Shown one piece after another: positions 1 through 64,000 of a DNA stretch of 64,000 bases (positions are counted from its first letter, which is position 1; each line of letters begins with the position of its first letter). The notes beneath the pieces are model-generated. The model was given only the letters and a program-made list of their open reading frames with translations. It had not been told where the DNA came from and did not search any database. Position numbers and translations under genes: made by a program. The stretch lies in IMG/VR virus record IMGVR_UViG_3300032092_000024, one strand, 5' to 3'. This stretch comes from an uncultured virus (IMG/VR IMGVR_UViG_3300032092_000024). Its lineage: Duplodnaviria; Heunggongvirae; Uroviricota; Caudoviricetes.

Positions 1-938
1 GTAGAATTAGAAGCTCCGCCACCGCCGCCACCTCCGCCGGGTTGGGCTCCATTCCCACCTGTTCCGCCAACAACTCCAACTGAAGTTGAAGAACCTCCCC
101 CGCCCCCGCCCGTTCCGCAAACAACACAGAAAGAATTTGAAATTTGAGTTACCGCGGCTCCATTTGCTCCGCTTGAGCCGCCCACAGCCCCACCCGCAGA
201 ACTTGTACTGTTTCCGCCTAATGTCCCCGCAGCTTTAGCTGGTGCTCCTGCAAAAGCAGTATTTGTTGGGGATGTATTATCAATTGATCCTCCGGCCCCA
301 CCCCCTCCAGCATAACCACCGCCCCCGCCAGATCTGCCAATCCGTAAAGTTGTACCATCCCCGCCAATTCCGCCCAGAGTGTTATTTATATCTGCCCGAT
401 CAGCAACACCAATCCCCCCAACCCCGCCGGACCCACCAACTGCTCTTACCACCTTGGAGGTACCAGAAAGAGTGACAATTGTGTCGTTGCCGGTAGTGCC
501 CGCAGTTCCATCCCCAGCGGCAACGGGAGCGCCAGATCCTCCGGTTCCTATGGTTACAGCTATTGAGGTTAAACCGGTAAGAGAACTGGTTGGCAAGTTG
601 ACATCAGCATAATCTCCCGCCCCTCCCCCTTGACCCCCAAATTTATTGTTCCCAAGTGTCACATTTTTCCTACCACTTCCACCCCCGCCCCCTGAACCAA
701 CTGCTATAACTCGCAAATATTTATAGGCGCTTAACTGAGTTGTTATTGCTAATGATCCAGAGCTTGAAAAATCAGTAACATTTATTGACCCAACATTTAC
801 GGTAGATTGCAACGCGGTAACATCATCATTCAAAGTATCAAGTTGAGCCTGAATTGTGGCCGGAGGGGGAGTCGTATTAGCCCCGGCTGTTCCGCAATCG
901 CAATCTCGGGCGTAGTTATCGGGATTAGGAAAACTCAT
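1..938 (-). CDS. Glycine-rich tail fibre/virion protein (3' end outside window)
   Basis: Not in the ORF track. ATG at 938 gives MSFPNPDNYARDCDCG...YLRVIAVGSGGGGGSG; the window edge in the same frame reads GGNGAQPGGGGGGGGASNS. Gly-rich pattern typical of phage fibres. Confidence 0.7.
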   Translation of the reverse strand, partial: MSFPNPDNYARDCDCGTAGANTTPPPATIQAQLDTLNDDVTALQSTVNVGSINVTDFSSSGSLAITTQLSAYKYLRVIAVGSGGGGGSGRKNVTLGNNKFGGQGGGAGDYADVNLPTSSLTGLTSIAVTIGTGGSGAPVAAGDGTAGTTGNDTIVTLSGTSKVVRAVGGSGGVGGIGVADRADINNTLGGIGGDGTTLRIGRSGGGGGYAGGGGAGGSIDNTSPTNTAFAGAPAKAAGTLGGNSTSSAGGAVGGSSGANGAAVTQISNSFCVVCGTGGGGGGSSTSVGVVGGTGGNGAQPGGGGGGGGASNS

Positions 939-945
939 CGCAGTG

Positions 946-973
946 ATTATGCCTGTCTATAATTATGAGTCAA
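946..973 (-). promoter_or_regulatory. sigma70-like promoter, near-leaderless
   Basis: TTGACT-16 nt-CATAAT, then 7 nt to the ATG at 938. Confidence 0.6.
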
Positions 974-980
974 GCAATCC

Positions 981-1373
981 CTACTTGAGAGCAGACCAGT
1001 TGTCCCGCCATTTGCAGTTGGGCTCCATATAAATGGATTTTGTGCGGGGAAGCTTTTCCCTTGGTATAATAAACATAGCGTCCAGAGTTGTATGTAAAAA
1101 GATAAAGGCGTCGCAATCTCCCTTGGTATATAGCCTTTTCTCCATATGGCCAAAACCAGGTCCCCGGATGGCAAAAAACTTTAATTTTCTTCTCTGGCAG
1201 TCATCGCTTCCACCCGTGGTTTTAACTTGGACGCGTACCAGCTTGCCTTTCCAATCTGTTACTAGATCATACCCATCGTCATAGATGGGTAGGCTTACAA
1301 GAAAGCCTTGCTCCATTAACTTGGTGGAAACCTTTTGTACGCCTATTGCTCCTAGTCTAATGTTATTACTCAT
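981..1373 (-). CDS. Free-standing PD-(D/E)XK endonuclease (I-Ssp6803I/PDDEXK_5-like)
   Basis: G..G...V...L...GF.VS.P......YDLV.D..GKL.RVQVKT and a D.FIF motif. Confidence 0.75.
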   Translation of the reverse strand: MSNNIRLGAIGVQKVSTKLMEQGFLVSLPIYDDGYDLVTDWKGKLVRVQVKTTGGSDDCQRRKLKFFAIRGPGFGHMEKRLYTKGDCDAFIFLHTTLDAMFIIPREKLPRTKSIYMEPNCKWRDNWSALK

Positions 1374-1912
1374 AACCAGCTCCTTGCGAGTATTGTACCA
1401 AGGGGTCGACGCTTGCGATAGACCCCATCCCCATCTCTGCTACCATCGTCGTTTGTATTGCCCTCTATCGTTACAGCCCATTTCCCTTCGACTTTTTCGA
1501 GGATACCCGTATGAGCCACGCGTTTAAGACTTTGAAAATAAATCCCAAAGGCATCGGCTCGATCTGGCTTCTTTCCGCGACCTCTGTCCCATGTAGGACT
1601 TTTAACGAAATCTGGGCTCCAAGCAGATCTCGGGAACGGGTTCTCTTTCTTGCCGAACGCTTCATCGCCTATGTATACCACCCAAGCCGCGCACCAGGGA
1701 GCCCTTGTTCCTTCTAGCCCTACTGAGGCTAGGATCTTGTCCACCAAGGGCCCGGAGTTCCCCCGCTCTTCTTTCCACCCGATTGTATCTCGGGCAACTT
1801 CCATAAGTCTTTCCACTCTTGCTCCTCGCGTCGGTAGGATTCCCTGAGCAATTCCCTCTCCGGAACCCAGCAAAGATAAAGATGCCAAAGCCAGCGCATA
1901 GATTATCCGCAT
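1370..1912 (-). CDS. CHAP-domain endolysin with N-terminal signal-like segment
   Basis: PWCAAWV (catalytic Cys), HTGI (His), TIEGNT..GSRDGDGVYRKRR. Likely start is ATG 1912 (MRIIYALALASLSLLG). Adjacent to the holin. Confidence 0.85.
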   Translation of the reverse strand: MRIIYALALASLSLLGSGEGIAQGILPTRGARVERLMEVARDTIGWKEERGNSGPLVDKILASVGLEGTRAPWCAAWVVYIGDEAFGKKENPFPRSAWSPDFVKSPTWDRGRGKKPDRADAFGIYFQSLKRVAHTGILEKVEGKWAVTIEGNTNDDGSRDGDGVYRKRRPLGTILARSWL

Positions 1913-2244
1913 AACAAGGCGAAAGCCAGGACGAGCCCGAGGAACACGGCGATCAAAAGAGTCGCCCGAGTCTGCCCGCCTAACTCCCGCCAATCGTCTC
2001 CCAAGGTATTGTTATCTATGTAGTCATCGAGAAATTTAAACTCTAGATTGATTATTAGCCAAGCTAATGACACCGCAAAGAAAAGCTTAACTGCCGAAAA
2101 GAGCACTACGTGTAGGGCGCCAAGATCCACAACACCCGCACCGGGGGAAATATTCTGAAGGATAGGGCCTAAAGCAAGAAATAAAACCACGCTACATGCC
2201 AAGGCCCCAAGACCTTGTGCGTTGTCTTTTAGCCACTTTTTCAC
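1903..2244 (-). CDS. Holin-like membrane protein
   Basis: 113 aa with about three hydrophobic segments, directly upstream of the endolysin. Confidence 0.65.
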   Translation of the reverse strand: MKKWLKDNAQGLGALACSVVLFLALGPILQNISPGAGVVDLGALHVVLFSAVKLFFAVSLAWLIINLEFKFLDDYIDNNTLGDDWRELGGQTRATLLIAVFLGLVLAFALLCG

Positions 2245-2637
2245 TTAAAAGAGTTTAAGAATAGGAAACAGATTACGCAAGGCCAAAAATGCGGGTAGTA
2301 AGAGCATCCCGCCGATACCAATTAAACGCCATTTCCAAAGCATACCAACGGCTTTACTGTACTTGGCCTCAAGATATTCAAGCCTCTCGGCCATTTCCGA
2401 ACGTTCTTTGAAGTTCTTATCGACCTGAGACTGAAGCTTCAGGATCTGGTCTTTGGTATTGTCCAGCTCATCAGCCACGGGCTTGCAGGCAGGGATAGAA
2501 CGAGCTATGGCTTGAGCTTTTAAGACTGAATCAGTTGTGGCCTGAAGGGTGAGTGAACCGGAAGAAGTCGTTCGTGTTGTCGTGGCGCAGGAAGATAAAA
2601 ATAAACAAGCAAGTATTATTATGCAGAAATTAAACAT
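2245..2637 (-). CDS. Putative unimolecular spanin
   Basis: Lipobox LSSC after a hydrophobic N-terminus, coiled-coil middle, C-terminal hydrophobic helix; lies in the lysis cassette. Confidence 0.6.
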   Translation of the reverse strand: MFNFCIIILACLFLSSCATTTRTTSSGSLTLQATTDSVLKAQAIARSIPACKPVADELDNTKDQILKLQSQVDKNFKERSEMAERLEYLEAKYSKAVGMLWKWRLIGIGGMLLLPAFLALRNLFPILKLF

Positions 2638-3622
2638 AAAGGGCTTCTATATTTGAAACTTGAAAGCCTGTACAAGAATTAGCCACAACATCTAGAGCTA
2701 ATGTATCAAAAACAAATGTGGGGGGAGCATTATCGGTATACGACAGTGTGCCCCCGGAAAGAGCTCCACCGGTTATTTTTCCAGTATAAACAATGGTGCT
2801 GGATCCCGTTCTCTTAACTTTCAGTTCAACTGAATAATTATCGTCAAGCAAAACATTCGAAGCAGTTTGATTGGCTACTGGCGCCCAGACTCCAGTAATA
2901 GTATTAACTAAACCCGTATTTGTATTATCTATCGTTCTAGTCAAAATTTTGTGGCTGTTGACGTTAACTGTAGACGAAAGTGTGGTCATGTATCCTCTAT
3001 AACCGGGTGCATTTCCATTTCCACCAAAAAGAACATTTGTTAATCCGTGATTATCGCTGTTCAAATAATAAGGAGACCCACCAATAGAGCTATCTAAAAT
3101 AGCAAACCGTAGAGCATTCGAAATGGAAAGGTCTCCAGGCGAAACTGCTTTGAAATTAAATGAAACAATTATAGATTTTCCAATTTCAAGGGGAAGCAAA
3201 GTCGGGTGAATTCTCGTCCAACCGTTTGCGTCTTGGCCCGGGTTAGCAGGATTTGAAAAAAGTGGGGCGGCAGTACCGCCTCCAAGAGCTGTTTTTCTAA
3301 AAATAGCATGCCCGTATGAGCCACCATAAACTTCACTATTTAGAGCATAAGCGTTAGGAAAAGTATAAACTGGGTACAATTGCTTGTCGCAATTAAAATA
3401 AACTAAAGAATGGCGACCAGAAGCCCCCGTGTTTTGTGTATAAATTCCATTTCCATATTCAATATGTGTAGAAGAACTAGAGCTAAGAATTTGACGATCC
3501 CTAAAAGTAGCTCCGCTAGTTGGCCACCCAATAAAGCTGTCGGAATATAAAGTTCTAGCCTCGCCGGAAAATCCGCTTGCCCTTGGGTGGGCTATACTTA
3601 CGCCTAGACCTAGGTTAGGCAT
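2630..3622 (-). CDS. Virion-associated beta-rich protein (fibre/decoration-like)
   Basis: MPNLGLGVSI N-terminus; S/T/G/N-rich; structural operon. Confidence 0.5.
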   Translation of the reverse strand: MPNLGLGVSIAHPRASGFSGEARTLYSDSFIGWPTSGATFRDRQILSSSSSTHIEYGNGIYTQNTGASGRHSLVYFNCDKQLYPVYTFPNAYALNSEVYGGSYGHAIFRKTALGGGTAAPLFSNPANPGQDANGWTRIHPTLLPLEIGKSIIVSFNFKAVSPGDLSISNALRFAILDSSIGGSPYYLNSDNHGLTNVLFGGNGNAPGYRGYMTTLSSTVNVNSHKILTRTIDNTNTGLVNTITGVWAPVANQTASNVLLDDNYSVELKVKRTGSSTIVYTGKITGGALSGGTLSYTDNAPPTFVFDTLALDVVANSCTGFQVSNIEALYV

Positions 3623-3627
3623 ATAGC

Positions 3628-3915
3628 TTACGCTTTATATGCAATAACTTTTCCGGAAGCTAAAGTGAAACTTGTGAAAGGCCCGTAAATAATAGTCCCA
3701 GCATTTAAAACTAGTGAAACTAAATTTCCGACAGTAGAATTAAGAGCAGACAGAGCCGAAAATTGAGCATCTTCAATAACTTGAATAGCCGCAAAATTTC
3801 CGGGAGTTGCGCTTGTGCCATCCACAAAAACAAATCCACGCTGGCCAAGCGCTACGAGCAAGGCATCGGTTTCTTGGGTTACAGAGGGAGCAATATTTTC
3901 GTCATTCCATGCCAT
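3628..3915 (-). CDS. Small virion structural protein
   Basis: 95 aa ending AGTIIYGPFTSFTLASGKVIAYKA; AGGAG SD and own promoter. Confidence 0.55.
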   Translation of the reverse strand: MAWNDENIAPSVTQETDALLVALGQRGFVFVDGTSATPGNFAAIQVIEDAQFSALSALNSTVGNLVSLVLNAGTIIYGPFTSFTLASGKVIAYKA

Positions 3916-3926
3916 AAGGTTCTCCT

Positions 3927-3954
3927 ATTGTGTGGTCTTATTTTTATTTGTCAA
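3927..3954 (-). promoter_or_regulatory. sigma70-like promoter
   Basis: TTGACA-16 nt-CACAAT upstream of the 3915 start. Confidence 0.6.
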
Positions 3955-4166
3955 CTATGTTTGCCAAAAATCTTTGACCAAAAGAATTCAGCAAAGGTGG
4001 AAATCATGAATGTCATGACTGCTACGACTCCATACCCCATGTGAATATGCTTCTCAACTTTACCGATCCGCTGGTCGTGTTTATCTCGGTCTTCGAGCAA
4101 GGAATCAAGTTTCTCGTCCATGCGGGCGGTACGCTCAAGGAGGGTAACTAGATGGTCATTTTCCAT
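3951..4166 (-). CDS. Small coiled-coil + TM protein (XhlA/holin-like)
   Basis: LERTARMDEKLD coiled coil followed by one hydrophobic helix. Confidence 0.5.
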   Translation of the reverse strand: MENDHLVTLLERTARMDEKLDSLLEDRDKHDQRIGKVEKHIHMGYGVVAVMTFMISTFAEFFWSKIFGKHS

Positions 4167-4419
4167 GACTAAAAATCCTATCTAGGGTTGGGTATAGCCG
4201 TGATTTCATCTTATTGGCAGTATAGCTCTCAACACCAAGCAAAGGCAAGAATAGCTCGAAACACATCTCGAAGGATTCCCGCTCAAAACAGGCTTTTGGC
4301 CTGGCAGGCTTCTTGCCGGCGTCAAGATCCTGAAGATCGTTCCAGGCTTGCTTGACAACCGCCAAGATGAGCTTGTCCACGGCTTTACGCCATTTCGTTC
4401 GACGACATTCCTTTTTCAA
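4156..4419 (-). CDS. Hypothetical protein
   Basis: Fits the operon; true start may be GTG 4380. Confidence 0.45.
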   Translation of the reverse strand: MKKECRRTKWRKAVDKLILAVVKQAWNDLQDLDAGKKPARPKACFERESFEMCFELFLPLLGVESYTANKMKSRLYPTLDRIFSHGK

Positions 4420-4633
4420 CAGCTTGAACCATGCTCATGTCTTCTTCTGGCATTTCGGTTTCAGTTTCAACTTCGACTTCTTTACCGGGAGAAACTTCTA
4501 CACCTTCAACTGCCGAGAGATACATGGTCGGTCCTTTAAAATAGCCGCTGGCCATGAAGTCGAATGCATCGCCTTCTTTTACACCTTCCGGGGGTGTAAA
4601 GCCTTTGGGTACGGGGAATGAGATATTTTTCAT
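4385..4633 (-). CDS. Hypothetical acidic protein
   Basis: 82 aa, operon-contiguous. Confidence 0.55.
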   Translation of the reverse strand: MKNISFPVPKGFTPPEGVKEGDAFDFMASGYFKGPTMYLSAVEGVEVSPGKEVEVETETEMPEEDMSMVQAVEKGMSSNEMA

Positions 4634-4661
4634 AAGAGTTGTCTTTCTTGAAAGAGTATGA

Positions 4662-4687
4662 TCCCCCGGGGGATAAACCCCGGGGGA
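4662..4687 (-). terminator. GC-rich hairpin after the capsid genes
   Basis: TCCCCCGGGG/CCCCGGGGGA 10-bp stem; weak U-tract. Confidence 0.5.
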
Positions 4688-4698
4688 CCAATTGATTT

Positions 4699-5001
4699 TT
4701 AGGCGTTCAGGTTACGGAGCACGGTCAAGATAGTATTTATCTTGCCCACGATCGTCTGAAGGTCGGCTGCGGCATAAGTTCCGCTAGCGACAACAGTCGA
4801 TGTGGCGCTGGGCGTGCCGGCATTCGTGAGGGCGAGTAAGCTCAAAGAGCTAACTGTATCGCCCGACACTCCTCCGGTAGCTGACCCAACGGTTGCTACG
4901 GTGCTTCCTGCTGTGCCCCATTCGGGACCGTTATTAACGGCACCACGAATTTGAGCTGCCAGGACGTTATCCTGAGTACGCGTTTGAAGGGGGAAGCTCA
5001 T
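4699..5001 (-). CDS. Head decoration/fibre-like protein
   Basis: Directly after MCP; A/T/S/G-rich; ends KINTILTVLR; N-terminus shared with 24568..25638. Confidence 0.55.
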   Translation of the reverse strand: MSFPLQTRTQDNVLAAQIRGAVNNGPEWGTAGSTVATVGSATGGVSGDTVSSLSLLALTNAGTPSATSTVVASGTYAAADLQTIVGKINTILTVLRNLNA

Positions 5002-5024
5002 TTTTAGAGTTCTCCTTTCTTCAA

Positions 5025-6431
5025 TTAGCTAACGTAGTCAAGGCTGATGCTGGACCGTTTATGCATGATGGCGTAGCCATACTGCGGGAACACGGGCCGG
5101 GCACCGCTCGCACAGACCCCGCGAAAATATCCGACATTTCCGTCCGGGTTCGCTGTACGATCCAAGATGTTAACCCATTTGAACTCACCGCGATAGTTCT
5201 GAGGATTGAATCCCATCTTGTTGGCCGTGTTGATCGGGCTAGGGACTACAGAACGCATTACATCTTGATGAAAGATGTAGCTAATTTCATAGTCAGCCGT
5301 CTCGTAGGCGGGATTGATATCATACGAAGTTCCCTTGGTGGTTGCACTCTTGATGAACGGGTATGTCCGGATGAGGGTATCTTTAAAAGCTCCCGCGGTC
5401 ACGTCAAAAATACGGAACCGAGGAGGATACGCGTCGATCGAATGGTAGAAACCACCATAAGAACGATCAATACCGAGGGGAGTAAGCAACTCATTCGGCT
5501 TGGCATATCGGAAATCCTGACGGATATCCGCATTCAAACGAATCAAGCTCTCACTTGTTTCGGCACCGCAGATCAACATGAACACCGGGGCTCCGTTTTC
5601 ACGGCCCATGGCTTTGCTGCCTGCGCCGTCGCGGACGAGCTTCATGTACAGCCGCTTCAGGATGCCCTGAGTCAGCTGGCTCTGAGGCAACGAGGAGGCA
5701 GTAATTGCGCCGGAGGCAAAAGCCGTGGCGATACCGCTAACAGTTGCGTTGTACACGGCAGTTAAGTCATTTGCTGCTGCTGCGCCAGAGGTTGAGGCAA
5801 CAATCGAGGCGGATGCGGGGTAAACTAAGTTACCAGCATCTGCGACTTGTTTGGTGAATAGATTGCGATAACGATCCTGCCAGATCAAGGAGGTCGATTC
5901 AGTCAAGACATCCATGATGTTGGACAATTGCTCTTTACGCTTCACCGCGAAACGCAAATCTTCGAGAGCAATGTCAGGGGAGTCGATCGAAGCCCATTCT
6001 AGACTGTACTGACGGAGTTTCTGACCGAAGGTAACTCCGCTGAGTTGCTGGGGCAGAACGTTACCCGCAGTGGAGGTAGAAGACACGGGGGGTGTAGATC
6101 CACCAGATAGGGTCTGATCGAAGGGATTGAATCCCTGGTAGGTTTGATCGACAGGATTAGAACCGAGTTTGCGCCAGCCCGAGCCAGCGTCTGCGGTAAT
6201 TTCACCAGAATTATAACCAGTGACTGCCGATGTTGCGTTAGCAATAGTCAAGGAAGGGTAGTAACGTTCGAAAGTGACCGAACTGATTACATCGCCCATC
6301 TCCTCGGGGAATTGTTCCTGTTTAGTTAGTTTAAGCCAAGCTGAAGTGTCGATCGTCCGGCGATAAATCTCCGGTCCGATACGACCCGCTTCTTTAACAA
6401 GAAGCTGTTGGATATCATAAGTAGTAGCCAT
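5025..6431 (-). CDS. Major capsid protein
   Basis: 468 aa after portal and scaffold; strong SD (GAAAGGA); own promoter; downstream hairpin. Confidence 0.8.
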   Translation of the reverse strand: MATTYDIQQLLVKEAGRIGPEIYRRTIDTSAWLKLTKQEQFPEEMGDVISSVTFERYYPSLTIANATSAVTGYNSGEITADAGSGWRKLGSNPVDQTYQGFNPFDQTLSGGSTPPVSSTSTAGNVLPQQLSGVTFGQKLRQYSLEWASIDSPDIALEDLRFAVKRKEQLSNIMDVLTESTSLIWQDRYRNLFTKQVADAGNLVYPASASIVASTSGAAAANDLTAVYNATVSGIATAFASGAITASSLPQSQLTQGILKRLYMKLVRDGAGSKAMGRENGAPVFMLICGAETSESLIRLNADIRQDFRYAKPNELLTPLGIDRSYGGFYHSIDAYPPRFRIFDVTAGAFKDTLIRTYPFIKSATTKGTSYDINPAYETADYEISYIFHQDVMRSVVPSPINTANKMGFNPQNYRGEFKWVNILDRTANPDGNVGYFRGVCASGARPVFPQYGYAIMHKRSSISLDYVS

Positions 6432-6658
6432 ATTAGTAATTTCCTTTCATCCTTCCCCTCACTCACGCAAAGGGTCGGTTGTGATTTATAATAATCCTGC
6501 TAGTCCCTATCGGGGCTATCCAGTCTTACTATGTTCTCAAAACTTTTCCCTGGCGGCATCCCAGAGCTTTTAATGCCCGAATTCTGCGAGACCATCTCAA
6601 TCTTTATAGGTCTTGTTCGGAAAGGGTCTCAATCTTTATACCTATACCGAACTAGTTA

Positions 6659-6686
6659 AAAGTATCAACCGGGTGGAGCGTGTCAA
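6659..6686 (-). promoter_or_regulatory. Capsid promoter with ~220-nt leader
   Basis: TTGACA-16 nt-TACTTT. Confidence 0.55.
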
Positions 6687-6701
6687 TAGCTTTCAGCTAA
6701 T

Positions 6702-7910
6702 TTATTTCATTCCTCGTTCTAGAGCATCTAGAAAGCTAATATCAGCTGGCATTTCTGGGGCGCTACCCTTATCTCCACCAGAAGACGGCAGTGTAGCCCG
6801 AAGTTCTTTGGAGAGCTTTTCTAGTTCAAAAATACGGGACTGTGTTTTAGCCACATAATCCTGGAATACGTTCATAACCACGGGCATTGCGGCGGCATTA
6901 AAGGTCAACTTAGCTTTAGCCCTAGGGTCAAGCTCAGTATTCTCAATCTGCATGGCCTGCTGTTGGATGTTGTTTAAGGTGCTATTCCAAGCTTCATTCC
7001 CCTCAATAGGGCGCAATAGAGCATTTTCTTTTTGAAGATTTTGCCACTCAGATTCATAAGCAGTTTTAACCTCTGATTCCATTCTTTGCTGGAGGGCCGT
7101 CGCTTCCTTCTGCTCTTCGGCTTGGATCATCTGTAACACAGTATTAACATCTTTAGTTAGAATTTCTCGTCTTTCAAATACTTTTTGAAGTTCTTCTGCC
7201 TTGCTTCGAATAGCTAGGGAATCTACTGGGTCGAATGCGCTTGTGGCTTCTTTTAGCAGGGCTCGACGTTTCGCTGCGTCTGGCTCAACCATCGCGGAAT
7301 AAATATTCCTGGGGTCCACCCCCTCGTATAATTTGCTGATTTCAGAAACCTCTTTTTGAATGCTGTTAAGGGGCTCAGTAACTGCCTGCTTGTATTCCTT
7401 AGTAGATTCCAGTCGGGAGAACTTCAACTCATTCTCGTACTCATCGCGTTCCTGCTTGAGCGTATTAAGCTGGTTCTGCAAATCAATCTGCTCGACCGAA
7501 TTAGTAGGAGCTTCGGAAACTTTGCCTTCAAGTTCTTTCAGCTTTGAGCGTGCTTCGCGCAAATCTTTAGTTAAACGGGCCCAAGCAGTCTGAGCTTCAG
7601 GCTTAAGATTCTCTGGAGCTTTAACATCCGGGTCATCGGAAATGGTTTCGGTTTTTGTGACTTCTTCTTGTCCAGTCATACGCTTGGTCAAAATATCAAG
7701 CGGATTGGTGCTAGAAGACGCATCAGTCTTGGAAACTTCCACAGATTTTGTAGTTTCAGCCGGGGCTGTTACTGCCGTTGCAACGGGTGTTTCAGTTGCG
7801 GGGGCTTTATCTAAAGCCTCAAAAGCAACATCAAATGCGTCGGCAAAGCTAATGTTTTGGGGGGAGGCGGCTCCCGATACTACGGGTTCTGCGGTGGCTG
7901 TTTCGCTCAT
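6702..7910 (-). CDS. Capsid scaffolding protein
   Basis: Acidic disordered N-terminus plus long coiled coil; between portal and MCP. Confidence 0.7.
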   Translation of the reverse strand: MSETATAEPVVSGAASPQNISFADAFDVAFEALDKAPATETPVATAVTAPAETTKSVEVSKTDASSSTNPLDILTKRMTGQEEVTKTETISDDPDVKAPENLKPEAQTAWARLTKDLREARSKLKELEGKVSEAPTNSVEQIDLQNQLNTLKQERDEYENELKFSRLESTKEYKQAVTEPLNSIQKEVSEISKLYEGVDPRNIYSAMVEPDAAKRRALLKEATSAFDPVDSLAIRSKAEELQKVFERREILTKDVNTVLQMIQAEEQKEATALQQRMESEVKTAYESEWQNLQKENALLRPIEGNEAWNSTLNNIQQQAMQIENTELDPRAKAKLTFNAAAMPVVMNVFQDYVAKTQSRIFELEKLSKELRATLPSSGGDKGSAPEMPADISFLDALERGMK

Positions 7911-7922
7911 AGTTAGTGTTCC

Positions 7923-8216
7923 TTATTGTTGGTTGGTTTCTACTGGTTTTGTTTCCCAAGGTTCTGGTAAAGGAGTGGGTTCCTTTATATCTTCGGATAA
8001 CCCTTTAAGTACTCGAAGCGCTTCGTAATATCCTTCTCGTCGTGCGTTTAGAGTTGCGTTCCAGTCAATAAAATCAACGTTCTGAGGTGGAAGTGAAGGA
8101 ATTGGACTCCCAAGATTTAATAGAACTTGATACAAAGATGAACCAGCTTCAGACTTTAAAAAAGCTTTCCACTCGGCTTTTAAATGACTTCTATTATTCC
8201 AATCTTGTAACGTCAT
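7923..8216 (-). CDS. Small head-module protein
   Basis: 97 aa, ATGA overlap with the portal stop. Confidence 0.6.
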   Translation of the reverse strand: MTLQDWNNRSHLKAEWKAFLKSEAGSSLYQVLLNLGSPIPSLPPQNVDFIDWNATLNARREGYYEALRVLKGLSEDIKEPTPLPEPWETKPVETNQQ

Positions 8217-10483
8217 GCTTTTGGTGCTTTGGGGGTATTCATAGCGACACGCAGATTAGCTGCGGCTTGCGCATCTTGTAAAGCTAATTTTTGTTTTAAT
8301 TCTGCTTCTTTGAACCGCGCGTCTAGCTCTGCTCTCTGCTGCTTCAGTTGCATGTCGAGCTCGTGCTCTTGCATTTTCATTTGCATTTGTGGCGATATCC
8401 CCTGTATCTCCCCTTGTTCAAGAGCCATTTGTTGCTGCTGTTCATTTGCTACCCGAATATCCTGCTGTACATCTCTCTGCAAATTAACGACGGCTTCACG
8501 GAGCAAATTCATAATAAGTTTAGCTTGGCCTAATTCCTGTTGCCGATTCTTATCGTCGGCAATTTTAAGCAGATGCTCATTACAATGTTCGTATACCATA
8601 GTAAGGAACATCATTGTTTTTTGCTTATCTTCTATCTGATTATTTTGGACTGCCTCCACTATTGGTTGAACTTCTTTCAAGTGAACTGATAAATGAATAG
8701 CGTGATTCTCGTTTGGCATAACTGTTACTTGTCGTCCGGCCTGCATTGACCCATTCTCTAGTTCAGCAATTTTAGCATCCATTGGAATTCTATTTTTAAC
8801 GGTCGGATTAGGTAAATATCGATCAACTTGATCATAACCCACTCTTGCTGCAATCCGATCCCTCAAGGCATTAATCTGTCCGACTTCATCGAACTTAGGC
8901 AGAAGTTGCATAAATTCATTGAAGGTTGAAAGGCGGGCAGATGGAGAACCCAGACCGATTGCTTTTACGGCGTCAACGCTGAACACAGATTTTACTGCCT
9001 GCCAAGGAACATTTCTCTCTACTAATCTTTTCCTAAATTCAATTGCTTCGGCGTAGCCAGGCTCGCCGGGAATCCACATATCGCGTTGCAGTCTTCGGAA
9101 TTGTTCTTTCAGCAGTTTTCCCCAAGGCACATAAAACAAATTCATGGCGTTTGTCGTCAAAACAGACTCAGTAGCCAGTTGTGCCTCTACCTCATACGCG
9201 GTCCTGGGATTTCCCCTGCCGGAGGCGGCCATTGGCATATAAGATCCAGTGTTACCCTGTCGAACTGCTGCCATATCCTCAATTAAAGGTTTAACATTCT
9301 CAGCCAGATTTGGAAAATTGGTATTGACTACACTTAATCCTGGCGGAAGGAAAGACAGCGGACCGGAATAAGCCATTGTCATTCTAGAAATATCTTCGGA
9401 ACTTTGCGGCTGTAGCAATATAGAAGTTTGTACCATAGCTCCGTCCGCCACGGCGCAACGCAACCGATTAGTCATTTGAATATGAGGAAAGATTTTATAC
9501 CCAAGTCCTCGAATAGAATGATACATTCCGTTCCCAATGCCATATGTAAAAATATGAAAAGCTTCCGAGGCGGTTTTAAAACGGTGTAACTTTTTAAACA
9601 AGAAATCACCTTTTCCATCACGACGCCCGATGGCGTGTGAATAGCTGCCGTCAAATTCTCGAACGTAATAATGTACTACGTGAATCTCGCGGCTCCTAAC
9701 GTGAGCAAAATAAAGATCGTTAGCTTTAATCTGTCTCTGCAACTCTTCCCAATTAAATCCGTCTTGTGGAAAAGTGGTAGTGGCATCTCGAATTGCGTCT
9801 CTGACGGCTTCGACATTCCATCCCGCTTGGGTTGCAATTTCCGGATTCTCGATATACTGGAACAATTCGTGAGTTAAATAAATTCGGCGTACACAAGCAA
9901 TTTCCACTTTATCTTCTGTAGCGGAAGTTCCTCTTGGGATAAAGAAATCTCCGATTGGACATACATTCCATTGCCAATTACGTTCATCTTCAAAAAAAGC
10001 AATACCTAAGCCTTGTGAAACAAAATAATAGGAAAGAAGCTGCTGTTTAAAATAAAAGCTTGACCAATCTTTTGTCATCAATCTATGAAACTCTTCTGCG
10101 ATAATAGAGCCATATTCCTCACGTTGGCTTTCGTCTCCATACGTAGTCTTAATATTTACAAGTCTATCTACAGAAGTTACTAAATCATTATATGAAGTTA
10201 AAGCTCTTTCTAAATCGGCCCCCGCTTCGCCAAAATTTAAATTTGCCCGATAACCTTGACCTAAGCGTCGAAGTGCGACGGTATCGTATGGAGCGGCCCC
10301 GTCAAACATATCCATAATTCTAGCGCGGTCACGAGCAGAAGCTTCATCCGCTAGATACAAATTTTGATAAAGACTAAAAAGTCCGTTGTGGTCGCTAATG
10401 CGAGTTTTCGGAGCTTTTCCGCTTTCGCTTATTGTTAACAGGTCCGAATCTGGTACAGAATAAGTGTTGTATTTGGGTTCCAC
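8213..10483 (-). CDS. Portal protein
   Basis: Large helical protein after TerL with Gln-rich C-terminal coiled coil. Start moved to GTG 10483 because the track's TTG start is the -35 box. Confidence 0.75.
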   Translation of the reverse strand: MEPKYNTYSVPDSDLLTISESGKAPKTRISDHNGLFSLYQNLYLADEASARDRARIMDMFDGAAPYDTVALRRLGQGYRANLNFGEAGADLERALTSYNDLVTSVDRLVNIKTTYGDESQREEYGSIIAEEFHRLMTKDWSSFYFKQQLLSYYFVSQGLGIAFFEDERNWQWNVCPIGDFFIPRGTSATEDKVEIACVRRIYLTHELFQYIENPEIATQAGWNVEAVRDAIRDATTTFPQDGFNWEELQRQIKANDLYFAHVRSREIHVVHYYVREFDGSYSHAIGRRDGKGDFLFKKLHRFKTASEAFHIFTYGIGNGMYHSIRGLGYKIFPHIQMTNRLRCAVADGAMVQTSILLQPQSSEDISRMTMAYSGPLSFLPPGLSVVNTNFPNLAENVKPLIEDMAAVRQGNTGSYMPMAASGRGNPRTAYEVEAQLATESVLTTNAMNLFYVPWGKLLKEQFRRLQRDMWIPGEPGYAEAIEFRKRLVERNVPWQAVKSVFSVDAVKAIGLGSPSARLSTFNEFMQLLPKFDEVGQINALRDRIAARVGYDQVDRYLPNPTVKNRIPMDAKIAELENGSMQAGRQVTVMPNENHAIHLSVHLKEVQPIVEAVQNNQIEDKQKTMMFLTMVYEHCNEHLLKIADDKNRQQELGQAKLIMNLLREAVVNLQRDVQQDIRVANEQQQQMALEQGEIQGISPQMQMKMQEHELDMQLKQQRAELDARFKEAELKQKLALQDAQAAANLRVAMNTPKAPKA

Positions 10484-10493
10484 AAGTTCGACT

Positions 10494-10522
10494 AGTATGG
10501 GCGAGCACGCTAGCCCTGTCAA
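10494..10522 (-). promoter_or_regulatory. Portal promoter
   Basis: TTGACA-17 nt-CATACT. Confidence 0.65.
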
Positions 10523-10529
10523 TCAACTT

Positions 10530-12263
10530 TTAACTTTCTAGAGAGGACGACTCAGCAATTGCCTGGTCTAACTTTCTTGTTTGCTCCGTCCAGCTAGCTC
10601 TTAATTTTCCTCCAACTAAAGACCCGGCATGAATACCCAATTTCTGCCTTGCTAAATCTAAACCTAAAAAGAAGGCATCGGCCAAATCGGGGGACCGGCC
10701 TAGTCTAAGTTTATAGTCTCTTTTGGGCTCAACTGTTACCTTTCCTCCCCCTGTAGTCGTATATTTTCTACCGGTCATCTCTTTAGCTAAATCGGGGACA
10801 ACGCCCTTGAGCTGACCCGCTCGCATGTATTCCACCCCAGAAAACCATAATTCGGTCACGCGATTAGTATACTTATCTGATCCCTTGATGGGATTGGTAA
10901 CACTTACTGGAAGATTGGAGGCTCGTTCTCCAAATTTGATTCGAAGGATCCTGGGGGACCATAGCTCCGCGAGAATATCGCAAAAGGGATCTCCGGCTCC
11001 AGTGGCGTCTATCGCTAATCGTTCTGGGGGAATCCCGGATTCGGAGCAAATACGCATAACTTCTCTGGCGATTTGGAAATTTCTAGGTTCTGGTTTGGTT
11101 ACATCTTCACGTAAATAATGAAACTTTTGTAACGCTACGGCGGGGCCGGCTTCCTCGCTTTGTCCGTACTTTAGAATAGCCAGAACAGATCGATCTCCGC
11201 CATTCGTAAAGGCTGGGTCAAATCCAGCCAAATACATGGGTGAGGAGGACCATCTTGGTTCTTTTGTCACATCATATTTACGAAAATCAGCTTCTGAATA
11301 AATCCCCTCCTCCGCCCCAACAGGAGCTGGGAAGCTTCTAATAAATCGCCAAAATGAAAGGGAGTTTTCCCCTTCATTGTCGATCGCATACTTAACTTGC
11401 TTGGACGTCAGCAAAAAAGGCCATTTATCGTTATGCTCAATATTTGGAGTCTTGAGTCCGTCCAAATGAATACATTTGCCGCTTTTAGTTTCCCACTCAT
11501 CGGCATCTACTGTAATCGAATTCCAACCATCTTTTGGTGTCGAGAAAACCCCAAACGGATCATATTGAGAATTAAAGTTACCTAGTGCAACACATTGGAA
11601 TTGCGGATTGGCATTCAAATTATTAATTGCCTCGAATACCGAATTAGTAACATCGGTTGCTTCGTCAATAATCAAGAACACTCTTTTATTTTTTAGTCCA
11701 ATAAGTTTTGCTGTTGCTTCCTTTTCTTTATCGGGACTCGAGGGTACTAGGGTAATAGAGGAACGGTCCGATGCTTCGCCGGATTCGGATGCATCTAAAA
11801 CAATTTTCCCCATAGAGTCGACTAGCTTTCCGGGCAGTCCTGGGACTTGCATATATCGCTCACGAATAGAACCCCACAGACGTTTACGGGCTTCTCGAAC
11901 GCTGGTCGTGGTGACAAGCACTAAAGTTTCGTGTGGGGCGCAAAGCCAATTTACTAAACCCCACATCGCCATAGTGGAAGTCTTAGCCGAAGACTTCGGA
12001 CCAGAAATGGCTAAATAGTTTTCTTCGCACGCTCGCTCAATCATCCAGTCGGCCCAAGGATGCCAATGAAAACCATTCTTGTTTTTTGTTTTATGATAAG
12101 GCCAAAGGAGATTCACTACATTCTTAAAATGCTGGGCTTTGCCCAAACCTCCGTCTTCAGGCTTCAATCCCATTTTGAAAGCCAACAATTCAATGTCGAG
12201 GTCTCCGGCTCCATCTGGCCAGGACTTTCCATATTTTTCTATAGGCAAGGAACTACTCTGCAT
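10530..12263 (-). CDS. terL: Terminase large subunit
   Basis: Walker A-like GPKSSAKT, Walker B LIIDEA, nuclease motifs GFDPAF..GGD and SPDLADA. Confidence 0.9.
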   Translation of the reverse strand: MQSSSLPIEKYGKSWPDGAGDLDIELLAFKMGLKPEDGGLGKAQHFKNVVNLLWPYHKTKNKNGFHWHPWADWMIERACEENYLAISGPKSSAKTSTMAMWGLVNWLCAPHETLVLVTTTSVREARKRLWGSIRERYMQVPGLPGKLVDSMGKIVLDASESGEASDRSSITLVPSSPDKEKEATAKLIGLKNKRVFLIIDEATDVTNSVFEAINNLNANPQFQCVALGNFNSQYDPFGVFSTPKDGWNSITVDADEWETKSGKCIHLDGLKTPNIEHNDKWPFLLTSKQVKYAIDNEGENSLSFWRFIRSFPAPVGAEEGIYSEADFRKYDVTKEPRWSSSPMYLAGFDPAFTNGGDRSVLAILKYGQSEEAGPAVALQKFHYLREDVTKPEPRNFQIAREVMRICSESGIPPERLAIDATGAGDPFCDILAELWSPRILRIKFGERASNLPVSVTNPIKGSDKYTNRVTELWFSGVEYMRAGQLKGVVPDLAKEMTGRKYTTTGGGKVTVEPKRDYKLRLGRSPDLADAFFLGLDLARQKLGIHAGSLVGGKLRASWTEQTRKLDQAIAESSSLES

Positions 12264-12269
12264 AATTAC

Positions 12270-12297
12270 TTGACAGTTGTCAATTTGAGTTCACTCT
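12270..12297 (+). promoter_or_regulatory. Replication-operon promoter overlapping an inverted -35
   Basis: TTGACA-16 nt-CACTCT; TTGACA-GT-TGTCAA dyad at 12270-12283. Confidence 0.5.
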
Positions 12298-12326
12298 ATC
12301 CAGCACGATGAACACACCCTTAAAAA

Positions 12327-12728
12327 ATGAACAGTTGTACAAAAGGCAAAGTCGGAGAACGTGAGTGGCGCGACGTCCTCAAGGCGAAGGGCTTCGAAGC
12401 GCGGCGCGGTCGCCAGTTCTCAGGCAGCCCGGAATCGCCAGATGTTGTCAGCAACCTCCCTTTTCACTTTGAAGTCAAGCGGGTTGAGGCACTCAACATT
12501 AATAAAGCAATGGAACAGGCCAAACGAGACAGTGGCAAGAGTGTGCCAGTTGTGGCCCATAGAAAAAACAAGTGCGCGTGGCTTGTTACGATGGCTGCGG
12601 AAGATTGGCTTGAGCTAGTTCGTGAAAGGCACTCAGACGCTTGTTCAACTCCGCCCGTGGCAGGAGAAATCAAAAAGTATTATACTTCAGGCAATTCGGA
12701 ACCACTCGATCGCGCTGGATTGCTCTGA
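12327..12728 (+). CDS. Holliday junction resolvase (Hjc-like PD-(D/E)XK)
   Basis: KGKVGERE...GF.ARRG.QF.G...SPDV...HFEVK. Confidence 0.8.
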   Translation: MNSCTKGKVGEREWRDVLKAKGFEARRGRQFSGSPESPDVVSNLPFHFEVKRVEALNINKAMEQAKRDSGKSVPVVAHRKNKCAWLVTMAAEDWLELVRERHSDACSTPPVAGEIKKYYTSGNSEPLDRAGLL

Positions 12729-13926
12729 TACTGGAACCGGAAAAACTGTTACAGCTTGTGCTGTGGCAAAAGAACTTGGTTTTGAATTTGCCATTATAGC
12801 CCCCAAGATTGTACTTCCCGCTTGGAAAAGTTGGTGTAGCACTTTTGGGCTACATCCTAAATTTGTTTTAAACTATGAAAAGCTTCGAACTGGCAACACA
12901 GAATTTATAAATAAACTAGCTAGCAAACAGTGGGATTGGAAGCATAAGGGAAAAGATTTCCTTTATATATTTGACGAAGTCCATCGTTGTAAGAGTTACA
13001 AATCTCAGAATGGGGCAATGCTCGAGGCCGCAGCTGGATCGAACGTTCTCATGCTGTCTGCTACCGCCGCGGGAAGTCCTATGGATATGCGTTTTACTGG
13101 GCGACTTCTTGGGCTTCACAACGGGGTGGATTACTTTAGATGGCTCCACAAAAACGGTGTGGTCAAGGCTCCGTGGGGTGGCATGACATTCCGTGGCGGG
13201 AAGCGTGTGCTAACCGATATCCACTCCAAGATATTTCCAGCTAAAGGTGTTCGTATTCGGATCAGTGAACTTGGGGATGCGTTTCCGAGTAACCAGGTAA
13301 ACGCCGAGGTGCTGGACATCTCTCCGAAGATTGGTGAGTTATACCAGAAAGTTGAAGAGGAAATTTTGGAATTAAAAGATCGGTCTCGTACTGACGCAGA
13401 TCCAGAGAATCCTCTCACTAAGCGTTTGCGTATGAGGCAGGAAATTGAACTGCTTCGAGTTCCTGTGATTACGGAAATGGCGGAGGAGTTTATCGAGGAA
13501 GGCAAAAGCGTTGTGTGCTTTGTAAACTTTAGACAAACGCTTGACGCCATAGGAGAGAGAATGAAAAAGCACAAACCAGTTTATATTCTTGGCGATCAAA
13601 CAACCGACCAAAGAGAATCGGCAATTGCTTCTTTCCAAGCAAACAAGTCGCACTTAATCATCTGCCAAATTGCGGCTGGGGGTGTGGGCGTAAGTCTTCA
13701 TGATCTGCACGGAAGGCCAAGAGTTTCGCTAATTAGCCCGACGTACTCTGCTGTTGATCTTAAACAAGCTCTCGGTCGTATTCACCGCACGGGAGCTAAA
13801 ACCCCCGCGCTACAATACATCCTATTCGCGGCTAACTCGGTTGAGGAGGAAGTAAGTAAATCAGTAAAAGCAAAGCTTCGTAATATTGATTTGTTGAACG
13901 ACGGCGATTTGCTAACTCATAATTAG
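12622..13926 (+). CDS. Superfamily 2 helicase
   Basis: TGTGKT, DEVH, LSAT, QALGRIHR. Confidence 0.9.
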   Translation: MKGTQTLVQLRPWQEKSKSIILQAIRNHSIALDCSDTGTGKTVTACAVAKELGFEFAIIAPKIVLPAWKSWCSTFGLHPKFVLNYEKLRTGNTEFINKLASKQWDWKHKGKDFLYIFDEVHRCKSYKSQNGAMLEAAAGSNVLMLSATAAGSPMDMRFTGRLLGLHNGVDYFRWLHKNGVVKAPWGGMTFRGGKRVLTDIHSKIFPAKGVRIRISELGDAFPSNQVNAEVLDISPKIGELYQKVEEEILELKDRSRTDADPENPLTKRLRMRQEIELLRVPVITEMAEEFIEEGKSVVCFVNFRQTLDAIGERMKKHKPVYILGDQTTDQRESAIASFQANKSHLIICQIAAGGVGVSLHDLHGRPRVSLISPTYSAVDLKQALGRIHRTGAKTPALQYILFAANSVEEEVSKSVKAKLRNIDLLNDGDLLTHN

Positions 13927-13929
13927 CGC

Positions 13930-13957
13930 TTGACGATTACGTTTTTGGGGTCACAAT
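13930..13957 (+). promoter_or_regulatory. sigma70-like promoter
   Basis: TTGACG-16 nt-CACAAT. Confidence 0.55.
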
Positions 13958-13970
13958 CCACGGCACGCTG

Positions 13971-14207
13971 ATGGATACACAACACGCAAGATACAGCCCG
14001 AGCACTCTAAAGAGTCGGGAATTATGTCCGGGATATGAACCTAAACGGGACGGGGAGGTTCACATAGTGACACAACGTGGAACCGCTATGCATCACGCTT
14101 GTGAAATGAGCGACTTTGAAGATTTGAATGCCGACGAAACCAAACTCGTAATGAAATGTTTAGATTACATTGAACGCTTGCGAGCGGAGTTAGCTACCGA
14201 TGCTTGA
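13971..14207 (+). CDS. Cas4-like/DUF2800 exonuclease, N-terminal part
   Basis: HARYSPS......CPG and RGTAMH motifs. Confidence 0.7.
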   Translation: MDTQHARYSPSTLKSRELCPGYEPKRDGEVHIVTQRGTAMHHACEMSDFEDLNADETKLVMKCLDYIERLRAELATDA

Positions 14208-15072
14208 CCTCAAGGAAATCAAGCTGGAGGTTTTTGATCAATGGGGTTTTGTTGATCGATTGATGATTCGTGGGGATAAGGCTCATCTTATTGATTACAA
14301 ATTTGGATTTAATCCCGTTGACGATGCGGAACATAATGCTCAGATGTGGGCCTATACTCTCGGTGTTTTTGATAAACACGATTATATTAAAGAAGTTACT
14401 GTACACATTTTGCAACCTCGTCTAGATCTTATCTTCACCCACACATTCACCCGTGAGGGTGACTACCAAAGAATACACAAACGAATAAAAGGAATCATCG
14501 ACAAATGCAAAAATCATACAGAAGCCGATTATACACCTGGGGATCAATGCGTTTATTGCCACAAGCTAGCAGACTGCCCAGCAGTCCACGGAGCCACAAT
14601 GCAGATCGTTAAAGCTTATGACATGGCGCACGACGCCCAGTTGCCTGAACTATTTCAACCAAGCCAGTTGTCCACGCCAGAGCGTAGGGCTCAAGCCCAG
14701 CGTATAGCGATGGTCATGGAGGCTTGGTGCTCCAGTGTTCGTAAACATAATTTAGAATTTGCTAAAGAGGGTGGTGAAATCCCAGGTTATGGATTGAAAG
14801 AAATCCAGGGCCGTAGGGAGATTAAGGACTCTGAAAAGGCTTGGGATTTGGTGAAAGGTAAACTTACTCCAGAGGAGTTCAGCTCCGCCTGCGAGATTAA
14901 GTTCACAGATTTGGCCGATCTAGTTGCGGCCAAGGCGCCTCGCGGTCAGAAGACCGTGGCGAAAGAACAACTGGAAGATGACCTCATCGCTGCTGAAGCA
15001 ATGACGCGCGGTGAGCCGTCTTATCAACTAAGAAAAAATAAAGAAATAAAAGAGATAAAACAAATAAAATGA
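14200..15072 (+). CDS. Cas4-like/DUF2800 exonuclease, catalytic part
   Basis: GFVD...LIDYKFG, NAQMWAY, CVYC.....CP. Confidence 0.8.
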   Translation: MLDLKEIKLEVFDQWGFVDRLMIRGDKAHLIDYKFGFNPVDDAEHNAQMWAYTLGVFDKHDYIKEVTVHILQPRLDLIFTHTFTREGDYQRIHKRIKGIIDKCKNHTEADYTPGDQCVYCHKLADCPAVHGATMQIVKAYDMAHDAQLPELFQPSQLSTPERRAQAQRIAMVMEAWCSSVRKHNLEFAKEGGEIPGYGLKEIQGRREIKDSEKAWDLVKGKLTPEEFSSACEIKFTDLADLVAAKAPRGQKTVAKEQLEDDLIAAEAMTRGEPSYQLRKNKEIKEIKQIK

Positions 15073-15785
15073 AAACATCATTCAGTAAGAAAGATAAAGA
15101 AGCCGTAGAGGCAACCGAAGATAAAGCGTTGGCTGTTGCGGAGAGCAAGTCTCCCTCCATCACCAACCGTAACGCTGGGGTGGACGGAGAGTTCAAAGCT
15201 TCCGACTTCCTTATCCCGAGGATTAACCTTGTGGGTAAGACTGGCAACCTTAGCAATAACTTCCAACCGGGCTCCTTTGTATTTAACAAAGAGATGGTTG
15301 TTGGGAGTAAGGACTCCGCGATGGAGGCCATCATTACTCACATCCAAAAGAAATACATCCAGGAAATCCCTTATGGGACGGATGTCATCCCGAAGATTTT
15401 TGCCTCGCAAGCCGAGGTGGAAACTGCGGGAGGAACTTTGGATATCTCTGAGTCAGAGGATGCGGACCGGTATATTCCGTTTCTTGTCTTGACCCTTTTG
15501 GTTGCAGAGCCGAAAGATAAGAATCCGATCTTCTCTCTTGAGGGACCGGATAAAAAGAACTACGCGCTGGCGCAGTACAACCTCACCAAGAGTGCGTACC
15601 GCGGAGCGGGTCGTCAGTTGCTAACCGACAGTCAGACCGTGCTTCGTGGCGGGTTGACTAAGGGGCGCTATCAAGTTAGTAGCAAGCTCAATACCAACAC
15701 GATGGGTAGCTGGTTTACGCCCACGTTCAAGTTGGCTGGAACAAACAATGACGAGTTCCAGGCTTGGGCTTCCAGCTTGATCTAA
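15069..15785 (+). CDS. Putative ssDNA-binding protein
   Basis: Position between exonuclease and polymerase; IPRINLV and GSWFTP motifs. Mostly a context call. Confidence 0.45.
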   Translation: MKTSFSKKDKEAVEATEDKALAVAESKSPSITNRNAGVDGEFKASDFLIPRINLVGKTGNLSNNFQPGSFVFNKEMVVGSKDSAMEAIITHIQKKYIQEIPYGTDVIPKIFASQAEVETAGGTLDISESEDADRYIPFLVLTLLVAEPKDKNPIFSLEGPDKKNYALAQYNLTKSAYRGAGRQLLTDSQTVLRGGLTKGRYQVSSKLNTNTMGSWFTPTFKLAGTNNDEFQAWASSLI

Positions 15786-15797
15786 GTAGATGAAAAA

Positions 15798-15884
15798 GGG
15801 GAGACGTTCCGGCATGGTGCGACGCGAGAGGCGTCGACAGGTTAGGTGTGTCCTGCCGCGTGAAACACCGGACGTCCTCCGCCA
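15798..15884 (+). ncRNA. Structured phage sRNA, C4/c4-2-like
   Basis: Closing stem GGGGAGACGTTCCGG/CCGGACGTCCTCC plus GCCA; internal hairpins CGACGC/GCGTCG and CAGG/CCTG; GTGAAACA segment. Confidence 0.5.
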
Positions 15885-15950
15885 AATGGTTAAGTTCTTC
15901 TCTGAATTACTGGAATCAAAATTTCAAAATGTAACGCAAGTAAAGGGTAT

Positions 15951-16253
15951 ATGGATCAAAACGAAATAGTTCCGCCTTCAATTCATGAGGTGGCTTCGGA
16001 AGCCTTCACTACTGTCACTAAAATTATGGAAAAAGGTTCTGATAAGAGTTTATTTGGCGAGTGGTTTTATAAGGACTCTCGTCGGTATAATTCCGATAGA
16101 GCAATTAGCCATATTTGTAGAGCTATGATGCAGATTGATGGTAATGGACAAGACCCGGATTTAGGGGGAGAGACATCTATCGATCACCTAGAACGAGCTT
16201 TAGTAAGGGCGGCTTTTCTATTGTTTAAATGCAAAAGGGGGAAAATAGAATGA
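15951..16253 (+). CDS. dATP/dGTP diphosphohydrolase-like (DUF5664-type) protein
   Basis: IMEKG..K....W......Y..RA..H........D.......HL..A..R..FLL pattern. Confidence 0.55.
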   Translation: MDQNEIVPPSIHEVASEAFTTVTKIMEKGSDKSLFGEWFYKDSRRYNSDRAISHICRAMMQIDGNGQDPDLGGETSIDHLERALVRAAFLLFKCKRGKIE

Positions 16254-16432
16254 TCGATTCATTTTTGTTATGGGTATTTGTTTGGATTAGTAAGCGTTGG
16301 TTTAACTCCGTTGTTTTTGGAACTGATCCAGAAACAGATAGAGCCTCATCTATTTCATTCTTTGAAAATGAGGAGCATGCTCAACAATATTTAGAGTTAA
16401 TTCAAAAAGGAAAAGAGGCAAAACAAAAATGA
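16250..16432 (+). CDS. Hypothetical protein
   Basis: Overlaps the neighbouring stops/starts. Confidence 0.45.
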   Translation: MIDSFLLWVFVWISKRWFNSVVFGTDPETDRASSISFFENEEHAQQYLELIQKGKEAKQK

Positions 16433-16674
16433 TATTTCATTGGGTTTGGAAGAAAACCGGGTTTCCTTATTTGGAATCCCCTAAAACAGAAACAAAAAGT
16501 ACAACCATGCCAAAAAAGAAAGGTAAGGTGTCAAGTGGAAAATCAAAGCGACCTAGAAAACGATAGACTTGCTCAAAAAGTTGTTGCAGAATTGGATTAC
16601 CTTTTAAAGGAAGGATTTTTATGTCTAAAGAACACAACGGAACCGATCATTGTTTTAAACCCGGGGGTGAGCAT

Positions 16675-16986
16675 ATGAGTCTTGACGAGCTTATTGACGC
16701 AGATACTATGCGAAAGAATCCTGAATATATGCAAAGGGAAATTCACCGTGTCCATCAGTTTTACAAGCGAGTAACAGATCTGGCGGAAACAAACCATAAA
16801 ACCGCGTCTACTCTTGTGGAAGAGAATGGGCGGTTAGAAAATGAGAACGATGGACTAAAGGAGTTCTGCCAGGAACTCCTTGCGTCTATGGCAGACCTTG
16901 AGCAGGAATGTTCGCAATTCCGCCACAAGGTTAGGTCAGCCGTGCTCGAATTACTACCACATCAGAAAGAACAAAAAAATGATTGA
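16675..16986 (+). CDS. Coiled-coil hypothetical protein
   Basis: Heptad pattern; likely ATG 16675. Confidence 0.5.
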   Translation: MSLDELIDADTMRKNPEYMQREIHRVHQFYKRVTDLAETNHKTASTLVEENGRLENENDGLKEFCQELLASMADLEQECSQFRHKVRSAVLELLPHQKEQKND

Positions 16987-17323
16987 ATTAGCATTACAAA
17001 TAACAAATCAAGTTGGAACTGATAAAATCAGCGTTGAAGTTTTGCCGAGAGATGGTGAGGCAAATGTTGTTGAGAAGGACGTATTAGAAGGTCTTTTTCC
17101 ACACATTGTTGGTCTTTTAAACGGATTGCTTGGTGGGGAAGGTTTTAGAAAAACCGAAAAGCAGGCTCAGGTAATTCCAGATATGGAGTCTAGGATCGTG
17201 GATAAAAATGGTGTGCCTTCCTCAATTCCGATGACGGAGGAATATCTTCTTAAAAAGGGTTTAATTGCGCCGGAAACTGGACCCGAGGTAAGGGACAGGG
17301 ATTCCTCTATAATCATAGACTAA
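16979..17323 (+). CDS. Hypothetical protein
   Basis: Operon-contiguous ORF. Confidence 0.5.
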   Translation: MIELALQITNQVGTDKISVEVLPRDGEANVVEKDVLEGLFPHIVGLLNGLLGGEGFRKTEKQAQVIPDMESRIVDKNGVPSSIPMTEEYLLKKGLIAPETGPEVRDRDSSIIID

Positions 17324-17613
17324 TGTCTTCCGCCAGTGAAAAACTGGCCGAAGAATTCACCGTGATTCCTTACCCATTCGTGGGTGAGCATCGCGATGCA
17401 ATCGAGGCTGAATATGCGGCGCTACTTCAAGGTGGGATAAGACCAACTGAAGTAGCTGATCTCATTCTTCATGCCTTGGAGATATTATTAAACAAAAGAA
17501 AAAAAGCAGAAGGAACGAACACTTATGATGAAGCTACAACTCGGGTATCTGATATGCTTGGGCGCCTTGTGGTTTTTGAAGAAATGTTCTCAAATAAAAA
17601 ACAAAAAAAATAA
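17323..17613 (+). CDS. Hypothetical protein
   Basis: TAATG coupling to the upstream ORF. Confidence 0.5.
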   Translation: MSSASEKLAEEFTVIPYPFVGEHRDAIEAEYAALLQGGIRPTEVADLILHALEILLNKRKKAEGTNTYDEATTRVSDMLGRLVVFEEMFSNKKQKK

Positions 17614-17615
17614 AA

Positions 17616-19406
17616 ATGAATACATATGCAATTGACTTTGAAACATATTACGACAAGGAGACATCAATCACAACGCTTGGGCAGTGGCATTACTTGCGGA
17701 GTCCGGCTTCAGATATCTACATGGTTGCCATTCAGGGGCCGGATGTTGACTACGTAGGTTGTCCTAAAAAAGCCCCGTGGGCCAAGATTGATGGCCACAA
17801 GTGGGTGGCTCACAATTACAGCTTCGACGGCGCGGTGATCGAGAGGTTGCGGGAGCAGGGATGTGTTCAATCCAAGCCTGTAGCTTGGGACTGCACCGCA
17901 AACCTTTCGGTTGCCGTGGGGGCTCCACGTAATTTGTTGGGTGCTTCCAGGGAACTTCTTGGTAGGACTATCGACAAGGACCCTCGGGATAAGATGCATT
18001 CCAAGAAATGGAGCGATGTCGAGGGTACTGAATTTGGAAAAGAAGTATTGGAGTACGCTCGCCAGGACGCCAAGGCATGTCTTGGTATTTACGAGAAGTT
18101 CTCCAGCGACATGCTTCCGGCAGAGTCCGAGCTATCGAAACACACTATTGAGATGGGGTGGCGCGGGATTCAGGTCGACCAAGATGCTGTTTCCGCTGGC
18201 GTTAAGGCTCTTCAAAAGGTTACTTGGGAGAGTGAGAACGCCTTGCCTTGGATCGATGAGACAGATGGGGTGGTGCTTTCGACAAAGGCATTTCGCAGGG
18301 AATGCGCAAAAGCTGGTATTCCGTGGCCCACTTCGTTGGCCGAGAACTCTGAAGAGTGCGCGTTGTGGGAATCCCAGTACGGCGAGCAAGTTCCTTTTGT
18401 CGGGGTCATGCGTGACTGGCGCAAGGCAAACTCTTTGCTGGCCAAACTAAAGGTCATGCAAGGTCGCGTCAAGCCAGACGGAACTATGAGCTACGGATTG
18501 AAATACATGGGTGCTCATACGGGTCGTTGGTCTGGTGATTCGAAGTTTAACGTTCAGAACCTCCCTCGTAATGAAATGTTTGGAGTAGACCTTAGGGGTT
18601 GCATCGTACCCCGGCCAGGTAAGAAGTTTGTTATCTGTGACTTGGCTCAGATTGAGCCGCGGGTGCTTGCTTGGCTGTCTGGTAACGAAGGGCTCCTTCA
18701 GGCGATCAGAAATGGTTATGGCATCTACGAGGCAGCGGCTAAGAACATGGGGCTATGGGACGGTGAGAAAGCAACCCTCAAGAAGGTTGACGCACCCCTG
18801 TATCAATTGGTAAAGGCGATGGTGCTTGGCCTTGGCTACGGTGCCGGGGCGAAGAAGTTCGCTCTTATTGCCAAGATGCAATATGGAATCGACATGACGG
18901 AAACTAAGTCGACCATGATCGTCAATGATTTTCGTACAAGGAATCAACCGATCTTGGACTTGTGGCGAAAGCTGGAGGGCGACTTCCAGCGGGCGAAAGC
19001 GGACAAGCAGTTTGAGGTGGGCTTGCCAAGTGGTCGGGTTCTTACCTACCGGAATATTATGTCTCAATGGCCGGACAAGCAGAAGTATGACAAAAGTGGT
19101 AAAGCCAGGAAATCGGCCTGGACGGCTAGAGTCGAAAGAGGAGGACCGCAGATTCCATTCTACGGAGGGAAGCTGTGCGAGAACCTGGTCCAGGCTGTAG
19201 CGCGTGACGTTATGGGCGCGGCGGTATTACGTTTGGAAAAGGCTGGTTGCCCTGTTGTAATGCACATTCACGACGAAGCTGTTTGCGAAGTTGACAATTC
19301 AGTTCCGGCTGGTGAGATTGAACGTCTCATGAGCGTCTGTCCTGAATGGTTGGATGGGTGTCCAATAGGTGCGGAAGCGACCGACGCAGTGAGGTACAAA
19401 AAATGA
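17616..19406 (+). CDS. polA: Family A DNA polymerase with 3'-5' exonuclease
   Basis: ExoI DFETY, ExoII AHNYSFD, TGRWSG, motif A DLAQIEPRV, motif B K...LG..YG, motif C HDE. Confidence 0.95.
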   Translation: MNTYAIDFETYYDKETSITTLGQWHYLRSPASDIYMVAIQGPDVDYVGCPKKAPWAKIDGHKWVAHNYSFDGAVIERLREQGCVQSKPVAWDCTANLSVAVGAPRNLLGASRELLGRTIDKDPRDKMHSKKWSDVEGTEFGKEVLEYARQDAKACLGIYEKFSSDMLPAESELSKHTIEMGWRGIQVDQDAVSAGVKALQKVTWESENALPWIDETDGVVLSTKAFRRECAKAGIPWPTSLAENSEECALWESQYGEQVPFVGVMRDWRKANSLLAKLKVMQGRVKPDGTMSYGLKYMGAHTGRWSGDSKFNVQNLPRNEMFGVDLRGCIVPRPGKKFVICDLAQIEPRVLAWLSGNEGLLQAIRNGYGIYEAAAKNMGLWDGEKATLKKVDAPLYQLVKAMVLGLGYGAGAKKFALIAKMQYGIDMTETKSTMIVNDFRTRNQPILDLWRKLEGDFQRAKADKQFEVGLPSGRVLTYRNIMSQWPDKQKYDKSGKARKSAWTARVERGGPQIPFYGGKLCENLVQAVARDVMGAAVLRLEKAGCPVVMHIHDEAVCEVDNSVPAGEIERLMSVCPEWLDGCPIGAEATDAVRYKK

Positions 19407-21532
19407 ACCTCTTTCGTATACCCAATTTATCGTCGTCGATTGCCAGCTCATGCACACCTTGGGACGGTAATGTAAACCAGCCACCTAGTCTTGAGCCAGA
19501 AGTTGCAAAGCGTTGGGCTGTTCAGAATTCAACTGACGGAATGTTCGTCAGCGGATTCGAAGGTCGTGCCGCGGCCATGCGTGTAACCAGAGATAATCCC
19601 CCGGCAAAGATGCATGCGTTCATTGCAGACTATGATTGTGAACTTACATCTGAAGAGTTTATCTCTGGGGTTGGAGCCAAAGCCAAGGCTGGATTAAAAC
19701 CCATGTTTGCTCACCGTACTCCGAGTGGAGGTGCGCGGGTTATCTGGATGTTTGAAACACCCATGCAGATTCCAGTTGGACTATTGCCGGCGTTCTTAAA
19801 GCGTGTGGCGAAAGAACTGGGAGCGAAGCGTTTGTTCGCCGGACTGGATGACAATCACGTCAAACCAGAGCAGTACTATGCTTGGTATCTGCCGGTCACA
19901 AAAGTCGGGGATGTCCCTTTAAGGACAGAGACCTTGTATAGCTGGTTTGCTTCGACAATCGATGCCGATCATAAGTACCGCGGGGAAGGCCCCGTTGAGA
20001 TCCCGATGGATCGTGTGCGTAGTCGCGTACAGGAAATGTATCCCGACAAGTTGCTAGGTAACCTCGAGGTAAACGGCAGAACCAATGCGTTCTGGACTGT
20101 GACTTCGGATAATCCGACTGCCTGCGTAGTTACCCCTACCGGTATCGTCAGCTTCTCTCAGGACAAGAGTTTCTATAGCTGGGCTGAAATCCTCGGTGCT
20201 GGATGGGTAAAGGAGTTTGAGGAGGATCGTCTAGGCGCACCTCTCGCCAACTATTACTTCGACGGAAAGCGATACTGGAGACAGGACGGTCGTGGCATCT
20301 GGCGCGACACAGACTCTGAGACTACCCGCAAGGATATTGCTGGTATCTACGGACTGTCTCTCGCTCCAATGCAACGGGGTGGAATGTGCGAAGTTGACCA
20401 GACCGTTTTGCGTGTGCGCGAAACAAGACGAGTTGACGATGCCGGTCCAATCCTATTTAGCAAAGAAGAAGTCGTTTACATGGGCGGCCGTACCGTTCTC
20501 AACATCTCACGGGTCAAGGTTCTGGAACCCAGGACTGAAGTCTGTGAGAAGTGGGGTGATGGATTCCCTTGGATCGCAAAGTTCCTCGACGGGTTCTTCA
20601 ATCCACACGATTCCCTCCAATACTTCCTGGCGTGGCTTCATCACTTCTACGTATCTGCCAAGTCGGGAAAGCAGTCACAAGGTCAGGCGATCTTTATCGC
20701 TGGACCGGTGGGAGTGGGCAAGACGCTCATGGGCACTCAGATTGTATCCAGACTGATGGGTGGTGGTTGCGACGCCTCGGGGCATATCTCCGGGGAGAGC
20801 GAGTTCAACTCGGAGATGTTCGAGGTGGGCGTACTCAACGTCGATGATACTATCGCCTCAACTAGCCACGAGAAACACTTGCTCTTCTCCAATACGGTGA
20901 AGAAGTTTGTTGCCAATCGTCGCCATCGTTACCGGGCTATGTGGAAGAATCCCGCTACCATTGAGTGGTCAGGTCGGGTGTTCGTCACCTTGAATGATGA
21001 CCCCGACTCCATGCGGGCGGTTCCATACACGGACGCAAGTATATTAGATAAGCTAATGCTATTTAAGGCTTCGTCCAAAGGTATGGACTTCCCTCAGTCT
21101 CAGGAGCTACAGCGCATTCTTGACGGCGAGCTCCCGGCGTTTGCTAGATGGTTGACTGACTTTGAAATCCCTGAGGAGCTTAAGTGTTCCAATCGGTTTC
21201 AGGTTAAGTGCTACCACCACGCCGATATCCTTGAGGATACCCGGACTACTCATCCTAACCATGCCTTCTCGGAGTTGCTGGACGAATTTCTTATTGGGTT
21301 CAACCAAGCCAATCCAAAGGAGAAAACATGGAAGGGTTCAGCTACCCAGCTACTTAACCAGATGTTAAATGACCAGAGCCTCACCAATCTTACCCGCCAT
21401 TATGCTTCCACTCCGGAGAAAATGGGACAACGGCTGGCAAAGTTGATGACAACTAAAGGTATTGAGCGGGTGACGATCCAGGGCAAGGTCCTCTGGAAAA
21501 TCCCAGTTGACGACGTTAAGCCGGTTGTTTAA
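19403..21532 (+). CDS. Primase-helicase (C-terminal P-loop NTPase, DUF5906/D5-like)
   Basis: N-terminal ADYD and TPSGG motifs; Walker A GPVGVGKT; ATGA overlap with polA. Confidence 0.75.
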   Translation: MNLFRIPNLSSSIASSCTPWDGNVNQPPSLEPEVAKRWAVQNSTDGMFVSGFEGRAAAMRVTRDNPPAKMHAFIADYDCELTSEEFISGVGAKAKAGLKPMFAHRTPSGGARVIWMFETPMQIPVGLLPAFLKRVAKELGAKRLFAGLDDNHVKPEQYYAWYLPVTKVGDVPLRTETLYSWFASTIDADHKYRGEGPVEIPMDRVRSRVQEMYPDKLLGNLEVNGRTNAFWTVTSDNPTACVVTPTGIVSFSQDKSFYSWAEILGAGWVKEFEEDRLGAPLANYYFDGKRYWRQDGRGIWRDTDSETTRKDIAGIYGLSLAPMQRGGMCEVDQTVLRVRETRRVDDAGPILFSKEEVVYMGGRTVLNISRVKVLEPRTEVCEKWGDGFPWIAKFLDGFFNPHDSLQYFLAWLHHFYVSAKSGKQSQGQAIFIAGPVGVGKTLMGTQIVSRLMGGGCDASGHISGESEFNSEMFEVGVLNVDDTIASTSHEKHLLFSNTVKKFVANRRHRYRAMWKNPATIEWSGRVFVTLNDDPDSMRAVPYTDASILDKLMLFKASSKGMDFPQSQELQRILDGELPAFARWLTDFEIPEELKCSNRFQVKCYHHADILEDTRTTHPNHAFSELLDEFLIGFNQANPKEKTWKGSATQLLNQMLNDQSLTNLTRHYASTPEKMGQRLAKLMTTKGIERVTIQGKVLWKIPVDDVKPVV

Positions 21533-21559
21533 GCTGGTTTCACGCTCGAAACACTGCTT

Positions 21560-21964
21560 ATGAGAAATATAGCCATAGCCTTAGCTATGCTGTTTTCAAT
21601 TCCTACGTTGGTTTCCAATGTATTGATTGAAACACAGCCTAAAAAGCCTGCCAAGAAAATCAAGGTAAGGCTCACAGCTTATTGGTGTGGTCAAGACCCG
21701 GATACCTCAAGGTTTAAATCCTCAACGGGGTATACCCTAAAGTCCGGAAGGACATGTGCGGTCGACCCGAAGATCATACCGTATGGGAGTACCGTAATCA
21801 TCGATGGGAAGGAGTTTAAAGCGATCGATACTGGTACAGCAGTTATTGCCAAGAAAGCTTCGCACGGTAAACTTCCTGTTGTGGATCTCTTTTATAAAAC
21901 AGAACGTCAGGCTATGGTTGCGCTAGGTAATATGCCAATGCATCCATGGGTGGAGATTCGATAA
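21560..21964 (+). CDS. 3D-domain protein (MltA-related peptidoglycan hydrolase) with N-terminal signal/anchor
   Basis: LTAY, AVDPKIIPYGS, AIDTG, VDLF. Confidence 0.85.
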   Translation: MRNIAIALAMLFSIPTLVSNVLIETQPKKPAKKIKVRLTAYWCGQDPDTSRFKSSTGYTLKSGRTCAVDPKIIPYGSTVIIDGKEFKAIDTGTAVIAKKASHGKLPVVDLFYKTERQAMVALGNMPMHPWVEIR

Positions 21965-22599
21965 TGTACATAGGAATAACGGCAAGTACGGGAGGAGCGA
22001 CATCTATTCAAACAATGTCTGATTTTACTATAAATGGAAATTTAGTTAATTCATTTAATGAAAATTTTTTAAAGGATGGTAGAAGACTTCCACCCAATCC
22101 CTCTACTGGAAAAGCATCAATACCTTGTGATTGCCAGTGTCGTAGTGGTTATGGAGAAAATCCGTTTAGATTAACTGAAAACCTAGGATATCAGGCGTCC
22201 GCAATATGGGCGGCCGATACCAGTAGTGTCAACCCCGCTTCCTTTTCCGCTTCTTTTCAATATTTTATTGAGGGAAGTTCTCAAGCCGACGGTTTTACTC
22301 TCTGTTTTTCCAGATTTGTATTTATTGCTGGTGATGGTGGTGGTCTTGGTTATCAAGGTTCAGGAGCGAGTTCGGTTGCTATTGAAGTTGATTCCTTTCA
22401 AAATGATCATGACCCGAGTAATTCTCATGTGGCAATTATTGCTGGTGGATCTGTTATAACACACCTTCAATTAGCGGAAGTAACCATAAGGCCGTCAGGA
22501 ATTATAAGCGCAAATTATTCTGGTGGAAGATTAAAAGTTAATCACAATCAAGTGCCAATTCTTGATTACGCAATTAATATACCGAGTATCGCCGGCTAA
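21964..22599 (+). CDS. L-type (legume/ConA-like) lectin domain protein
   Basis: ADGFTLCF, GGGLGY, SVAIEVDSFQN..DP..SHVAI. Confidence 0.75.
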   Translation: MYIGITASTGGATSIQTMSDFTINGNLVNSFNENFLKDGRRLPPNPSTGKASIPCDCQCRSGYGENPFRLTENLGYQASAIWAADTSSVNPASFSASFQYFIEGSSQADGFTLCFSRFVFIAGDGGGLGYQGSGASSVAIEVDSFQNDHDPSNSHVAIIAGGSVITHLQLAEVTIRPSGIISANYSGGRLKVNHNQVPILDYAINIPSIAG

Positions 22600-22608
22600 T
22601 AGACTAGC

Positions 22609-22848
22609 ATGGAAAACAAAGTACAAAAGTTTGCTAAATCCATGGGTACTTGGGCTGGGTCGGGGTTCAAGAGGGTACAGCAACATGTCTATGATAAGCG
22701 GATTACCATCTGCCGTAATTGTCAGTTCTGGGAAGAGAAGGGAAATATGGGCATGGGAAAGTGCTTGAAATGTGGATGCGGAAAGGGTAAACATTGGTTG
22801 CCGCACGAGCAATGTCCAATTGGTCTGTGGGGCAAGGAGAATATATGA
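22609..22848 (+). CDS. Cys-rich small protein (DUF6171-like)
   Basis: R..IC..C...C.KCGC...K.......CP.G.W. Confidence 0.65.
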   Translation: MENKVQKFAKSMGTWAGSGFKRVQQHVYDKRITICRNCQFWEEKGNMGMGKCLKCGCGKGKHWLPHEQCPIGLWGKENI

Positions 22849-23117
22849 AAAAACAAAAAAGTATTTTATCGGCAAAGCGGGTTCCATTGTCCCCAGAGAT
22901 TGGGAAACTCCCCGCTATTAAGATTGTGGCAGAGCGAAAAGTTGACTATGTGGAATTAGACCTTGACGTGGATGACAAAGCGGTGGCAGTATTGGCGAAA
23001 GCTGGATTGGAAACAATCCGGAATGATAAGGAGGCTTTGGTGAGCTACGCGATCAACAGAGCCCTAAAAGACCTTATCAAAAACGAGAAAGAAAAAGATG
23101 CAAGACACATTGCTTAA
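22845..23117 (+). CDS. Hypothetical protein
   Basis: AGGAG SD and ATGA overlap. Confidence 0.5.
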   Translation: MKKQKSILSAKRVPLSPEIGKLPAIKIVAERKVDYVELDLDVDDKAVAVLAKAGLETIRNDKEALVSYAINRALKDLIKNEKEKDARHIA

Positions 23118-23159
23118 GACGTTTCTCGGAGCGGTAGCCGCGTTGCTTGGGGGTGCAAT

Positions 23160-24113
23160 ATGTATATTCTTAGCCGTGGTTTGGTTTCGGTGTTGGGAAT
23201 ATTTGCGGTCGTTCTTTCGTCGTTTGCACACGCGGAACAACAAATCCTAAAGTCAGTTGTCCGCATCCAGGCGACGTCGTTAACATCCCGCGAGACCAAG
23301 CGGGGTACGGGTGTGGCTGTTGAGGGTGGTGTTCTTACAGCCGCTCATGTCGTGGAAGGCTGTGTTCCAGATTCGATCAACGTTCTGTGTGGCGACGGGG
23401 ATGATTCAATCGTATTTGACGGAGAGTTGGTTTACAAGGACACGCTGATGGATCTGGCGTTTATCCGAGTCAAGAATGACTTTAATAAAATTATTAATTT
23501 GCCACCGGTCAAGTTTGACGTGGCTTTCCCTGTCCAACCCGGTACCGAGGTTTACGCTATCGGCAATTCTTTGGGATTTACCCGCACGATATCCAAAGGC
23601 ATCGTATCGGCGTCTGGTACCAAATCAAACGAGAAGTTTCTTTATACGGATGCTTTGGTGCGAAAAGGTAACTCAGGCGGCCCGCTGGTAGACCACAAAG
23701 GTGAAGTCATCGGTCTGGTCTTGGGATGTATTGATATCGCCCCCGCGGGGCAAACACCTGTTAAGGATACGTCTCCGGAGTTCACCTATTCAGTAGCCGC
23801 AGCAGACATAGTCGACTTTTTAGCCTCAAAGGGACAAGTCGGAGAGGGATACCTTGGAGTAAGTGGTAAGACGGTAAGTACGGGTATGGGACAGGCTAAT
23901 TGCGACCAAGGACTGGAGATCACTCATAAAACACGGGAATGTGGCCTTTATACGGGCGATATCATATTTTCAGTAGGAGATACCCAAATTACCTCCAATC
24001 GCGATCTAATAAGGGTTATACGACGATTAGAGCCTGGTTCTACAATCAGAGCTGATATCCTTAGACTTGGTCAGTTCAAGACGGTAGAACTTTCTATTAC
24101 TACAAAACCTTGA
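23160..24113 (+). CDS. HtrA/DegP-like serine protease with PDZ domain
   Basis: Signal peptide (AHA), TAAHVV, DLAFI, GNSGGPL, then GYLGV..GDII. Confidence 0.85.
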   Translation: MYILSRGLVSVLGIFAVVLSSFAHAEQQILKSVVRIQATSLTSRETKRGTGVAVEGGVLTAAHVVEGCVPDSINVLCGDGDDSIVFDGELVYKDTLMDLAFIRVKNDFNKIINLPPVKFDVAFPVQPGTEVYAIGNSLGFTRTISKGIVSASGTKSNEKFLYTDALVRKGNSGGPLVDHKGEVIGLVLGCIDIAPAGQTPVKDTSPEFTYSVAAADIVDFLASKGQVGEGYLGVSGKTVSTGMGQANCDQGLEITHKTRECGLYTGDIIFSVGDTQITSNRDLIRVIRRLEPGSTIRADILRLGQFKTVELSITTKP

Positions 24114-24195
24114 TATAAAGGTGGAAGCACTTCTGCTTTCAGCAAAAAGACTTACGGAAGGTACATGTAGTAGTCGTAAGTCCTTGATACAGTGA

Positions 24196-24515
24196 TAGGG
24201 TGGGGGTATGAAACAGGGGTCAAATTGATCCATGTGCTTGAGTATAAGGAATCTAGGAATCGAAGGGTGGTAGGGTGGGGGGTGTAGGGGTGGTTTTGAA
24301 CTCGTTGTTCCTACAGCTTTGTGTGTGTGGCGTGTGTGTGCAAACACCCGGAACGAGTTGGGATACCCCCACCCAGTGGGACCACCCCCACCCTCTCTTT
24401 CTTTATATTTATATATATTAATAGTAAACATACACTTAGACAAGGACCCAAGGTTCAAAATTTGGGTGGGGGTACCCCTTTTTGACCCCCCACCCTAGAG
24501 CATACCCCCACCCTA
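24196..24515. repeat. Seven GGGTGGGGG copies around an AT-rich core (putative replication origin)
   Basis: Plus strand at 24198, 24273, 24464; minus strand at 24366, 24385, 24487, 24505. Perfect 15-bp inverted repeat 24196-24210/24501-24515. Confidence 0.7.
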
Positions 24516-24567
24516 AATCGTAGCTCTTTGGGGATAAAACAGAGAAATATAGCCCTTTGAGGCTAAC

Positions 24568-25638
24568 TTAGCTCATTACCGAGTACGCCACCTTATTGGT
24601 GGTAACGGTAGTGTTCCGGACAAGAACGCCGGTTGCGTTCAAGAAATTCACATTGTCAAACAAAACCAGTGAGTATGGCAAAGTAGCCAGATTGGCCGAA
24701 GCCACCCCATTGATGGCTTTGGCTCCAGATCCAGTGAGAACGTTAAGCCCGCATGTCCCTATCGATACAAGACACGCGGAAGCCAAAGTTATCCCGTGCC
24801 CGGTCGACCTATTGTTAGTCAACAAAGTTTGAGAGAGAGTGAGATTAAAACCAGAAACTCCGTAATCTCCGCCAGTGCAGTTTACTATCTGAGTGGCGTT
24901 ACCCTCGAGTTGGCAACGAGAAAAATTAAGCCTACCACCACTGGCCACCCTAAACATGTCAACGCAGGTTGCAGATCCTCCGGTAGAATCGCAATCGACC
25001 ATGTTGCAGGTTCCGTTTACCACACTAATGCCACCACCAGTGGCAAACGGGGAAAATTGACAGAGCTGACCACTTACGCTGGTGCTAGCTCCCGTATTGT
25101 CCACAGTAAGACCAAAAGAATTTGTGCTTCCGTTCTGAAACCAAACTGATTCTAAAAACACTCTACACGGAGTAGAACCCCCCGCCACATTGATACAATT
25201 CCCACTAGATACCTCGGGCTTGAGGATTGCTAAATTTGTAATTCCAAAAAAGTTATCGTTAATTGTTCCAGAAGTTGGGGCAACAGTAATAGTACCGTTT
25301 AAGTAGAGGGGGGCGCGCACCCCAGAATTAGTGAATCCTTGAATCCCAACATAGCCAGTGTCCATCGTCAAATCTTCAGTAATGCTACTGAGCAAGTTAA
25401 TATACTTTGGGTTTGTACTTGTAGCCCCAATTTTAGCGGCAGAATAAGCCGCGGCCAGAGTTTTGAATGGGGTTAAAAGGTTACCGTCTTCGACGTAGGT
25501 ATCAGTTCTGTTGGCGTCTACAAAATATTGGGACGTTAACGGTAGTTGTAAGATTGCCCCATTTTGGAATAAGCCAGCTATTTGGCTGGCAAGCACGTTA
25601 TCGGTAGTACGTACTTGAAGAGGGAACAGAGTCGGCAC
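24568..25638 (-). CDS. Fibre/spike-like protein with beta-helix-like body
   Basis: YFVD...DG....PFKTL..A motif, G/N/T-rich repeats, N-terminus shared with 4699..5001. Confidence 0.6.
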   Translation of the reverse strand: MPTLFPLQVRTTDNVLASQIAGLFQNGAILQLPLTSQYFVDANRTDTYVEDGNLLTPFKTLAAAYSAAKIGATSTNPKYINLLSSITEDLTMDTGYVGIQGFTNSGVRAPLYLNGTITVAPTSGTINDNFFGITNLAILKPEVSSGNCINVAGGSTPCRVFLESVWFQNGSTNSFGLTVDNTGASTSVSGQLCQFSPFATGGGISVVNGTCNMVDCDSTGGSATCVDMFRVASGGRLNFSRCQLEGNATQIVNCTGGDYGVSGFNLTLSQTLLTNNRSTGHGITLASACLVSIGTCGLNVLTGSGAKAINGVASANLATLPYSLVLFDNVNFLNATGVLVRNTTVTTNKVAYSVMS

Positions 25639-25643
25639 ACACC

Positions 25644-25727
25644 ATAGTGGTCTTAATTAGTTAGAAGTCAATCCCCTCCGGCTGATTGTATTTTGTCCTT
25701 TACAGAAGTCAATTCAGTTGAGACACT
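25644..25727. promoter_or_regulatory. Divergent promoter cluster
   Basis: Minus: TTGACT-16-CACTAT (25671-25644) and TTGACT-16-TACAAT (25712-25685). Plus: TTTACA-17-GACACT (25699-25727). Confidence 0.55.
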
Positions 25728-25736
25728 GTACGGACG

Positions 25737-25955
25737 ATGAAGGCAACCCTTGAGTTTAATCTCCCCGAGGAGGAGACCAATTTTAGATATGCTATGAGCG
25801 CACACGACATGGCGATGGTCATTACGGATCTTGGAATCTTTCTCCGTTCGAAGATTAAACATGAAATTTCAGATCCCGACCAACTCAACGCCTATGAAAA
25901 TGTGCGCGATGAACTTCACTCTTTGCTCGACGACCGGAACGTCACCCTCCCATGA
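25737..25955 (+). CDS. Hypothetical phage protein
   Basis: MKATLEFNLPEE N-terminus, a type common in aquatic phages. Confidence 0.6.
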   Translation: MKATLEFNLPEEETNFRYAMSAHDMAMVITDLGIFLRSKIKHEISDPDQLNAYENVRDELHSLLDDRNVTLP

Positions 25956-26179
25956 AGCATCGAATCTTATCCCATCTGTATTATGCCCTGGGGCACGTAT
26001 GGAGTTACTTCATGTGTTGGACTGGTTTTGGTTACCGCTTTTATTCTTGGGCGATGGAGAATTCCGTTAACCACGATATTGACTGCTCGCTTTGGAAGCC
26101 GGCGCCCGAGAAGAAAATGGCCCGCTACCGGACAGCCCCGTTGGGTAAGAAAAAAAGCAACCGGCGCCGAAGATCGTAA
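25952..26179 (+). CDS. Hypothetical protein
   Basis: ATGA overlap. Confidence 0.45.
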   Translation: MKHRILSHLYYALGHVWSYFMCWTGFGYRFYSWAMENSVNHDIDCSLWKPAPEKKMARYRTAPLGKKKSNRRRRS

Positions 26180-26812
26180 ATGCCCACCCTTAACGAAAAT
26201 ATTCCGAGCTTCAAGGCGATGGTAAGGAAATCGTTCTTTACCAAAGACGAGACCGATAGAAACGAATTCTACAACGTATACGTGTTTGCCTTACAGTCGT
26301 ATCCCGGCACCATCCTCACCTTTCATGTGATGACCGATGCAGGGATGCTTCGAAGCCGAGTCCCCCTGTCTGAGATTTATACTCATGAGCCCACGAATGA
26401 TATCCCGTTTAATTACAAACAGCTTTGGGATTGTTTCTCAGAGAACGTGACCGTAATCGATTACAGCTTCTTAGCCTACCACCGCGCCCAGATTGTTTTG
26501 AGGGACGGAACCAAAGCGTGGGGAACTTACATGTTTACCGTGGACTGGTTCAACAATCCGTATAGCGACGAACCCTCCGATTATAAATGCGGCCATGTGT
26601 TTGCCGCGGATGACGGATACTTGCTCTGCATGCCCAACAATAGAATCTTCTGGAGAGACTCCAACTGGGTAACCAAAAAGCTTTCGGAGAATCTCAAACA
26701 ATTTAAGGTGGACACCGAGCTACCTTCTGTGGAGAATCAGTCCGACAGATGGGTTACGGAGGATACGGACTCCTTCTACTACGACATCCATAAAAGAGAA
26801 GAGACAACATAA
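26180..26812 (+). CDS. Conserved hypothetical phage protein
   Basis: LNENIP, QLWDCFS, YMFTVDW, PNNRI.W.D motifs. Confidence 0.65.
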   Translation: MPTLNENIPSFKAMVRKSFFTKDETDRNEFYNVYVFALQSYPGTILTFHVMTDAGMLRSRVPLSEIYTHEPTNDIPFNYKQLWDCFSENVTVIDYSFLAYHRAQIVLRDGTKAWGTYMFTVDWFNNPYSDEPSDYKCGHVFAADDGYLLCMPNNRIFWRDSNWVTKKLSENLKQFKVDTELPSVENQSDRWVTEDTDSFYYDIHKREETT

Positions 26813-26823
26813 AGGAGACGCAG

Positions 26824-28266
26824 ATGAGACGAGTAATGGTTGCCACCCCGGCTTTTAGCGGCGAAGTCAGCGCGCACTACTGCCAAAGTCTTTTGCAGTC
26901 CACCTTAGAATGTTTGATTGAGGACATAACTCTAGATGTTTGTATTCTTCAGCATCAATCTTTATTACCTGTCGCCAGGGACATCTTGCTAAGAGAAGCG
27001 ATCAACCGCGGCGTGGACGATATTCTATGGATTGATTCTGATATGGCTTGGGACTCAAAGGATTTGATTAGGATCTTGAAGCACAAGGAAGATATTGTGG
27101 GCATACCCTGCCGCAAGAAAATACCGAACAGAGTTGAGTTCAACTTTCAGCTTATCCCCGGGACGATAAAACCCAATGCAGATGGCTTGCTAGAGGTTAA
27201 CCATATCGGCACTGGTTTTTTAAAGATGTCATCCAAGGCCATTAAGTATTTGTTTGACACCAGCGATAAGTACAATTCGCAAGATAAAATAGAACTTAGT
27301 CATGTGTTTGAGATAAAGCTTGACGCTTCCGCCAAGGCTGTAGTTTCGGAAGACTTTACCGCTTGCCGCAAGTTGATTGCGGGTGGTTTCCGTATTTACA
27401 TAGATACCACGCTTTCATGCGGGCATATCGGCAGCTACACATATACCGGGGGATGTACCGATTTTTTGTCCTACATTGAAACTAATTCCCAAGACACGAA
27501 AAGCAGCAAGGTTGTTGTTGGGTTGTCTACTACGCCAGTTCGAATTGATAAAATCATGCCGACTATTCATAGCCTCTTGAAGCAGAAGCGGCCAGCCAAC
27601 AGGATTGTTCTCAGTCTAGCGGATCAAATCGCCAGGACGGGGGATAAGTTTGAAAAGATACCCAAAGAACTCCAACAACTAGCCGACGACGGCAAGATCG
27701 AAATCCACCGAACCAAAGACTATGGCCCGGCAACCAAGTTCATAGGTGCTATGCAAGTCGAGCAGGACCCCAGCGCTTTTATTATTTGGTGTGATGACGA
27801 TATGGAATACGGCGAGTCCATGGTTGAGTCTCTTCTTGCAGCTTGTGCCGCCCAACCCAAAACCGCTGTTGGTATGATGGCTTTTAATATGGCTAACAAC
27901 GATACGGTATATGAAGCGGTGACCAGGACTGGCGCGGATGCCGAAATCCTTGAAGGATTCGGTGGAGTTATTTGCCGGCGTAAAGATCTTCCCCCGGTAG
28001 AACTTTGGACCCCAGCCACTCCAGAACAGTTTGCGGGTATGACCGATATCCAAAAAGCCTACTTCTTGGGGGATGATTGCGTTATGAGTTACGCCCTTCG
28101 AAAAGCGGGCACTAGAACTTTAGCTTTGCAGGCCCCCGCCTATTGCCGAGCCACCGGGGTAGTTGTGAGAGCAGTTAACTTCGGTCCCGACGCTTTACGT
28201 ACAAATAAATATACCAAGAGTAACTTAGGTTCCTATGCTCTTCTCAAAGCGGGTAATATAACTTGA
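26824..28266 (+). CDS. Two-domain GT-A glycosyltransferase
   Basis: Domain 1: VATP, WIDSD, GTGFL, SEDF. Domain 2: DYGPATK, WCDDD, EGFGGV, GDD. Confidence 0.75.
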   Translation: MRRVMVATPAFSGEVSAHYCQSLLQSTLECLIEDITLDVCILQHQSLLPVARDILLREAINRGVDDILWIDSDMAWDSKDLIRILKHKEDIVGIPCRKKIPNRVEFNFQLIPGTIKPNADGLLEVNHIGTGFLKMSSKAIKYLFDTSDKYNSQDKIELSHVFEIKLDASAKAVVSEDFTACRKLIAGGFRIYIDTTLSCGHIGSYTYTGGCTDFLSYIETNSQDTKSSKVVVGLSTTPVRIDKIMPTIHSLLKQKRPANRIVLSLADQIARTGDKFEKIPKELQQLADDGKIEIHRTKDYGPATKFIGAMQVEQDPSAFIIWCDDDMEYGESMVESLLAACAAQPKTAVGMMAFNMANNDTVYEAVTRTGADAEILEGFGGVICRRKDLPPVELWTPATPEQFAGMTDIQKAYFLGDDCVMSYALRKAGTRTLALQAPAYCRATGVVVRAVNFGPDALRTNKYTKSNLGSYALLKAGNIT

Positions 28267-28925
28267 GAAACATCGCAATCGGAACTCCGTGCTATGGTGG
28301 CGTCACCGCCAACTACGCCAATAGTTTGGCCGCGTCGGTTAGCCTCTTTGCAAAGTACAACATAAACTTATTCCCAATCCTGCTCTCGCACCAATCAGTG
28401 ATTCAGATGGCCCGCAATAGGATGCTCAAAGAGATTATTATTTCTGACGCAGATGATCTTGTTTGGGTTGACTCTGATATTGGGTGGAAACCTGAGGATC
28501 TTCTTAAACTGTGCCTCCATGAGGAAGATGTGGTTGGGGCTACTTATCGCAAGAAGCTTCCAGACACAACCCACTTTACCCTAGTATTGTTCAAGGATAA
28601 GCAGATACCCGACGAGAGAGGACTGCTTGAGGTGTCCCGCCTTGGCGCCGGATTTTTGCGCATGTCCAAGAAAGCCATGCTCGAAGTATGTTCCACGGCC
28701 TCCGAATACCTTGAAGAGTCGGGCACCATTAAGAATGTATTTGAAGTGGGCGTCCGCAAGGGCGAATTCCTGTCCGAGGACTTCTTTCTTTGCGAGAAGC
28801 TGAAAGACCTAGGTTATAAGATAATGCTCGATACCAAGATTGATCTTACGCATGAGGGCACATTCAGCTACCGTGGGAGCATATCCCATTATCTTGAGTC
28901 CATCAAAATTAAAAAAGAAATTTAA
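28263..28925 (+). CDS. GT-A glycosyltransferase, paralogous to the N-domain of the upstream gene
   Basis: IGTPCYGG, ARN, WVDSD, GAGFL, SEDFF.C, H.G. Confidence 0.75.
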   Translation: MRNIAIGTPCYGGVTANYANSLAASVSLFAKYNINLFPILLSHQSVIQMARNRMLKEIIISDADDLVWVDSDIGWKPEDLLKLCLHEEDVVGATYRKKLPDTTHFTLVLFKDKQIPDERGLLEVSRLGAGFLRMSKKAMLEVCSTASEYLEESGTIKNVFEVGVRKGEFLSEDFFLCEKLKDLGYKIMLDTKIDLTHEGTFSYRGSISHYLESIKIKKEI

Positions 28926-29059
28926 TTTTTAAAATACATATAACCATAAATTGGGTCGCTGGGAGGGTGGGGGGAGGGGGAGTCCGTATAGTGTTATGTA
29001 GAACCCCACTACTAGCCCTATCGGGAAGGGTGGGGGGATGGATAATAGGAGACACTAAA

Positions 29060-29545
29060 ATGAGCAAATCAGAAACCCAAATCAAACCCTTATTCACCTT
29101 TGTCGAAGGCGAATCAGTTGTAACTCGTGAGGCAGGTATTAGCGAAAAGACAGGCAAACCCCTAGCCAAGCGAGAGTACGCCGTAAGCCAAGGCGTGCTG
29201 ATGGCGAACGGCCGACTTGCCCCTTCATCCGCATTAAAGAAGATGACGGATGCCAAGGGTAAGGAATTAGCGACCATTCAGGTTCAGCAGGTAAAGGCGT
29301 TCAGCAACTTTACCCAAGGGAGAATGACCGAAGCGGTTAATCGCATTACGGCGGGCGAGATGCAAGCAACCCAATGCCTTATTAAATTAGAGGAGGACGG
29401 CGTGACTCCTGCGGAATATGTTTTCCGCATTAAGACAGCGGGAGTTGGATTGCAGAAGGCGAAACTGGAAAAGGAATTGACCGACAAGGGACTGGATGCG
29501 GAGACTATCGCACTTGTTCTGAAACGGGCGTTCCCGAAAGCCTAA
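29060..29545 (+). CDS. First early-region protein, unknown function
   Basis: AGGAG SD, ATG 29060 (MSKSETQIK), followed by a terminator. Confidence 0.6.
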   Translation: MSKSETQIKPLFTFVEGESVVTREAGISEKTGKPLAKREYAVSQGVLMANGRLAPSSALKKMTDAKGKELATIQVQQVKAFSNFTQGRMTEAVNRITAGEMQATQCLIKLEEDGVTPAEYVFRIKTAGVGLQKAKLEKELTDKGLDAETIALVLKRAFPKA

Positions 29546-29555
29546 CGGCATAAGC

Positions 29556-29590
29556 GGTGGGGGGAGGGAAACCTCCCCCCATCCTTTTTT
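29556..29590 (+). terminator. Intrinsic terminator
   Basis: GGTGGGGGGAGG-GAAA-CCTCCCCCCATCC then TTTTTT. Confidence 0.85.
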
Positions 29591-29632
29591 ATCAAAAACC
29601 CCAACCCCTTTGAATCAATGATTCTTAGCTTA

Positions 29633-30094
29633 TCAAACATCGATGGCAGGCTTAACGACCGCAGCTTCATCGCTTCGAAGAACTGCGAGGTTAACGATTG
29701 TCTTGCCATTGCTTCCTTGATTCTGCGAAGCCAGTCCCAACGCGGGACGGGCTATGCGGTCAACTTTCTCGAGCACATCGATATGTTCACGCAATTCTTT
29801 TCTGGTTCCAGGCATCTCGGCTTCGAGGACGTCCAAGCTATGGTCGACTTGATTGCTGATACGCGACAGATATCTGGTCTGCTTACTCTCTGCACTTTGT
29901 GCAACACTTCTGTCGATTGCTGTACTAATCTGCACCAAGTTTGCATCCTTTCTCGCAACCCACTTACCTCGTCTGGCTTTACAAGACAAAGTGTTGAGGC
30001 TTATGCCATACGTCGATGCAATGAAGCTTCGAGTCTTACCTCCAACGAAGTCTCTTTCTACTGCTTTCCAGTCTATAGCCAAGGCTTTAGGCAT
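29633..30094 (-). CDS. Putative terminase small subunit (N-terminal HTH)
   Basis: IDWKAVERDF..G.....IA..YGIS..TL...ARRGKW followed by a helical region. Confidence 0.55.
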   Translation of the reverse strand: MPKALAIDWKAVERDFVGGKTRSFIASTYGISLNTLSCKARRGKWVARKDANLVQISTAIDRSVAQSAESKQTRYLSRISNQVDHSLDVLEAEMPGTRKELREHIDVLEKVDRIARPALGLASQNQGSNGKTIVNLAVLRSDEAAVVKPAIDV

Positions 30095-30100
30095 AAGGCT

Positions 30101-30129
30101 AGCTTATCTAGCATTGTGCATAAGGTCAA
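30101..30129 (-). promoter_or_regulatory. Leaderless-type promoter
   Basis: TTGACC-17-TAAGCT-6 nt-ATG. Confidence 0.6.
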
Positions 30130-30188
30130 GGCATCAATGATTCCTCGATTCGAGGATGCACCAACCCTAACCAAAGGAGTAACTACCA

Positions 30189-30761
30189 ATGAGTAACACA
30201 TACTTGCAGGACTTCGGACACCTGCGTAAACAAGCCAATGCACGGGACGTGCATGACCCTATGTCTAGTGCTGGACGATGGGATGACCTTCAACTGGACT
30301 TGCGTAGACCGCATATCCCGCAGGCTCGACGGGCGTCGATGCGTAAGAATCGGACACTCACTGTGGGGAATGTCACTGTCCCCCTGCCCATCGCGGATGC
30401 TGAGTTGAACAAGGCGTTAGGCTTCAAGGCTTGCACGGGCAGTCCCAAGTATGCCTTGAGTAACATGACCAGCGACAAGTGGGAGCATGCACCGCATGAT
30501 GCCAATGTGCGATGGTTGTTGCGCCGTGACCAGCAGGCCGAGGCCAAGATGCTCTCGTCCAACATCAACATCCATCAGACCTATGCCGAGCTGTTCGGTA
30601 GGCTGATTGCCAAGATGTGGTTCAACAATACTCCCAAGGCCCGCGGTGCATACGAACGGCAGTTCCGATTCCTTTGGCAGTATCGCCACTCCTTCAAGAA
30701 GATTCTTGGCAAGGCTGGCTACAGAACCAGAGGCTGGCGTAAGAAAGGGAAGATGCTGTGA
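30189..30761 (+). CDS. Early hypothetical basic protein
   Basis: AAGGAG SD. Confidence 0.55.
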   Translation: MSNTYLQDFGHLRKQANARDVHDPMSSAGRWDDLQLDLRRPHIPQARRASMRKNRTLTVGNVTVPLPIADAELNKALGFKACTGSPKYALSNMTSDKWEHAPHDANVRWLLRRDQQAEAKMLSSNINIHQTYAELFGRLIAKMWFNNTPKARGAYERQFRFLWQYRHSFKKILGKAGYRTRGWRKKGKML

Positions 30762-31009
30762 AGTGTGTCATCTGTGACGACCTTATCGAGGCCGAGCGTA
30801 TCAACCTAGGCTTCTCCAAGTGCAAAGGCTGTGCCTTCCTGCACCCTGAAGAGAAGGTCAAAGGTGCGATGGTCTACTCAGATAAGACTGGCGGGGCAAT
30901 CAATGTGATGAGTCCCGATAGCTTTGACAACTACAAACGAATTTCGCGCAGGGTCGGTCAGCGTTCGGCACTTCGGAATGTGCTGGACAATGGCGGTCGC
31001 TCGCAATAA
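30758..31009 (+). CDS. DksA/TraR-type C4 zinc-finger-like protein
   Basis: CVICDDLIEAER.......CKGCA. Confidence 0.55.
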   Translation: MKCVICDDLIEAERINLGFSKCKGCAFLHPEEKVKGAMVYSDKTGGAINVMSPDSFDNYKRISRRVGQRSALRNVLDNGGRSQ

Positions 31010-31029
31010 CCAAAAGGAGACACAATACA

Positions 31030-31155
31030 ATGCAAACTGAAACGGTAGATTGCCCCGTGTGCAAAGGCACAGGCTTGGATTGGAACAATGTATGGCCGAC
31101 TGGCATGGCCTCGCACTGCGAGGAATGCGATGGCTACGGGGAGGTAAACAAATGA
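31030..31155 (+). CDS. 41-aa DnaJ-type zinc-finger peptide
   Basis: Below the track cutoff. CPVCKGTG...CEECDGYG; AAGGAG SD. Confidence 0.6.
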   Translation: MQTETVDCPVCKGTGLDWNNVWPTGMASHCEECDGYGEVNK

Positions 31156-31301
31156 AGGGCAAGTGGAGAGTAGTGAATGGTGTGGGCAAGGTAATCCGAG
31201 CTGGATTCCTCACCGAACAAATGGCCTACAAGTGGATGCACGAACACAACAACGAACAGTCCAAGAGCTTTCACTTCTGGATTGTGGAGAAAACCCGATG
31301 A
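31152..31301 (+). CDS. Early hypothetical protein
   Basis: GGAGG SD, ATGA coupling. Confidence 0.5.
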   Translation: MKGKWRVVNGVGKVIRAGFLTEQMAYKWMHEHNNEQSKSFHFWIVEKTR

Positions 31302-31663
31302 GCGTGATACTACCAATCGATGCTTACATCCAACTCAACGGCATTGAGTACTACGGAAAGGTGGTCAAGGACGGAACCCGTAACCACCACCCTATGTCCG
31401 AGTATGTCGGCAAGCGTGTGTTTGATGTATCCAAGATTCAGTCAGACGAGTCATGGACTCATTGGTATGTCTTCGAATCCGAGATGCCATTGCCCAACTT
31501 CTATGACTCTACGTTCATTCACTCGCTGGACTATGCGAGCTGGATAGATGTGGACAGGGATGACTGCGACGCACCTGGACAGATGTTCAGACGCAGAGCT
31601 TACATCTCAAAGATGGGTCAGTGGAAGATGGTCATCACCCAAAGCGGAGGGAGGGACATATGA
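31298..31663 (+). CDS. Early hypothetical protein
   Basis: ATGA coupling. Confidence 0.5.
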   Translation: MSVILPIDAYIQLNGIEYYGKVVKDGTRNHHPMSEYVGKRVFDVSKIQSDESWTHWYVFESEMPLPNFYDSTFIHSLDYASWIDVDRDDCDAPGQMFRRRAYISKMGQWKMVITQSGGRDI

Positions 31664-31944
31664 GAGGTAGGTCTATCGACCCCAAGTATGTCATGACCAA
31701 TGCAGTCCAAGCTCACTATGGGCGAAGGCTGACTAGGAAAGACTGGGAAAGGAACGTCAAGATGGCCAGACGCACGAGCCGAACGACCCTCGCAATCAAG
31801 CGGAGCGAGGGCTTGGATTATCAGTATGCGTTGACTGATATTCATCGGAGCATCATCAAGAAAGTTATGATGACACCCGATGAAGCTTACAACCGAAACA
31901 AGGTAACCAAGAAGCTTGGGCTTGCTTGGGTTATGTGCGGATGA
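31660..31944 (+). CDS. Early hypothetical protein
   Basis: ATGA coupling. Confidence 0.45.
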   Translation: MRGRSIDPKYVMTNAVQAHYGRRLTRKDWERNVKMARRTSRTTLAIKRSEGLDYQYALTDIHRSIIKKVMMTPDEAYNRNKVTKKLGLAWVMCG

Positions 31945-32026
31945 GTGTCGAGCGAGTTAAATTGTGGATTTGGCTGGCTTGCCAGACTCCATCACCCAAG
32001 CTTTGGCACGGAAACAACTAGTCGAG

Positions 32027-32082
32027 TAGACCAACTGACCTGCTGCCCGCGGGCAGGTCAGAAGTCTGGCCGATAGGCTGGA
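32027..32082 (+). repeat. Structured intergenic motif, copy 1
   Basis: TAGAC, 9-bp hairpin, then AGTCTGGCCGATAGGCTGGA. Confidence 0.75.
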
Positions 32083-32123
32083 GAAAAAGATAGTTAACCT
32101 TAACAAAGAAAGGAACATTATAT

Positions 32124-32363
32124 ATGTTCTTTACAAATCGAAAAGACGGTGAAGTTACCATTGAAGTGAAGCAGGGCGTATCCTCGGACGGGAGTCTGAA
32201 CGGCCGCTTCTACACAGCCAGCCTCAACGGCTGGACTGGCGAAGGTTTGACAGAGCAGGATGCTGTGCGTGACCTCGACCAGAGTCGGGCAGAAGCTTTG
32301 ACCAAGCTTCATCACAACAACCGCGCATTCGGAACGCGTCTAAGCTTCGAGGTGGTCTCGTGA
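32124..32363 (+). CDS. Early hypothetical protein
   Basis: GAAAGGA SD. Confidence 0.55.
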   Translation: MFFTNRKDGEVTIEVKQGVSSDGSLNGRFYTASLNGWTGEGLTEQDAVRDLDQSRAEALTKLHHNNRAFGTRLSFEVVS

Positions 32364-32496
32364 GTTGGGCGGAGTTCTTTGAGGTGATGACAGTCATCAT
32401 CCAACTTGTCTGTGCGTTCCTAGTTATCCCAGCCTGCGTCGTGGCGGCTGTGATTCTAATCAACCGCCTTCTCAAGATGGCGTTGGAGGAAATCAG

Positions 32497-32850
32497 TTGA
32501 AACCTGGGGATAAGCTCTGGGTCGATGCCCAAATGATTGAGATCTTGAAGGGTCACAATCTTGGGCGGAAGTTTCGCCTCAACACTGGTGTGGCTGAGGT
32601 GGCTGGCGACATCTACCCCGACGACACCATTGTGCCCAATGAACTGAACGTAAAGATTGGTGACGCTCGATGGACAAAGCTTGCCTTGGGTGAGCTGGAA
32701 CGTCCGTGGCGTTACCCAACCTTCCGCCGTTTGCTTGCGGTTATCCGCTCGTGGACTGGAGACTGGTTGTTCCGTGCTCGCAAGCTCGAGCAGGGAATCG
32801 ACATCGAAGAAACAATCAACAATGAGGAGAACGACAATGATCAAAGTTAA
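32497..32850 (+). CDS. Early hypothetical protein
   Basis: GGAGG SD, TTG start. Confidence 0.45.
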   Translation: MKPGDKLWVDAQMIEILKGHNLGRKFRLNTGVAEVAGDIYPDDTIVPNELNVKIGDARWTKLALGELERPWRYPTFRRLLAVIRSWTGDWLFRARKLEQGIDIEETINNEENDNDQS

Positions 32851-33022
32851 GCTTGGTTGGGGGTGGATGCGTTTCCACTTCTTCGGGAACAGATTCAACA
32901 ATGCCATCGTGGCTAACGTGGAGTTTCGGCCTCTCGGCTTTGAACTCTACCGCGGTAGTCATTCGGTAATGATCTACTTGGAGCTTGTCATCGGCACGCT
33001 GATGATCAAGTTGAGCAAATGA
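32837..33022 (+). CDS. Early hypothetical protein
   Basis: GAGGAG SD. Confidence 0.45.
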   Translation: MIKVKLGWGWMRFHFFGNRFNNAIVANVEFRPLGFELYRGSHSVMIYLELVIGTLMIKLSK

Positions 33023-33405
33023 GTTACCCCATTGAAGTCGTGGCCGAGAAGGGAGCGCTCCAGCGCAGGCTTGGGCTGACTCCTATCGACCGAACCACAA
33101 CCGCAGACTTCCCGAAAGGGAAGATAACTATTAGAACAAACAGAGTTCCAACCTTATCAGAGGGCGGAGCTTATGCGTTCTACTACACCGACCACGAAGG
33201 TGATCGGTCAGTGTGTCACGTTGGGCCCGTGTACCGATACACAAGTCATGGGAGAACTGCCAGTGATGAGATGTATTATCACTTCAATTCTGGTTGCTTG
33301 AGGAAAACTCAACTCGATGCGTTTGTCACAACCATCAAGGCCATCGAAGCCAAAGTCGATGCCCTTATGAGAAAGGAATCCAATGGCTACCAAGACGAAA
33401 TCTAG
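33019..33405 (+). CDS. Early hypothetical protein
   Basis: ATGA coupling. Confidence 0.5.
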   Translation: MSYPIEVVAEKGALQRRLGLTPIDRTTTADFPKGKITIRTNRVPTLSEGGAYAFYYTDHEGDRSVCHVGPVYRYTSHGRTASDEMYYHFNSGCLRKTQLDAFVTTIKAIEAKVDALMRKESNGYQDEI

Positions 33406-33718
33406 TAAGAAGAATCTAACCAAAGACCAGCTTAATAGACTCAAGGTGCTGGACTTCATCGACATCTACGCTGACGACGAGCACAAGGAAAACATCATCC
33501 TACTCGATGGCTTGGACAAAGCTTTCCTCGGGCTTTCCCATCGAGATGGACAACACGGAACACAAGTGGCGGTGTATGGAATCTTTTCCTGCATCCACAC
33601 ACTTCAACTCGACAACAAGTGGAGTTGGGATGAAGCTGAAGAATACTTCCACTTCAATACCCGCTGGGCTTATGTTGGCGAGTATACCCCGATGTTCATC
33701 GAGGAGATGGTGCGATGA
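33383..33718 (+). CDS. Conserved hypothetical phage protein
   Basis: DGLD.AFLG...VAVY...EA.EYF.FN...AYVGE.TP pattern. Confidence 0.6.
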   Translation: MATKTKSSKKNLTKDQLNRLKVLDFIDIYADDEHKENIILLDGLDKAFLGLSHRDGQHGTQVAVYGIFSCIHTLQLDNKWSWDEAEEYFHFNTRWAYVGEYTPMFIEEMVR

Positions 33719-33963
33719 CTGCCAAGCTGACACCTCAAGAGATTAGGCAAGGCGACACCGTGTGGTGGCGCGGAAGCTTTGGCAACGAGGGATGGCAAGA
33801 GGCGAAAGTCAAACGCATCGAACTCGTTCGTCCAGGTGAGAAAGAAAATGGACTCCTTGTGCCTTGGGTGCCTACAACCATTATCGAGAACTGTGTTTTC
33901 GATTTGGACAATGGGCATTGGGCATATGGATATCAAATCAAACCAGTGGAGGAAACACTATGA
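33715..33963 (+). CDS. Early hypothetical protein (SH3-like)
   Basis: GDTVWWRGSFG...DNGHWAYGYQI. Confidence 0.55.
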   Translation: MTAKLTPQEIRQGDTVWWRGSFGNEGWQEAKVKRIELVRPGEKENGLLVPWVPTTIIENCVFDLDNGHWAYGYQIKPVEETL

Positions 33964-34343
33964 GCGGATTAGCTAAAGAACCAGATAACTTCACAATCCC
34001 AAAGAAACTGATGGACGAGGCGGTAGATCGTGAGCTTGCAAAACTAAAGAGAATAGAGAAGAGTACTGACGCTTGGGTTAAGCAGTGCAAGAAAGACGGT
34101 ATAATTGTTCTTAAACGACGATATGTCGATGAGAATAGATGCCTCATCAATCGCATTGTTGATGTCAGTTCTCTTGAGATTGACGGTGTCGATTATCGGG
34201 ACGCTCCAGACTTCTGCGATGCCTTCTTCAGTGCTGGCCAATATGAGGACGGCACTGTGATGGGCGACGACGAACTTAACGAGCTAGCCGACGAGCACCC
34301 CGATATTCTGGCAGAGAAGATCTACCACCACGCGATGCCCTAA
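33960..34343 (+). CDS. Early acidic hypothetical protein
   Basis: IDGVD.RD.PDFCDAF motif; GGAGG SD. Confidence 0.55.
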   Translation: MSGLAKEPDNFTIPKKLMDEAVDRELAKLKRIEKSTDAWVKQCKKDGIIVLKRRYVDENRCLINRIVDVSSLEIDGVDYRDAPDFCDAFFSAGQYEDGTVMGDDELNELADEHPDILAEKIYHHAMP

Positions 34344-34454
34344 AGGAGGACATATGACAGAAGCTCAACAGAAAGAAATTTTGGCTAGAATCACCATTGA
34401 TGAATGGCTAGGCAAGATGGAAAACGAACGAAAACTAAACGAAAGGAAGACATC

Positions 34455-34757
34455 ATGAAAAAGAAAAAAGCAAAGGTAACAGAGAGAGTTATGACGATCG
34501 ACAGGAAAGACGGAAACCTCAACGGAGTTCCATTTATTCAGTTCCTTGTAGCGATGCAAGGTCTGGAAGCTTTGAATCGTGGAATGATGTTGACTCGAGT
34601 CGCAACCCCAAGTCGCTGTATGGAAATCATATCGCAGATAACGGGCAATAAATACAAACGAACCGACAGGAACAAAGCGTTGTACGATGCGGAAGTAATC
34701 ATGCATGCGCTTCGTGAAGAGAAGAAACAACTAGCTCAGGACGCGGCACTCGCATGA
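34455..34757 (+). CDS. Early hypothetical protein
   Basis: GAAAGGA SD. Confidence 0.5.
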   Translation: MKKKKAKVTERVMTIDRKDGNLNGVPFIQFLVAMQGLEALNRGMMLTRVATPSRCMEIISQITGNKYKRTDRNKALYDAEVIMHALREEKKQLAQDAALA

Positions 34758-35080
34758 GAATCGAAGTCGAGAAGGATGATGTTAAGTTCGAATACGACGG
34801 CAAGAAGTATTCGGTAACTGGCACAGCCATCCACAATACCGAGAAGGAAGACATCGGTATTGGTTCTTATGAGTTCTGGGGTTCGCGTGGTTATGACAGC
34901 CAGATTGTCAACCAAAGCGAGTTCTCGGAATGTGAGTTCGATAGCTTGGCAATCTATCCAGACGAGGGGATGGAAGAAGTTCCAGAACCTTCTAAGGAAC
35001 TTGTCGAGGCTGCGCAGGAAGCTCTGTATTCCGCGACCTACGAAATCGCGGAAGAACGGGCTGTCGAGTTAAGCGACTAA
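34754..35080 (+). CDS. Early highly acidic protein
   Basis: D/E-rich; GIGSYEFWG motif. Confidence 0.55.
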   Translation: MRIEVEKDDVKFEYDGKKYSVTGTAIHNTEKEDIGIGSYEFWGSRGYDSQIVNQSEFSECEFDSLAIYPDEGMEEVPEPSKELVEAAQEALYSATYEIAEERAVELSD

Positions 35081-35094
35081 GAAAGGAGGTTTGT

Positions 35095-35286
35095 ATGGCA
35101 AAGTTCAAATTAGAAATCGAAAGCAATAACGCGGCGTTCGAGTTTCCAGATCATGAAATATCAAGGATTCTCAAAGACCTGTCTGAACAGGTCGCTGAAA
35201 CTCCTTTGCATGTTTGGAGGAGACACGAATTCCTTATTCGGGATACGAATGGGAACAGAGTAGGCACTGCAAATTGGTCTAGATGA
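35095..35286 (+). CDS. Early hypothetical protein
   Basis: AAGGAGG SD; NAAF...RD.NGN.VG. Confidence 0.55.
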   Translation: MAKFKLEIESNNAAFEFPDHEISRILKDLSEQVAETPLHVWRRHEFLIRDTNGNRVGTANWSR

Positions 35287-35336
35287 CAGACCCTCGTGGC
35301 CTCGCAAGGGCCACGCAGTCTGGCCGATAGGCTGGA
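35287..35336 (+). repeat. Structured intergenic motif, copy 2
   Basis: CAGAC, a different hairpin, then the identical AGTCTGGCCGATAGGCTGGA. Confidence 0.75.
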
Positions 35337-35368
35337 ACCAAACGAAAACAAAAATGAAAGGACACAAT

Positions 35369-35686
35369 ATGGAACTAACAATACCATCAGAAGTGGTAGA
35401 TGAGTTCGGTCGGGCGACCGAGTGGCTCAAGCTATCCAATGAGAAACGCAAAGAGTATCGGAGTCTATTCCTAGAATCCGCGAAGCAAGGAATCAAAAGC
35501 TGGGTAGGCCAGCACTTCACGGTTCAGATGGATGAGCACGATAAGGCAAGACTTGCCAAACCTTTGCTCAAATCAAACCTGCTCAAGTATCTGACGCCAG
35601 AGCAAGTCAACCACATCATCGAGACTTCAACAGTCTCGAGCGAAGAGTGGCACTTTACGGCGCGAAGGATTCCGACAGGTGAGTAA
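35369..35686 (+). CDS. Early hypothetical protein
   Basis: GAAAGGA SD before ATG 35369. Confidence 0.5.
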   Translation: MELTIPSEVVDEFGRATEWLKLSNEKRKEYRSLFLESAKQGIKSWVGQHFTVQMDEHDKARLAKPLLKSNLLKYLTPEQVNHIIETSTVSSEEWHFTARRIPTGE

Positions 35687-35888
35687 CGCTGTAAAGATTG
35701 CAGACGAGATAACAAAGTGGGATGGCTACGCTTTGTTTGACAAAGACAATGTATTACTCAACGACCAGTTATTCACGCACTACGAACGGGCAAGGAAAAT
35801 TGCTTCCTGTTACGAGAACGATGAAGCCATCATCTGGAAAGTTGAACTGAACAGAAAGGAAAAAGTCAATGATAATTACGTCATCTAG
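35679..35888 (+). CDS. Early hypothetical protein
   Basis: Operon-contiguous. Confidence 0.4.
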   Translation: MSNAVKIADEITKWDGYALFDKDNVLLNDQLFTHYERARKIASCYENDEAIIWKVELNRKEKVNDNYVI

Positions 35889-38211
35889 AAACACGCCAGT
35901 ATCAAGCGGGGTTACCGACACGATCGACTACAAGATCGATGTGTCCAATCTCGGTCATATCGCCAGTATCCTACGCAAAGCTTACTCTGACCCGATCAGA
36001 GCGGTTGTGCGTGAATATGGCACCAATGCCTGCGAGGGTCACATCCTCAATGGTAAAACCAACAAGCCCATCCAAGTCTCGCTTCCGACTGGTATGAAGC
36101 CAGTCTTCACGATTCGTGACTTCGGCCCTGGACTTGGCAAAGAGAAGTTCCAAGAGTTGTTCTGCTCGTATGGTGGTAGCGACAAGCGGGCAAGCAACGC
36201 CTTCACGGGCTGTCTTGGTATCGGTTGCAAATCGTATGGTGCCTATACGGATGCCATCACGGTAACCGATTACAACGGAGTTACCCCCCACAAAGACGGA
36301 GTCAAGCGTATCTGGAATTGTCACATCGATGAGAGTGAGGTGGGCAAGGCATCGCTGTTAAGCGAGACCAAGACCAACGAACCCTCTGGTGTTGAGATCT
36401 CGATTCCAGTTCGGCCTCAAGACATTAGTAGATTCCGCGAAACTGCGATGCAAGTCTATCGTGTCTTTGATGTCCGTCCCGACATCGTTAACCTATCGCC
36501 AGAAGAGAAGAAAGCATATGCCACTCAGACATACAAGGATGGCATCATCAAAGGAATCAACTGGTCTTTCAATGGCGAAGGTAACAGCTGGCTCCAAATG
36601 GGTCTTGTGCTTTATCCGCTCAAGTCCGACTTCTCTGGCTCACCAGTAATCAAGCAGTTGATTGACGCTGGAGTCTACGTGAGGGTCGATCTTGGCGATG
36701 TCCAAGTCGCTCCGTCTCGTGAGGACTTGCAGTATTCGCAGAAGACAATCCAAGGCTTGGTCAAGCATCTCAATCCAGTCATTGACTCGATGGGGTCGAC
36801 CTTGCTTGCCGACATTCAAGCGGCTCCAGATTACTTCCAAGCTCACTTGATCTTGAGGAAGTTCACTGGCACTGGTGGATATAGTTCTTCCAGCTTCCGT
36901 GAAGGCATCGTCAAGAAGCTGAAAGGCAAGCTGAAGTGGAGGGGAATCGATATGCATGAGGATAATAGAATTCCTTTGTGTGCATCACCACTTGCGAAAG
37001 ACCAAACTGAAACCGAGTTACTTAAGTCTCACGGTATCAGCGTCATGCGTCTAAGCAAGCGAAGCTGGGGTAAGGCTAAGTTCAATGTTGATCGTGAGGT
37101 CGACGAACTGATGGTTAGCAAAGACTCAATCGTAATGGTCAACGATACTGGCACTGGTTCAGGTGAAGCTCGCGTTCGTCACTGGCTGATAAACGGCGGG
37201 CCATCTGGAGCAGATGTAACTATCATCAACTACAAAAACGGTGGCAAGGAGTTCCTTAACAAGACTCTCCCGTGGTTTGTAACGATGACATTCCAACAGG
37301 TGTCGTCTCTGCCCGTGCCACCACCGAAACAGAAAGGCGTAGATGCCGACGGAGTTGAGATTGAATACGACAAGAATGTCAAGCACACCAAGGGGAATGT
37401 GTTTGGCTTGCTTGTCAAGTATCAACGCGCAGACAAGCGTAGTGACTATTGGGGAATCTCCGCAGCACCTACGACTGGCAAGAAAGTCTACGTAACACTC
37501 GACCAATTCAAGTGGTCAATGCCTGGTAAGGACTTGGAGATGGAGGAGTATTACCCTCTGTATCGAGCAAGAGATTACTTGAAGGCAATCGGCTATTGTG
37601 ATCAAGTCTATGGCGTGAAGGAAGCTGATATCGCCAAGAAGGTTGATGCAACTTGGACTAAATTACAGGATGCAATCGAGGAGGGGACAAGAGCCTTCAT
37701 CAAGGCTAACCCTGACAAGGCTCAGAAGATTGCTGATCGTTATGCTGTCTTGAGTTTCTTCAACGCTCGAAGGTCATACGACAGCGATCGGCTTAGGAAA
37801 GAAGGCTGCTTCTTTGAGCGATGCTCGCTTGGTCGTTGGGCAAATTCCAAGATTGGTCCACTCAAAGACGTCAAATCCGACAGCCCATTCCGAATCTTTA
37901 TGGATAAGGTTATGGAGATGGTTGGAGGATGCTTAGAAGAAGGAGATAAAGACTTGCCAGTCTGGCTTGAAGAGCCGAGGAATACTTGGGCTCTTGGCCG
38001 ATCAAACACCGATGATAAGAAGAGTGTATATCAACAACTCAAAGCGTTGTTGCCTAAACCTTCTTATGATCTAAAAGTCGAGGGAACTAAAATAGCTTCG
38101 AGGTATCCATTACTTTGCCACAGTAACTGGCAATCAGATGTAATGGAATATCCAACCGAACACACTGTCGAGTATGTGCATCTTGTAGATGCAGCTCGCA
38201 AAACAAAATAA
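35869..38211 (+). CDS. rIIA: RIIA-like protein (N-terminal GHKL ATPase)
   Basis: YSDPIRAVVREY..NA...H, IRDFGPGL, S.KR, G.LGIG.KS; followed by rIIB. Confidence 0.85.
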   Translation: MIITSSRNTPVSSGVTDTIDYKIDVSNLGHIASILRKAYSDPIRAVVREYGTNACEGHILNGKTNKPIQVSLPTGMKPVFTIRDFGPGLGKEKFQELFCSYGGSDKRASNAFTGCLGIGCKSYGAYTDAITVTDYNGVTPHKDGVKRIWNCHIDESEVGKASLLSETKTNEPSGVEISIPVRPQDISRFRETAMQVYRVFDVRPDIVNLSPEEKKAYATQTYKDGIIKGINWSFNGEGNSWLQMGLVLYPLKSDFSGSPVIKQLIDAGVYVRVDLGDVQVAPSREDLQYSQKTIQGLVKHLNPVIDSMGSTLLADIQAAPDYFQAHLILRKFTGTGGYSSSSFREGIVKKLKGKLKWRGIDMHEDNRIPLCASPLAKDQTETELLKSHGISVMRLSKRSWGKAKFNVDREVDELMVSKDSIVMVNDTGTGSGEARVRHWLINGGPSGADVTIINYKNGGKEFLNKTLPWFVTMTFQQVSSLPVPPPKQKGVDADGVEIEYDKNVKHTKGNVFGLLVKYQRADKRSDYWGISAAPTTGKKVYVTLDQFKWSMPGKDLEMEEYYPLYRARDYLKAIGYCDQVYGVKEADIAKKVDATWTKLQDAIEEGTRAFIKANPDKAQKIADRYAVLSFFNARRSYDSDRLRKEGCFFERCSLGRWANSKIGPLKDVKSDSPFRIFMDKVMEMVGGCLEEGDKDLPVWLEEPRNTWALGRSNTDDKKSVYQQLKALLPKPSYDLKVEGTKIASRYPLLCHSNWQSDVMEYPTEHTVEYVHLVDAARKTK

Positions 38212-38233
38212 AAAACGAAAGGACACAGTAAGT

Positions 38234-39085
38234 ATGAACTACATCATAACTGACGAAACAATAACAGCGGTCATCAACGGGAAGTCTTACACTCTCCGTC
38301 GTGACCACGCAAATGCAAAGATGGTAATTAACGCGATCGCAGAAGGTCGCGCGGAGGGTGACATCGAGGAATTGATGGACATCACCAAGGCACTCAATGC
38401 GTACCTTGGAAACTCCGTTGAAGTCAAAGACGGTTCGGTGTATCACCGCGGTGAGATCGTTGACGAGCGTATTGCCAGGCGAATCCTCGCCTTTATGGAG
38501 GAGAGTCTACCAGTGGAACCGATGACTCGGTTCTTGGAGAATCTCTACAACAACCCGAGCCACAATAGTCGCGCTCAACTCTACCAGTTCTTGGAGCACA
38601 AGAACATGCCTCTTACTGAAGATGGCTGTTTCTTGGCCTACAAGTCGGTTGACCAAGACTATATGGACCACCACACTGGCAAGTTCTCTAACCGAGTCGG
38701 CCAGGTGTTGAGCATCGCTCGTCGCAGTGTGGACGACAATCCCGAGAACGGATGTTCTTACGGATTCCACGCTGGCTCGCTCGAGTACGCCAGCAACTTC
38801 GGTGGTGGCGATCGTCGGGTCGTGATCGTCAAGATCAACCCCGAGGATGTGGTATCGGTGCCCAATGACTGCGGGTTCCAGAAGCTTCGTACTTCCAAGT
38901 ACGAAGTTGTTGCGGACTACACGGGGCCGTTGCCCAAGACGTACGCAGAAACGTACGACTCCACCGAGGACGACATCTACGATGAGGAAGATGTTGAGAC
39001 TGATGAAACTGACAGCGATGACAGCCTTGTCACGGCCATCCGTGCCGCGGCTCATCAGTTGCTTGACGCAGTATCGAATCGCTAA
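38234..39085 (+). CDS. rIIB: RIIB-like protein
   Basis: DGCFLAYK.V, CSYGFH.G...Y, VKINP.DVVSVP.D...KLR..KYEVV. Confidence 0.9.
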   Translation: MNYIITDETITAVINGKSYTLRRDHANAKMVINAIAEGRAEGDIEELMDITKALNAYLGNSVEVKDGSVYHRGEIVDERIARRILAFMEESLPVEPMTRFLENLYNNPSHNSRAQLYQFLEHKNMPLTEDGCFLAYKSVDQDYMDHHTGKFSNRVGQVLSIARRSVDDNPENGCSYGFHAGSLEYASNFGGGDRRVVIVKINPEDVVSVPNDCGFQKLRTSKYEVVADYTGPLPKTYAETYDSTEDDIYDEEDVETDETDSDDSLVTAIRAAAHQLLDAVSNR

Positions 39086-39091
39086 CCATTC

Positions 39092-39120
39092 GGGGCGGGT
39101 GGGCAAATCCCACTCGCCCC
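39092..39120 (+). other. Strong intergenic hairpin without U-tract
   Basis: GGGGCGGGTGGG-CAAAT-CCCACTCGCCCC after the rIIB stop. Confidence 0.55.
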
Positions 39121-39135
39121 ATCTGAAAGGAAATT

Positions 39136-39375
39136 ATGATCTACACGAAAAAAGAATTGAGAGACAGGGTTGCTGCTATGGACTCGAAGGAAATCTGCTA
39201 CGCCTTGATTTGGACGCAAGATGAATTCGATGGTTATTTCAATGACCAACAGATTAGCAAAAGTGATTGGGAGTCCGCGCTTAGTAGCATTGATTCCGAA
39301 AGCGAAGAACAATCTGTCAAAGAAAATATCGAAATGGAAATCCAAAACCTAATTGATGAAAAGGAGACTGCATGA
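39136..39375 (+). CDS. Early acidic hypothetical protein
   Basis: GAAAGGA SD. Confidence 0.5.
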   Translation: MIYTKKELRDRVAAMDSKEICYALIWTQDEFDGYFNDQQISKSDWESALSSIDSESEEQSVKENIEMEIQNLIDEKETA

Positions 39376-39647
39376 TTGAAGTCGAATATAAAGGTAAACA
39401 AGCCAAAAATATAGCGGGGACTAAGTCCCCCTATGGATTAGGCTGGCACAAAGAGGATGCGTCCATCATCGAATCATTGAAGCTTCGAGGCGGAGATGCC
39501 ACGATACTTCTACCCGAATGGTGCGAGGCAACTGGATTGGACAGCAATAGCAATCTGGTTCGCAAGGAACGATTCGAAGGTAAGAAACCCTGGAGTCAAA
39601 AAGATGAGAACAAAAAAATCTACACTCGTGAGCTCAGACTTGCTTAA
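39372..39647 (+). CDS. Early hypothetical protein
   Basis: AAGGAG SD, ATGA coupling. Confidence 0.45.
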   Translation: MIEVEYKGKQAKNIAGTKSPYGLGWHKEDASIIESLKLRGGDATILLPEWCEATGLDSNSNLVRKERFEGKKPWSQKDENKKIYTRELRLA

Positions 39648-40470
39648 ACTTAATCGCGGTAACGCGAAGCTGGGGCGAGACATCTGGACGTTCAGCCTAC
39701 CCGCAGGGTTCTCCTGCCCAGGCGCGCTGGAGTGTTTGTCCAAAGCCAATCGAGAGACGGGCAAGATCACGGACGGTGCCGACACCAAGTTCCGTTGCTT
39801 TGCCGCATCCGACGAGGCTCAGTACAAGAACACGCGGTTGCAGAGGTGGCACAACTTCGAGTTGCTGAAAGGCAAATCGACAGCCGAGATGTCCGAACTG
39901 ATTCAAGCAAGTCTCCCAAGACAAGCTGGTATCATTCGGGTTCACGTATCGGGTGACTTCTTCAACCAGTTCTACTTCGATGCGTGGATGCATGTGGCCA
40001 GATGCCAGCCACTCCGCACCTTCTACGCCTATACCAAAAGCTTACCCTTCTGGGTTAGACGTATTGGGGACATCCCAAAGAACTTCGCCCTTAACGCAAG
40101 TCGAGGCGGGGCACACGATGAACTGATCGCCAAGCACGACCTTAAGTATGCAGAGGTTGTGTACAGCTACGAAGAAGCGAAGGCCAAGAGACTGGAGATT
40201 GACCACGACGACAGCCATGCTTACAAGTCTGGCAAGCCGTTCGCGTTGCTCATCCACGGGACACAGCCCGCGGGTAGCATCGCGGCTAAGTCGTTGTCTG
40301 CCCTTCGCAAGATCGGGTGGACAGGTTACAGCAGGAAGGTGGCGTTGGCCTTGATGATTGCCAATCTATGCATTGACGCAGTTCCCTATGAGTTCTGGCC
40401 CGTGTGGGCCAGGCCCGGGAATGAGTGGATAATCAAGCATCGAGTTCTGACTTGTCAGAACCACGCGTGA
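39604..40470 (+). CDS. Gp88-like (radical-SAM-related) protein
   Basis: GNAKL, FSLPAG.SCP...C...CFA, RVHVSGDF, YAYTK. Start uncertain. Confidence 0.7.
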   Translation: MRTKKSTLVSSDLLKLNRGNAKLGRDIWTFSLPAGFSCPGALECLSKANRETGKITDGADTKFRCFAASDEAQYKNTRLQRWHNFELLKGKSTAEMSELIQASLPRQAGIIRVHVSGDFFNQFYFDAWMHVARCQPLRTFYAYTKSLPFWVRRIGDIPKNFALNASRGGAHDELIAKHDLKYAEVVYSYEEAKAKRLEIDHDDSHAYKSGKPFALLIHGTQPAGSIAAKSLSALRKIGWTGYSRKVALALMIANLCIDAVPYEFWPVWARPGNEWIIKHRVLTCQNHA

Positions 40471-40479
40471 AAGGAATAT

Positions 40480-40698
40480 ATGAGTCTAATAAATAGAGCA
40501 TCAGTTAAGCGGTCGGCTCTGGACATGGCGAATGCCAAGTTCAAGGAGCGTAATAAGACGAGGCTGGAAATGGGGCTTGCCCCTACGAAGTCTGCCCCGT
40601 CGAGAGTTAGTAGTGAGTTCATCGATACCTTCGAAGCCAAGGTCATTGGCTTGTTGGGTTCTATGGTTCACGAACACAAGTCAGGAGCAACACTATGA
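40480..40698 (+). CDS. Putative histone-fold protein
   Basis: LIN...VK..AL ... RVS.EFID.....V..L....V......TL pattern. Confidence 0.45.
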   Translation: MSLINRASVKRSALDMANAKFKERNKTRLEMGLAPTKSAPSRVSSEFIDTFEAKVIGLLGSMVHEHKSGATL

Positions 40699-40855
40699 GT
40701 AAAACAAAAACAATAACACCAAGGATGGTTGAGGATTGGTTAATAGAAATGGATGATGTCTATTACATTTTAGCCGATATAGCCAATGGCAAAATCAAAC
40801 CATCAGAGTTAAAGTCAGACATTTCAATCTATATAGATAACGAAAGGAGCTCACG

Positions 40856-41080
40856 ATGAATTGTTATTGTATTACAAAACCAACGGAACAAAAGTTCTTG
40901 TCAATCGACGAGAAGTGGGTGGACTTTATCACGGGTATCCGTAATGACTCCATCCGAGGCTATACCTCTGAGGAGATGGAAGCCTTGAACAACGATGCAA
41001 CGAAGCATGGAGGCGAGGTGCGACAGCATCCGTCTCCCGACGGAGTCACACTCCCCTTGTTTTATGACTGGGGTACGTGA
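40856..41080 (+). CDS. Early hypothetical protein
   Basis: AAGGAG SD. Confidence 0.45.
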   Translation: MNCYCITKPTEQKFLSIDEKWVDFITGIRNDSIRGYTSEEMEALNNDATKHGGEVRQHPSPDGVTLPLFYDWGT

Positions 41081-41702
41081 AGTATTTGAGGGACTGAAGT
41101 CCCGAGAGGTCAGCCGTTACGTCAACTACTGGGACAAGATTAAGCCCAAGTCCCGCAGTGACGAGTGGCGCTTCTGGGTCTTCTCGATTCTCGCAGCCAA
41201 CTTCGGTTGGAAGCAGAACGTGAAGGCATTTAACGCAATCAAAGACCGCGACTCGTGGAAGTCCGATATGGGTAAGCTACAGTTCGAGCTGTACAAAACC
41301 AAGACTGGACTGTGGAGGACGAAAGCCGTGAGCATCTGGAAGTTTGACCAGATGTTCCAGGCCAAGCCCCACATCTTCGAGCGCTATGCCAACGAGCCGT
41401 TGACGCAATACCGTGATAGGATTGCGGACAACGTCCCAGGATTGGCGATTGCAAAGTCGAGCTTCTATGTGGAGATGAAGCACCACGAAGAGTCAGACGT
41501 TGTCTGTCTCGATCGTCGTGTGCTGAAGTCCATCCACAAGAGGGAAAGAACAGTGAACAGGACTGATTATCTCGCGCTTGAGAACGAGTGGCAGACCTGC
41601 TCAAAGGAATACGGTATCCCAGTGGCTACCGCCAGGTTCATCTGGTGGGATAAGTTGCAGGGGTATAAAAATAGTCGGTACTGGAGTGAGGCATTAGAAT
41701 GA
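41064..41702 (+). CDS. HhH-GPD DNA glycosylase, Ogg2-like
   Basis: FSILAAN, HhH-like NVPGLAIAKSS, VCLDRR, YL.LE, FIWW. Confidence 0.6.
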   Translation: MTGVREVFEGLKSREVSRYVNYWDKIKPKSRSDEWRFWVFSILAANFGWKQNVKAFNAIKDRDSWKSDMGKLQFELYKTKTGLWRTKAVSIWKFDQMFQAKPHIFERYANEPLTQYRDRIADNVPGLAIAKSSFYVEMKHHEESDVVCLDRRVLKSIHKRERTVNRTDYLALENEWQTCSKEYGIPVATARFIWWDKLQGYKNSRYWSEALE

Positions 41703-41917
41703 CAACAACAATCAATGGTTCATTTGTCTGGGGCGCAGACGATAGTCTCTTTGAGATTAAGTTTGACGCAGATGTGGACAAACAAGAGAAGGTGGTTACT
41801 TCGATGCATTTGCATCTGAAGCCAGATCACTTAGATAGAATCCTGCAAGACGTATATAAGACAGGCGAACGAGAAGCCCTTCGGTTAGCGTTGAAGCAGG
41901 AGGCTAATGAAAGTTAA
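41699..41917 (+). CDS. Early hypothetical protein
   Basis: ATGA coupling. Confidence 0.45.
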   Translation: MTTTINGSFVWGADDSLFEIKFDADVDKQEKVVTSMHLHLKPDHLDRILQDVYKTGEREALRLALKQEANES

Positions 41918-42111
41918 TAAAGTAATTCGATTCATCATATTGATTCTATATACTGTGTTCCTTGTGAACGGAGTATTGGTGACTGGAACGGGTGTATTCT
42001 ATGGCGTCTGCTATTTATATACCTCAACGATTAAGAAGGTGTGTAACAAAATTAACCCGATGATTCGGGTCTAAAAGTTCTCACCTATCCACGTTTCGAA
42101 GTCATCTAATT

Positions 42112-42221
42112 TATTCCCGAGTTCCCCAGGGGTGATGATACCGAGAGAACAAGCACGCGCAAATTGTAAAATATCCGTGACTTGTTCTGGAAGTATCGCC
42201 AACTCTGGGGACTCGGGAATA
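42112..42221. other. 110-nt imperfect long hairpin
   Basis: TATTCCCGAG(T)TCCCCAG / CTGGGGACTCGGGAATA outer arms; AGAACAAG-CACG / CGTG-A-CTTGTTCT inner arms. Confidence 0.65.
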
Positions 42222-42336
42222 TTTTTTGTCACAATTTTATCCTTCTACCTATAAGTATACACACAGTTTTAATAATTGAAAGCGTGACGAGGCACGTAAG
42301 CCAAATAATATCACGCTTTGTGTTCCTCATTTTCCC

Positions 42337-42381
42337 ATTTTGTCCCAGCCATATTGACTTGGCAAGCCCGCCAGTCAGCAT
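42337..42381. promoter_or_regulatory. Overlapping divergent leaderless-type promoters
   Basis: Plus: TTGACT-16-CAGCAT-6-GTG(42388). Minus: TTGCCA-17-CAAAAT-6-ATG(42330). Confidence 0.5.
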
Positions 42382-42387
42382 TGAATT

Positions 42388-42648
42388 GTGCCAAAGAAGC
42401 TAGCAGAAGCAAAGTTTAACGAACTTTCCGAACAGTTCCTCCGTGTATTACTCGCCGCAGCTGCGGTCGATGGTAAATCGGAAGAGCTGGTTATTACCCG
42501 CAAGGCTTTCCATGATCTCCATCAGAAATTAAAGGATGGCTACAATCCAGAGATAGATGTTTGGTTTGAAGACAATGAGCTTCACATTGCTTTAGCCTGG
42601 AGCGAAGTTCCGATTATCGGTTTTAGAAAAATTCGTGGCCAAAAATAA
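42388..42648 (+). CDS. Hypothetical protein
   Basis: ORF with its own promoter. Confidence 0.5.
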   Translation: MPKKLAEAKFNELSEQFLRVLLAAAAVDGKSEELVITRKAFHDLHQKLKDGYNPEIDVWFEDNELHIALAWSEVPIIGFRKIRGQK

Positions 42649-42756
42649 AAAGAAAAAGGTTAAGAGCTTGATCGATCACTCGCATCGACCACGCCAGGGC
42701 CTGCTCGACAAGGTTGCCAAGCTGGCGTTATACCACAAGAATTAGTGCCTGGGGTA

Positions 42757-42897
42757 TTAATACTTACCCAATCCCCGACCCGTGTTAGAAACCTTAGGCA
42801 TTACGTAAGGCTTTTTCTTTTCAATCTTAAGGGAAGGCGACTTGTCAGTCGGCATCTTTGCGTTCTTTTGGTTTAAGTTGATAGAGTAGTTCTTCAT
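42757..42897 (-). CDS. Small basic protein ending GLGKY
   Basis: ATG 42897 directly after the upstream stop. Confidence 0.5.
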   Translation of the reverse strand: MKNYSINLNQKNAKMPTDKSPSLKIEKKKPYVMPKVSNTGRGLGKY

Positions 42898-42898
42898 A

Positions 42899-43114
42899 TT
42901 ATTTACCTTTCGATTTACCGGCTGCGCGGGTAGATTGCTCTGCCACAATAGAGTCATATTCAGCCATCCTCTTTCTGGCCGTGCCGGCGGGAGCTCTCCC
43001 CATCTGCTCATCTAGCTCAGCATATTCAGCTGCTCGCTGAGCCGCTATTTTACGCTTTTCGTACTCAGCATATAGTTCGCTGGTATTAGCAGATACATTT
43101 TTTCCTAGAGGCAT
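42899..43114 (-). CDS. Small protein starting MPLGK
   Basis: AGGAG SD; MPLGKNVSANTSELY. Confidence 0.6.
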   Translation of the reverse strand: MPLGKNVSANTSELYAEYEKRKIAAQRAAEYAELDEQMGRAPAGTARKRMAEYDSIVAEQSTRAAGKSKGK

Positions 43115-43126
43115 ATGATTAAACTC

Positions 43127-44485
43127 CTAGTCTTTTCGTCCCGTATACATGGTTTGGTTATAGGCTTCAACACCTGGCCGAATTCCAAGTTTTCCTCTGA
43201 GAGCAACAACTTTTTCAGCTGCTTTACGTGCAGCTTTTTTATCAATTTGTTGGGCGCGGCCAAATCTAGTCGTACTAAACTTTCTAAAATCTGCTTCCGC
43301 TTGGGCGAGATCTGATCGGGTTCGAGCGAGATCTGCTTTTGCTTTGTCCTCAGCTGTGAATCCTCTCCGACTCCCTCCAGTGTTCGGTGCGGTTGGTCGT
43401 GTAGTATCGGGAGTAACGCCAGCTGAAGCGAGAAGATTGTCGACTTCGGCAGCTGGGTTATAAGCGTCAGCTGAAGTATAAGTAGGAACTTCTACTGGTA
43501 AAACAGGTTGTTTCTGGGCTTGCGTATAAGGTTGTACACTATCCTCTGCAACTTGTGTTTGCTCAATAGGAGTAGGAGCTGGTTCGTTACCCGCCATTGG
43601 AGTTGGTTCAGGTGCGGCAGTAACAGGGACAGTCGGAGTTATGGGGGCAGCAGGAGTTATTGAAGCAGGTGTTTCAGCTACCTTTGCTGGCGCAAAAGTA
43701 AACGAAGGCCCTAGCTTAAGTCTCTCGCGCATTGCGGCTCGTTGTGAACTCGTCAACTCATTGGAGCGGGTATAGCGACCAGTCGCAGAATCCCACGCCC
43801 ATCCATTTTCGGCCGCTTGTGCTGTGCGTTCACGCTTGTCCAAAGCTTTATTAATAGTTTGTATTGCGTTGTTAGTCGCCATTTGCGATTTTTCTTTTGG
43901 AGAAGCCATGGCCCATTGGCTCAATGACCCTGGGGCCTGGTTATAAGCTTCAATTCGTCGTGCCTGTTCCTCTGCTGTGGACGCAGGGCGATTGGTCATA
44001 ATAGGGCGACCAAAATAATCTTTTCCAAGTTCGGTAAGAGTGGAGGGGGCGTTGCTTTCATTTCTCCATCCCTCCATTTTACGCATGAAATCTTTTGCCC
44101 TATACTCAGCATCATCTTGAGCCATCTGTTCCATTTTCTGTTTGCTAATTGCTTCTTTTTCTTTTTGTTTGACTGATGCTTCTGCCATTTTTTCTTCAGC
44201 AGATTTTGTTCTAAATAAGTCAAGCAATATATTAAGTCTTCTTGTTTTCTCTTCTTCTCTAGACTGTCTTTCTTTCTCTTTTGCGTCACTCTCTACTTTA
44301 TTAGCTATATCTTGTGCTGTTTTTTCTCCGGACGACAAAGCCCGGTTTTCTCCAAATTTTGAAGCCTCGTCAAGAAGCTCTTTATTTGCTGGCGAATAGA
44401 CTCCTCCGAAAAAAGGATTGTCTAAATACTCCATCGGGGTATTAAAACCTCTTGTAGCCGAGGAGGGAAAAAGGTAATTTGCCAT
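43127..44485 (-). CDS. Low-complexity internal virion/ejection-like protein
   Basis: 452 aa, A/E/K/P/T-rich; promoter TTGACC-17-TAATAT at 44521-44493. Confidence 0.5.
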   Translation of the reverse strand: MANYLFPSSATRGFNTPMEYLDNPFFGGVYSPANKELLDEASKFGENRALSSGEKTAQDIANKVESDAKEKERQSREEEKTRRLNILLDLFRTKSAEEKMAEASVKQKEKEAISKQKMEQMAQDDAEYRAKDFMRKMEGWRNESNAPSTLTELGKDYFGRPIMTNRPASTAEEQARRIEAYNQAPGSLSQWAMASPKEKSQMATNNAIQTINKALDKRERTAQAAENGWAWDSATGRYTRSNELTSSQRAAMRERLKLGPSFTFAPAKVAETPASITPAAPITPTVPVTAAPEPTPMAGNEPAPTPIEQTQVAEDSVQPYTQAQKQPVLPVEVPTYTSADAYNPAAEVDNLLASAGVTPDTTRPTAPNTGGSRRGFTAEDKAKADLARTRSDLAQAEADFRKFSTTRFGRAQQIDKKAARKAAEKVVALRGKLGIRPGVEAYNQTMYTGRKD

Positions 44486-44517
44486 GGTTTTTATATTACA
44501 AATTTAGGTTGAGTAGG

Positions 44518-44718
44518 TCAAGGCTTCTTCTCTAGAATGTCCTCAACGCCGTCCGAATCTTTGTCCTTAAAGTTTGAGGGATCGCGGGTAAAGATCTTCT
44601 TGGCTAACATGTACTTCTCTTCGGCAGACATCTCTGTCCACGATTCGGTCTTACCCCTTGGCTTCCAGAGGATTAGGATTACTACTATCCCAACAAAAAA
44701 TATAACGGGCCAGAACAT
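44518..44718 (-). CDS. Small membrane-anchored protein
   Basis: N-terminal TM; C-terminal DKDSDGVED Ca-binding-like loop. Confidence 0.5.
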   Translation of the reverse strand: MFWPVIFFVGIVVILILWKPRGKTESWTEMSAEEKYMLAKKIFTRDPSNFKDKDSDGVEDILEKKP

Positions 44719-44951
44719 TAGGATTTCCCTAGCCCAGTTTTCTTCTTCCAGCTTATCGGTTCTGAGCTTACTTTCTTACGCATGGAAGAATTGCACATGG
44801 ACTTAGTCGGCCTGCAAGCTGGGTAGCTTCCGCCAGACTTAGCACTCTCACGCCCACAAGGCCCGCCAGTCTTACAGTTAATCCAGCCCTTGCCTTTGTT
44901 CCGGGAGAACCAACCGTGCAAACCTTTCTTCTTTTCAAGTTCAAAGCCCAT
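44718..44951 (-). CDS. Small basic Cys-containing protein ending GLGKS
   Basis: GL.GWF...W....GGPCGR...YPACRP motif. Confidence 0.6.
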   Translation of the reverse strand: MGFELEKKKGLHGWFSRNKGKGWINCKTGGPCGRESAKSGGSYPACRPTKSMCNSSMRKKVSSEPISWKKKTGLGKS

Positions 44952-45352
44952 TATTTCTTCCTTTCCATTTCTGTTCTTAGCAAACGAATATAGTCCTTTT
45001 GTTCTTGTGTCCCCACACCGCTAGTTGGGTCTCCCGTAAAAAGCCTGGCGGCAATTGTTGCCAGCCGGTCTTCTTCTTTAGCATCTTTATAATAGGATGA
45101 AGTATCAAGATAATCTGTTTGTTCTTTTGTGAGTGCGAAGTTTGGCTTTGGAACTTTACCGGTTCGTATTAGTACTCGCGCTGTTTCGTTTTGCGCGACC
45201 GCTTGTTTTTCTGCGTCACTCAAAGACGAGTAGGGATTTATGATGACCGCATTATCTTCTGTTGCCATTCCAGAAACCTTTGGATTTTTTTTGAAAAACT
45301 CTAGTTCGCTCGGGAAAGGTTTCCGTATCATGTTGGTTTTACCGAGGGGCAT
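44951..45352 (-). CDS. Protein starting MPLGK
   Basis: 133 aa; AAGGAG SD. Confidence 0.6.
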   Translation of the reverse strand: MPLGKTNMIRKPFPSELEFFKKNPKVSGMATEDNAVIINPYSSLSDAEKQAVAQNETARVLIRTGKVPKPNFALTKEQTDYLDTSSYYKDAKEEDRLATIAARLFTGDPTSGVGTQEQKDYIRLLRTEMERKK

Positions 45353-45353
45353 A

Positions 45354-45506
45354 TTATTTTTTCTCCTTGTTACCCCAATTAGCTGCTCCTACTTTACGGC
45401 ACTTCACCAAAGCTCCGCTGGCGTAGGCCGAAGGCCATACCGCGTAACGAGCTTTCACCTTGCGGGTACAGGCATCGTTGGATTTCTTTTTACCTATTCC
45501 GCCCAT
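45354..45506 (-). CDS. 50-aa basic protein starting MGGIGK
   Basis: Below the track cutoff: MGGIGKKKSNDACTRKVKARYAVWPSAYASGALVKCRKVGAANWGNKEKK. Confidence 0.65.
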   Translation of the reverse strand: MGGIGKKKSNDACTRKVKARYAVWPSAYASGALVKCRKVGAANWGNKEKK

Positions 45507-45790
45507 ATAGACTTTCCAGCGGCCATCCTTTGTCTCGCAAAGTCGGCTGCTTTCTTTATCATTTCTGGGGTAGCTTGTTCATTACGTTTTAATTTTTCAA
45601 TTTCTAAAAGATTAAGAGTCGGAACAATCAGAGGAATTAAAGTTTCTTTCCCATCAAAATTAACTCCTATGGACTTTTCTGTCATTATACTACCGTCTGT
45701 TGTTTTAATTGGGCCCATCCATCCACGACCTTTTGCTGTGCCATCTTCCCGCAATCCATAGTTATTGGTGGGTTGTTTACCGAGAGGCAT
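45494..45790 (-). CDS. Protein starting MPLGK
   Basis: 98 aa; YG.R.DGT.KG.GW.G...MTE.SIG...IPL.VPTL. Confidence 0.6.
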   Translation of the reverse strand: MPLGKQPTNNYGLREDGTAKGRGWMGPIKTTDGSIMTEKSIGVNFDGKETLIPLIVPTLNLLEIEKLKRNEQATPEMIKKAADFARQRMAAGKSIWAE

Positions 45791-45791
45791 A

Positions 45792-46088
45792 TTAGTATTT
45801 CCCCTTTCGGTTGGCTGGGCTGGATTGGGTAGACCCGCCTGGGCCGGCCCATAAATTTTTACAAGCCCAGTACTTGGCGCTTAACTTAGTTCCAGGGTTG
45901 TCGCAGTTATGGCGAGCCCGGAAAGATTTGCGGGCAGCTGAAGAGTAATTGTGCCCGTACCCTTTGGCCCCAAAGTGTACAAGCCTTTCTTTCCCGCCCT
46001 CACAGGCTTTGACCATTCGCTTCTTGCCTGGCCGTGTGCTTGGCCGGGGTTGGTTACATGGCATACTTGCTTTTCCTAGTCCTGGCAT
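45792..46088 (-). CDS. Small basic protein starting MPGLGK
   Basis: AAGGAG SD; KK..V.....K...VHFG...RKSFRARHNC......A.YW.C..LW. Confidence 0.65.
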   Translation of the reverse strand: MPGLGKASMPCNQPRPSTRPGKKRMVKACEGGKERLVHFGAKGYGHNYSSAARKSFRARHNCDNPGTKLSAKYWACKNLWAGPGGSTQSSPANRKGKY

Positions 46089-46089
46089 A

Positions 46090-46644
46090 TTACTCCTTTG
46101 CTCCCGCCATCCTTGATTCAATGATGCTTGGGTCCATGGCCGGAGTGTTTTTCATAATTGTCTCGAAGTCTTTCACAAGACCACGGAGTCCTTTGGTGTA
46201 CACCCCAACGTCTTCAGTAAAGTATCCACCCTTCTTTAAACCTTTGGCGTAGTCTTCAACCGTCTTAGCTTTTCTTGCATCCTCATATTGTTTCTTGCTA
46301 AGTCTTTCAGCCCACTTATTATAGAACGCATCGGTGCTGGGGTAAGCACCAAACCTGCTCACCTCGACGCGCCGTGTTGCCCCGTATCCCTCGGCTGATG
46401 GGTACATTGCGCCGGCTTCAGAAGCCCCAACCTTTACACCCCCCAAATTGTTTTGCTCTTTGGCTAACTTTGACTCTCCCCAGCCAGATTCAAATGCGTT
46501 TTGTGCCATGAGATAAGAGGGAGGAACCCCAAGAACTTTGGAGGCTCGCTCTGCGTTATTATAAATCTTGTTGAAAAAATCAATTTTTTTCTGGGACATA
46601 GGGCCCAGTTGCTTCTTCCATTCTTCTTCGTTTTGCGGGGGCAT
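46090..46644 (-). CDS. GH73 glucosaminidase (FlgJ-like peptidoglycan hydrolase)
   Basis: AQ..FESGWG.S, NNLGGVK, L..GGYFTE; promoter TTGAAA-16-TACAAT-6-ATG at 46678-46651. Confidence 0.85.
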   Translation of the reverse strand: MPPQNEEEWKKQLGPMSQKKIDFFNKIYNNAERASKVLGVPPSYLMAQNAFESGWGESKLAKEQNNLGGVKVGASEAGAMYPSAEGYGATRRVEVSRFGAYPSTDAFYNKWAERLSKKQYEDARKAKTVEDYAKGLKKGGYFTEDVGVYTKGLRGLVKDFETIMKNTPAMDPSIIESRMAGAKE

Positions 46645-46666
46645 GGCGTTATTGTAAAGACTATTT

Positions 46667-49600
46667 TTACTGTTTCAACCCCTGTTGTTTTTGCATCCGT
46701 TCCAGTTGAGTTCTCATCAAAGCGGCTTTCTTGACCGGGTTGGTGACACGGGAAACGATCTCGCGAATTACGTTCGGGTCTTCAGTGTTTAGGATAAGAT
46801 TAAAGATACGGGGATTGGACAGCACCTTAACCATGTCGGGTCCAGCGAGCTGCATCCAGTCGTACTTTTCCTCTCCGCTCAAACGCTTACCAAGGAACAC
46901 GGCATTGCTCAACTCACGCTGGGCTTGTCCCGGGGCAATCGATCCGCTTGCGATCTTGTCCTGAACTTCCTTAACTGCGATATCGGAAAGGGAGCTTGGG
47001 CTCCAGTCGATGCCCACTCGCTTCGCTGCGAGCAATGCGAATACTCGCTCCTCGGGATCGGCAGAATTGATATCCGCACCGAGTGAGAATGCCCGCTTGG
47101 CCAATGGAATACCGCGGAGCAATGGAACCTTGATAGGAGTTCCAAGCATCGTAAGATCGGGGCGGGCGATCTTATCTGCTCCAGGGATGGAGGTGGCGAA
47201 AGGGATACTGCGTAGGAACGCAGAAGTAATTCCGACTTGGGCGGGTTTACCAGAAGGAGTCTGCATCAAGCCGTCGAGTGTTGATTCCAAATCTCGCAAG
47301 GTTGCGTAGGCTGGTACGAAAGTAGTGGCTCCGAGATTACCAACGAAATCCGAGAACGCCTTGAGTCTTCCTTCCGCACCTTGCTGTTGGGGATAAGCGG
47401 CATTGAATACTCGCTTGAGCCCGTTCATAAAGGCGAGGTCGAGGAAGCCAAAGCCAACCATCGGGAGGGCAGCCGCGGCCGCAGTGGTCAAGGCTTCTGC
47501 ATCGCTACGCTTAGAGTAACGCTGGGCTTCGACAACGATAGCGAGAGGCATGAGGAATCCAACCAGTCCGAATGGTAGAGTTTCCCAACTGATAAACCTT
47601 GCGTTGCCGCTTTTGAAAGACCCGATCTGGATTGACTTACCACGACCGCCGGCCGCTCGGAAAGCTTTGGCTTGCGCGGGATCGTCTGGGCCATTGTTAT
47701 GAATCATGAAGTCAGGATCGTCTTCGCGATCAGGTCCCCATGCTCCAGCCGAACGGAGAACAGCGAGCAGGATTGCGAAAGCTGCATGACCGAGAACTAC
47801 CTTGCCAACTTGGATATTGTAGGCGTTGGTTCCGGGAGTAGGGGCTTCGGTGCGGAACTTAGAACCTTTCTCGGTGAGAGTTCCGGCTCCGACAATCAGA
47901 CGCTTCAAGCTCCAAGCAGGAATCCAGTTAAGACTTTCGTTAGTCAAACTACTGGCAGTCTTCAAGAACTTAAAGATTGTGCGGGCCGACCAGTGGTTGG
48001 TTCTGGCGAAGGTTTGCAGACCGCTCAACACGCGACCAATCGATCCTTCAAAATCGTTGGTGAAGGTAGAACGCTTGGCATACTGGGACGCAAGGTCGGT
48101 CAACTGCTGGCCAGCCTGATCTCGGCCTTGCTCTATAATCTCCTCGACACGCATAGCTTTTTGGAACGGGTTGAGATTAAATCTTTCAGCTTCTTCTTCA
48201 GCCTGGGCGATTGCCATATTCCTAGCCTCTGGGGTGTAGTTCAACAAGCGCATGGCTTCGGCATCCAGTTCGGCTGGGTCGGAATACTTCTGTCCTGCCA
48301 GCCGGTAAGCTTCGGCAATCTCCATGGCTTTCTTTGCGCCGAGTTTATTGAAGGCGTCACCCATCGCCATAGCTTGGCTAACCCACACAGGAGGGGAGAG
48401 AAGAGAATCGACAACTTTACCAGTTGCCGTGAAGGGGTTAAGAGGCAAAGAAAACTTCAGGCCAAACGGAAGATTGATTTCTTGGTATGCGTCTTCGACA
48501 CTTAGCTTACCTTTGCGGACGTTATCAATCTTCTGCTTCATCGCCTGGAACATATTGACAGTAGAATAATCACCGCTGGCCATGTCTTGAGCAGCGGACA
48601 AGTCACCCTTGCGGATAACATTCATGGCATCCCACGCAAGACCTTCGCCACCCATCCACTTGGGCAGAGCGACTTGGAAGAGTCTGGCGATACCATTGAA
48701 TCCTGCCTTGCCAGCCGCCGTGTTGCCGAACAATCCCTCAACGCCGTTGGTCAAAGCCATCAAGCCGACGTCAGTAAGAACTTGAACAGTACCCCCGTAG
48801 GTGTTGACGCCAAGGGTACTGACAGACGCCAGCAAGTTGAAGGTTTGGAAATCCACAAGCATGTCACCCCATGCGATCGGAGCCGAAGTTTTAATGAACC
48901 CGAGCAGATCGTTCAACGCCTGCTGACGGAGCATACCTTCGGGGCGACGGGCAAGGTTCTTAACTCTTTTGTCGATCTCGGCTCTCACCTCTGCTGTAAT
49001 CTCCGGCAACCCAATGGACTGACGGATCATGCTAAACAGTTCGTCATCACGCAGTGCGCCTAAGTTAGTCGCTTCAATCAAACGATCTAAGGCAGAACGA
49101 ATCTTGCGTGTCTTCTTCTCCGCACGTTTTTCCATTCGCCGTTTGATGCTCTCGAGTTCACGGATACGTTCGAGTCTGATTGTCTCGCGGAGTGCGCCCA
49201 TGAGATAACGTTTAACCTTCTGCGTATCTTCGTCGGACAGATTAGTATCCTTGAGCATTGCATCTTGGAAGTTCTTACCAAACCGGACAACGTCTCCGTT
49301 GCTTTGGCGGATAAGGTTCTTGATATTCACCGACACTCCGCTTTGGATATTATCCTTGGAATTGAGTGCCGCCTTAAAGTCGGAAACAGTTAGAGGAAAA
49401 TCCAACGCTCCGTCGATCAAAGGCTCGAGGGCTTCAACCTGATCTTCCGTGTAGTCTGTACGCAAAGTTGAGATCGCCTGGTCCAAAGCCCTCTGGAAAA
49501 AGGGCAAGTTGGCAATACGTCCCTTGAACTTTTCTCCAGCTGTGGGGGGCGCGGGGCGTTCGTATTTTTCTTGCAACCCACCAAGTCTCTTGATCTCCTG

Positions 49601-52600
49601 CCGAATGTTGCGTTCGAAATCTTTCTTAAACAGAGTCATCATCTGAGCTTTGACAGGCTCCTTATCAAGGTTAGCCGCTATGTTCGCCAGAGTTTTAGCA
49701 AAAGCTATGCCGTAATCCCTCGCCGTATTTCCAGTAGGAGCGACGACAACTTTCTTCTTAGCTTTGGTTTGCTTGGATACTTCACGGAATTTCTCTTCGG
49801 ATTCTTCCAAAGTCCTGACGGGGTACTGCAATTTGTTGACCTGTTGAGTTAGCTTCTCTTGAACAGAGATAGCCGCTGCTTTTCCGTAGTTCTCGATCTC
49901 ATCTGTGGTGAGCCCCATCTTTTCGTAGTAAGAACGAAGAGCCGAGAAATCTTCAAACAGGACATCGACAGCTTCTGGATCGACTTGGGAAACGATATTA
50001 ATGTGGGCCAACAATGCTTCTGCCAAGTCATTGATTGCATCTTTGTTGAGACGGATTTCGTCATCGGGACGGCTGGCGGCAGATACTTTACCCAGCCGGC
50101 GTTTGAATCTCTGCAAGCTTTCGATAACAACCTGGTCTTGGTTTGCTCGGCGCAAAGCTTCGAGCAGTCCAGAAACGCGTCCCGATGTTGGGGTTTTCGG
50201 CGTTAGTTCTTCAAGCTTATCGATAACTTTCTTGACCCCAGGATTAGAGAGAAGTTCATTGACTGCTTTGCCGTTGGCGTTGGCCAGGCTCAAATCAATA
50301 TCATTCAACTCAGGTAGATAAGGTTCAATCCTATGCTTGGCTGCCTGCTCGAGAGTTTTGTTGATGACGAAGTTCATCGCCGTTGGTTTCCCGGCTACGA
50401 TGTTGAATACCTTGGCCAACTCGACCGAACGTCCAGCCTCAGTAAAGTATTTCTTTGTCAGGAAGATTTGGAGATTGGCCATATCCTCGGCCGCATCTGG
50501 GTCTTCATCTGCCCGGGCGTTTAGATCAGATACAACTTGCAAGGCAATGGCAGTTTCAAGAGAGAAAGGAATTGCTAGGTTGTCGGCCAGCAATAGAGAA
50601 ACAGTTTGCTCAACGCCGTGAAGCTCGACGAAGTCGCGGGCTTTCTGCATGAGAACTTCTTTGGGCTGTTGTTTGTACTCAGCCGCGTTCCGCATATAGT
50701 GTTCAATCTCAGGGTTGGCCTGAAGATCGGCAAGTTTGTTGACGGCTTTGGAGTATTCGATTCTTCCAGCGGGCGAAGCTCCGGCACCACGGACGGGACC
50801 AACTTTAGAGAAGACGTAGGCGTAGCTGGTCGAATTCTGGATTCTGTAGTATAGCAATTTACGTTTTTCAAGCGGGTAGCTTTCCCCTTCAAAGGTAATC
50901 GGCTGGTTCTTATTGGTCTTATAAAGAGTATTGATGGTAGATACCAGAGCCTGATTGGGTGTTTTCTCAACCCCAGACACAACCTCATATCCGGGCAACG
51001 CAAGATTGTACCGGATGAATGGCTTGGCGGGAGTGGACATCAACCTCAAGTCCACAGTATGAATCCGAGGGTCGGGCTTAAGCCGTTGGTCTAACGGGAT
51101 CGGATTGTTGTTCGAGTCGAACGTAACGGGGTCGGCGGAACCAATCGCTACCGGTAGAATCACCGCACCCTCCCAGTTCCTGCGCGCTCTTTCCAAGGCG
51201 TGCTGGAAGTTAAGCCCCTTCATTCCGTCAATGAAAGGTTCCTGCCCATCAAACTTAACGACAACAACAATCTCTGTTGAGTATTGAGCCTGATCGTACA
51301 TTTGATTGTCCGTTCCATCAGCCTTAAAGCCAACGTAAGCAAGAGGAGTATTGGCGTAGTTGGTGGACGGGTATGGGCGGGCGAACCGCAGGGCGGCTTT
51401 CTCGAAGATCTTTCCGGCCAATCCGAATTGATTGTTGGCGATAGCTTTATCGTATTCGGCTTTTTCTTGCTCGGTTACACGGAGTGAAACAGGAGAACTC
51501 CCAACCGCGGCTCTCCGCGGGAAGCGTTGTTTGATATCTATCACGGTACCGCGATTATCCCTAACAATAGGATCGGCTTGTTTGATCTGGGTATTGGAGA
51601 AAACAATGTACGAATCAGACGGGACAAATGTTCTGCCAGCCGCTTCGTCAGCGATCTTACCTTCAAAGTTATTGGTATAGATCACACCATCATATCCCTT
51701 TTGGATAAGGATTCTTTGAAGCGCAGATTCTCTGAAGCCACCAGTCTTTCTCAGATTGGCGATGGCGTCATACTCTTCTTGGGTAATGGTGTTAGAGGCG
51801 AGCAACTGCGGGGCAATAGAATCAAAATTCCACTTACCGTTTTTTGGGTCTTCAAGACGGATAGGGTTAACCAGTTTGATAGCAGCTCGATAAACATTCT
51901 TTCCAGAGCTTTCCGCCTGCTCGAAACGCGATCCAAAGTGAGCCCCAAACTGCGGACTCTTGGTCGAGCTAGTACTTTCAAATACCTGCTTGGGGTCCGT
52001 CGAGAACGCGGGGAACGCCTCGGCGGAAGTTCCATGCCAGACACCAACGAGGTTAAATCCTTCAGCCTTAAGATTGTCGTCTACAATTTTCTGGGCTAGC
52101 AGAATGTTCTGAGATAGAACAGCGGCTTTATAAATTGCATTCTCATTCTGTTCAGCGGGAGATTCTCCATCATTGAAAGCGGCAATCTTTTCGCGTAGGG
52201 CGAGAACTTCCTTGCGCATCTTCATCCACTGTGCGCGTTCGGCTTTTGCCTCTTTACTTTCCTCACCCGTCTCAACATTAATGATAGGGAAAGCCCCGCT
52301 GCGGTCGTCACCCAGCACATCAATATCGTCAATGATCAGCTTCAAGGCATTTAATTGCCAAGCCTCAGTGGAGGTGTCTTGTTCAAGGGGTTCGGATTCT
52401 TCCAAGGAATCGATCCTAGCTTGGACTTCATCCCGGCTAGGTTTGGGTAGAGATTCGATAATTCCGGCAACCGTCACGCCGGCCTTCTTCATGTTGTCGA
52501 CCTGCCTGTTGACGCTTACGGGGGACTTGGTGAAGGGGACGAAAGCTTCCACGGGCAATACAATTCCACCTTCCTCAAGAGGAGTTTCGGTCAAATCTTC

Positions 52601-55600
52601 CGTAACTTTAAGAGCATTATTGTTAATAACATAAAGGCTGGCTTTGCCATCACGTAGGGCCATTTCCGTGGCTGCTTTGTAAATCATGTACTCTTCTTTT
52701 GTAATCAGCCCACCATTGAAAGCGCCGGTTAAAGCATTCAACCATTGGGCTATTGGCATTGTCCTTGCGTTGTCATTCGCGGGCATGACGCCAAGGATTC
52801 CGGTTGCAAGGTTTCCTTCGAGGAAGTTATTGATCTGGCGGTAAAGCCGAAGATCTCCGAAATCAAGTTTGGTGGGCTGGCGCAAAGCGTTCGGGGATTC
52901 CCCAGTAAAAACTTCCTCCTTAGGAGAGATCTCGCTCACAAGATTCTCTAGGTCTTTTCTAACTTCCTCCAAGGCTGATCTCAAAGCCTGAGCATTTGGA
53001 GCCTTAGACGTCCCCAATTTAGTCCCTACTCCCGACAACGTATCAATAAAGTTCTTCAACCATTCTAACAATTTCTCAATGAACCCAGTGTTTTCGCCAA
53101 CTGTCATTGTCTTGATAAGATTATAAGCCCTTACAGCTTCTTGACGATTTTGTCCAATAGCGGAAATTTCTGTGGTTTTCCCAAATGTTCTTAACTGTGT
53201 GAGAATTCTTTTGTACTCAAGAGCAATCAAGAAAGGATCGTTCATGAGATCATTGACATTCTTCTGTGCGGCTTCGTTGTTAATCGGGATTCCGTGTTTT
53301 ATGTAGTAAAGTTCAGCAACAAGACGACGTAATCCCAGGCTCATCATGCTTCCAAGTCGTGTGTTCTCTTGCACAACATCTTCACCGCGGGCTCTGGAAT
53401 TTCTAAAATCCTCAACGTGAATAATTTCTTCAGCAAGAATCTTAGCAATATATTCTCTTGCCTGTTCTTCGGTTAACTCATACTGGGCAACAGCCGCAAG
53501 AATTCCTTCTGGGTTAATTACAATCTTGTCGTCCTCATCGCTATCCCCAGGGAACGCCATACCGACTCCGTCGGCTTCGTTATCAAACTCAACATTGTAG
53601 TTGCCGTCTGGGTACACTTCTTGAAGAGCCGCGGTAACTTGATTCTCAAGTCTGGAAGTTGGGGTTTCGGCTTTTGGGGCAGGCTCAATTTTGATGGTCT
53701 GAGTCTTTGCTCCCTCAACTTGAGTCGGCTCCGGCTTGAAGGTAGGTTTGTTAATCGGATTGTCGTTGACGTCCAGCTTATCGAAGCCTGCTTCCATGGT
53801 CGCGTTGAGCGAACGGATACGAGCGGAATGACGATCCAATGCCCATTGGTCAGCATCCGTATCGGAGATGAGCATGTACACATCAACAGGGCTGGCCGTG
53901 TCTAGACGCCACGCGCGATAGATACCTTGGACGGTATCGATAGCTGTGACAGAAGGAGTGAGCATGATAATCGAACGACGACGTCCACCGTTGGCTGGGC
54001 CAAACTTATCGTCTAATTCAATACCAACTCCACCCTTGTTTAAAGTCGTGATAAGAACGTCGGCGTTCTGTTTGTTGAACAAGTCAATCGATTGTTTATC
54101 CTGGCCCTTCGGTCCTTTGGCTTCTCCGTGGAGTTCAGCCACAACCGCGGCCGATTTGCGACGGGCGAGTTCTTTGCGAATAAGATCTGCTGTACCTTTT
54201 AACCCCAAGATATACTCGTCAGTAACTGGGTTATTGATCTCAGAATCCTTTACATAGGAAACATACAGCACTACTTGTCGACCGAGTGCTACTTCTTTTT
54301 CGATCAAGTCGCAAGCGGCATTAACTTTAAACTCTTCTAACGCGCGTCTTTGAGAAATAATTAAGTTAATTTCAGCCCCAGGAGTTTCAGGATTGGGATA
54401 CTTTTGGCGAATGAAATCCAAACGTTCTTTGGCTTCTTCGGATACTGGAACGTCGACTCGGTTGACGGTTACTCCGCCTTCCAACGAGAACGATCTGGAA
54501 GAAAACAATCCGATACTAGACAATCCCTTGAGGAGTTTTGACTGCCTATCGTCGAGTTCTTCTAACGATAACGCGGGGTCTGCAATCCATGTTGAGCGGT
54601 TACTCTTGCCAAGCTTGGCCTTAACCTGGCCTAAGCCCGTCATTACCTGGTCGAAAGAGGCTTTGTCGAAAATACCTAGACGCTCATAAGCTTTGAGTTG
54701 TTCGGGTTTCTCGAATGGGGTTCCAGATGCAAACAAAACTTTGTCCGCTAGCAAAGATATTTCAAGAGCTAGAGGGGCTTCTTTCTGACCCTTCTCCTGA
54801 GCCTTGTGAACACCACGAACGCTTTGATGTTCGTCGAACAAAACCACAGCATCCGGGTTTTCTCTAACTACTTTGGCGACGTCGTCGATGTAATTATAAG
54901 TTGTGACAACTACTTTCCCGGGGAAAAGCTCGGTAAGCCCGGGCCCTTCTTTCGCTCCACGGACAACAAGCGGAACGCCGAGAGCTTCTGCTGCCGTCGC
55001 TATCGACCCCTCAACCCGGCTGTTCAACCAATCAATATTCTTGAATGATGTGGCCGAGCTGATGTAGATAACCTTTTTACCCTGCTCGGCGTAGTGCTTT
55101 GCCGCGCCCATGAGAACAAAACTCTTTCCAGTTCCGGGTCCGTTGGCCAACAAGAATGCCCGTTGCTGAGATTCATCCATCGCTGAGATGGCCGAAACAA
55201 GATCATAAATCTGTTCCTTGAACAGAATCTGAAGCGTAGCGGGGCTGATTGTCTTTCTTACATTCGGGTTGATTTGACTGTGGGCTCCGAAGGGGAAGAC
55301 GAACTTCTTGGGGAGGGCTGGACCTTTGCCCCGAACCCCCACTGCCTCTGTGCCAACAACTCCTCCGGAGTTAGGAAGTTGTCCTGACTCTCCTGCTTCA
55401 GCGACTGCATCACCTCCTGCGGGCTTTTGCGTGGGCTGTTTCCCCTCGGGTCTGGTAACGGCACTGGGCTCAGGTTGAGTTGTCCCAGCAGTTTCTGTCG
55501 TAATGACTGTGGGGGATACGACACCTTTGGTTCGCTTAGAGAGGTTTTTGACGGCTCGTTCGTCAGAGTTTCTTGCGGCTTCATCTTCTGCTGTTTCATA

Positions 55601-58600
55601 TTTTGCATCCTTTCGTACTCCTTTGGTCAATAGAACAAGCGAATCGCGCAGGTTTTTTTGACCACGTTTTTGTATTACTGGGTCGGTTGATTGTTGTGAC
55701 TTGTTAAATTCTTCTTGTATCTTTTCAAGCTTGGCTACGGCTGCGCCATATTGCTTTTCATTTAGATCGTTTTTGAAAAAGTCAATATCAGTCTTAGCGT
55801 CCTTGATCGAAACTTCAGGATTAAATGTGGAAAGCATAACTGCTTCTATGCCTTCAAGCGTACTAATGATTACGTTGGCAGTTTGAGCATCCCTAGAAAT
55901 TGTTATTCCATACCCACCACCATTTGAGTTATCCCCATTCAAAAGATTCTCGTATAAATCGGCATCTATATATGCAAGCTCTTGCGCCAACCGAATCTCT
56001 TTAATAATTGAGGCAACCTGTGCGTCGGTTATGGTGTCGCCTTTCCGCGCTTTGTTTGTTATTTTAGGCTGTACTGGAACGGGAAGATTTCCAGCAGCTT
56101 GTCTCGCCTGGTACTCGGCCTTGACTACTTTTTGGAACTCGGCAAACAACTTGGCGCCACGACGTTTGACCGTCTGTTCTGACATCCCAGAGGCAGCAAC
56201 TGCGCTTTGCAAATTGCGCATCCCAATAGCCCATTCAAAAGAAACGGCATCAATCCCGTTCTTAAGGGATGATCGGAAAGGTATCTTTAACTCTTCTACA
56301 ATAAGCTTTGCTGATTCTTTATACTCGGAATTCTTTGTTTGCTCACCCAAAGTTTCAGCAACCTGATCTTCTAATGGCGCTTTGTCTACAGTCTCTTCTT
56401 GGGTAACTTCGTCTCCACTGGCGGTAGATTGTTCGCTTTGCCCCTCAATAAACTGTACAGCTCCTCCACCAACTCCAGCCCGTAGACGAGGGATAGCCAG
56501 CTCAAAGAAATCCCCAAGCTCAAACTTAAAGACTGTGCTTAAAGTTACTTTCTTATTCTGTCGCATCAAATCTTGGGCATTAGCAACAATCGCAGATCTG
56601 ATTTGGTCTCCCGCGTCGAAACCTTTATACTTATCAAACCGAGGACTATTATTAAAGTAGTCTTGTTGCCTATTGCTATAGGCTATGATGACTTCATTAG
56701 GCGTCATCAGGAAATCACCCGTCTCACTGATCGCCCCAAGGTCTTCAAGGAGAGCAAAAGTACTTGCGTTATTGAGGTCAAATACTTCGCCCAATCCAAT
56801 TGTGTTGTCTTCTAAAGGATGGGGCTTGGAGTTTGCTAGCCTTACTTGAACCGCACCCCCGGGTTTATTGGAGGCCAAGATGGCTTCACCTCGCTCGATC
56901 AACTTGCCGTTTCCATATTTCTCTCTGGTCTTCTCTTCCTGTTCGTCGGCAGAACGATCATTTTCAGCTGCTACTCTGGCCTTTTCTTTTTCTTTTATAC
57001 TTTCTGCCCGCACGTTTACCCCCTCCAATTCTTTTTGTTTGGCGGCCCGATCCGGTCCGGGGGGAAGTTTATCAATTTCTTCCTGTAATTTAACGGCCTG
57101 CTGTTTATTATTATAAACATCTTCTCTTAACTTTTTACGGAAAGCTTTTTGTTCGATTGCTTTTTGATCTTCAGCGGGAACTTCTTCAGGTCTATTTTCA
57201 ACATTTCCTTCTTCCGGGTATGTTTTTGCAAGATCATTTAATTCATCTAAACTTTTTGCGTCGTAAACAATATCGTACATTTGATCTAATTGTTCCTGAG
57301 AATAGCCACCGGACTCTTCGCGCTTCCTTAAAAATTCATCTTTGTCGTTGGGTAATATTTCGGTAGGGTCAGATTCCCCGTACCAAACCCCATCAGAATC
57401 TCTGACACCTAGAACTGTATAAACACCCGTATTCTTATCTTCCTTTGCGTAGACATCTCGATTGCCGTTCGCCCATTCCTTAAATCGGTTGGTATCTTCG
57501 CTCGGTTTGAATCTCAATGGGGTTTCGTCTTGGCCCATCGAATCAATCATGGATTGAAGCAAGGTTTGAGTTTCTTCCTCGTTAGTGGGAATATCTTTAA
57601 ACGTGAGGGCTGCTGGCTCGACGTCCACGTACCGGGGCTTGGTCGGTTGAGTCTTGGGGGCTTCGGTTACTGGAGTGACGGGTTGTTCACTCGTAATAGC
57701 GGGGGCAACAGTTTCAGAAGGGGCAATAGGGGCGGTGGGTTCTTCGACTTTCTGCGTAAGTTCTTCGGCAATACGTTCGCCTTCAGCGGTGACGTCCATT
57801 CCAACTTGTTCTGTTTGTTCGGTCAGTACTTTATGAGTTTCAGGAGAAATTGAGGGATCAACTTTATCCAAAGCAGCTTTAAGGCGAACACCTTTTTCAA
57901 CACTAGTGAACAACTGAGTAAACTGGGGTTCAATGTTATTCCGCAAGGATTCAATCTGAGCCTGCTTGGTTTCGTCGTCTAAGCCAGGGTCATTGACAAC
58001 TGCTGAAATCTGATCGCGGTAAGCAACTGCTTTGTATTGGTTAACCAGATATTGAATCTGTCTGTAATTGGATCGGAATCCAAGGGCTCGCATTCCAAGC
58101 CCGGCGCCACCGGCCGCGGCAAGAGACTCGGCCATCCGGGCAACAGGATCTTGAGCGGTCAGAATGTTCTGGATAACGTCAGAAGTAAATTCCCCGGCAG
58201 TCATGGCGCCGGCTCCCAAAGCGTAGGTCGCCAAAGCTCCGGCTAAAGGTTTGTTCTTTAGTACTGACCCTTTCGCAAAATCGGAAGCGAACGCGCGCAT
58301 AGCTCCGTCTTCGATGCCCCTTTGACTCAACTCTTCCGCCAAGGCCATGGAAATGCCCTCTGATCCGATAGATGCCAATCGATCGTACCAAGGGAGATCG
58401 CGAGGATCATTCTTCAATGATTGGCTCGTTCCCAGTGTTCCATAGAGAGCGGCTCTAGATAAGGGGGTAGCTGTCTTTTCGGTTCCAGCTGCGGTCTTGG
58501 CCAAGCTTTGCGCTAGTTCTTTTCCGAATAACTCTTCAGCTCCGGCGACGGCTTCAGCTTTACCAACAGCGCCAAACGCTTTGGCCGCAAGTCCACCACC

Positions 58601-59533
58601 CAAAGCAAACTGAGACACGGAGCCAAGAACAGAACCTGCAAGTGTTGACCCGAGATAGTCTTTCCCAACAACCTCGTTAATTGCTTCGGTTAACGCCGCT
58701 CGTTTTGCAACCTGATCGAAATCTTTTTCGTCAATTACGATGTCGCCTACTCCGATGAAAGGAAGGAAAGTATCACCAGTATTTACTGCGAAGTTACGAA
58801 GTCCTGCTGTTCCGAGGGCTTTACGACGATCGCTTTTAAGATCTTTAAGATATTCCTGCGCTCGGCCAATCGTCATCCCCGCGGTAAATAGAGTTCCTTT
58901 CTTGGCCCCAAACTCGATCAAATCCCCATCCTCTTGCGCGATAATCTTTCCTTCGTCGAGTTCTTTTTTATAGTCTGCGCCACGGGATAGGGATCTTTGA
59001 ATATCATCGGGGTCAGTTAATTCGCCTATGTATTGGCGGGCCGTAAAAGCATGTTGGAGAGATTCAATATCTTTCTCATCAAGTCCAGCAGCATATTGCA
59101 AACCTGCCTGAGTTTGACGGCCTATAGCTTTGGCCGTTCCCCAAAGCTGTTGTAGTAGACTTGGATCTTTCCCGGTGTCCCTGGAAATCTGACCCATTTC
59201 CTTGGCGTAGTCCAAGGTAACTTGGTTGCTCTGCTTTTTAAAATACTCCGAGCTGTCGGGGGAACGATTAAATAAAATACCAGGATTTAAAAGACCCGAT
59301 CCTTTAGTGGTTGGGTTATCGCGAGCCTGCTGGAATACTTTACCAAGATCCCCCATATTAGGGATCTGAGATAGATTGCCTCCCACCGCCCCGTCATCTG
59401 GATTAAACGTAAGCTCCTGCTCAGGAGGCGTAAGCTCCAGAACTTCATCCTGCATTGGCTCCGGCTGGTTGATCTGCTCGGGGGCGAAAGAGGATGGTTC
59501 TTCGATTGGGTTAAGCGGATCGATGGGGGGCAT
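46667..59533 (-). CDS. 4288-aa polyvalent (DarB-like) protein with SF2 helicase and ADP-ribosyltransferase-like domains
   Basis: GPGTGKS, DEHQ, SGTP, Q...R..R; VWHGT...HFG...GYDGVIY...YIVF...QIK; long helical flanks. Confidence 0.8.
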   Translation of the reverse strand: MPPIDPLNPIEEPSSFAPEQINQPEPMQDEVLELTPPEQELTFNPDDGAVGGNLSQIPNMGDLGKVFQQARDNPTTKGSGLLNPGILFNRSPDSSEYFKKQSNQVTLDYAKEMGQISRDTGKDPSLLQQLWGTAKAIGRQTQAGLQYAAGLDEKDIESLQHAFTARQYIGELTDPDDIQRSLSRGADYKKELDEGKIIAQEDGDLIEFGAKKGTLFTAGMTIGRAQEYLKDLKSDRRKALGTAGLRNFAVNTGDTFLPFIGVGDIVIDEKDFDQVAKRAALTEAINEVVGKDYLGSTLAGSVLGSVSQFALGGGLAAKAFGAVGKAEAVAGAEELFGKELAQSLAKTAAGTEKTATPLSRAALYGTLGTSQSLKNDPRDLPWYDRLASIGSEGISMALAEELSQRGIEDGAMRAFASDFAKGSVLKNKPLAGALATYALGAGAMTAGEFTSDVIQNILTAQDPVARMAESLAAAGGAGLGMRALGFRSNYRQIQYLVNQYKAVAYRDQISAVVNDPGLDDETKQAQIESLRNNIEPQFTQLFTSVEKGVRLKAALDKVDPSISPETHKVLTEQTEQVGMDVTAEGERIAEELTQKVEEPTAPIAPSETVAPAITSEQPVTPVTEAPKTQPTKPRYVDVEPAALTFKDIPTNEEETQTLLQSMIDSMGQDETPLRFKPSEDTNRFKEWANGNRDVYAKEDKNTGVYTVLGVRDSDGVWYGESDPTEILPNDKDEFLRKREESGGYSQEQLDQMYDIVYDAKSLDELNDLAKTYPEEGNVENRPEEVPAEDQKAIEQKAFRKKLREDVYNNKQQAVKLQEEIDKLPPGPDRAAKQKELEGVNVRAESIKEKEKARVAAENDRSADEQEEKTREKYGNGKLIERGEAILASNKPGGAVQVRLANSKPHPLEDNTIGLGEVFDLNNASTFALLEDLGAISETGDFLMTPNEVIIAYSNRQQDYFNNSPRFDKYKGFDAGDQIRSAIVANAQDLMRQNKKVTLSTVFKFELGDFFELAIPRLRAGVGGGAVQFIEGQSEQSTASGDEVTQEETVDKAPLEDQVAETLGEQTKNSEYKESAKLIVEELKIPFRSSLKNGIDAVSFEWAIGMRNLQSAVAASGMSEQTVKRRGAKLFAEFQKVVKAEYQARQAAGNLPVPVQPKITNKARKGDTITDAQVASIIKEIRLAQELAYIDADLYENLLNGDNSNGGGYGITISRDAQTANVIISTLEGIEAVMLSTFNPEVSIKDAKTDIDFFKNDLNEKQYGAAVAKLEKIQEEFNKSQQSTDPVIQKRGQKNLRDSLVLLTKGVRKDAKYETAEDEAARNSDERAVKNLSKRTKGVVSPTVITTETAGTTQPEPSAVTRPEGKQPTQKPAGGDAVAEAGESGQLPNSGGVVGTEAVGVRGKGPALPKKFVFPFGAHSQINPNVRKTISPATLQILFKEQIYDLVSAISAMDESQQRAFLLANGPGTGKSFVLMGAAKHYAEQGKKVIYISSATSFKNIDWLNSRVEGSIATAAEALGVPLVVRGAKEGPGLTELFPGKVVVTTYNYIDDVAKVVRENPDAVVLFDEHQSVRGVHKAQEKGQKEAPLALEISLLADKVLFASGTPFEKPEQLKAYERLGIFDKASFDQVMTGLGQVKAKLGKSNRSTWIADPALSLEELDDRQSKLLKGLSSIGLFSSRSFSLEGGVTVNRVDVPVSEEAKERLDFIRQKYPNPETPGAEINLIISQRRALEEFKVNAACDLIEKEVALGRQVVLYVSYVKDSEINNPVTDEYILGLKGTADLIRKELARRKSAAVVAELHGEAKGPKGQDKQSIDLFNKQNADVLITTLNKGGVGIELDDKFGPANGGRRRSIIMLTPSVTAIDTVQGIYRAWRLDTASPVDVYMLISDTDADQWALDRHSARIRSLNATMEAGFDKLDVNDNPINKPTFKPEPTQVEGAKTQTIKIEPAPKAETPTSRLENQVTAALQEVYPDGNYNVEFDNEADGVGMAFPGDSDEDDKIVINPEGILAAVAQYELTEEQAREYIAKILAEEIIHVEDFRNSRARGEDVVQENTRLGSMMSLGLRRLVAELYYIKHGIPINNEAAQKNVNDLMNDPFLIALEYKRILTQLRTFGKTTEISAIGQNRQEAVRAYNLIKTMTVGENTGFIEKLLEWLKNFIDTLSGVGTKLGTSKAPNAQALRSALEEVRKDLENLVSEISPKEEVFTGESPNALRQPTKLDFGDLRLYRQINNFLEGNLATGILGVMPANDNARTMPIAQWLNALTGAFNGGLITKEEYMIYKAATEMALRDGKASLYVINNNALKVTEDLTETPLEEGGIVLPVEAFVPFTKSPVSVNRQVDNMKKAGVTVAGIIESLPKPSRDEVQARIDSLEESEPLEQDTSTEAWQLNALKLIIDDIDVLGDDRSGAFPIINVETGEESKEAKAERAQWMKMRKEVLALREKIAAFNDGESPAEQNENAIYKAAVLSQNILLAQKIVDDNLKAEGFNLVGVWHGTSAEAFPAFSTDPKQVFESTSSTKSPQFGAHFGSRFEQAESSGKNVYRAAIKLVNPIRLEDPKNGKWNFDSIAPQLLASNTITQEEYDAIANLRKTGGFRESALQRILIQKGYDGVIYTNNFEGKIADEAAGRTFVPSDSYIVFSNTQIKQADPIVRDNRGTVIDIKQRFPRRAAVGSSPVSLRVTEQEKAEYDKAIANNQFGLAGKIFEKAALRFARPYPSTNYANTPLAYVGFKADGTDNQMYDQAQYSTEIVVVVKFDGQEPFIDGMKGLNFQHALERARRNWEGAVILPVAIGSADPVTFDSNNNPIPLDQRLKPDPRIHTVDLRLMSTPAKPFIRYNLALPGYEVVSGVEKTPNQALVSTINTLYKTNKNQPITFEGESYPLEKRKLLYYRIQNSTSYAYVFSKVGPVRGAGASPAGRIEYSKAVNKLADLQANPEIEHYMRNAAEYKQQPKEVLMQKARDFVELHGVEQTVSLLLADNLAIPFSLETAIALQVVSDLNARADEDPDAAEDMANLQIFLTKKYFTEAGRSVELAKVFNIVAGKPTAMNFVINKTLEQAAKHRIEPYLPELNDIDLSLANANGKAVNELLSNPGVKKVIDKLEELTPKTPTSGRVSGLLEALRRANQDQVVIESLQRFKRRLGKVSAASRPDDEIRLNKDAINDLAEALLAHINIVSQVDPEAVDVLFEDFSALRSYYEKMGLTTDEIENYGKAAAISVQEKLTQQVNKLQYPVRTLEESEEKFREVSKQTKAKKKVVVAPTGNTARDYGIAFAKTLANIAANLDKEPVKAQMMTLFKKDFERNIRQEIKRLGGLQEKYERPAPPTAGEKFKGRIANLPFFQRALDQAISTLRTDYTEDQVEALEPLIDGALDFPLTVSDFKAALNSKDNIQSGVSVNIKNLIRQSNGDVVRFGKNFQDAMLKDTNLSDEDTQKVKRYLMGALRETIRLERIRELESIKRRMEKRAEKKTRKIRSALDRLIEATNLGALRDDELFSMIRQSIGLPEITAEVRAEIDKRVKNLARRPEGMLRQQALNDLLGFIKTSAPIAWGDMLVDFQTFNLLASVSTLGVNTYGGTVQVLTDVGLMALTNGVEGLFGNTAAGKAGFNGIARLFQVALPKWMGGEGLAWDAMNVIRKGDLSAAQDMASGDYSTVNMFQAMKQKIDNVRKGKLSVEDAYQEINLPFGLKFSLPLNPFTATGKVVDSLLSPPVWVSQAMAMGDAFNKLGAKKAMEIAEAYRLAGQKYSDPAELDAEAMRLLNYTPEARNMAIAQAEEEAERFNLNPFQKAMRVEEIIEQGRDQAGQQLTDLASQYAKRSTFTNDFEGSIGRVLSGLQTFARTNHWSARTIFKFLKTASSLTNESLNWIPAWSLKRLIVGAGTLTEKGSKFRTEAPTPGTNAYNIQVGKVVLGHAAFAILLAVLRSAGAWGPDREDDPDFMIHNNGPDDPAQAKAFRAAGGRGKSIQIGSFKSGNARFISWETLPFGLVGFLMPLAIVVEAQRYSKRSDAEALTTAAAAALPMVGFGFLDLAFMNGLKRVFNAAYPQQQGAEGRLKAFSDFVGNLGATTFVPAYATLRDLESTLDGLMQTPSGKPAQVGITSAFLRSIPFATSIPGADKIARPDLTMLGTPIKVPLLRGIPLAKRAFSLGADINSADPEERVFALLAAKRVGIDWSPSSLSDIAVKEVQDKIASGSIAPGQAQRELSNAVFLGKRLSGEEKYDWMQLAGPDMVKVLSNPRIFNLILNTEDPNVIREIVSRVTNPVKKAALMRTQLERMQKQQGLKQ

Positions 59534-59549
59534 AGTTAAAGCTCATGTA

Positions 59550-61100
59550 TTACTCTGACCTGCCCGCAATATTACCGACTCCGGAACCAGTTGTCTCCTT
59601 ATTTTTTCGAGAAAGTAAGCCATTGTACCCACCCGTTTGGGCGTAATAAGTATCGTAATATTGTTTGATTGTCATCGTCTTTCCTGTCTTAGTATCCTTA
59701 ATTGTGCTGTTGGGGCTACGAGAAAGAGCGATCTGATCCTGCTGGCTAAGATTCGAAGTTGGGGTTACGGCGGAAGGCTGTTGCGCTACTTGTGTTTGAG
59801 CCCGAACAGGAGGAGTGGTCCTGACGTAATTCAAAGAAGGCGCTGGTTGTTTAGTATTCGAAGTGGTTTTGCCTGTGGTAGCTGGAATAGCTGATGCTCC
59901 CTGAACGAGGAACTGGTCAAATAGACTCTGATTGGGGAGTTTGAGTTTATTTCTGGCAAACCATTCTTGAACTGCTTTTTTGGAAGCTTTAGTGCGAGCT
60001 CCAGTTCTAGGATTGATTGTGCCATCATCGCCAATTTCTTCTTCCAAAGAAGGGGGCGGGTCGGACCAAGTTACTCCACCCTCCGTTTGAACCGCCTGAT
60101 CGGGATACATTTTGACCAAAGCTGAAGCTAGGTTATGCATCGCAATATCATCTTTTTCTAGAGCTTTAATTGCTTTTGATTTGTTATACACCAAAGCAAA
60201 ATTCTTGATATCTTCAAAATAGCCGGGGGAAGTGCCACGAATTTCGGGGGGATATTTGGCCATGATTTTATCGAATTGCTCCTGCCCATCCCCAAGAGAT
60301 TTAAATGTCCCTAGCTGGACAAGGGATGCCATTGATGAAGCATCTTCATCGCTCATTAATTTTGCGTGGGCAGCCCGAGCGTTGTTAATGTTTTCTTGCA
60401 ACATCTTTCTAATTCCTGGGTCAGTATTTCGGAGTTGGCTGTAACTAGTTGTTAAATCTTTCGTGGCCAAATCCAATTCGGTAGGAGTCATGGTTTCAAG
60501 ATTGAGGGACATCGGGGAAGAGGCAATTGCATATGCCTGATCTTGTGTCTTAAGATTTATATTTTCTTGCTCCATTGCTCGTTGAGTATTCACGGCTTCT
60601 TTAGCTGCTTTCGCGGTCTTTAAATACTCAGCTGTGTTTTGCATTGTCTGGCTGGCTTTTAAGCTAGCTTCCTGAATTTTATACGGGTCACCACTGCTAT
60701 ACGCCGTCTCAAGTTCGTTCTGCATAACGGAAGAGTTTTCTTCTTGGAGCCGTTTACGCTCTTCCTCTTTGGCTTTAATTAATTCTTTTTGCCTGTCAAA
60801 ATCAAACTTACGTTCAGCTAAATCGTTCTCAAAACTTTTTTGCATCATCCCGGAACGATATTGTTCTAGCTGGCGGGCGTTATCAATGCTTGCCGCCTGG
60901 ATTCTTTGTGAATCTAGATCGGCTTGGCGCGCCGAGTTCTCGCGTTGGGCCGCAAGTTGAGCATAACCCAAACCAATCTGGGCTTGAGCCTGCTCATTCT
61001 GCTGGAAAAGCTGCTGCTTTTTTAGGTAATTGTCACGAAGATCACCAATAATCCCTCGGACTTGACTTACGTAATCGGGGGCATTTGGAGAGAGGGCCAT
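59550..61100 (-). CDS. Internal virion/ejection protein
   Basis: 516 aa, Q/E/K-rich coiled coil, upstream of the giant gene. Confidence 0.55.
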   Translation of the reverse strand: MALSPNAPDYVSQVRGIIGDLRDNYLKKQQLFQQNEQAQAQIGLGYAQLAAQRENSARQADLDSQRIQAASIDNARQLEQYRSGMMQKSFENDLAERKFDFDRQKELIKAKEEERKRLQEENSSVMQNELETAYSSGDPYKIQEASLKASQTMQNTAEYLKTAKAAKEAVNTQRAMEQENINLKTQDQAYAIASSPMSLNLETMTPTELDLATKDLTTSYSQLRNTDPGIRKMLQENINNARAAHAKLMSDEDASSMASLVQLGTFKSLGDGQEQFDKIMAKYPPEIRGTSPGYFEDIKNFALVYNKSKAIKALEKDDIAMHNLASALVKMYPDQAVQTEGGVTWSDPPPSLEEEIGDDGTINPRTGARTKASKKAVQEWFARNKLKLPNQSLFDQFLVQGASAIPATTGKTTSNTKQPAPSLNYVRTTPPVRAQTQVAQQPSAVTPTSNLSQQDQIALSRSPNSTIKDTKTGKTMTIKQYYDTYYAQTGGYNGLLSRKNKETTGSGVGNIAGRSE

Positions 61101-61176
61101 ATAGCAGATATACTAGCAACACCAAATTCCATGTCTAGTGCTTCTTTGAAATCCTAAAATATTCATCTTAAAATTT

Positions 61177-62124
61177 TTATCCAAAACTACTTCCGCGTCG
61201 TGCATATTGTCTGGCATTGGCCTCGGCATTCCGTATCCATTCTTCATCTACTCTATTCTTATTCTTATCGGACGAGTGACCGATCAAATCCTGACCAGCT
61301 TCCACACGTCTCCTATTCTCTGCGGCTCGTACTTCTCCTACATGCATAGGACTAGTCGCTTGCCTAATCCGTTCTTGTTTTTTAAAAGCTATTGTATCGG
61401 GAGAATCCGGCCGAGTTGCCGAATAAGTTCCGGGGGTATAGCCAACATACATCCCTTTCTGAATATCAAATTGTCCGGGCTTCGGTTGTGATTGATACTC
61501 ATTCATAATGTTTTGATTTTGAATATCTAAATTAGTTTTCATTCGGTTTGCCTCAGTTCTAAACACTAAATTCGGGTCAATTTGGTTCATAGCTTTCATA
61601 GCCTGAGATGAAATTTGAACACTTTGCCCTAATAAAGCAGCCCCTTGTTGTTTGACTTGCAAAGAACTCAAACCAAAATCTCGAGCTAGCAGATTTCTGC
61701 CCATGCCAGATCTGCCGCCAAATCCGCCGCTAAATCCTAGGGCGGCTGTATTTCTGCCAATTTCTCCAACCATATCCCTTCCAAGTTGACCCGTTGCCAT
61801 CTGAGCCCCGGACGCTGATAAAGCCTTAAGCCCAGCCTCCAGGTCGGGGTTCATCTCTTGAAATTGTTGGCGAAATGGAGCGTTAGCCTCATAAGCTTTC
61901 TTCCCCATGTCGCCATAGTCCAAAGATAATTCTTTTAAGGTCGGAGCTTTCCCTAAATAAAAATCCATTGGTGGCTCCTCTGGCGGTTCCCGCCAAAGCC
62001 AAGAAGCACTTAATGTTGGCCCGCGACCTACCCCAGATCCTCCGCCTTTTCTAGGTGTTGAAATACCGCTTATCCCGGGTCCATATTTACTGTCACCGGG
62101 GAAGGTACCTGGAGTCAGGCTCAT
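61177..62124 (-). CDS. Internal virion/pilot-like protein, paralog B
   Basis: G/Q/M-rich; likely start ATG 62124; shares blocks with 62145..63218. Confidence 0.55.
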   Translation of the reverse strand: MSLTPGTFPGDSKYGPGISGISTPRKGGGSGVGRGPTLSASWLWREPPEEPPMDFYLGKAPTLKELSLDYGDMGKKAYEANAPFRQQFQEMNPDLEAGLKALSASGAQMATGQLGRDMVGEIGRNTAALGFSGGFGGRSGMGRNLLARDFGLSSLQVKQQGAALLGQSVQISSQAMKAMNQIDPNLVFRTEANRMKTNLDIQNQNIMNEYQSQPKPGQFDIQKGMYVGYTPGTYSATRPDSPDTIAFKKQERIRQATSPMHVGEVRAAENRRRVEAGQDLIGHSSDKNKNRVDEEWIRNAEANARQYARRGSSFG

Positions 62125-62144
62125 ATACTTTCCTTCATGCTCTA

Positions 62145-63218
62145 TTAAGAATATTGTGGTACGTATGCGCTTCCAGTCCAATTTGATGCCTTTTCCCTAA
62201 TCGCGGCATTCTCTCTGTCTATTTGGGCGTTACGGGCCTCCTCTCGTGCAAGCCAATTGCCACCAGCAAACATTCCTTGGCTCTTTGGTTTTTCTATAAA
62301 TGTTGTGCCAGGTAAAAGAGGACGTGTATCTGAATATTGACCGGGAGTAAAGGATACATACTTGCCTTTTTGAATATCAAATTGGCCGGGCAATGCTTGG
62401 CTCTGCCAAGCATTAAGAAGATTTTGATTTCCTATCTGTTGATTTATAGAAGCTTCATTCGCTGCTGTTGAGAATATCTCAGTGGCTGAGACCGGCATCA
62501 TTGCGGTCATTGCTTGTTGTGCCAACCCTGTAGCTTGTGCTAACAAATTAGCGCCCTGCTGTTGGGCCTGAATAACGCTTATTCCCACATCCCTAGCTAG
62601 TCTTGCGCGTCCAGCCCCGGATCTTCCGCCAAGTCCACTTCCAAAACCAAGTAAAGCATTGGTCCGTCCGAGCTCACCCATTGCCTCTCGCCCAATTTGA
62701 CCGGTTGCGTAAGTTGCTCCCGCCTGAGATAAGGCTCTGGTACCAGCTTCTGCCATAGGGTTAAATTGTCTAAACTGGTCTGCAAAAGGTTTATTCACCT
62801 CCATGACGCGTTTTCCCATTTGACTATAATCTAAATTCAATTCTTTTAGGGTTGGCGCTGGTCCTAAATTAAACTCAACAGGTGTGGCAGCTTGTTGCTG
62901 CTGCTGTTGTGGCATTATATACCCTCCTCCTCCCCCTCCTCCACTGGGTTTTTTGGCGGGGGTAGAAAATCCGCTTACTTTGTTTCCACTCTCATCTACG
63001 TATCCACCCCCTTCTAATTTTCTATATATATGCCCATTGGCCCCTTGTATTTCTGGACCATAAGCTGCTTGGGCGGGTTTATTGCCAATTCCAAATTGGC
63101 TCCCAGTATTTACACCTGGAACTCCGCTCTGAAGACTACCTCTATTAGATTGGTCCGCTGACTTAAAAAGTCCGGCTGTACTGCTTGGTGCTCGTGAAGC
63201 TGAAAATTGTACTGCCAT
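62145..63218 (-). CDS. Internal virion/pilot-like protein, paralog A
   Basis: G/Q/A-rich; LG.APTLKEL.LDY and PGQFDIQKG shared with paralog B. Confidence 0.55.
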   Translation of the reverse strand: MAVQFSASRAPSSTAGLFKSADQSNRGSLQSGVPGVNTGSQFGIGNKPAQAAYGPEIQGANGHIYRKLEGGGYVDESGNKVSGFSTPAKKPSGGGGGGGYIMPQQQQQQAATPVEFNLGPAPTLKELNLDYSQMGKRVMEVNKPFADQFRQFNPMAEAGTRALSQAGATYATGQIGREAMGELGRTNALLGFGSGLGGRSGAGRARLARDVGISVIQAQQQGANLLAQATGLAQQAMTAMMPVSATEIFSTAANEASINQQIGNQNLLNAWQSQALPGQFDIQKGKYVSFTPGQYSDTRPLLPGTTFIEKPKSQGMFAGGNWLAREEARNAQIDRENAAIREKASNWTGSAYVPQYS

Positions 63219-63220
63219 AA

Positions 63221-64000
63221 TTATGCCATGTTCGGGATTTCTCCCATTGCGAACATCTCCATTTGAATCTGGGGTCTGCCTATGTTTGCCCCCTCTACTT
63301 CTTTCAATTCTTCTTGTAGAAGGGCAAGAGCTTTTCCTTCATACTGAGCAGCTTCTTCCAGGTTATTGTTTTCTTCTTTTTCAATGGCGATCGCCATCAT
63401 CTTTAAAGCTCCAAGATTGGTCACGATTAAATCGTCGTCATCGCTTACTGCGGGAATAAACTTTCTTTTTGCAAGCACGGTCACAGTAGCTCCCCCTTCA
63501 CTTTCAAATCCAGGAATTGCGTAGCGTCGATATTGAGGCAAAGTCTCGCTGGGCGCAAGTATGGCGATGCAGGACTCAGAACCCGTGGTCGGATCAACTG
63601 CATAGACACGGACCCAACCTTTCGTTGCAGTTTTGTTTATGGCATCGATGGATCGGAAAGCATTAACTGTGGTGCGGGGGAGTTCTGTTGTTGTCAGGGA
63701 TGGCGTAAAGGTTGCTTGCCAGGGATAATTACTGTTACCAGAAGAAATTGCAACCTGGGTGCTAGATGCATTTAAAACGCGCCAAACAGATGCATTATTC
63801 GATATAATCCAACCCTCAAGATTTCTATACTTGGGCTTTGAATTTTCGGTTGTAAAAAAAGCGAACACAGAATTTCCATCAGTGTTGGAACCAGTAAATC
63901 CAGAAACCAACACGCTGGAATTACCAGAGCCGGCGCTCAAGTTCAAACGCTCGCCGTCGATCATAGCGCCACCCTCCTGCGTCTGAACCCGGTTATTGTA
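63221..64000 (-). CDS. Tail/adaptor structural protein (5' end outside window)
   Basis: Frame is open to 64000; P.ET.P.YRRY and helical C-terminus; precedes the ejection genes. Confidence 0.5.
   Translation of the reverse strand, partial: YNNRVQTQEGGAMIDGERLNLSAGSGNSSVLVSGFTGSNTDGNSVFAFFTTENSKPKYRNLEGWIISNNASVWRVLNASSTQVAISSGNSNYPWQATFTPSLTTTELPRTTVNAFRSIDAINKTATKGWVRVYAVDPTTGSESCIAILAPSETLPQYRRYAIPGFESEGGATVTVLAKRKFIPAVSDDDDLIVTNLGALKMMAIAIEKEENNNLEEAAQYEGKALALLQEELKEVEGANIGRPQIQMEMFAMGEIPNMA

Follow-up and report, generated by a model that had tools for sequence, protein, structure and literature searches.

The question raised by this locus is why about 14 kb of a phage genome should be almost devoid of the word CCGG when the rest of the sequence carries it at close to the expected frequency. 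The window, that is, the whole stretch of DNA that was analysed, is 64,000 nt long and comes from an uncultured freshwater (lake) phage with a genome of about 69 kb. An exact count gave 183 CCGG in the window, of which a single one, at 40415, lies between the flanking sites at 28648 and 42918. This confirms what the initial annotation had read by eye, and its densities for other parts (8 in 1-1000 and 8 in 26800-28651) were also correct. The zone is as follows.

28652..42917, no strand: purged zone, with 1 CCGG site and 0 GGATC/GATCC sites; genuine coding lies entirely on the plus strand

Depletion of two unrelated words

Outside the zone 182 CCGG were observed against 203.5 expected, a ratio of 0.89 that is near expectation. 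A second word, GGATC/GATCC, is present 78 times outside the zone and not once inside it, and the gap free of it spans 28496 to 44579. It is unrelated to CCGG and, being asymmetric and yet missing in both orientations, it is depleted in the way expected for readers of double-stranded DNA. The comparison of observed and expected k-mer counts that the initial annotation had proposed put CCGG first, as the most zone-depleted of 136 strand-symmetric 4-mers (binomial p 4.8e-19), and added GGATC/GATCC to it. When the 15 remaining 4-base palindromes were pooled, the observed/expected ratio was ~1.0 (0.96) before the zone, 0.70-0.86 inside and 0.95 after it, changing stepwise at the zone edges. Genome-wide palindrome depletion was not found in the window, avoidance being limited to 22% of the sequence. 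The leaky sites are spread over the zone without a gradient and so give no indication of the direction of entry. The GC content of the zone, 0.47-0.51, is no lower than elsewhere. The composition of the zone is slightly different, A-runs being fewer and GC higher by 1-3 points.

The number of CCGG expected in the zone is 29.4 by a second-order Markov model, 52.2 at the rate of the remaining sequence and 40.8 (minimum 26) in 100 dinucleotide shuffles. Synonymous codons were also shuffled over 12,924 of the 14,266 nt of the zone. With per-gene shuffles that left the proteins unchanged, 27.9 +/- 4.1 CCGG (minimum 17, n=300) and 19.1 +/- 4.0 GGATC/GATCC (minimum 10, n=300) were obtained, and pooled shuffles gave 31.2 CCGG (minimum 20). 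The codon-preserving, Markov and dinucleotide controls together predict 13-41 sites. Codon use and composition do not account for the depletion, which persisted in the codon-preserving check that had been suggested for it.

Maintenance of the purge and the words avoided by relatives

The same gap is kept in all seven close-clade genomes or loci in IMG/VR. Selection was tested in four relatives by placing the observed substitutions, about 10%, at random in 200 simulations per relative. Random placement created 14.0-17.3 CCGG per relative in the zone (minimum 3-7), whereas the actual numbers of new zone CCGG are 0, 0, 5, and 1. For GGATC, random placement gave 7.9-9.2 and the real numbers are 2, 0, 2, and 2. 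In the control region, 6252-21500, the real and random numbers are both 48-53. Since new sites are far below the random expectation, the purge is maintained by ongoing selection. Zone genes are often exchanged between relatives, the first ~2.5 kb varying even among close ones, and the non-homologous genes that have been swapped in are likewise site-free. The remainders are site-rich in all 7 contigs that carry rIIA at at least 89% identity.

A search with TerL found 560 relatives at E <= 1e-10; TerL contigs of relatives occur in metagenome-assembled genome bins (Luteolibacter, Opitutae and others), which are only hints of the hosts. Of 10 relatives at greater distance, 3 have a syntenic zone that lies downstream of a helicase-DNA polymerase-p728 block and is purged of other restriction-type words. 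In G010 there are seven such words (CCGG 0, GCGC 0, CTNAG 0, GGNCC 0, GCSGC 0, ACNGT 1 and GGATC 3, with Markov expectations of 14-37 each), in G011 two (CCSGG 1 and GTAC 1) and in G013 one (GTAC 0), and outside these zones the purged words are at a ratio of 0.61-1.23. The window clade and G010, the TerL of which is 54% identical, have the avoidance of CCGG and GGATC in common. A clear 4-5-mer zone is absent in the other 7 of the 10. Genome-wide site avoidance was seen in relatives G008-G011 and G013-G015, and CCWGG numbers 0-1 over the whole genome in G010, G011 and G013 against 77-108 expected. Since several relatives avoid 6-mers and CCWGG throughout, protection of the remainder is not universal. 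Lineage-specific words at a syntenic place are what would be predicted if one exposed segment avoids Type II restriction by the host. The initial annotation had explained the zone by a CCGG-recognising host defence acting on DNA that enters first. The restriction part of that explanation agrees with the purge, with a word missing on both strands, with selection and with the exchange of words between lineages, and entry of the zone first is our inference.

Edges and gene content of the zone

The start of the zone is no more than about 100-300 bp away from a conserved G-rich box. The features at and near its edges are the following.

24113..24568, no strand: non-coding G-box cluster, 7 copies in both orientations plus an AT-rich stretch, 4.4 kb before the zone
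28926..29059, plus strand: conserved boundary element, non-coding and containing two G-rich boxes
29556..29583, plus strand: strong hairpin resembling a terminator (12 pairs followed by a T run), directly 3' of the first zone gene
42648..42917, no strand: right zone edge, at the junction of the end of the plus-strand block (42648) and the end of the minus-strand block (42757)

The conserved box is GGGTGGGGG (window 28961-29042). The two boxes of the boundary element, at 28961-28980 and 29024-29042, are 63 bp apart, and the element includes the sole strict four-G-tract motif in the window. Sites are at normal density until the last CCGG and the last GGATC, 317 and 469 bp upstream of the element. 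The step is also seen in that sites continue to 73-320 bp ahead of the G-box and go no further. This box lies at the start of the zone in the window, G001, G002, G003, G004 and G010. The stem of the hairpin is formed from a G-box-like word, and the cluster at 24113..24568 looks like an origin or iteron array. On the right, CCGG returns at 42918.

Both edges are bridged by contigs (X1, 26811-30040; X5, 42268-43609). The assemblies close into circles with 123-bp overlaps and different start points, and no termini were seen in the contigs, of which all 20 listed sequencing runs consist. Contig depth, which is a crude measure, is 11.7-17.1 in the zone (X1) and 14.6-15.1 outside, with no doubling. 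If packaging is by headful with random ends, then no segment enters first.

The genes and ORFs of the zone are listed below.

29060..29545, plus strand: first zone gene, 161 aa, no family match
29618..35888, plus strand: array of small ORFs, scanned against Pfam and PHROG
32224..32907, minus strand: spurious 227-aa ORF, once proposed as TerS-like, non-coding
34754..35080, plus strand: acidic 108-aa protein, pI 4.12, net charge -19, 26% D+E, conserved in the clade
35869..38211, plus strand: rIIA-like protein (PHROG 612, E 7.6e-87)
38189..39085, plus strand: rIIB-like protein (PHROG 609, E 5.3e-71)
39136..39375, plus strand: acidic 79-aa ORF, pI 4.13
39496..40470, plus strand: GP88-family gene (PF17338, E 2.7e-38), containing the lone zone CCGG at 40415
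40995..41702, plus strand: HhH glycosylase-like protein (PF22175 Ogg-HhH, E 1.5e-9)

Close relatives have unrelated genes in place of the first one, the AlphaFold model of which is poor (pLDDT 43.3). The small-ORF array gave no Pfam or PHROG match except to two PHROG families without known function. The GP88-family allele is 77% identical in G002 and 74% in G007 and G009 but only 34-35% in G001, G003 and G004. In the 43 ORFs of the zone and its right flank, PHROG and Pfam scans found only rIIA/rIIB, GP88, Ogg-HhH and families without known function, and for the zone these scans gave no nuclease family. Small ORFs of unknown function together with rIIA and rIIB fit an early block, and from this gene content and its position we infer that the zone is early. 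Sigma-70-like promoters are not in excess (18 found, 20.2 +/- 4.6 in shuffles).

The initial annotation had offered the acidic ORFs as candidate DNA mimics. Their acidity is real but a DNA-mimic fold was not found, the AlphaFold model of the 108-aa protein (pLDDT 70.8) having no PDB match at E <= 0.001. That the window has no methyltransferase was borne out, such families being absent from its 81 ORFs and from the 7 ORFs of the part of G001 that is missing from the window. No known anti-restriction homologue or phage RNA polymerase was found among the 81 ORFs either.

The TerS-like assignment of the minus-strand ORF was rejected. Compared with four relatives its substitutions fall 35/31/30 by codon position, 61-67 of 76-83 changed codons are non-synonymous, new stops arise and there is no family match, whereas the overlapping plus-strand frames do show third-position bias.

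Beyond the right edge lies a gene for a giant protein.

46667..59533, minus strand: 4288-aa polyvalent-type protein with ART-PolyVal, an AAA_34 P-loop and a hydrophobic C-terminal part

ART-PolyVal (residues 2496-2654) scores 32.6 bits against a Pfam cut-off of 31.2 and AAA_34 (residues 1450-1638) scores 28.9 against 27, so that several unrelated effector domains, by which polyvalent proteins are recognised, are found in one giant phage polypeptide. The protein is hypervariable, with 30-37% amino acid identity in close relatives versus 91-97% for TerL, and has no PHROG or PDB sequence match; neither a methylase domain nor a DarB-type methylase-helicase pair was detected in it. Its gene lies within the minus-strand virion block beside glucosaminidase-like and pilot-like genes, and it is a candidate co-injected virion protein. 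It has been proposed that polyvalent proteins enter together with the DNA and act against restriction (PMC5512222).

Explanations of the purge and known systems

As described for T5/BF23, restriction occurs only when a site is in the DNA of the first transfer step (PMC10644984; 10.1101/866236), and in Autographiviridae it acts only on motifs in the first-injected region, a part that varies strongly and is believed to carry anti-defence genes (PMC12455610). In the window phage we consider it probable that the zone represents local restriction-site avoidance in an early-type block that is exposed before protection, with two-step delivery as the most likely form. The DNA of this block would be exposed, unprotected, to host Type II enzymes reading CCGG and GGATC, and selection would then eliminate each such site from it. 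Since the other ~55 kb carries sites at about normal frequency, it must be shielded once it is accessible. Under two-step (pause-type) delivery the first part to reach the cell would be about a fifth of the genome, with the G-rich box at 28.96 kb as one limit and the junction at 42.65-42.9 kb as the other. Products of the zone, possibly aided by the co-injected giant polyvalent protein, would then neutralise restriction before the remainder becomes accessible.

A different explanation, to which we give a much smaller though appreciable chance, is that the whole genome enters at once and only the early block must stay naked and intact for its expression. The rest would be coated in cis by a co-injected virion protein, for example the 4288-aa one acting as P1 DarB does, or cuts in it would be repaired after early and recombination functions have been made. 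Proteins of the polyvalent type are proposed to be injected and anti-restriction (PMC5512222), and this one adjoins the zone and varies as arms-race proteins do; RusA, a helicase and a PD-(D/E)XK exonuclease are among the phage's gene products, and circular assemblies leave permuted ends possible. On the other hand, naked DNA with about 180 CCGG sites would be cut fast, and no methylase or DarB-type methylase-helicase pair was detected in the giant protein. To our knowledge there is no precedent for a coat that ends exactly at a 135-nt intergenic element and at an intergenic junction. It is improbable that the phage avoids its own early nucleases, made or carried by it, which would destroy host DNA by cutting at CCGG and GGATC, so that phage DNA present at that stage would have to be free of both words; Davison put this idea forward for T5 A1 (10.1101/866236). 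The window clade and G010 do avoid these two words alike, and restriction-like nucleases are hard to detect, many zone ORFs being without a recognisable family. However, about seven specificities would be needed in G010, word sets vary by lineage as host repertoires do, the scans of the zone gave no nuclease family, and the remainder of the genome would still have to be absent or shielded.

Still more improbable is a protective base modification borne by the remainder and not by the zone. Just upstream of the zone are a protein with a glycosyltransferase-2 domain (26824-28266) and its paralogue, and 15951-16253 has a weak, below-cut-off match to dATP/dGTP diphosphohydrolase; against this, no base-modifying enzyme family was found and assembly of the DNA from many runs was normal. 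DNA modification is not known to be limited to one region of a genome. Hardly credible is a historical mosaic, in which a lineage with genome-wide avoidance of these words was the source of the block, leaving the gap as a relic with no function at present. The somewhat different composition of the zone and the frequent swapping of its genes among relatives would suit such an origin, but sites fail to accumulate at ~10% divergence while the control region is neutral, swapped-in non-homologous genes are also site-free, and the contigs with closely similar rIIA all have site-rich remainders.

That restriction is limited to first-exposed DNA has already been shown experimentally in T5-like and T7-like phages. 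Here the same logic is legible in the sequence of an uncultured phage family without its host, with the edges placed within 100-300 bp. From this we offer a computational prediction of the first-exposed DNA, of the position of the genome end or stop signal, and of the restriction specificities of the host. Returning to exposure before protection, we tentatively extend it to a large, uncultured freshwater phage family of ~65-80 kb with two-step delivery, in which a conserved G-quadruplex-type box might serve as the cis terminus or injection-stop that delimits the DNA of the first step. If this is true, the Type II restriction repertoire of each host could be read directly from the list of purged words, and the remainder would have protection against many Type II enzymes simultaneously, possibly with the involvement of the hypervariable injected polyvalent protein. 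The mechanism of broad Type II counter-defence is unsolved even in T5, and the small early genes and the giant virion protein are places to look for such an inhibitor.

Like the polyvalent proteins described by Iyer et al. (2017) and P1 DarB, the 4288-aa protein is giant, combines ART-PolyVal with an SF2-type P-loop and is encoded among virion genes; in contrast to them, no methylase domain was found in it, and its packaging and injection are putative. The resemblance to T5/BF23, as described in PMC10644984 and 10.1101/866236, is that a minority segment is site-free while the rest carries sites with impunity. In both, the segment is rich in small genes of unknown function and has a conserved non-coding border element. 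The protection of the remainder is described as unsolved in T5. The T5 segment is given as ~8% of the genome, inside a terminal direct repeat of ~10 kb, whereas the zone is ~20% and its contig depth, crudely measured, is undoubled; the T5 border consists of DnaA-box arrays and the border here of a G-rich box. General PHROG and Pfam scans of the 43 ORFs found no families like A1 and A2, the pre-early T5 genes on which the second step depends. Two-step transfer, established in T5, is only proposed for the window phage. In T7-like phages (Autographiviridae), including Murciavirus with the Type I system Mme2I, the early-injected part is variable, and here the first ~2.5 kb of the zone likewise differs between close relatives. 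No phage RNA polymerase or Ocr-like protein was detected in the window, the Mme2I motif is reported as a bipartite Type I motif whereas the window words are of a 4-5-bp Type II type, and the purge, uniform between its two step-like edges, is not graded. Finally, as in classical palindrome avoidance by phages, selection acts on both strands against short words of palindromic or Type IIS type, beyond what codon use explains, but in the window such avoidance affects only 22% of the sequence.

Depletion of CCGG and GGATC in the zone

The exact count gave 183 CCGG sites in the window and only one, at 40415, between those at 28648 and 42918; the local counts in the initial annotation (8 in 1-1000 and 8 in 26800-28651) were also exact. 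For the zone (28652-42917), 29.4 sites are expected from a second-order Markov model, 52.2 from the rate in the rest of the window, 40.8 from 100 dinucleotide shuffles (minimum 26), and 27.9 +/- 4.1 from 300 synonymous-codon shuffles done per gene (minimum 17). Thus, the depletion of CCGG persists when the codons are preserved. It had been argued initially that one strand's codon usage could not be the cause because the zone also spans a minus-strand TerS-like gene. This argument fails because that ORF, 32224-32907, is non-coding, and it is the codon-preserving shuffles that supply the same point properly. Among the 136 symmetric 4-mers CCGG ranks first for depletion in the zone (p 4.8e-19), and outside the zone it occurs at 0.89 of expectation.

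An unbiased 5-mer scan showed that GGATC/GATCC has no site in the zone and 78 outside it (43 in one orientation and 35 in the other); the gap in this word extends from 28496 to 44579, and codon shuffles expect 19.1 +/- 4.0 sites (minimum 10). The left edges of the CCGG and GGATC gaps agree within ~150 bp. Since an asymmetric word is absent in both orientations and has its left edge in common with CCGG, a reader of double-stranded DNA is indicated. CCGG is a classic Type II target, that of HpaII/MspI-type enzymes, and so is GGATC, that of AlwI/BinI-type Type IIS enzymes. When the other fifteen 4-base palindromes were pooled over six genomes, their observed/expected ratio changed stepwise, from 0.96-1.00 over the 6 kb preceding the zone to 0.69-0.86 within the zone and then to 0.95 beyond it.

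The zone in close and distant relatives

The window is most of a ~69-kb uncultured phage genome that assembles as a circle, and its genes are arranged in the following blocks.

Gene map of the window
1-12263, minus strand: virion and lysis genes, TerL (10530-12263) last
Within 12327-28925, plus strand: replication/recombination block with RusA, helicase, PD-(D/E)XK exonuclease, family A DNA polymerase and a DUF5906 protein
Within 12327-28925, plus strand, further along the same block: trypsin-PDZ protease, ferredoxin-like PHROG and a pair of phrog_1574 paralogues, of which one carries a GT2 domain
29060-42648, plus strand: zone block of ~28 ORFs, mostly small, including those for rIIA, rIIB and the GP88-family and HhH glycosylase-like proteins
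42757-64000, minus strand: virion genes, the 4288-aa ORF among them

No tRNAs and no Rfam families were found. The two phrog_1574 paralogues (26824-28925; 34.5% identical) lie directly upstream of the zone, the first carrying the glycosyltransferase-2 domain, and the relatives retain one divergent copy at the corresponding place. The stretch 15951-16253 weakly matches dATP/dGTP diphosphohydrolase in its N-terminal domain (E 9.5e-4; 19.5 bits, below the cut-off of 27), and in the late block a PD-(D/E)XK endonuclease gene (981-1373, minus strand; PDDEXK_5, E 2.3e-13) adjoins an endolysin-like gene. The 20 runs listed for the sequence are all Logan contig sets, the majority labelled freshwater or lake metagenomes. 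No cultured relative was found by megablast with the zone or the giant gene or by tblastn with TerL, and rIIA is less than 35% identical to that of any deposited phage.

The TerL search of IMG/VR gave 55 loci at 87-100% identity, among them four near-complete close relatives of 68.4-70.5 kb (G001-G004) with 78-97% nucleotide identity to the window in shared blocks. The syntenic gap is present in all four, and with three further loci it is found in 7 of the 7 members of the close clade that were examined.

Gaps in the close relatives
G001: CCGG gap 16,054 bp; GGATC gap 16,036 bp
G003: CCGG gap 16,349 bp; GGATC gap 17,007 bp
G004: CCGG gap 14,434 bp; GGATC gaps 11,498 and 3,527 bp
G002: leakier zone; CCGG gaps 8,646 and 2,677 bp

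About 10.3-10.8 kb of the zone can be aligned with these relatives, and 9.8-11.3% of the positions there are substituted relative to the window. When the same substitutions were placed randomly, in 200 simulations each, they yielded 14.0-17.3 new CCGG sites (minimum 3-7) and 7.9-9.2 GGATC sites in the zone, whereas the actual substitutions yielded 0, 0, 5 and 1 CCGG and 2, 0, 2 and 2 GGATC sites. In the control region, 6252-21500, the actual number of new CCGG sites (48-53) equals the random one (48-53). Therefore, the purge is not a relic but is actively maintained. Blocks of the zone that are non-homologous between relatives are likewise site-free. The only CCGG of the zone sits in the GP88-family allele (39496-40470), which is 74-77% identical to the alleles of G002 and the more distant relatives G007 and G009 and only 34-35% identical to those of G001, G003 and G004; it has the look of a cassette that was swapped in recently.

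The TerL family comprises 560 proteins at E <= 1e-10. In IMG/VR 572 relatives were confirmed, of which 14 were examined whole and 4 as loci. In 10 near-complete genomes whose TerL is 42-70% identical, every 4-6-mer and the simple degenerate palindromes were scanned for the largest gap. Three of these have a strong syntenic zone, which lies downstream of the helicase-DNA polymerase-p728 block and precedes the gene of the giant protein, and the purged words occur at 0.61-1.23 of expectation outside these zones.

Zones in the more distant relatives
G010 (TerL 54%), zone 23562-36938: CCGG 0, GCGC 0, CTNAG 0, GGNCC 0, GCSGC 0, ACNGT 1, GGATC 3 (Markov expectation 14-37 each)
G011 (TerL 49%), zone 46724-61679: CCSGG 1 (24 expected), GTAC 1 (26 expected)
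G013 (TerL 42%), zone 35971-44948: GTAC 0 (26 expected)

The gap scan did not find a clear 4-5-mer zone in the other seven (G006-G009, G012, G014 and G015). That G004 and G010 both have a gap of 14,434 bp is a coincidence; there is no megablast similarity between them. Several relatives (G008-G011 and G013-G015; loci L133-L172) show avoidance across the whole genome: in G010, G011 and G013 there are 0-1 CCWGG sites where 77-108 are expected, G011, G013, G014 and G015 avoid many 6-mers, and ACGT and CASTG are avoided in G008 and G009, respectively. G011 lacks as many as 15 palindromic words, the majority of them 6-mers. No genome-wide avoidance was found in the clade of the window. Thus, genome-wide and zone-limited avoidance coexist in the same phage family. 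Lineage-specific sets of restriction-type words, purged from one compartment, are what host-driven restriction avoidance predicts, and no restriction-independent explanation accounts for them easily.

Zone boundaries and order of entry

The start of the zone is marked by a G-rich box, GGGTGGGGG, which is embedded in four successive G-tracts. The window has two such boxes, 28961-28980 and 29024-29042, which are 63 bp apart in the 135 nt of non-coding sequence that precede the first zone gene (ATG at 29060), and the strict four-G-tract motif occurs nowhere else in the 64 kb. The box is also at the zone start in G001 (54512), G003 (1637), G002 (62104), G004 (68091) and G010 (23562, the sole copy in 80 kb). 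In G013 two boxes with a spacing of 68 bp are found on the gene strand ~750 bp upstream of the zone, and G011 has boxes ~0.3 and 1.2 kb upstream and another at the far end of the zone. Restriction-type sites continue at normal density until 73-320 bp before the box and then cease. Covariation did not convincingly back a consensus fold of the boundary element (2 of 12 pairs). The non-coding region 24113-24568 also contains GGGTGGGGG, seven times and in both orientations, together with a GT-repeat and an AT-rich stretch, and this arrangement is kept in G001-G004. The cluster looks like an origin or an iteron/protein-binding array and has its word in common with the zone boundary. On the right the zone of the window ends at the junction where the gene blocks converge (42648-42918), and that of G010 at an intergenic gap near 37.3 kb; no element common to the right edges was found.

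That the zone is an early block is inferred from its gene content (small ORFs without known function, and rIIA/rIIB), its position and its high turnover between relatives; the rII genes of T4 are early. Sigma-70-like promoters are not in excess (18 against 20.2 in shuffles). Contigs from 4 runs bridge both zone edges and their depth is neither doubled nor stepped in the zone, assembled contigs being unable to reveal the ends of molecules. Three candidates for termini were rejected. The ends of short IMG/VR contigs cluster at 12240-12407 (12 of 39) and 6461-6560 (~10 of 39), but they spread over ~150 bp and pile up from both sides, and probably the conserved TerL-portal block was assembled separately from its strain-variable flanks. 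The 123-bp overlaps with which G001 and G003 close are assembly closures with differing start points. The 12.6-kb end repeat of an 81,730-bp contig (G005; L056, L063) has diverged copies, whose rIIA is 92% and 98% identical to that of the window, and it does not coincide with the edges of the zone; this contig is probably a mixed-strain assembly.

No gradient along the zone was found in the leaky sites or in the depletion of palindromes, and therefore the direction of entry cannot be read. This uniform depletion fits a segment that is exposed whole for some time, a pause of the T5 type, better than one that is slowly reeled in.

Candidate proteins and comparison with known systems

Family scans of the window ORFs detected no anti-restriction family, RNA polymerase or methyltransferase, the last in agreement with the initial annotation. 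The acidic early ORFs that it put forward as DNA mimics are real, but the model of the 108-aa protein (34754-35080, plus strand) has no PDB match at E <= 0.001. The homologues of this protein are solely within this phage group (17 proteins), and its AlphaFold model has a pLDDT of 70.8, residues 31-56 being predicted poorly. For the first zone gene the model (pLDDT 43.3) is unusable, and searches of the protein atlas with two proteins had no result.

The giant protein (4288 aa; 46667-59533, minus strand) has ART-PolyVal and AAA_34 domains, both above Pfam cut-offs, and hydrophobic stretches in its C-terminal part; it has no PHROG match, and four pieces searched against PDB gave no sequence match. 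It fits the polyvalent protein class that Iyer et al. proposed to be co-injected with DNA and to counter restriction (PMC5512222). Among the close relatives (the window and G001-G004), whose TerL is 91-97% identical, it is only 30-37% identical, and 42.9-63.2 kb has almost no nucleotide similarity to the close relatives, which makes this a hypervariable virion module. Judged from sequence, the giant protein is a candidate shield of the remaining genome. TerL relatives are found on contigs binned with Verrucomicrobiota MAGs, namely, Luteolibacter (55% identity, 71-kb contig) and Opitutae (41%) (L173, L175, L176; P0048), and also with Altibacter, Blastopirellula and others; as a host hint these bins are weak at best.

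The signal is real, strong and conserved. Very probably it is restriction-site avoidance confined to an early-exposed block, and a link between this avoidance and staged delivery, or a delay before the remaining DNA is exposed, seems reasonably likely. A literature search outside subscription journals gave no description of this phage family or of the G-rich boundary element. In T5 and BF23, restriction (in T5 also CRISPR) is effective only at sites in the first-step-transfer DNA, and how the remaining DNA is protected is left unexplained (PMC10644984; 10.1101/866236). Similarly, a report on a T7-like Murciavirus describes a Type I system that acts only on the first-injected part, and its authors hold, in general terms, that restriction filters work on the segment injected first (PMC12455610). 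Unlike T5, which has the A1/A2 genes and carries its first-step DNA in a terminal repeat, the window gave no A1/A2 in PHROG/Pfam scans and no sign, by the crude measure of contig depth, that the zone is a terminal repeat. The phage RNA polymerase and Ocr of T7-like phages were not detected either. The zone takes up ~20% of the genome, against about 8% for the T5 segment, and its words are 4-5-bp Type II-type, unlike the bipartite Type I motif of the T7-like case. The push-pull entry of phi29, in which the first part enters passively and the rest requires an early protein, is a further analogue. The present case works like the T5 and T7-like systems, yet it belongs to neither.

Follow-up and report, generated by a model that had tools for sequence, protein, structure and literature searches.

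The window, which is the whole stretch of 64,000 nucleotides that was analysed, belongs to an uncultured lake phage that occurs in freshwater metagenomes and has a roughly 69 kb genome of lytic type. The genes expected of a tailed phage are present, including a terminase, a portal-size gene, an endolysin and tail genes. The part of the genome considered here is a core zone of about 30 small, mostly orphan genes, all rightward, which additionally carries rIIA, rIIB, a GP88-family gene and an Ogg-HhH-like gene, and which stops where leftward late genes converge with the rightward operon. With its single coding strand, its nearly complete lack of genes other than orphans and the presence of both rII genes, the gene content of the zone is early-like. 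The features are the following.

24198..24513, no strand assigned: seven exact GGGTGGGGG copies, some in each orientation, plus a (TG)n run and AT-rich sequence
28184..37854, no strand assigned: GGWCC-free stretch (last site 28183, next 37855)
28497..44578, both strands: GGATC/GATCC-free interval (flanking sites 28496 and 44579)
28649..40414, no strand assigned: CCGG-free stretch, from exact site positions
28843..32540, no strand assigned: GATC-free stretch, the first 3.6 kb of the zone
28915..28940, plus strand: AT-rich element at the left zone edge, from alignment; unique within the window
28926..42700, plus strand: core avoidance zone, from ORF listing, family searches and motif counts
28958..29037, plus strand: G-run region with two exact GGGTGGGGG copies (28965, 29028)
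29060..29545, plus strand: first zone gene, encoding a basic protein of 161 aa, with an AGGAGA ribosome-binding site
29556..29593, plus strand: terminator-like strong G/C hairpin and T run, directly 3' of the first zone gene
35869..38211, plus strand: rIIA homologue (phrog_612, E 7.6e-87)
38189..39085, plus strand: rIIB homologue (phrog_609, E 5.3e-71)
45792..46644, minus strand: two small genes that match domains inside large virion proteins
46667..59533, minus strand: gene for a 4288-aa polyvalent protein with ART-PolyVal and a P-loop/helicase module (AAA_34)

At its left edge the zone has a conserved AT-rich plus G-run element (28915-28983) that occurs nowhere else in the window. The AT-rich element is kept in all six whole genomes, including G005, which is only roughly 70% identical, and its pattern has nine matches in IMG/VR, on eight contigs (one with two), all of them relatives. 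The G-run region lies just upstream of the first zone gene, whose product gave no match in family and fold searches. No sigma-70-like promoter was found at this edge. The GGGTGGGGG cluster is located 4.4 kb left of the zone and has the same layout in all relatives.

Beyond the zone, the 4288-aa protein scores 32.6 bits for ART-PolyVal (cut-off 31.2) and 28.9 bits for AAA_34 (cut-off 27), and is a very large multidomain protein with conflict-related domains, as in the concept of polyvalent proteins of phages and conjugative elements set out in PMC5512222. It is probably packaged and injected, and is a candidate protector of later-entering DNA. The protein is fast-evolving. The two small genes beside it, which match a 'minor head protein and DNA pilot' and a glucosaminidase, are candidate ejection proteins.

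Depletion of GGATC and other short words

The original prediction, that GGATC and its complement GATCC are absent from 28501-44578, was borne out on both strands, with no site in the interval against 78 elsewhere in the window. The nearest GGATC sites are at 28496 and 44579, and the nearest GATCC sites at 25872 and 46941. A maximal-order Markov model of the interval itself gives 14.7 expected sites (p 4e-7), and the outside rate gives 26.2 (p 4e-12). The gap measures 16,083 nt, while random placement of 78 sites over 64 kb leaves a mean longest gap of 3,979 nt and, in 20,000 placements, a largest gap of 10,996 nt. The depletion was also analysed in 1000 rounds of synonymous-codon shuffling of 18 zone genes (11,529 nt) and 24 outside genes. 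The zone genes hold no GGATC, compared with 18.2 +/- 3.9 after shuffling (minimum 5; 0/1000 as low).

GGATC is merely mildly low outside the zone, with 78 sites against 103 in the Markov model and 62 against 88.7 in the shuffles of the 24 outside genes, and is therefore not equally rare genome-wide. Of the sites that had been listed there, the one given as 23451 is a GGATC at 23450. The interval had been credited with roughly 27 GATC and about 50 GGAT occurrences; the actual counts are 39 and 56. Notwithstanding these undercounts, the statement that no GATC in the zone has a 5' G or a 3' C holds, the numbers being 0 of 38 inside, counted from 28926, and 76 of 198 elsewhere (Fisher p 1.6e-7). 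The depletion of GGATC thus exceeds that of GATC alone. As 38 GATC and 5 RGATCY sites remain in the zone, what is avoided, in either orientation, is the asymmetric 5-mer and not GATC, RGATCY or GGATCC. Its description as an AlwI-type word agrees with the recognition and nick site of Nt.AlwI, which is written GGATCNNNN^N in PMC11074287.

GGATC had been proposed as a second avoided motif in a CCGG-poor block. GGATC does belong there, but two motifs are too few, since at least six or seven are depleted: the zone is also poor in CCGG, GGWCC, GATC, CCWGG, GTAC and CATG. In 28501-44578, CCGG occurs 6 times, against 33.8 in the Markov model and 59 by the outside rate; the sites right of the CCGG-free stretch are at 40415, 42918, 42984, 44328 and 44342, and beyond the last of these CCGG is back at normal density. 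The functional right edge probably lies not at 44578 but at about 42.7-42.9 kb, the place where CCGG density recovers and the rightward operon stops. GGWCC occurs twice in the zone against 19.8 in the Markov model. With regard to the codon shuffles, the zone genes contain 3 CCGG (29.9 shuffled) and 2 GGWCC (16.3), with 0/1000 as low for either, as well as 31 GATC (46.1), 21 CATG (32.4) and 19 GTAC (33.2), and for each of these words and GGATC at most 3 of the 1000 shuffles were as low as observed. The 24 outside genes showed no deficit of CCGG, GATC or CATG in the same shuffles (CCGG 134 against 143.9, not significant). The depletion is therefore specific to the zone and, as it shows at synonymous sites, operates on the DNA itself instead of following from protein or codon content.

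Conservation and polarity in related genomes

The site-free block is present in all seven close relatives examined, four of them whole (G001-G004) and three partial (L056, L061 and L062), and begins within about 100-400 nt of the same conserved AT-rich/G-run element. These relatives are 83-92% identical and hence not independent replicates. The more distant G005 shows a two-fold depletion at the corresponding place. An unbiased scan covering every 4-6-mer ranked CCGG first and GGATC second in the window, G001, G003 and G004, and first and fourth, respectively, in G002. Furthermore, in four relatives the zone parts without a blastn match to that of the window (3.7-4.6 kb per relative) are also site-free, with GGATC at 0 against 10.5 expected and CCGG at 0 against 14.9 in G003, and 1 against 10.1 and 0 against 15.5, respectively, in G001. 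Since these unmatched parts lack the sites too, the avoidance tracks position and not ancestry, and is maintained in the relatives.

The depletion is also polar. When the counts of five genomes were added up in 2 kb bins starting at the conserved element, GGATC gave 3, 0, 2, 0, 0, 0, 1 and 7 sites per bin against 20.6 expected, CCGG 0, 2, 0, 0, 0, 2, 4 and 13 against 38.1, and GGWCC 1, 2, 0, 0, 6, 10, 7 and 6 against 9.4. GATC gave 18 and 14 against 42.8 and was normal thereafter, and the bins left of the element were normal. The left edge is therefore sharp, and rightward the words come back one by one, in the window in the order GATC (about 3.6 kb), GGWCC (about 9 kb), CCGG (about 11.5-14 kb) and GGATC (about 15.6 kb). 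CTAG is low in the second half of the zone only, which is at odds with a simple nested gradient.

Candidate explanations of the site-poor block

The GGATC-poor block is most likely the DNA that enters the host first, a reading drawn from its gene content, gene direction, sharp left edge and rightward relaxation. The explanation towards which we lean is that, as in T5 and T7-like phages, host restriction selects on a first-entering rightward early operon, delivered from a fixed end near 28.93 kb. The operon, from about 28.93 to about 42.7 kb, would be the first DNA to meet the host cytoplasm, and host restriction enzymes would select there against CCGG, GGATC, GGWCC, GATC, CCWGG, GTAC and CATG. 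The remaining genome, in which these 4-5 bp words have normal density, would enter or become vulnerable only once restriction has been neutralised by early or injected functions. The nearby genes for candidate ejection proteins and for the 4288-aa polyvalent protein speak for this explanation. Entry would proceed from the AT-rich/G-run element rightward with transcription, as in T7; this direction is favoured because all motifs share a sharp left edge and return step by step rightward. The left-anchored return order may further be a record of slow, polar, transcription-coupled entry from the element-marked end, with each host enzyme neutralised at a different time, a suggestion made here only tentatively. 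With regard to anti-restriction, the family and fold searches revealed no known family or fold among the zone proteins. The genome offers few clues to the host, as it contains no tRNA and no relative was found among the bacterial genomes searched.

Against this explanation, ends at 28.93 kb would make the replication genes enter last, which is unusual. Further points against it are the failure to find a sigma-70-like promoter at the left edge or a known anti-restriction family or fold in the zone, the CTAG pattern, and the high identity of the relatives. Moreover, no physical genome end was found among the IMG/VR element matches, none of the nine being at a contig end and all being interior to large contigs, or among the assembled contigs of public runs, one of which (run X1) spans 26811-30040 and bridges the left edge. 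The assemblies of the relatives are circular, with overlaps at differing places. The bridging contig and the circular overlaps fit a collapsed terminal repeat and headful packaging equally well, and under headful packaging no segment would enter first. Comparison of the large terminase subunit gave no packaging class.

An unlikely alternative is a leftward two-step transfer of the T5 type, with an end near 43-44.6 kb and the 28.93 kb element as an injection stop signal at which entry would halt until early proteins admit the remainder. This reading has in its favour that the sharpest zone edge falls on a non-coding element that is unique, highly conserved and carries repeats, that the stop signal of T5 is likewise described as conserved, repeat-rich and untranslated, and that the protection would cover Type II sites, as reported for T5 (10.1101/866236). 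However, the right side, which would enter first and be exposed longest, shows the weakest avoidance, the gene orientation would oppose the direction of entry, and neither a repeat-rich structure at 42-46 kb nor any genome end was found.

Somewhat less probable still is a mosaic history, in which the block came from, or was exchanged with, phages of a different host that avoid these words genome-wide, so that the pattern would reflect ancestry and not position in this genome. The zone has a slightly higher G+C content (49.4% vs 47.1%) with fewer A/T-rich words, and cassettes are swapped among relatives, as seen for the first zone gene, which is common to the window and G005 and absent from G001-G004. 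Conversely, the conserved zone parts match the relatives (83-93%) as closely as other genome parts do. One-off inheritance, moreover, predicts neither the site-free state of the unmatched cassettes in four relatives, nor the edge at the same conserved element in every genome, nor the gradation inside the block, and is disfavoured on these grounds.

It seems very improbable that early site-specific nucleases of the phage itself cut host DNA at these words while the early block alone is in the cell, so that the block must lack them. Such an idea was proposed by Davison for T5 A1 (10.1101/866236), and many zone genes are of no known function. Nevertheless, at least six different words of differing extents are hard to assign to one or two nucleases, family searches detected no nuclease family in the zone, and the sole small PD-(D/E)XK gene sits in the late region (981-1373). 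Finally, chance or base and codon composition can be dismissed, for although the composition of the zone is somewhat different, with a TCGA excess wholly accounted for by codon usage (77 observed against 76.3 shuffled), it is refuted by the codon shuffles and the random-placement gap test, and the pattern recurs in relatives.

Known systems and implications

In T5, EcoRI sites are reported to be cut solely in first-step-transfer DNA (10.1101/866236), and a Type II site causes sensitivity in the leading segment only, later DNA being protected by a pre-early function (10.1101/866236; PMC12455610). Like the first-step-transfer DNA, the block is a defined segment with an edge marked by a conserved non-coding element. 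Unlike it, the block measures 14-16 kb and makes up about 20-23% of the genome, where the T5 segment makes up 7.9%, family searches did not detect A1, A2 or dmp in the window, no large terminal repeat was seen, and many motifs are depleted to graded extents.

In the T7-like Murciavirus, the selection imposed by the Type I system Mme2I is described as concentrated on first-injected DNA, and in T7-like phages the leading region is variable and carries early functions, with co-directional entry and transcription (PMC12455610). The window has a comparable variable, early-type block, for which this co-direction is only proposed. The Murciavirus case concerns a single Type I motif and is experimental, whereas the window presents several short words of Type II/IIS type through sequence statistics. 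Furthermore, the genome is not one of the Autographiviridae, as no match to a phage RNA polymerase or Ocr was found in the window.

Under-representation of short palindromic or Type II words relative to expectation has been reported across whole phage genomes (Rusinov et al. 2018, PMC6286503). Such genome-wide avoidance is seen here for 6-mers only, CTGCAG foremost (in six genomes, 2 sites where about 58 were expected), and not for CCGG or GGATC; CCGG, GATC and CATG are normal outside the zone, so that their avoidance is sub-genomic. In conjugative plasmids, first-transferred DNA is reported to carry few restriction targets and many anti-defence genes (PMC12455610), while the window is from a tailed phage.

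The window clearly adds a new case to a known principle, with a strong, many-motif signature that is maintained across a widespread lineage of uncultured freshwater phages. To our knowledge, positional restriction avoidance has been proven experimentally in few cultured phages only, namely T5 and, recently, the T7-like Murciavirus. Here, for a phage that has yet to be cultivated, the sequence by itself predicts the starting point of entry, the genes expressed while restriction is still in force and the words that the enzymes of the hosts recognise. It also provides two candidate sets for broad anti-Type II protection, the orphan early genes and the 4288-aa polyvalent protein; we know of no such protective function that has been identified, even in T5. 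If the record of polar entry is true, the polarity, the first-entry length and the restriction repertoire of the host population would become readable from uncultured phages.

Words avoided in the early block

GGATC and GATCC are both missing from the interval 28501-44578, which holds 39 GATC, 56 GGAT and 56 ATCC; the GGATC sites that flank the gap lie at 28496 and 44579, and the flanking GATCC sites at 25872 and 46941. A Markov model built on the interval itself predicts 14.7 sites and the outside rate 26.2, and the gap of 16,083 nt exceeds the maximum of 10,996 nt reached when 78 sites were randomly placed in 20,000 trials. Synonymous-codon shuffles (1000, of 18 genes with 11,529 nt in the core avoidance block or zone, at about 28926-42700 on the plus strand, and of 24 genes outside) gave 18.2 +/- 3.9 GGATC in the zone genes, with a minimum of 5, where none is observed. 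Outside the zone the word is only mildly low, with 62 copies against 88.7 in shuffles. The original observation that the word is absent here although GATC is present therefore stands, since the count is below the Markov expectation and the frequency is not equally low genome-wide. Moreover, GATC carries a 5' G or a 3' C at 0 of 38 sites in the zone (from 28926) and at 76 of 198 outside (p 1.6e-7), while five RGATCY sites are left in the zone, so the avoided word is the 5-mer GGATC itself. The lack of these flanks had been seen correctly; the counts given with it, about 27 GATC and about 50 GGAT, were too low.

GGATC is accompanied by other words. CCGG occurs 6 times in the same interval against 33.8 by the Markov model and 59 by the outside rate, GGWCC 2 times against 19.8, GATC 39 against 87, CATG 31 against 66 and GTAC 20 against 41, and all five are also below synonymous shuffles in the zone genes; CCWGG, likewise low, was left out of the shuffle test. 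The outside genes have no deficit against shuffles for CCGG, GATC or CATG. When all 4-6-mers were ranked by the weaker of two p-values, CCGG came first and GGATC second in the window and in three relatives (G001, G003 and G004), and first and fourth in G002. The proposal that GGATC is avoided in the same block as CCGG is supported. An excess of TCGA in the zone proved to be a codon-usage effect (77 observed, 76.3 in shuffles), and that of GCATC may arise because GAT and ATC are avoided where they would adjoin C and G.

Certain 6-mers behave differently. CTGCAG is nearly missing genome-wide (none in the window, where 6.3 are expected, and 2 in six genomes together, where about 58 are expected), and AGGCCT, CACGTG and CGTACG are also low throughout the window and its five whole relatives; rare words are thus purged everywhere, and frequent words of 4-5 bp only in the zone.

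Position and polarity of the depletion among relatives

At the DNA level, this phage is without a cultured relative. The phage collection gave no nucleotide match to the zone and no tblastn match to the large terminase subunit, and a search with rIIA returned distant matches only (24-34% identity). IMG/VR contains 55 loci whose terminase matches that of the window at 87-100% identity, among them near-complete contigs of 67-71 kb, five of which (G001-G005) were compared whole. Shared parts of the first four are 83-92% identical to the window, and G005 is about 70% identical. Thirteen studies of lakes or freshwater yielded metagenomes with near-identical DNA. Searches for more distant relatives with the G005 rIIA and an rIIA alignment led to the known contigs only. 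As to clues to the host, the window has no tRNA and no Rfam family, and a search of 185,579 species genomes gave no relative of its terminase.

In G001-G004, the longest runs without GGATC and without CCGG span 8.6-17 kb and lie at the homologous place.

Sites observed and expected in the 15.6 kb zone of four relatives
G001: GGATC 1, expected 36; CCGG 0, expected 55
G002: GGATC 5, expected 36; CCGG 10, expected 66
G003: GGATC 0, expected 36; CCGG 0, expected 52
G004: GGATC 2, expected 28; CCGG 2, expected 67

The same pattern was present in three further relatives seen in part (L056, L061 and L062), and in G005 the sites are depleted two-fold at the corresponding position. Where the zone of a relative has no blastn match to that of the window (3.7-4.6 kb in each), it is almost site-free too, and the pattern therefore tracks position and not shared ancestry, with the caveat that these relatives are close kin that may share such cassettes with one another.

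When the counts of five genomes are pooled in 2 kb bins that start at the element on the left edge of the zone, the depletion has an abrupt onset, with normal bins to the left, and then relaxes in steps: GATC stays low over about 4 kb, GGWCC, CCWGG and GTAC over about 8-10 kb, and CCGG and GGATC over about 14-16 kb. Within 28926-44578 of the window, the first 23% is without GATC, and all five remaining CCGG sites are in the last 27%. CTAG departs from this nested pattern, being normal in the first half of the zone and low only in the part from rIIA to the Ogg gene, in agreement with the summed profile of the relatives; a CTAG-free stretch of 6.5 kb (35886-42399) takes in rIIA, rIIB and the genes after them. 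The functional right edge of the zone more likely lies at about 42.7-42.9 kb than at 44578, because CCGG density is normal again at about 42.9 kb, just beyond the end of the rightward operon at 42648, and the last 1.9 kb of the GGATC-free interval is within chance at an outside rate of one site per about 820 nt. A search for repeats at this right edge gave nothing notable.

Gene layout and the left edge

The window encodes a typical tailed-phage gene set, arranged as follows.

1-12263, minus strand: late genes, with a tail-fibre-like gene, an endolysin, a 769-aa gene of portal size and the large terminase subunit
10530-12263, minus strand: large terminase subunit
12361-42648, plus strand: rightward block, with replication-type genes, then the variable island, then the small-gene zone
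Before the island, plus strand: SNF2-type helicase, DUF2800/PD-(D/E)XK exonuclease, family A DNA polymerase, DUF5906 primase-like protein and trypsin/PDZ protease
24198-24513, both orientations: G-rich cluster 4.4 kb left of the zone, with seven exact copies of GGGTGGGGG, a (TG)n run and an AT-rich stretch
24568-28925, after the protease gene: variable island, with a leftward 356-aa orphan gene, a phrog_3704 gene labelled 'ferredoxin' and a pair of paralogous phrog_1574 domains, of which one is joined to a family 2 glycosyltransferase
28915-28983: left-edge element, an AT-rich stretch (28915-28940) and then G runs that include one or two copies of GGGTGGGGG
29060-29545, plus strand: first zone gene, with a good ribosome-binding site and a strong hairpin plus T run directly after
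After the island, plus strand: about 30 small genes, mostly orphan, including rIIA, rIIB, a GP88-family protein and an Ogg-HhH-like protein
43127 to the end of the window, minus strand: second leftward block, with a glucosaminidase, a 'DNA pilot'-like fragment and the giant protein
46667-59533, minus strand: giant polyvalent protein of 4288 aa with AAA_34 and ART-PolyVal domains

The zone starts at the non-coding left-edge element in every genome, with the last sites 74-274 nt upstream of it, and the element is unique in the window. The G-rich cluster sits between the replication genes and the variable island in a layout kept in all five whole relatives; it may serve as an origin or a regulatory region, or mark a recombination boundary. 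The island, between the two G-rich elements, is without a nucleotide match in most relatives. A scan for promoters and terminators over 27.5-46.5 kb gave counts equal to shuffle expectation, and no promoter was recognised there.

The first zone gene is present in the distant G005, while a different gene takes its place in the close relatives G001-G004, so cassettes are exchanged right where the zone begins. In a set of 5.8 billion clustered proteins, the family of this first gene has just 8 close homologues; the search for its function gave no atlas match and, with an AlphaFold model of mean pLDDT 65.6, no Foldseek match at E <= 0.001.

With regard to the genome ends, contigs of four of the 19 public runs (assembled contigs only) revealed no molecule starts or ends and no informative joint, and the element was at a contig end in 0 of its 9 matches. 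The terminase gave weak PHROG matches only and no PDB sequence match from which to read the packaging type. The relatives' assemblies are circular, with overlaps at differing places. A relative of 81.7 kb, duplicated over 13.8 kb at its ends, was considered as a case of terminal repeat; since one of its rIIA copies is 92% and the other 98% identical to the window, it is read as a two-strain assembly wrap-around. The blastn table places the linearisation points of all five whole relatives between the equivalents of 27.4 and 42.4 kb in the window, inside the zone or slightly to its left; the zone makes up only about 23% of the genome and yet holds or adjoins all of them. This clustering could come from strain variation breaking the assemblies or from something physical.

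Proposed restriction of first-exposed DNA and its alternatives

The simplest account of the zone would be that host restriction enzymes select on whichever DNA is first exposed, at a time when early or injected functions have yet to disarm restriction; the remainder of the genome would be shielded, in the simplest case because it is still inside the capsid. The sharp left edge, the relaxation towards the right and the rightward orientation of the genes lead us to favour a putative entry that begins at a fixed end near 28.93 kb and follows the direction of transcription. Family and fold searches recognised no known anti-restriction protein among the zone proteins. Two small, very acidic proteins of the zone (34754-35080, 108 aa, and 39136-39375, 79 aa, both of pI 4.1) had no match in a family search; their charge would suit DNA mimics.

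Candidates for ejected proteins, a concept described for polyvalent proteins in the available text of PMC5512222, are the putative products of the glucosaminidase and pilot-like genes and the giant protein. The giant ORF is present in all relatives (3831-4547 aa). The protein of the window shares only about 30% identity with its counterparts in G001-G004 (terminases 91-97% identical) and more, 41-44%, with the one in G005, a more distant relative; its ART-PolyVal region (about aa 2344-2922) has no alignment to G001-G004. It thus looks like a fast-evolving or exchanged conflict protein. A hidden methyltransferase or polymerase was sought in it, and neither a further Pfam domain nor a PDB sequence match was found.

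Among the alternatives to entry from the left, a T5-like two-step entry from the right that halts at the conserved element would fit the sharp left edge but not the gradient. Cutting by a phage-encoded early nuclease is unlikely, having six or more words to explain. Mosaic ancestry of the zone is contradicted by the site-free unmatched cassettes and by an edge common to the genomes. Chance or composition is excluded by the shuffle minimum of 5 against no GGATC observed and by random gaps of at most 10,996 against 16,083 nt.

The principle is already known. In T5, EcoRI sites are cut only in first-step-transfer DNA, according to the available text of 10.1101/866236, and in T7-like Murciavirus phages a Type I motif is described as mattering only in the early-injected region (PMC12455610, in the part available). 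Here, by contrast with the Type I motif of the latter, several words of Type II or IIS type are avoided. A limited search of the open-access literature found no description of a nested multi-motif pattern. A host fingerprint, if used, should rest on the whole word set and not on two words. This phage, from an uncultured freshwater lineage without cultured relatives, would be a new and unusually clear case of the principle, marked by the 20-23% of the genome that is covered, the conserved boundary element and the graded extent of the avoidance.
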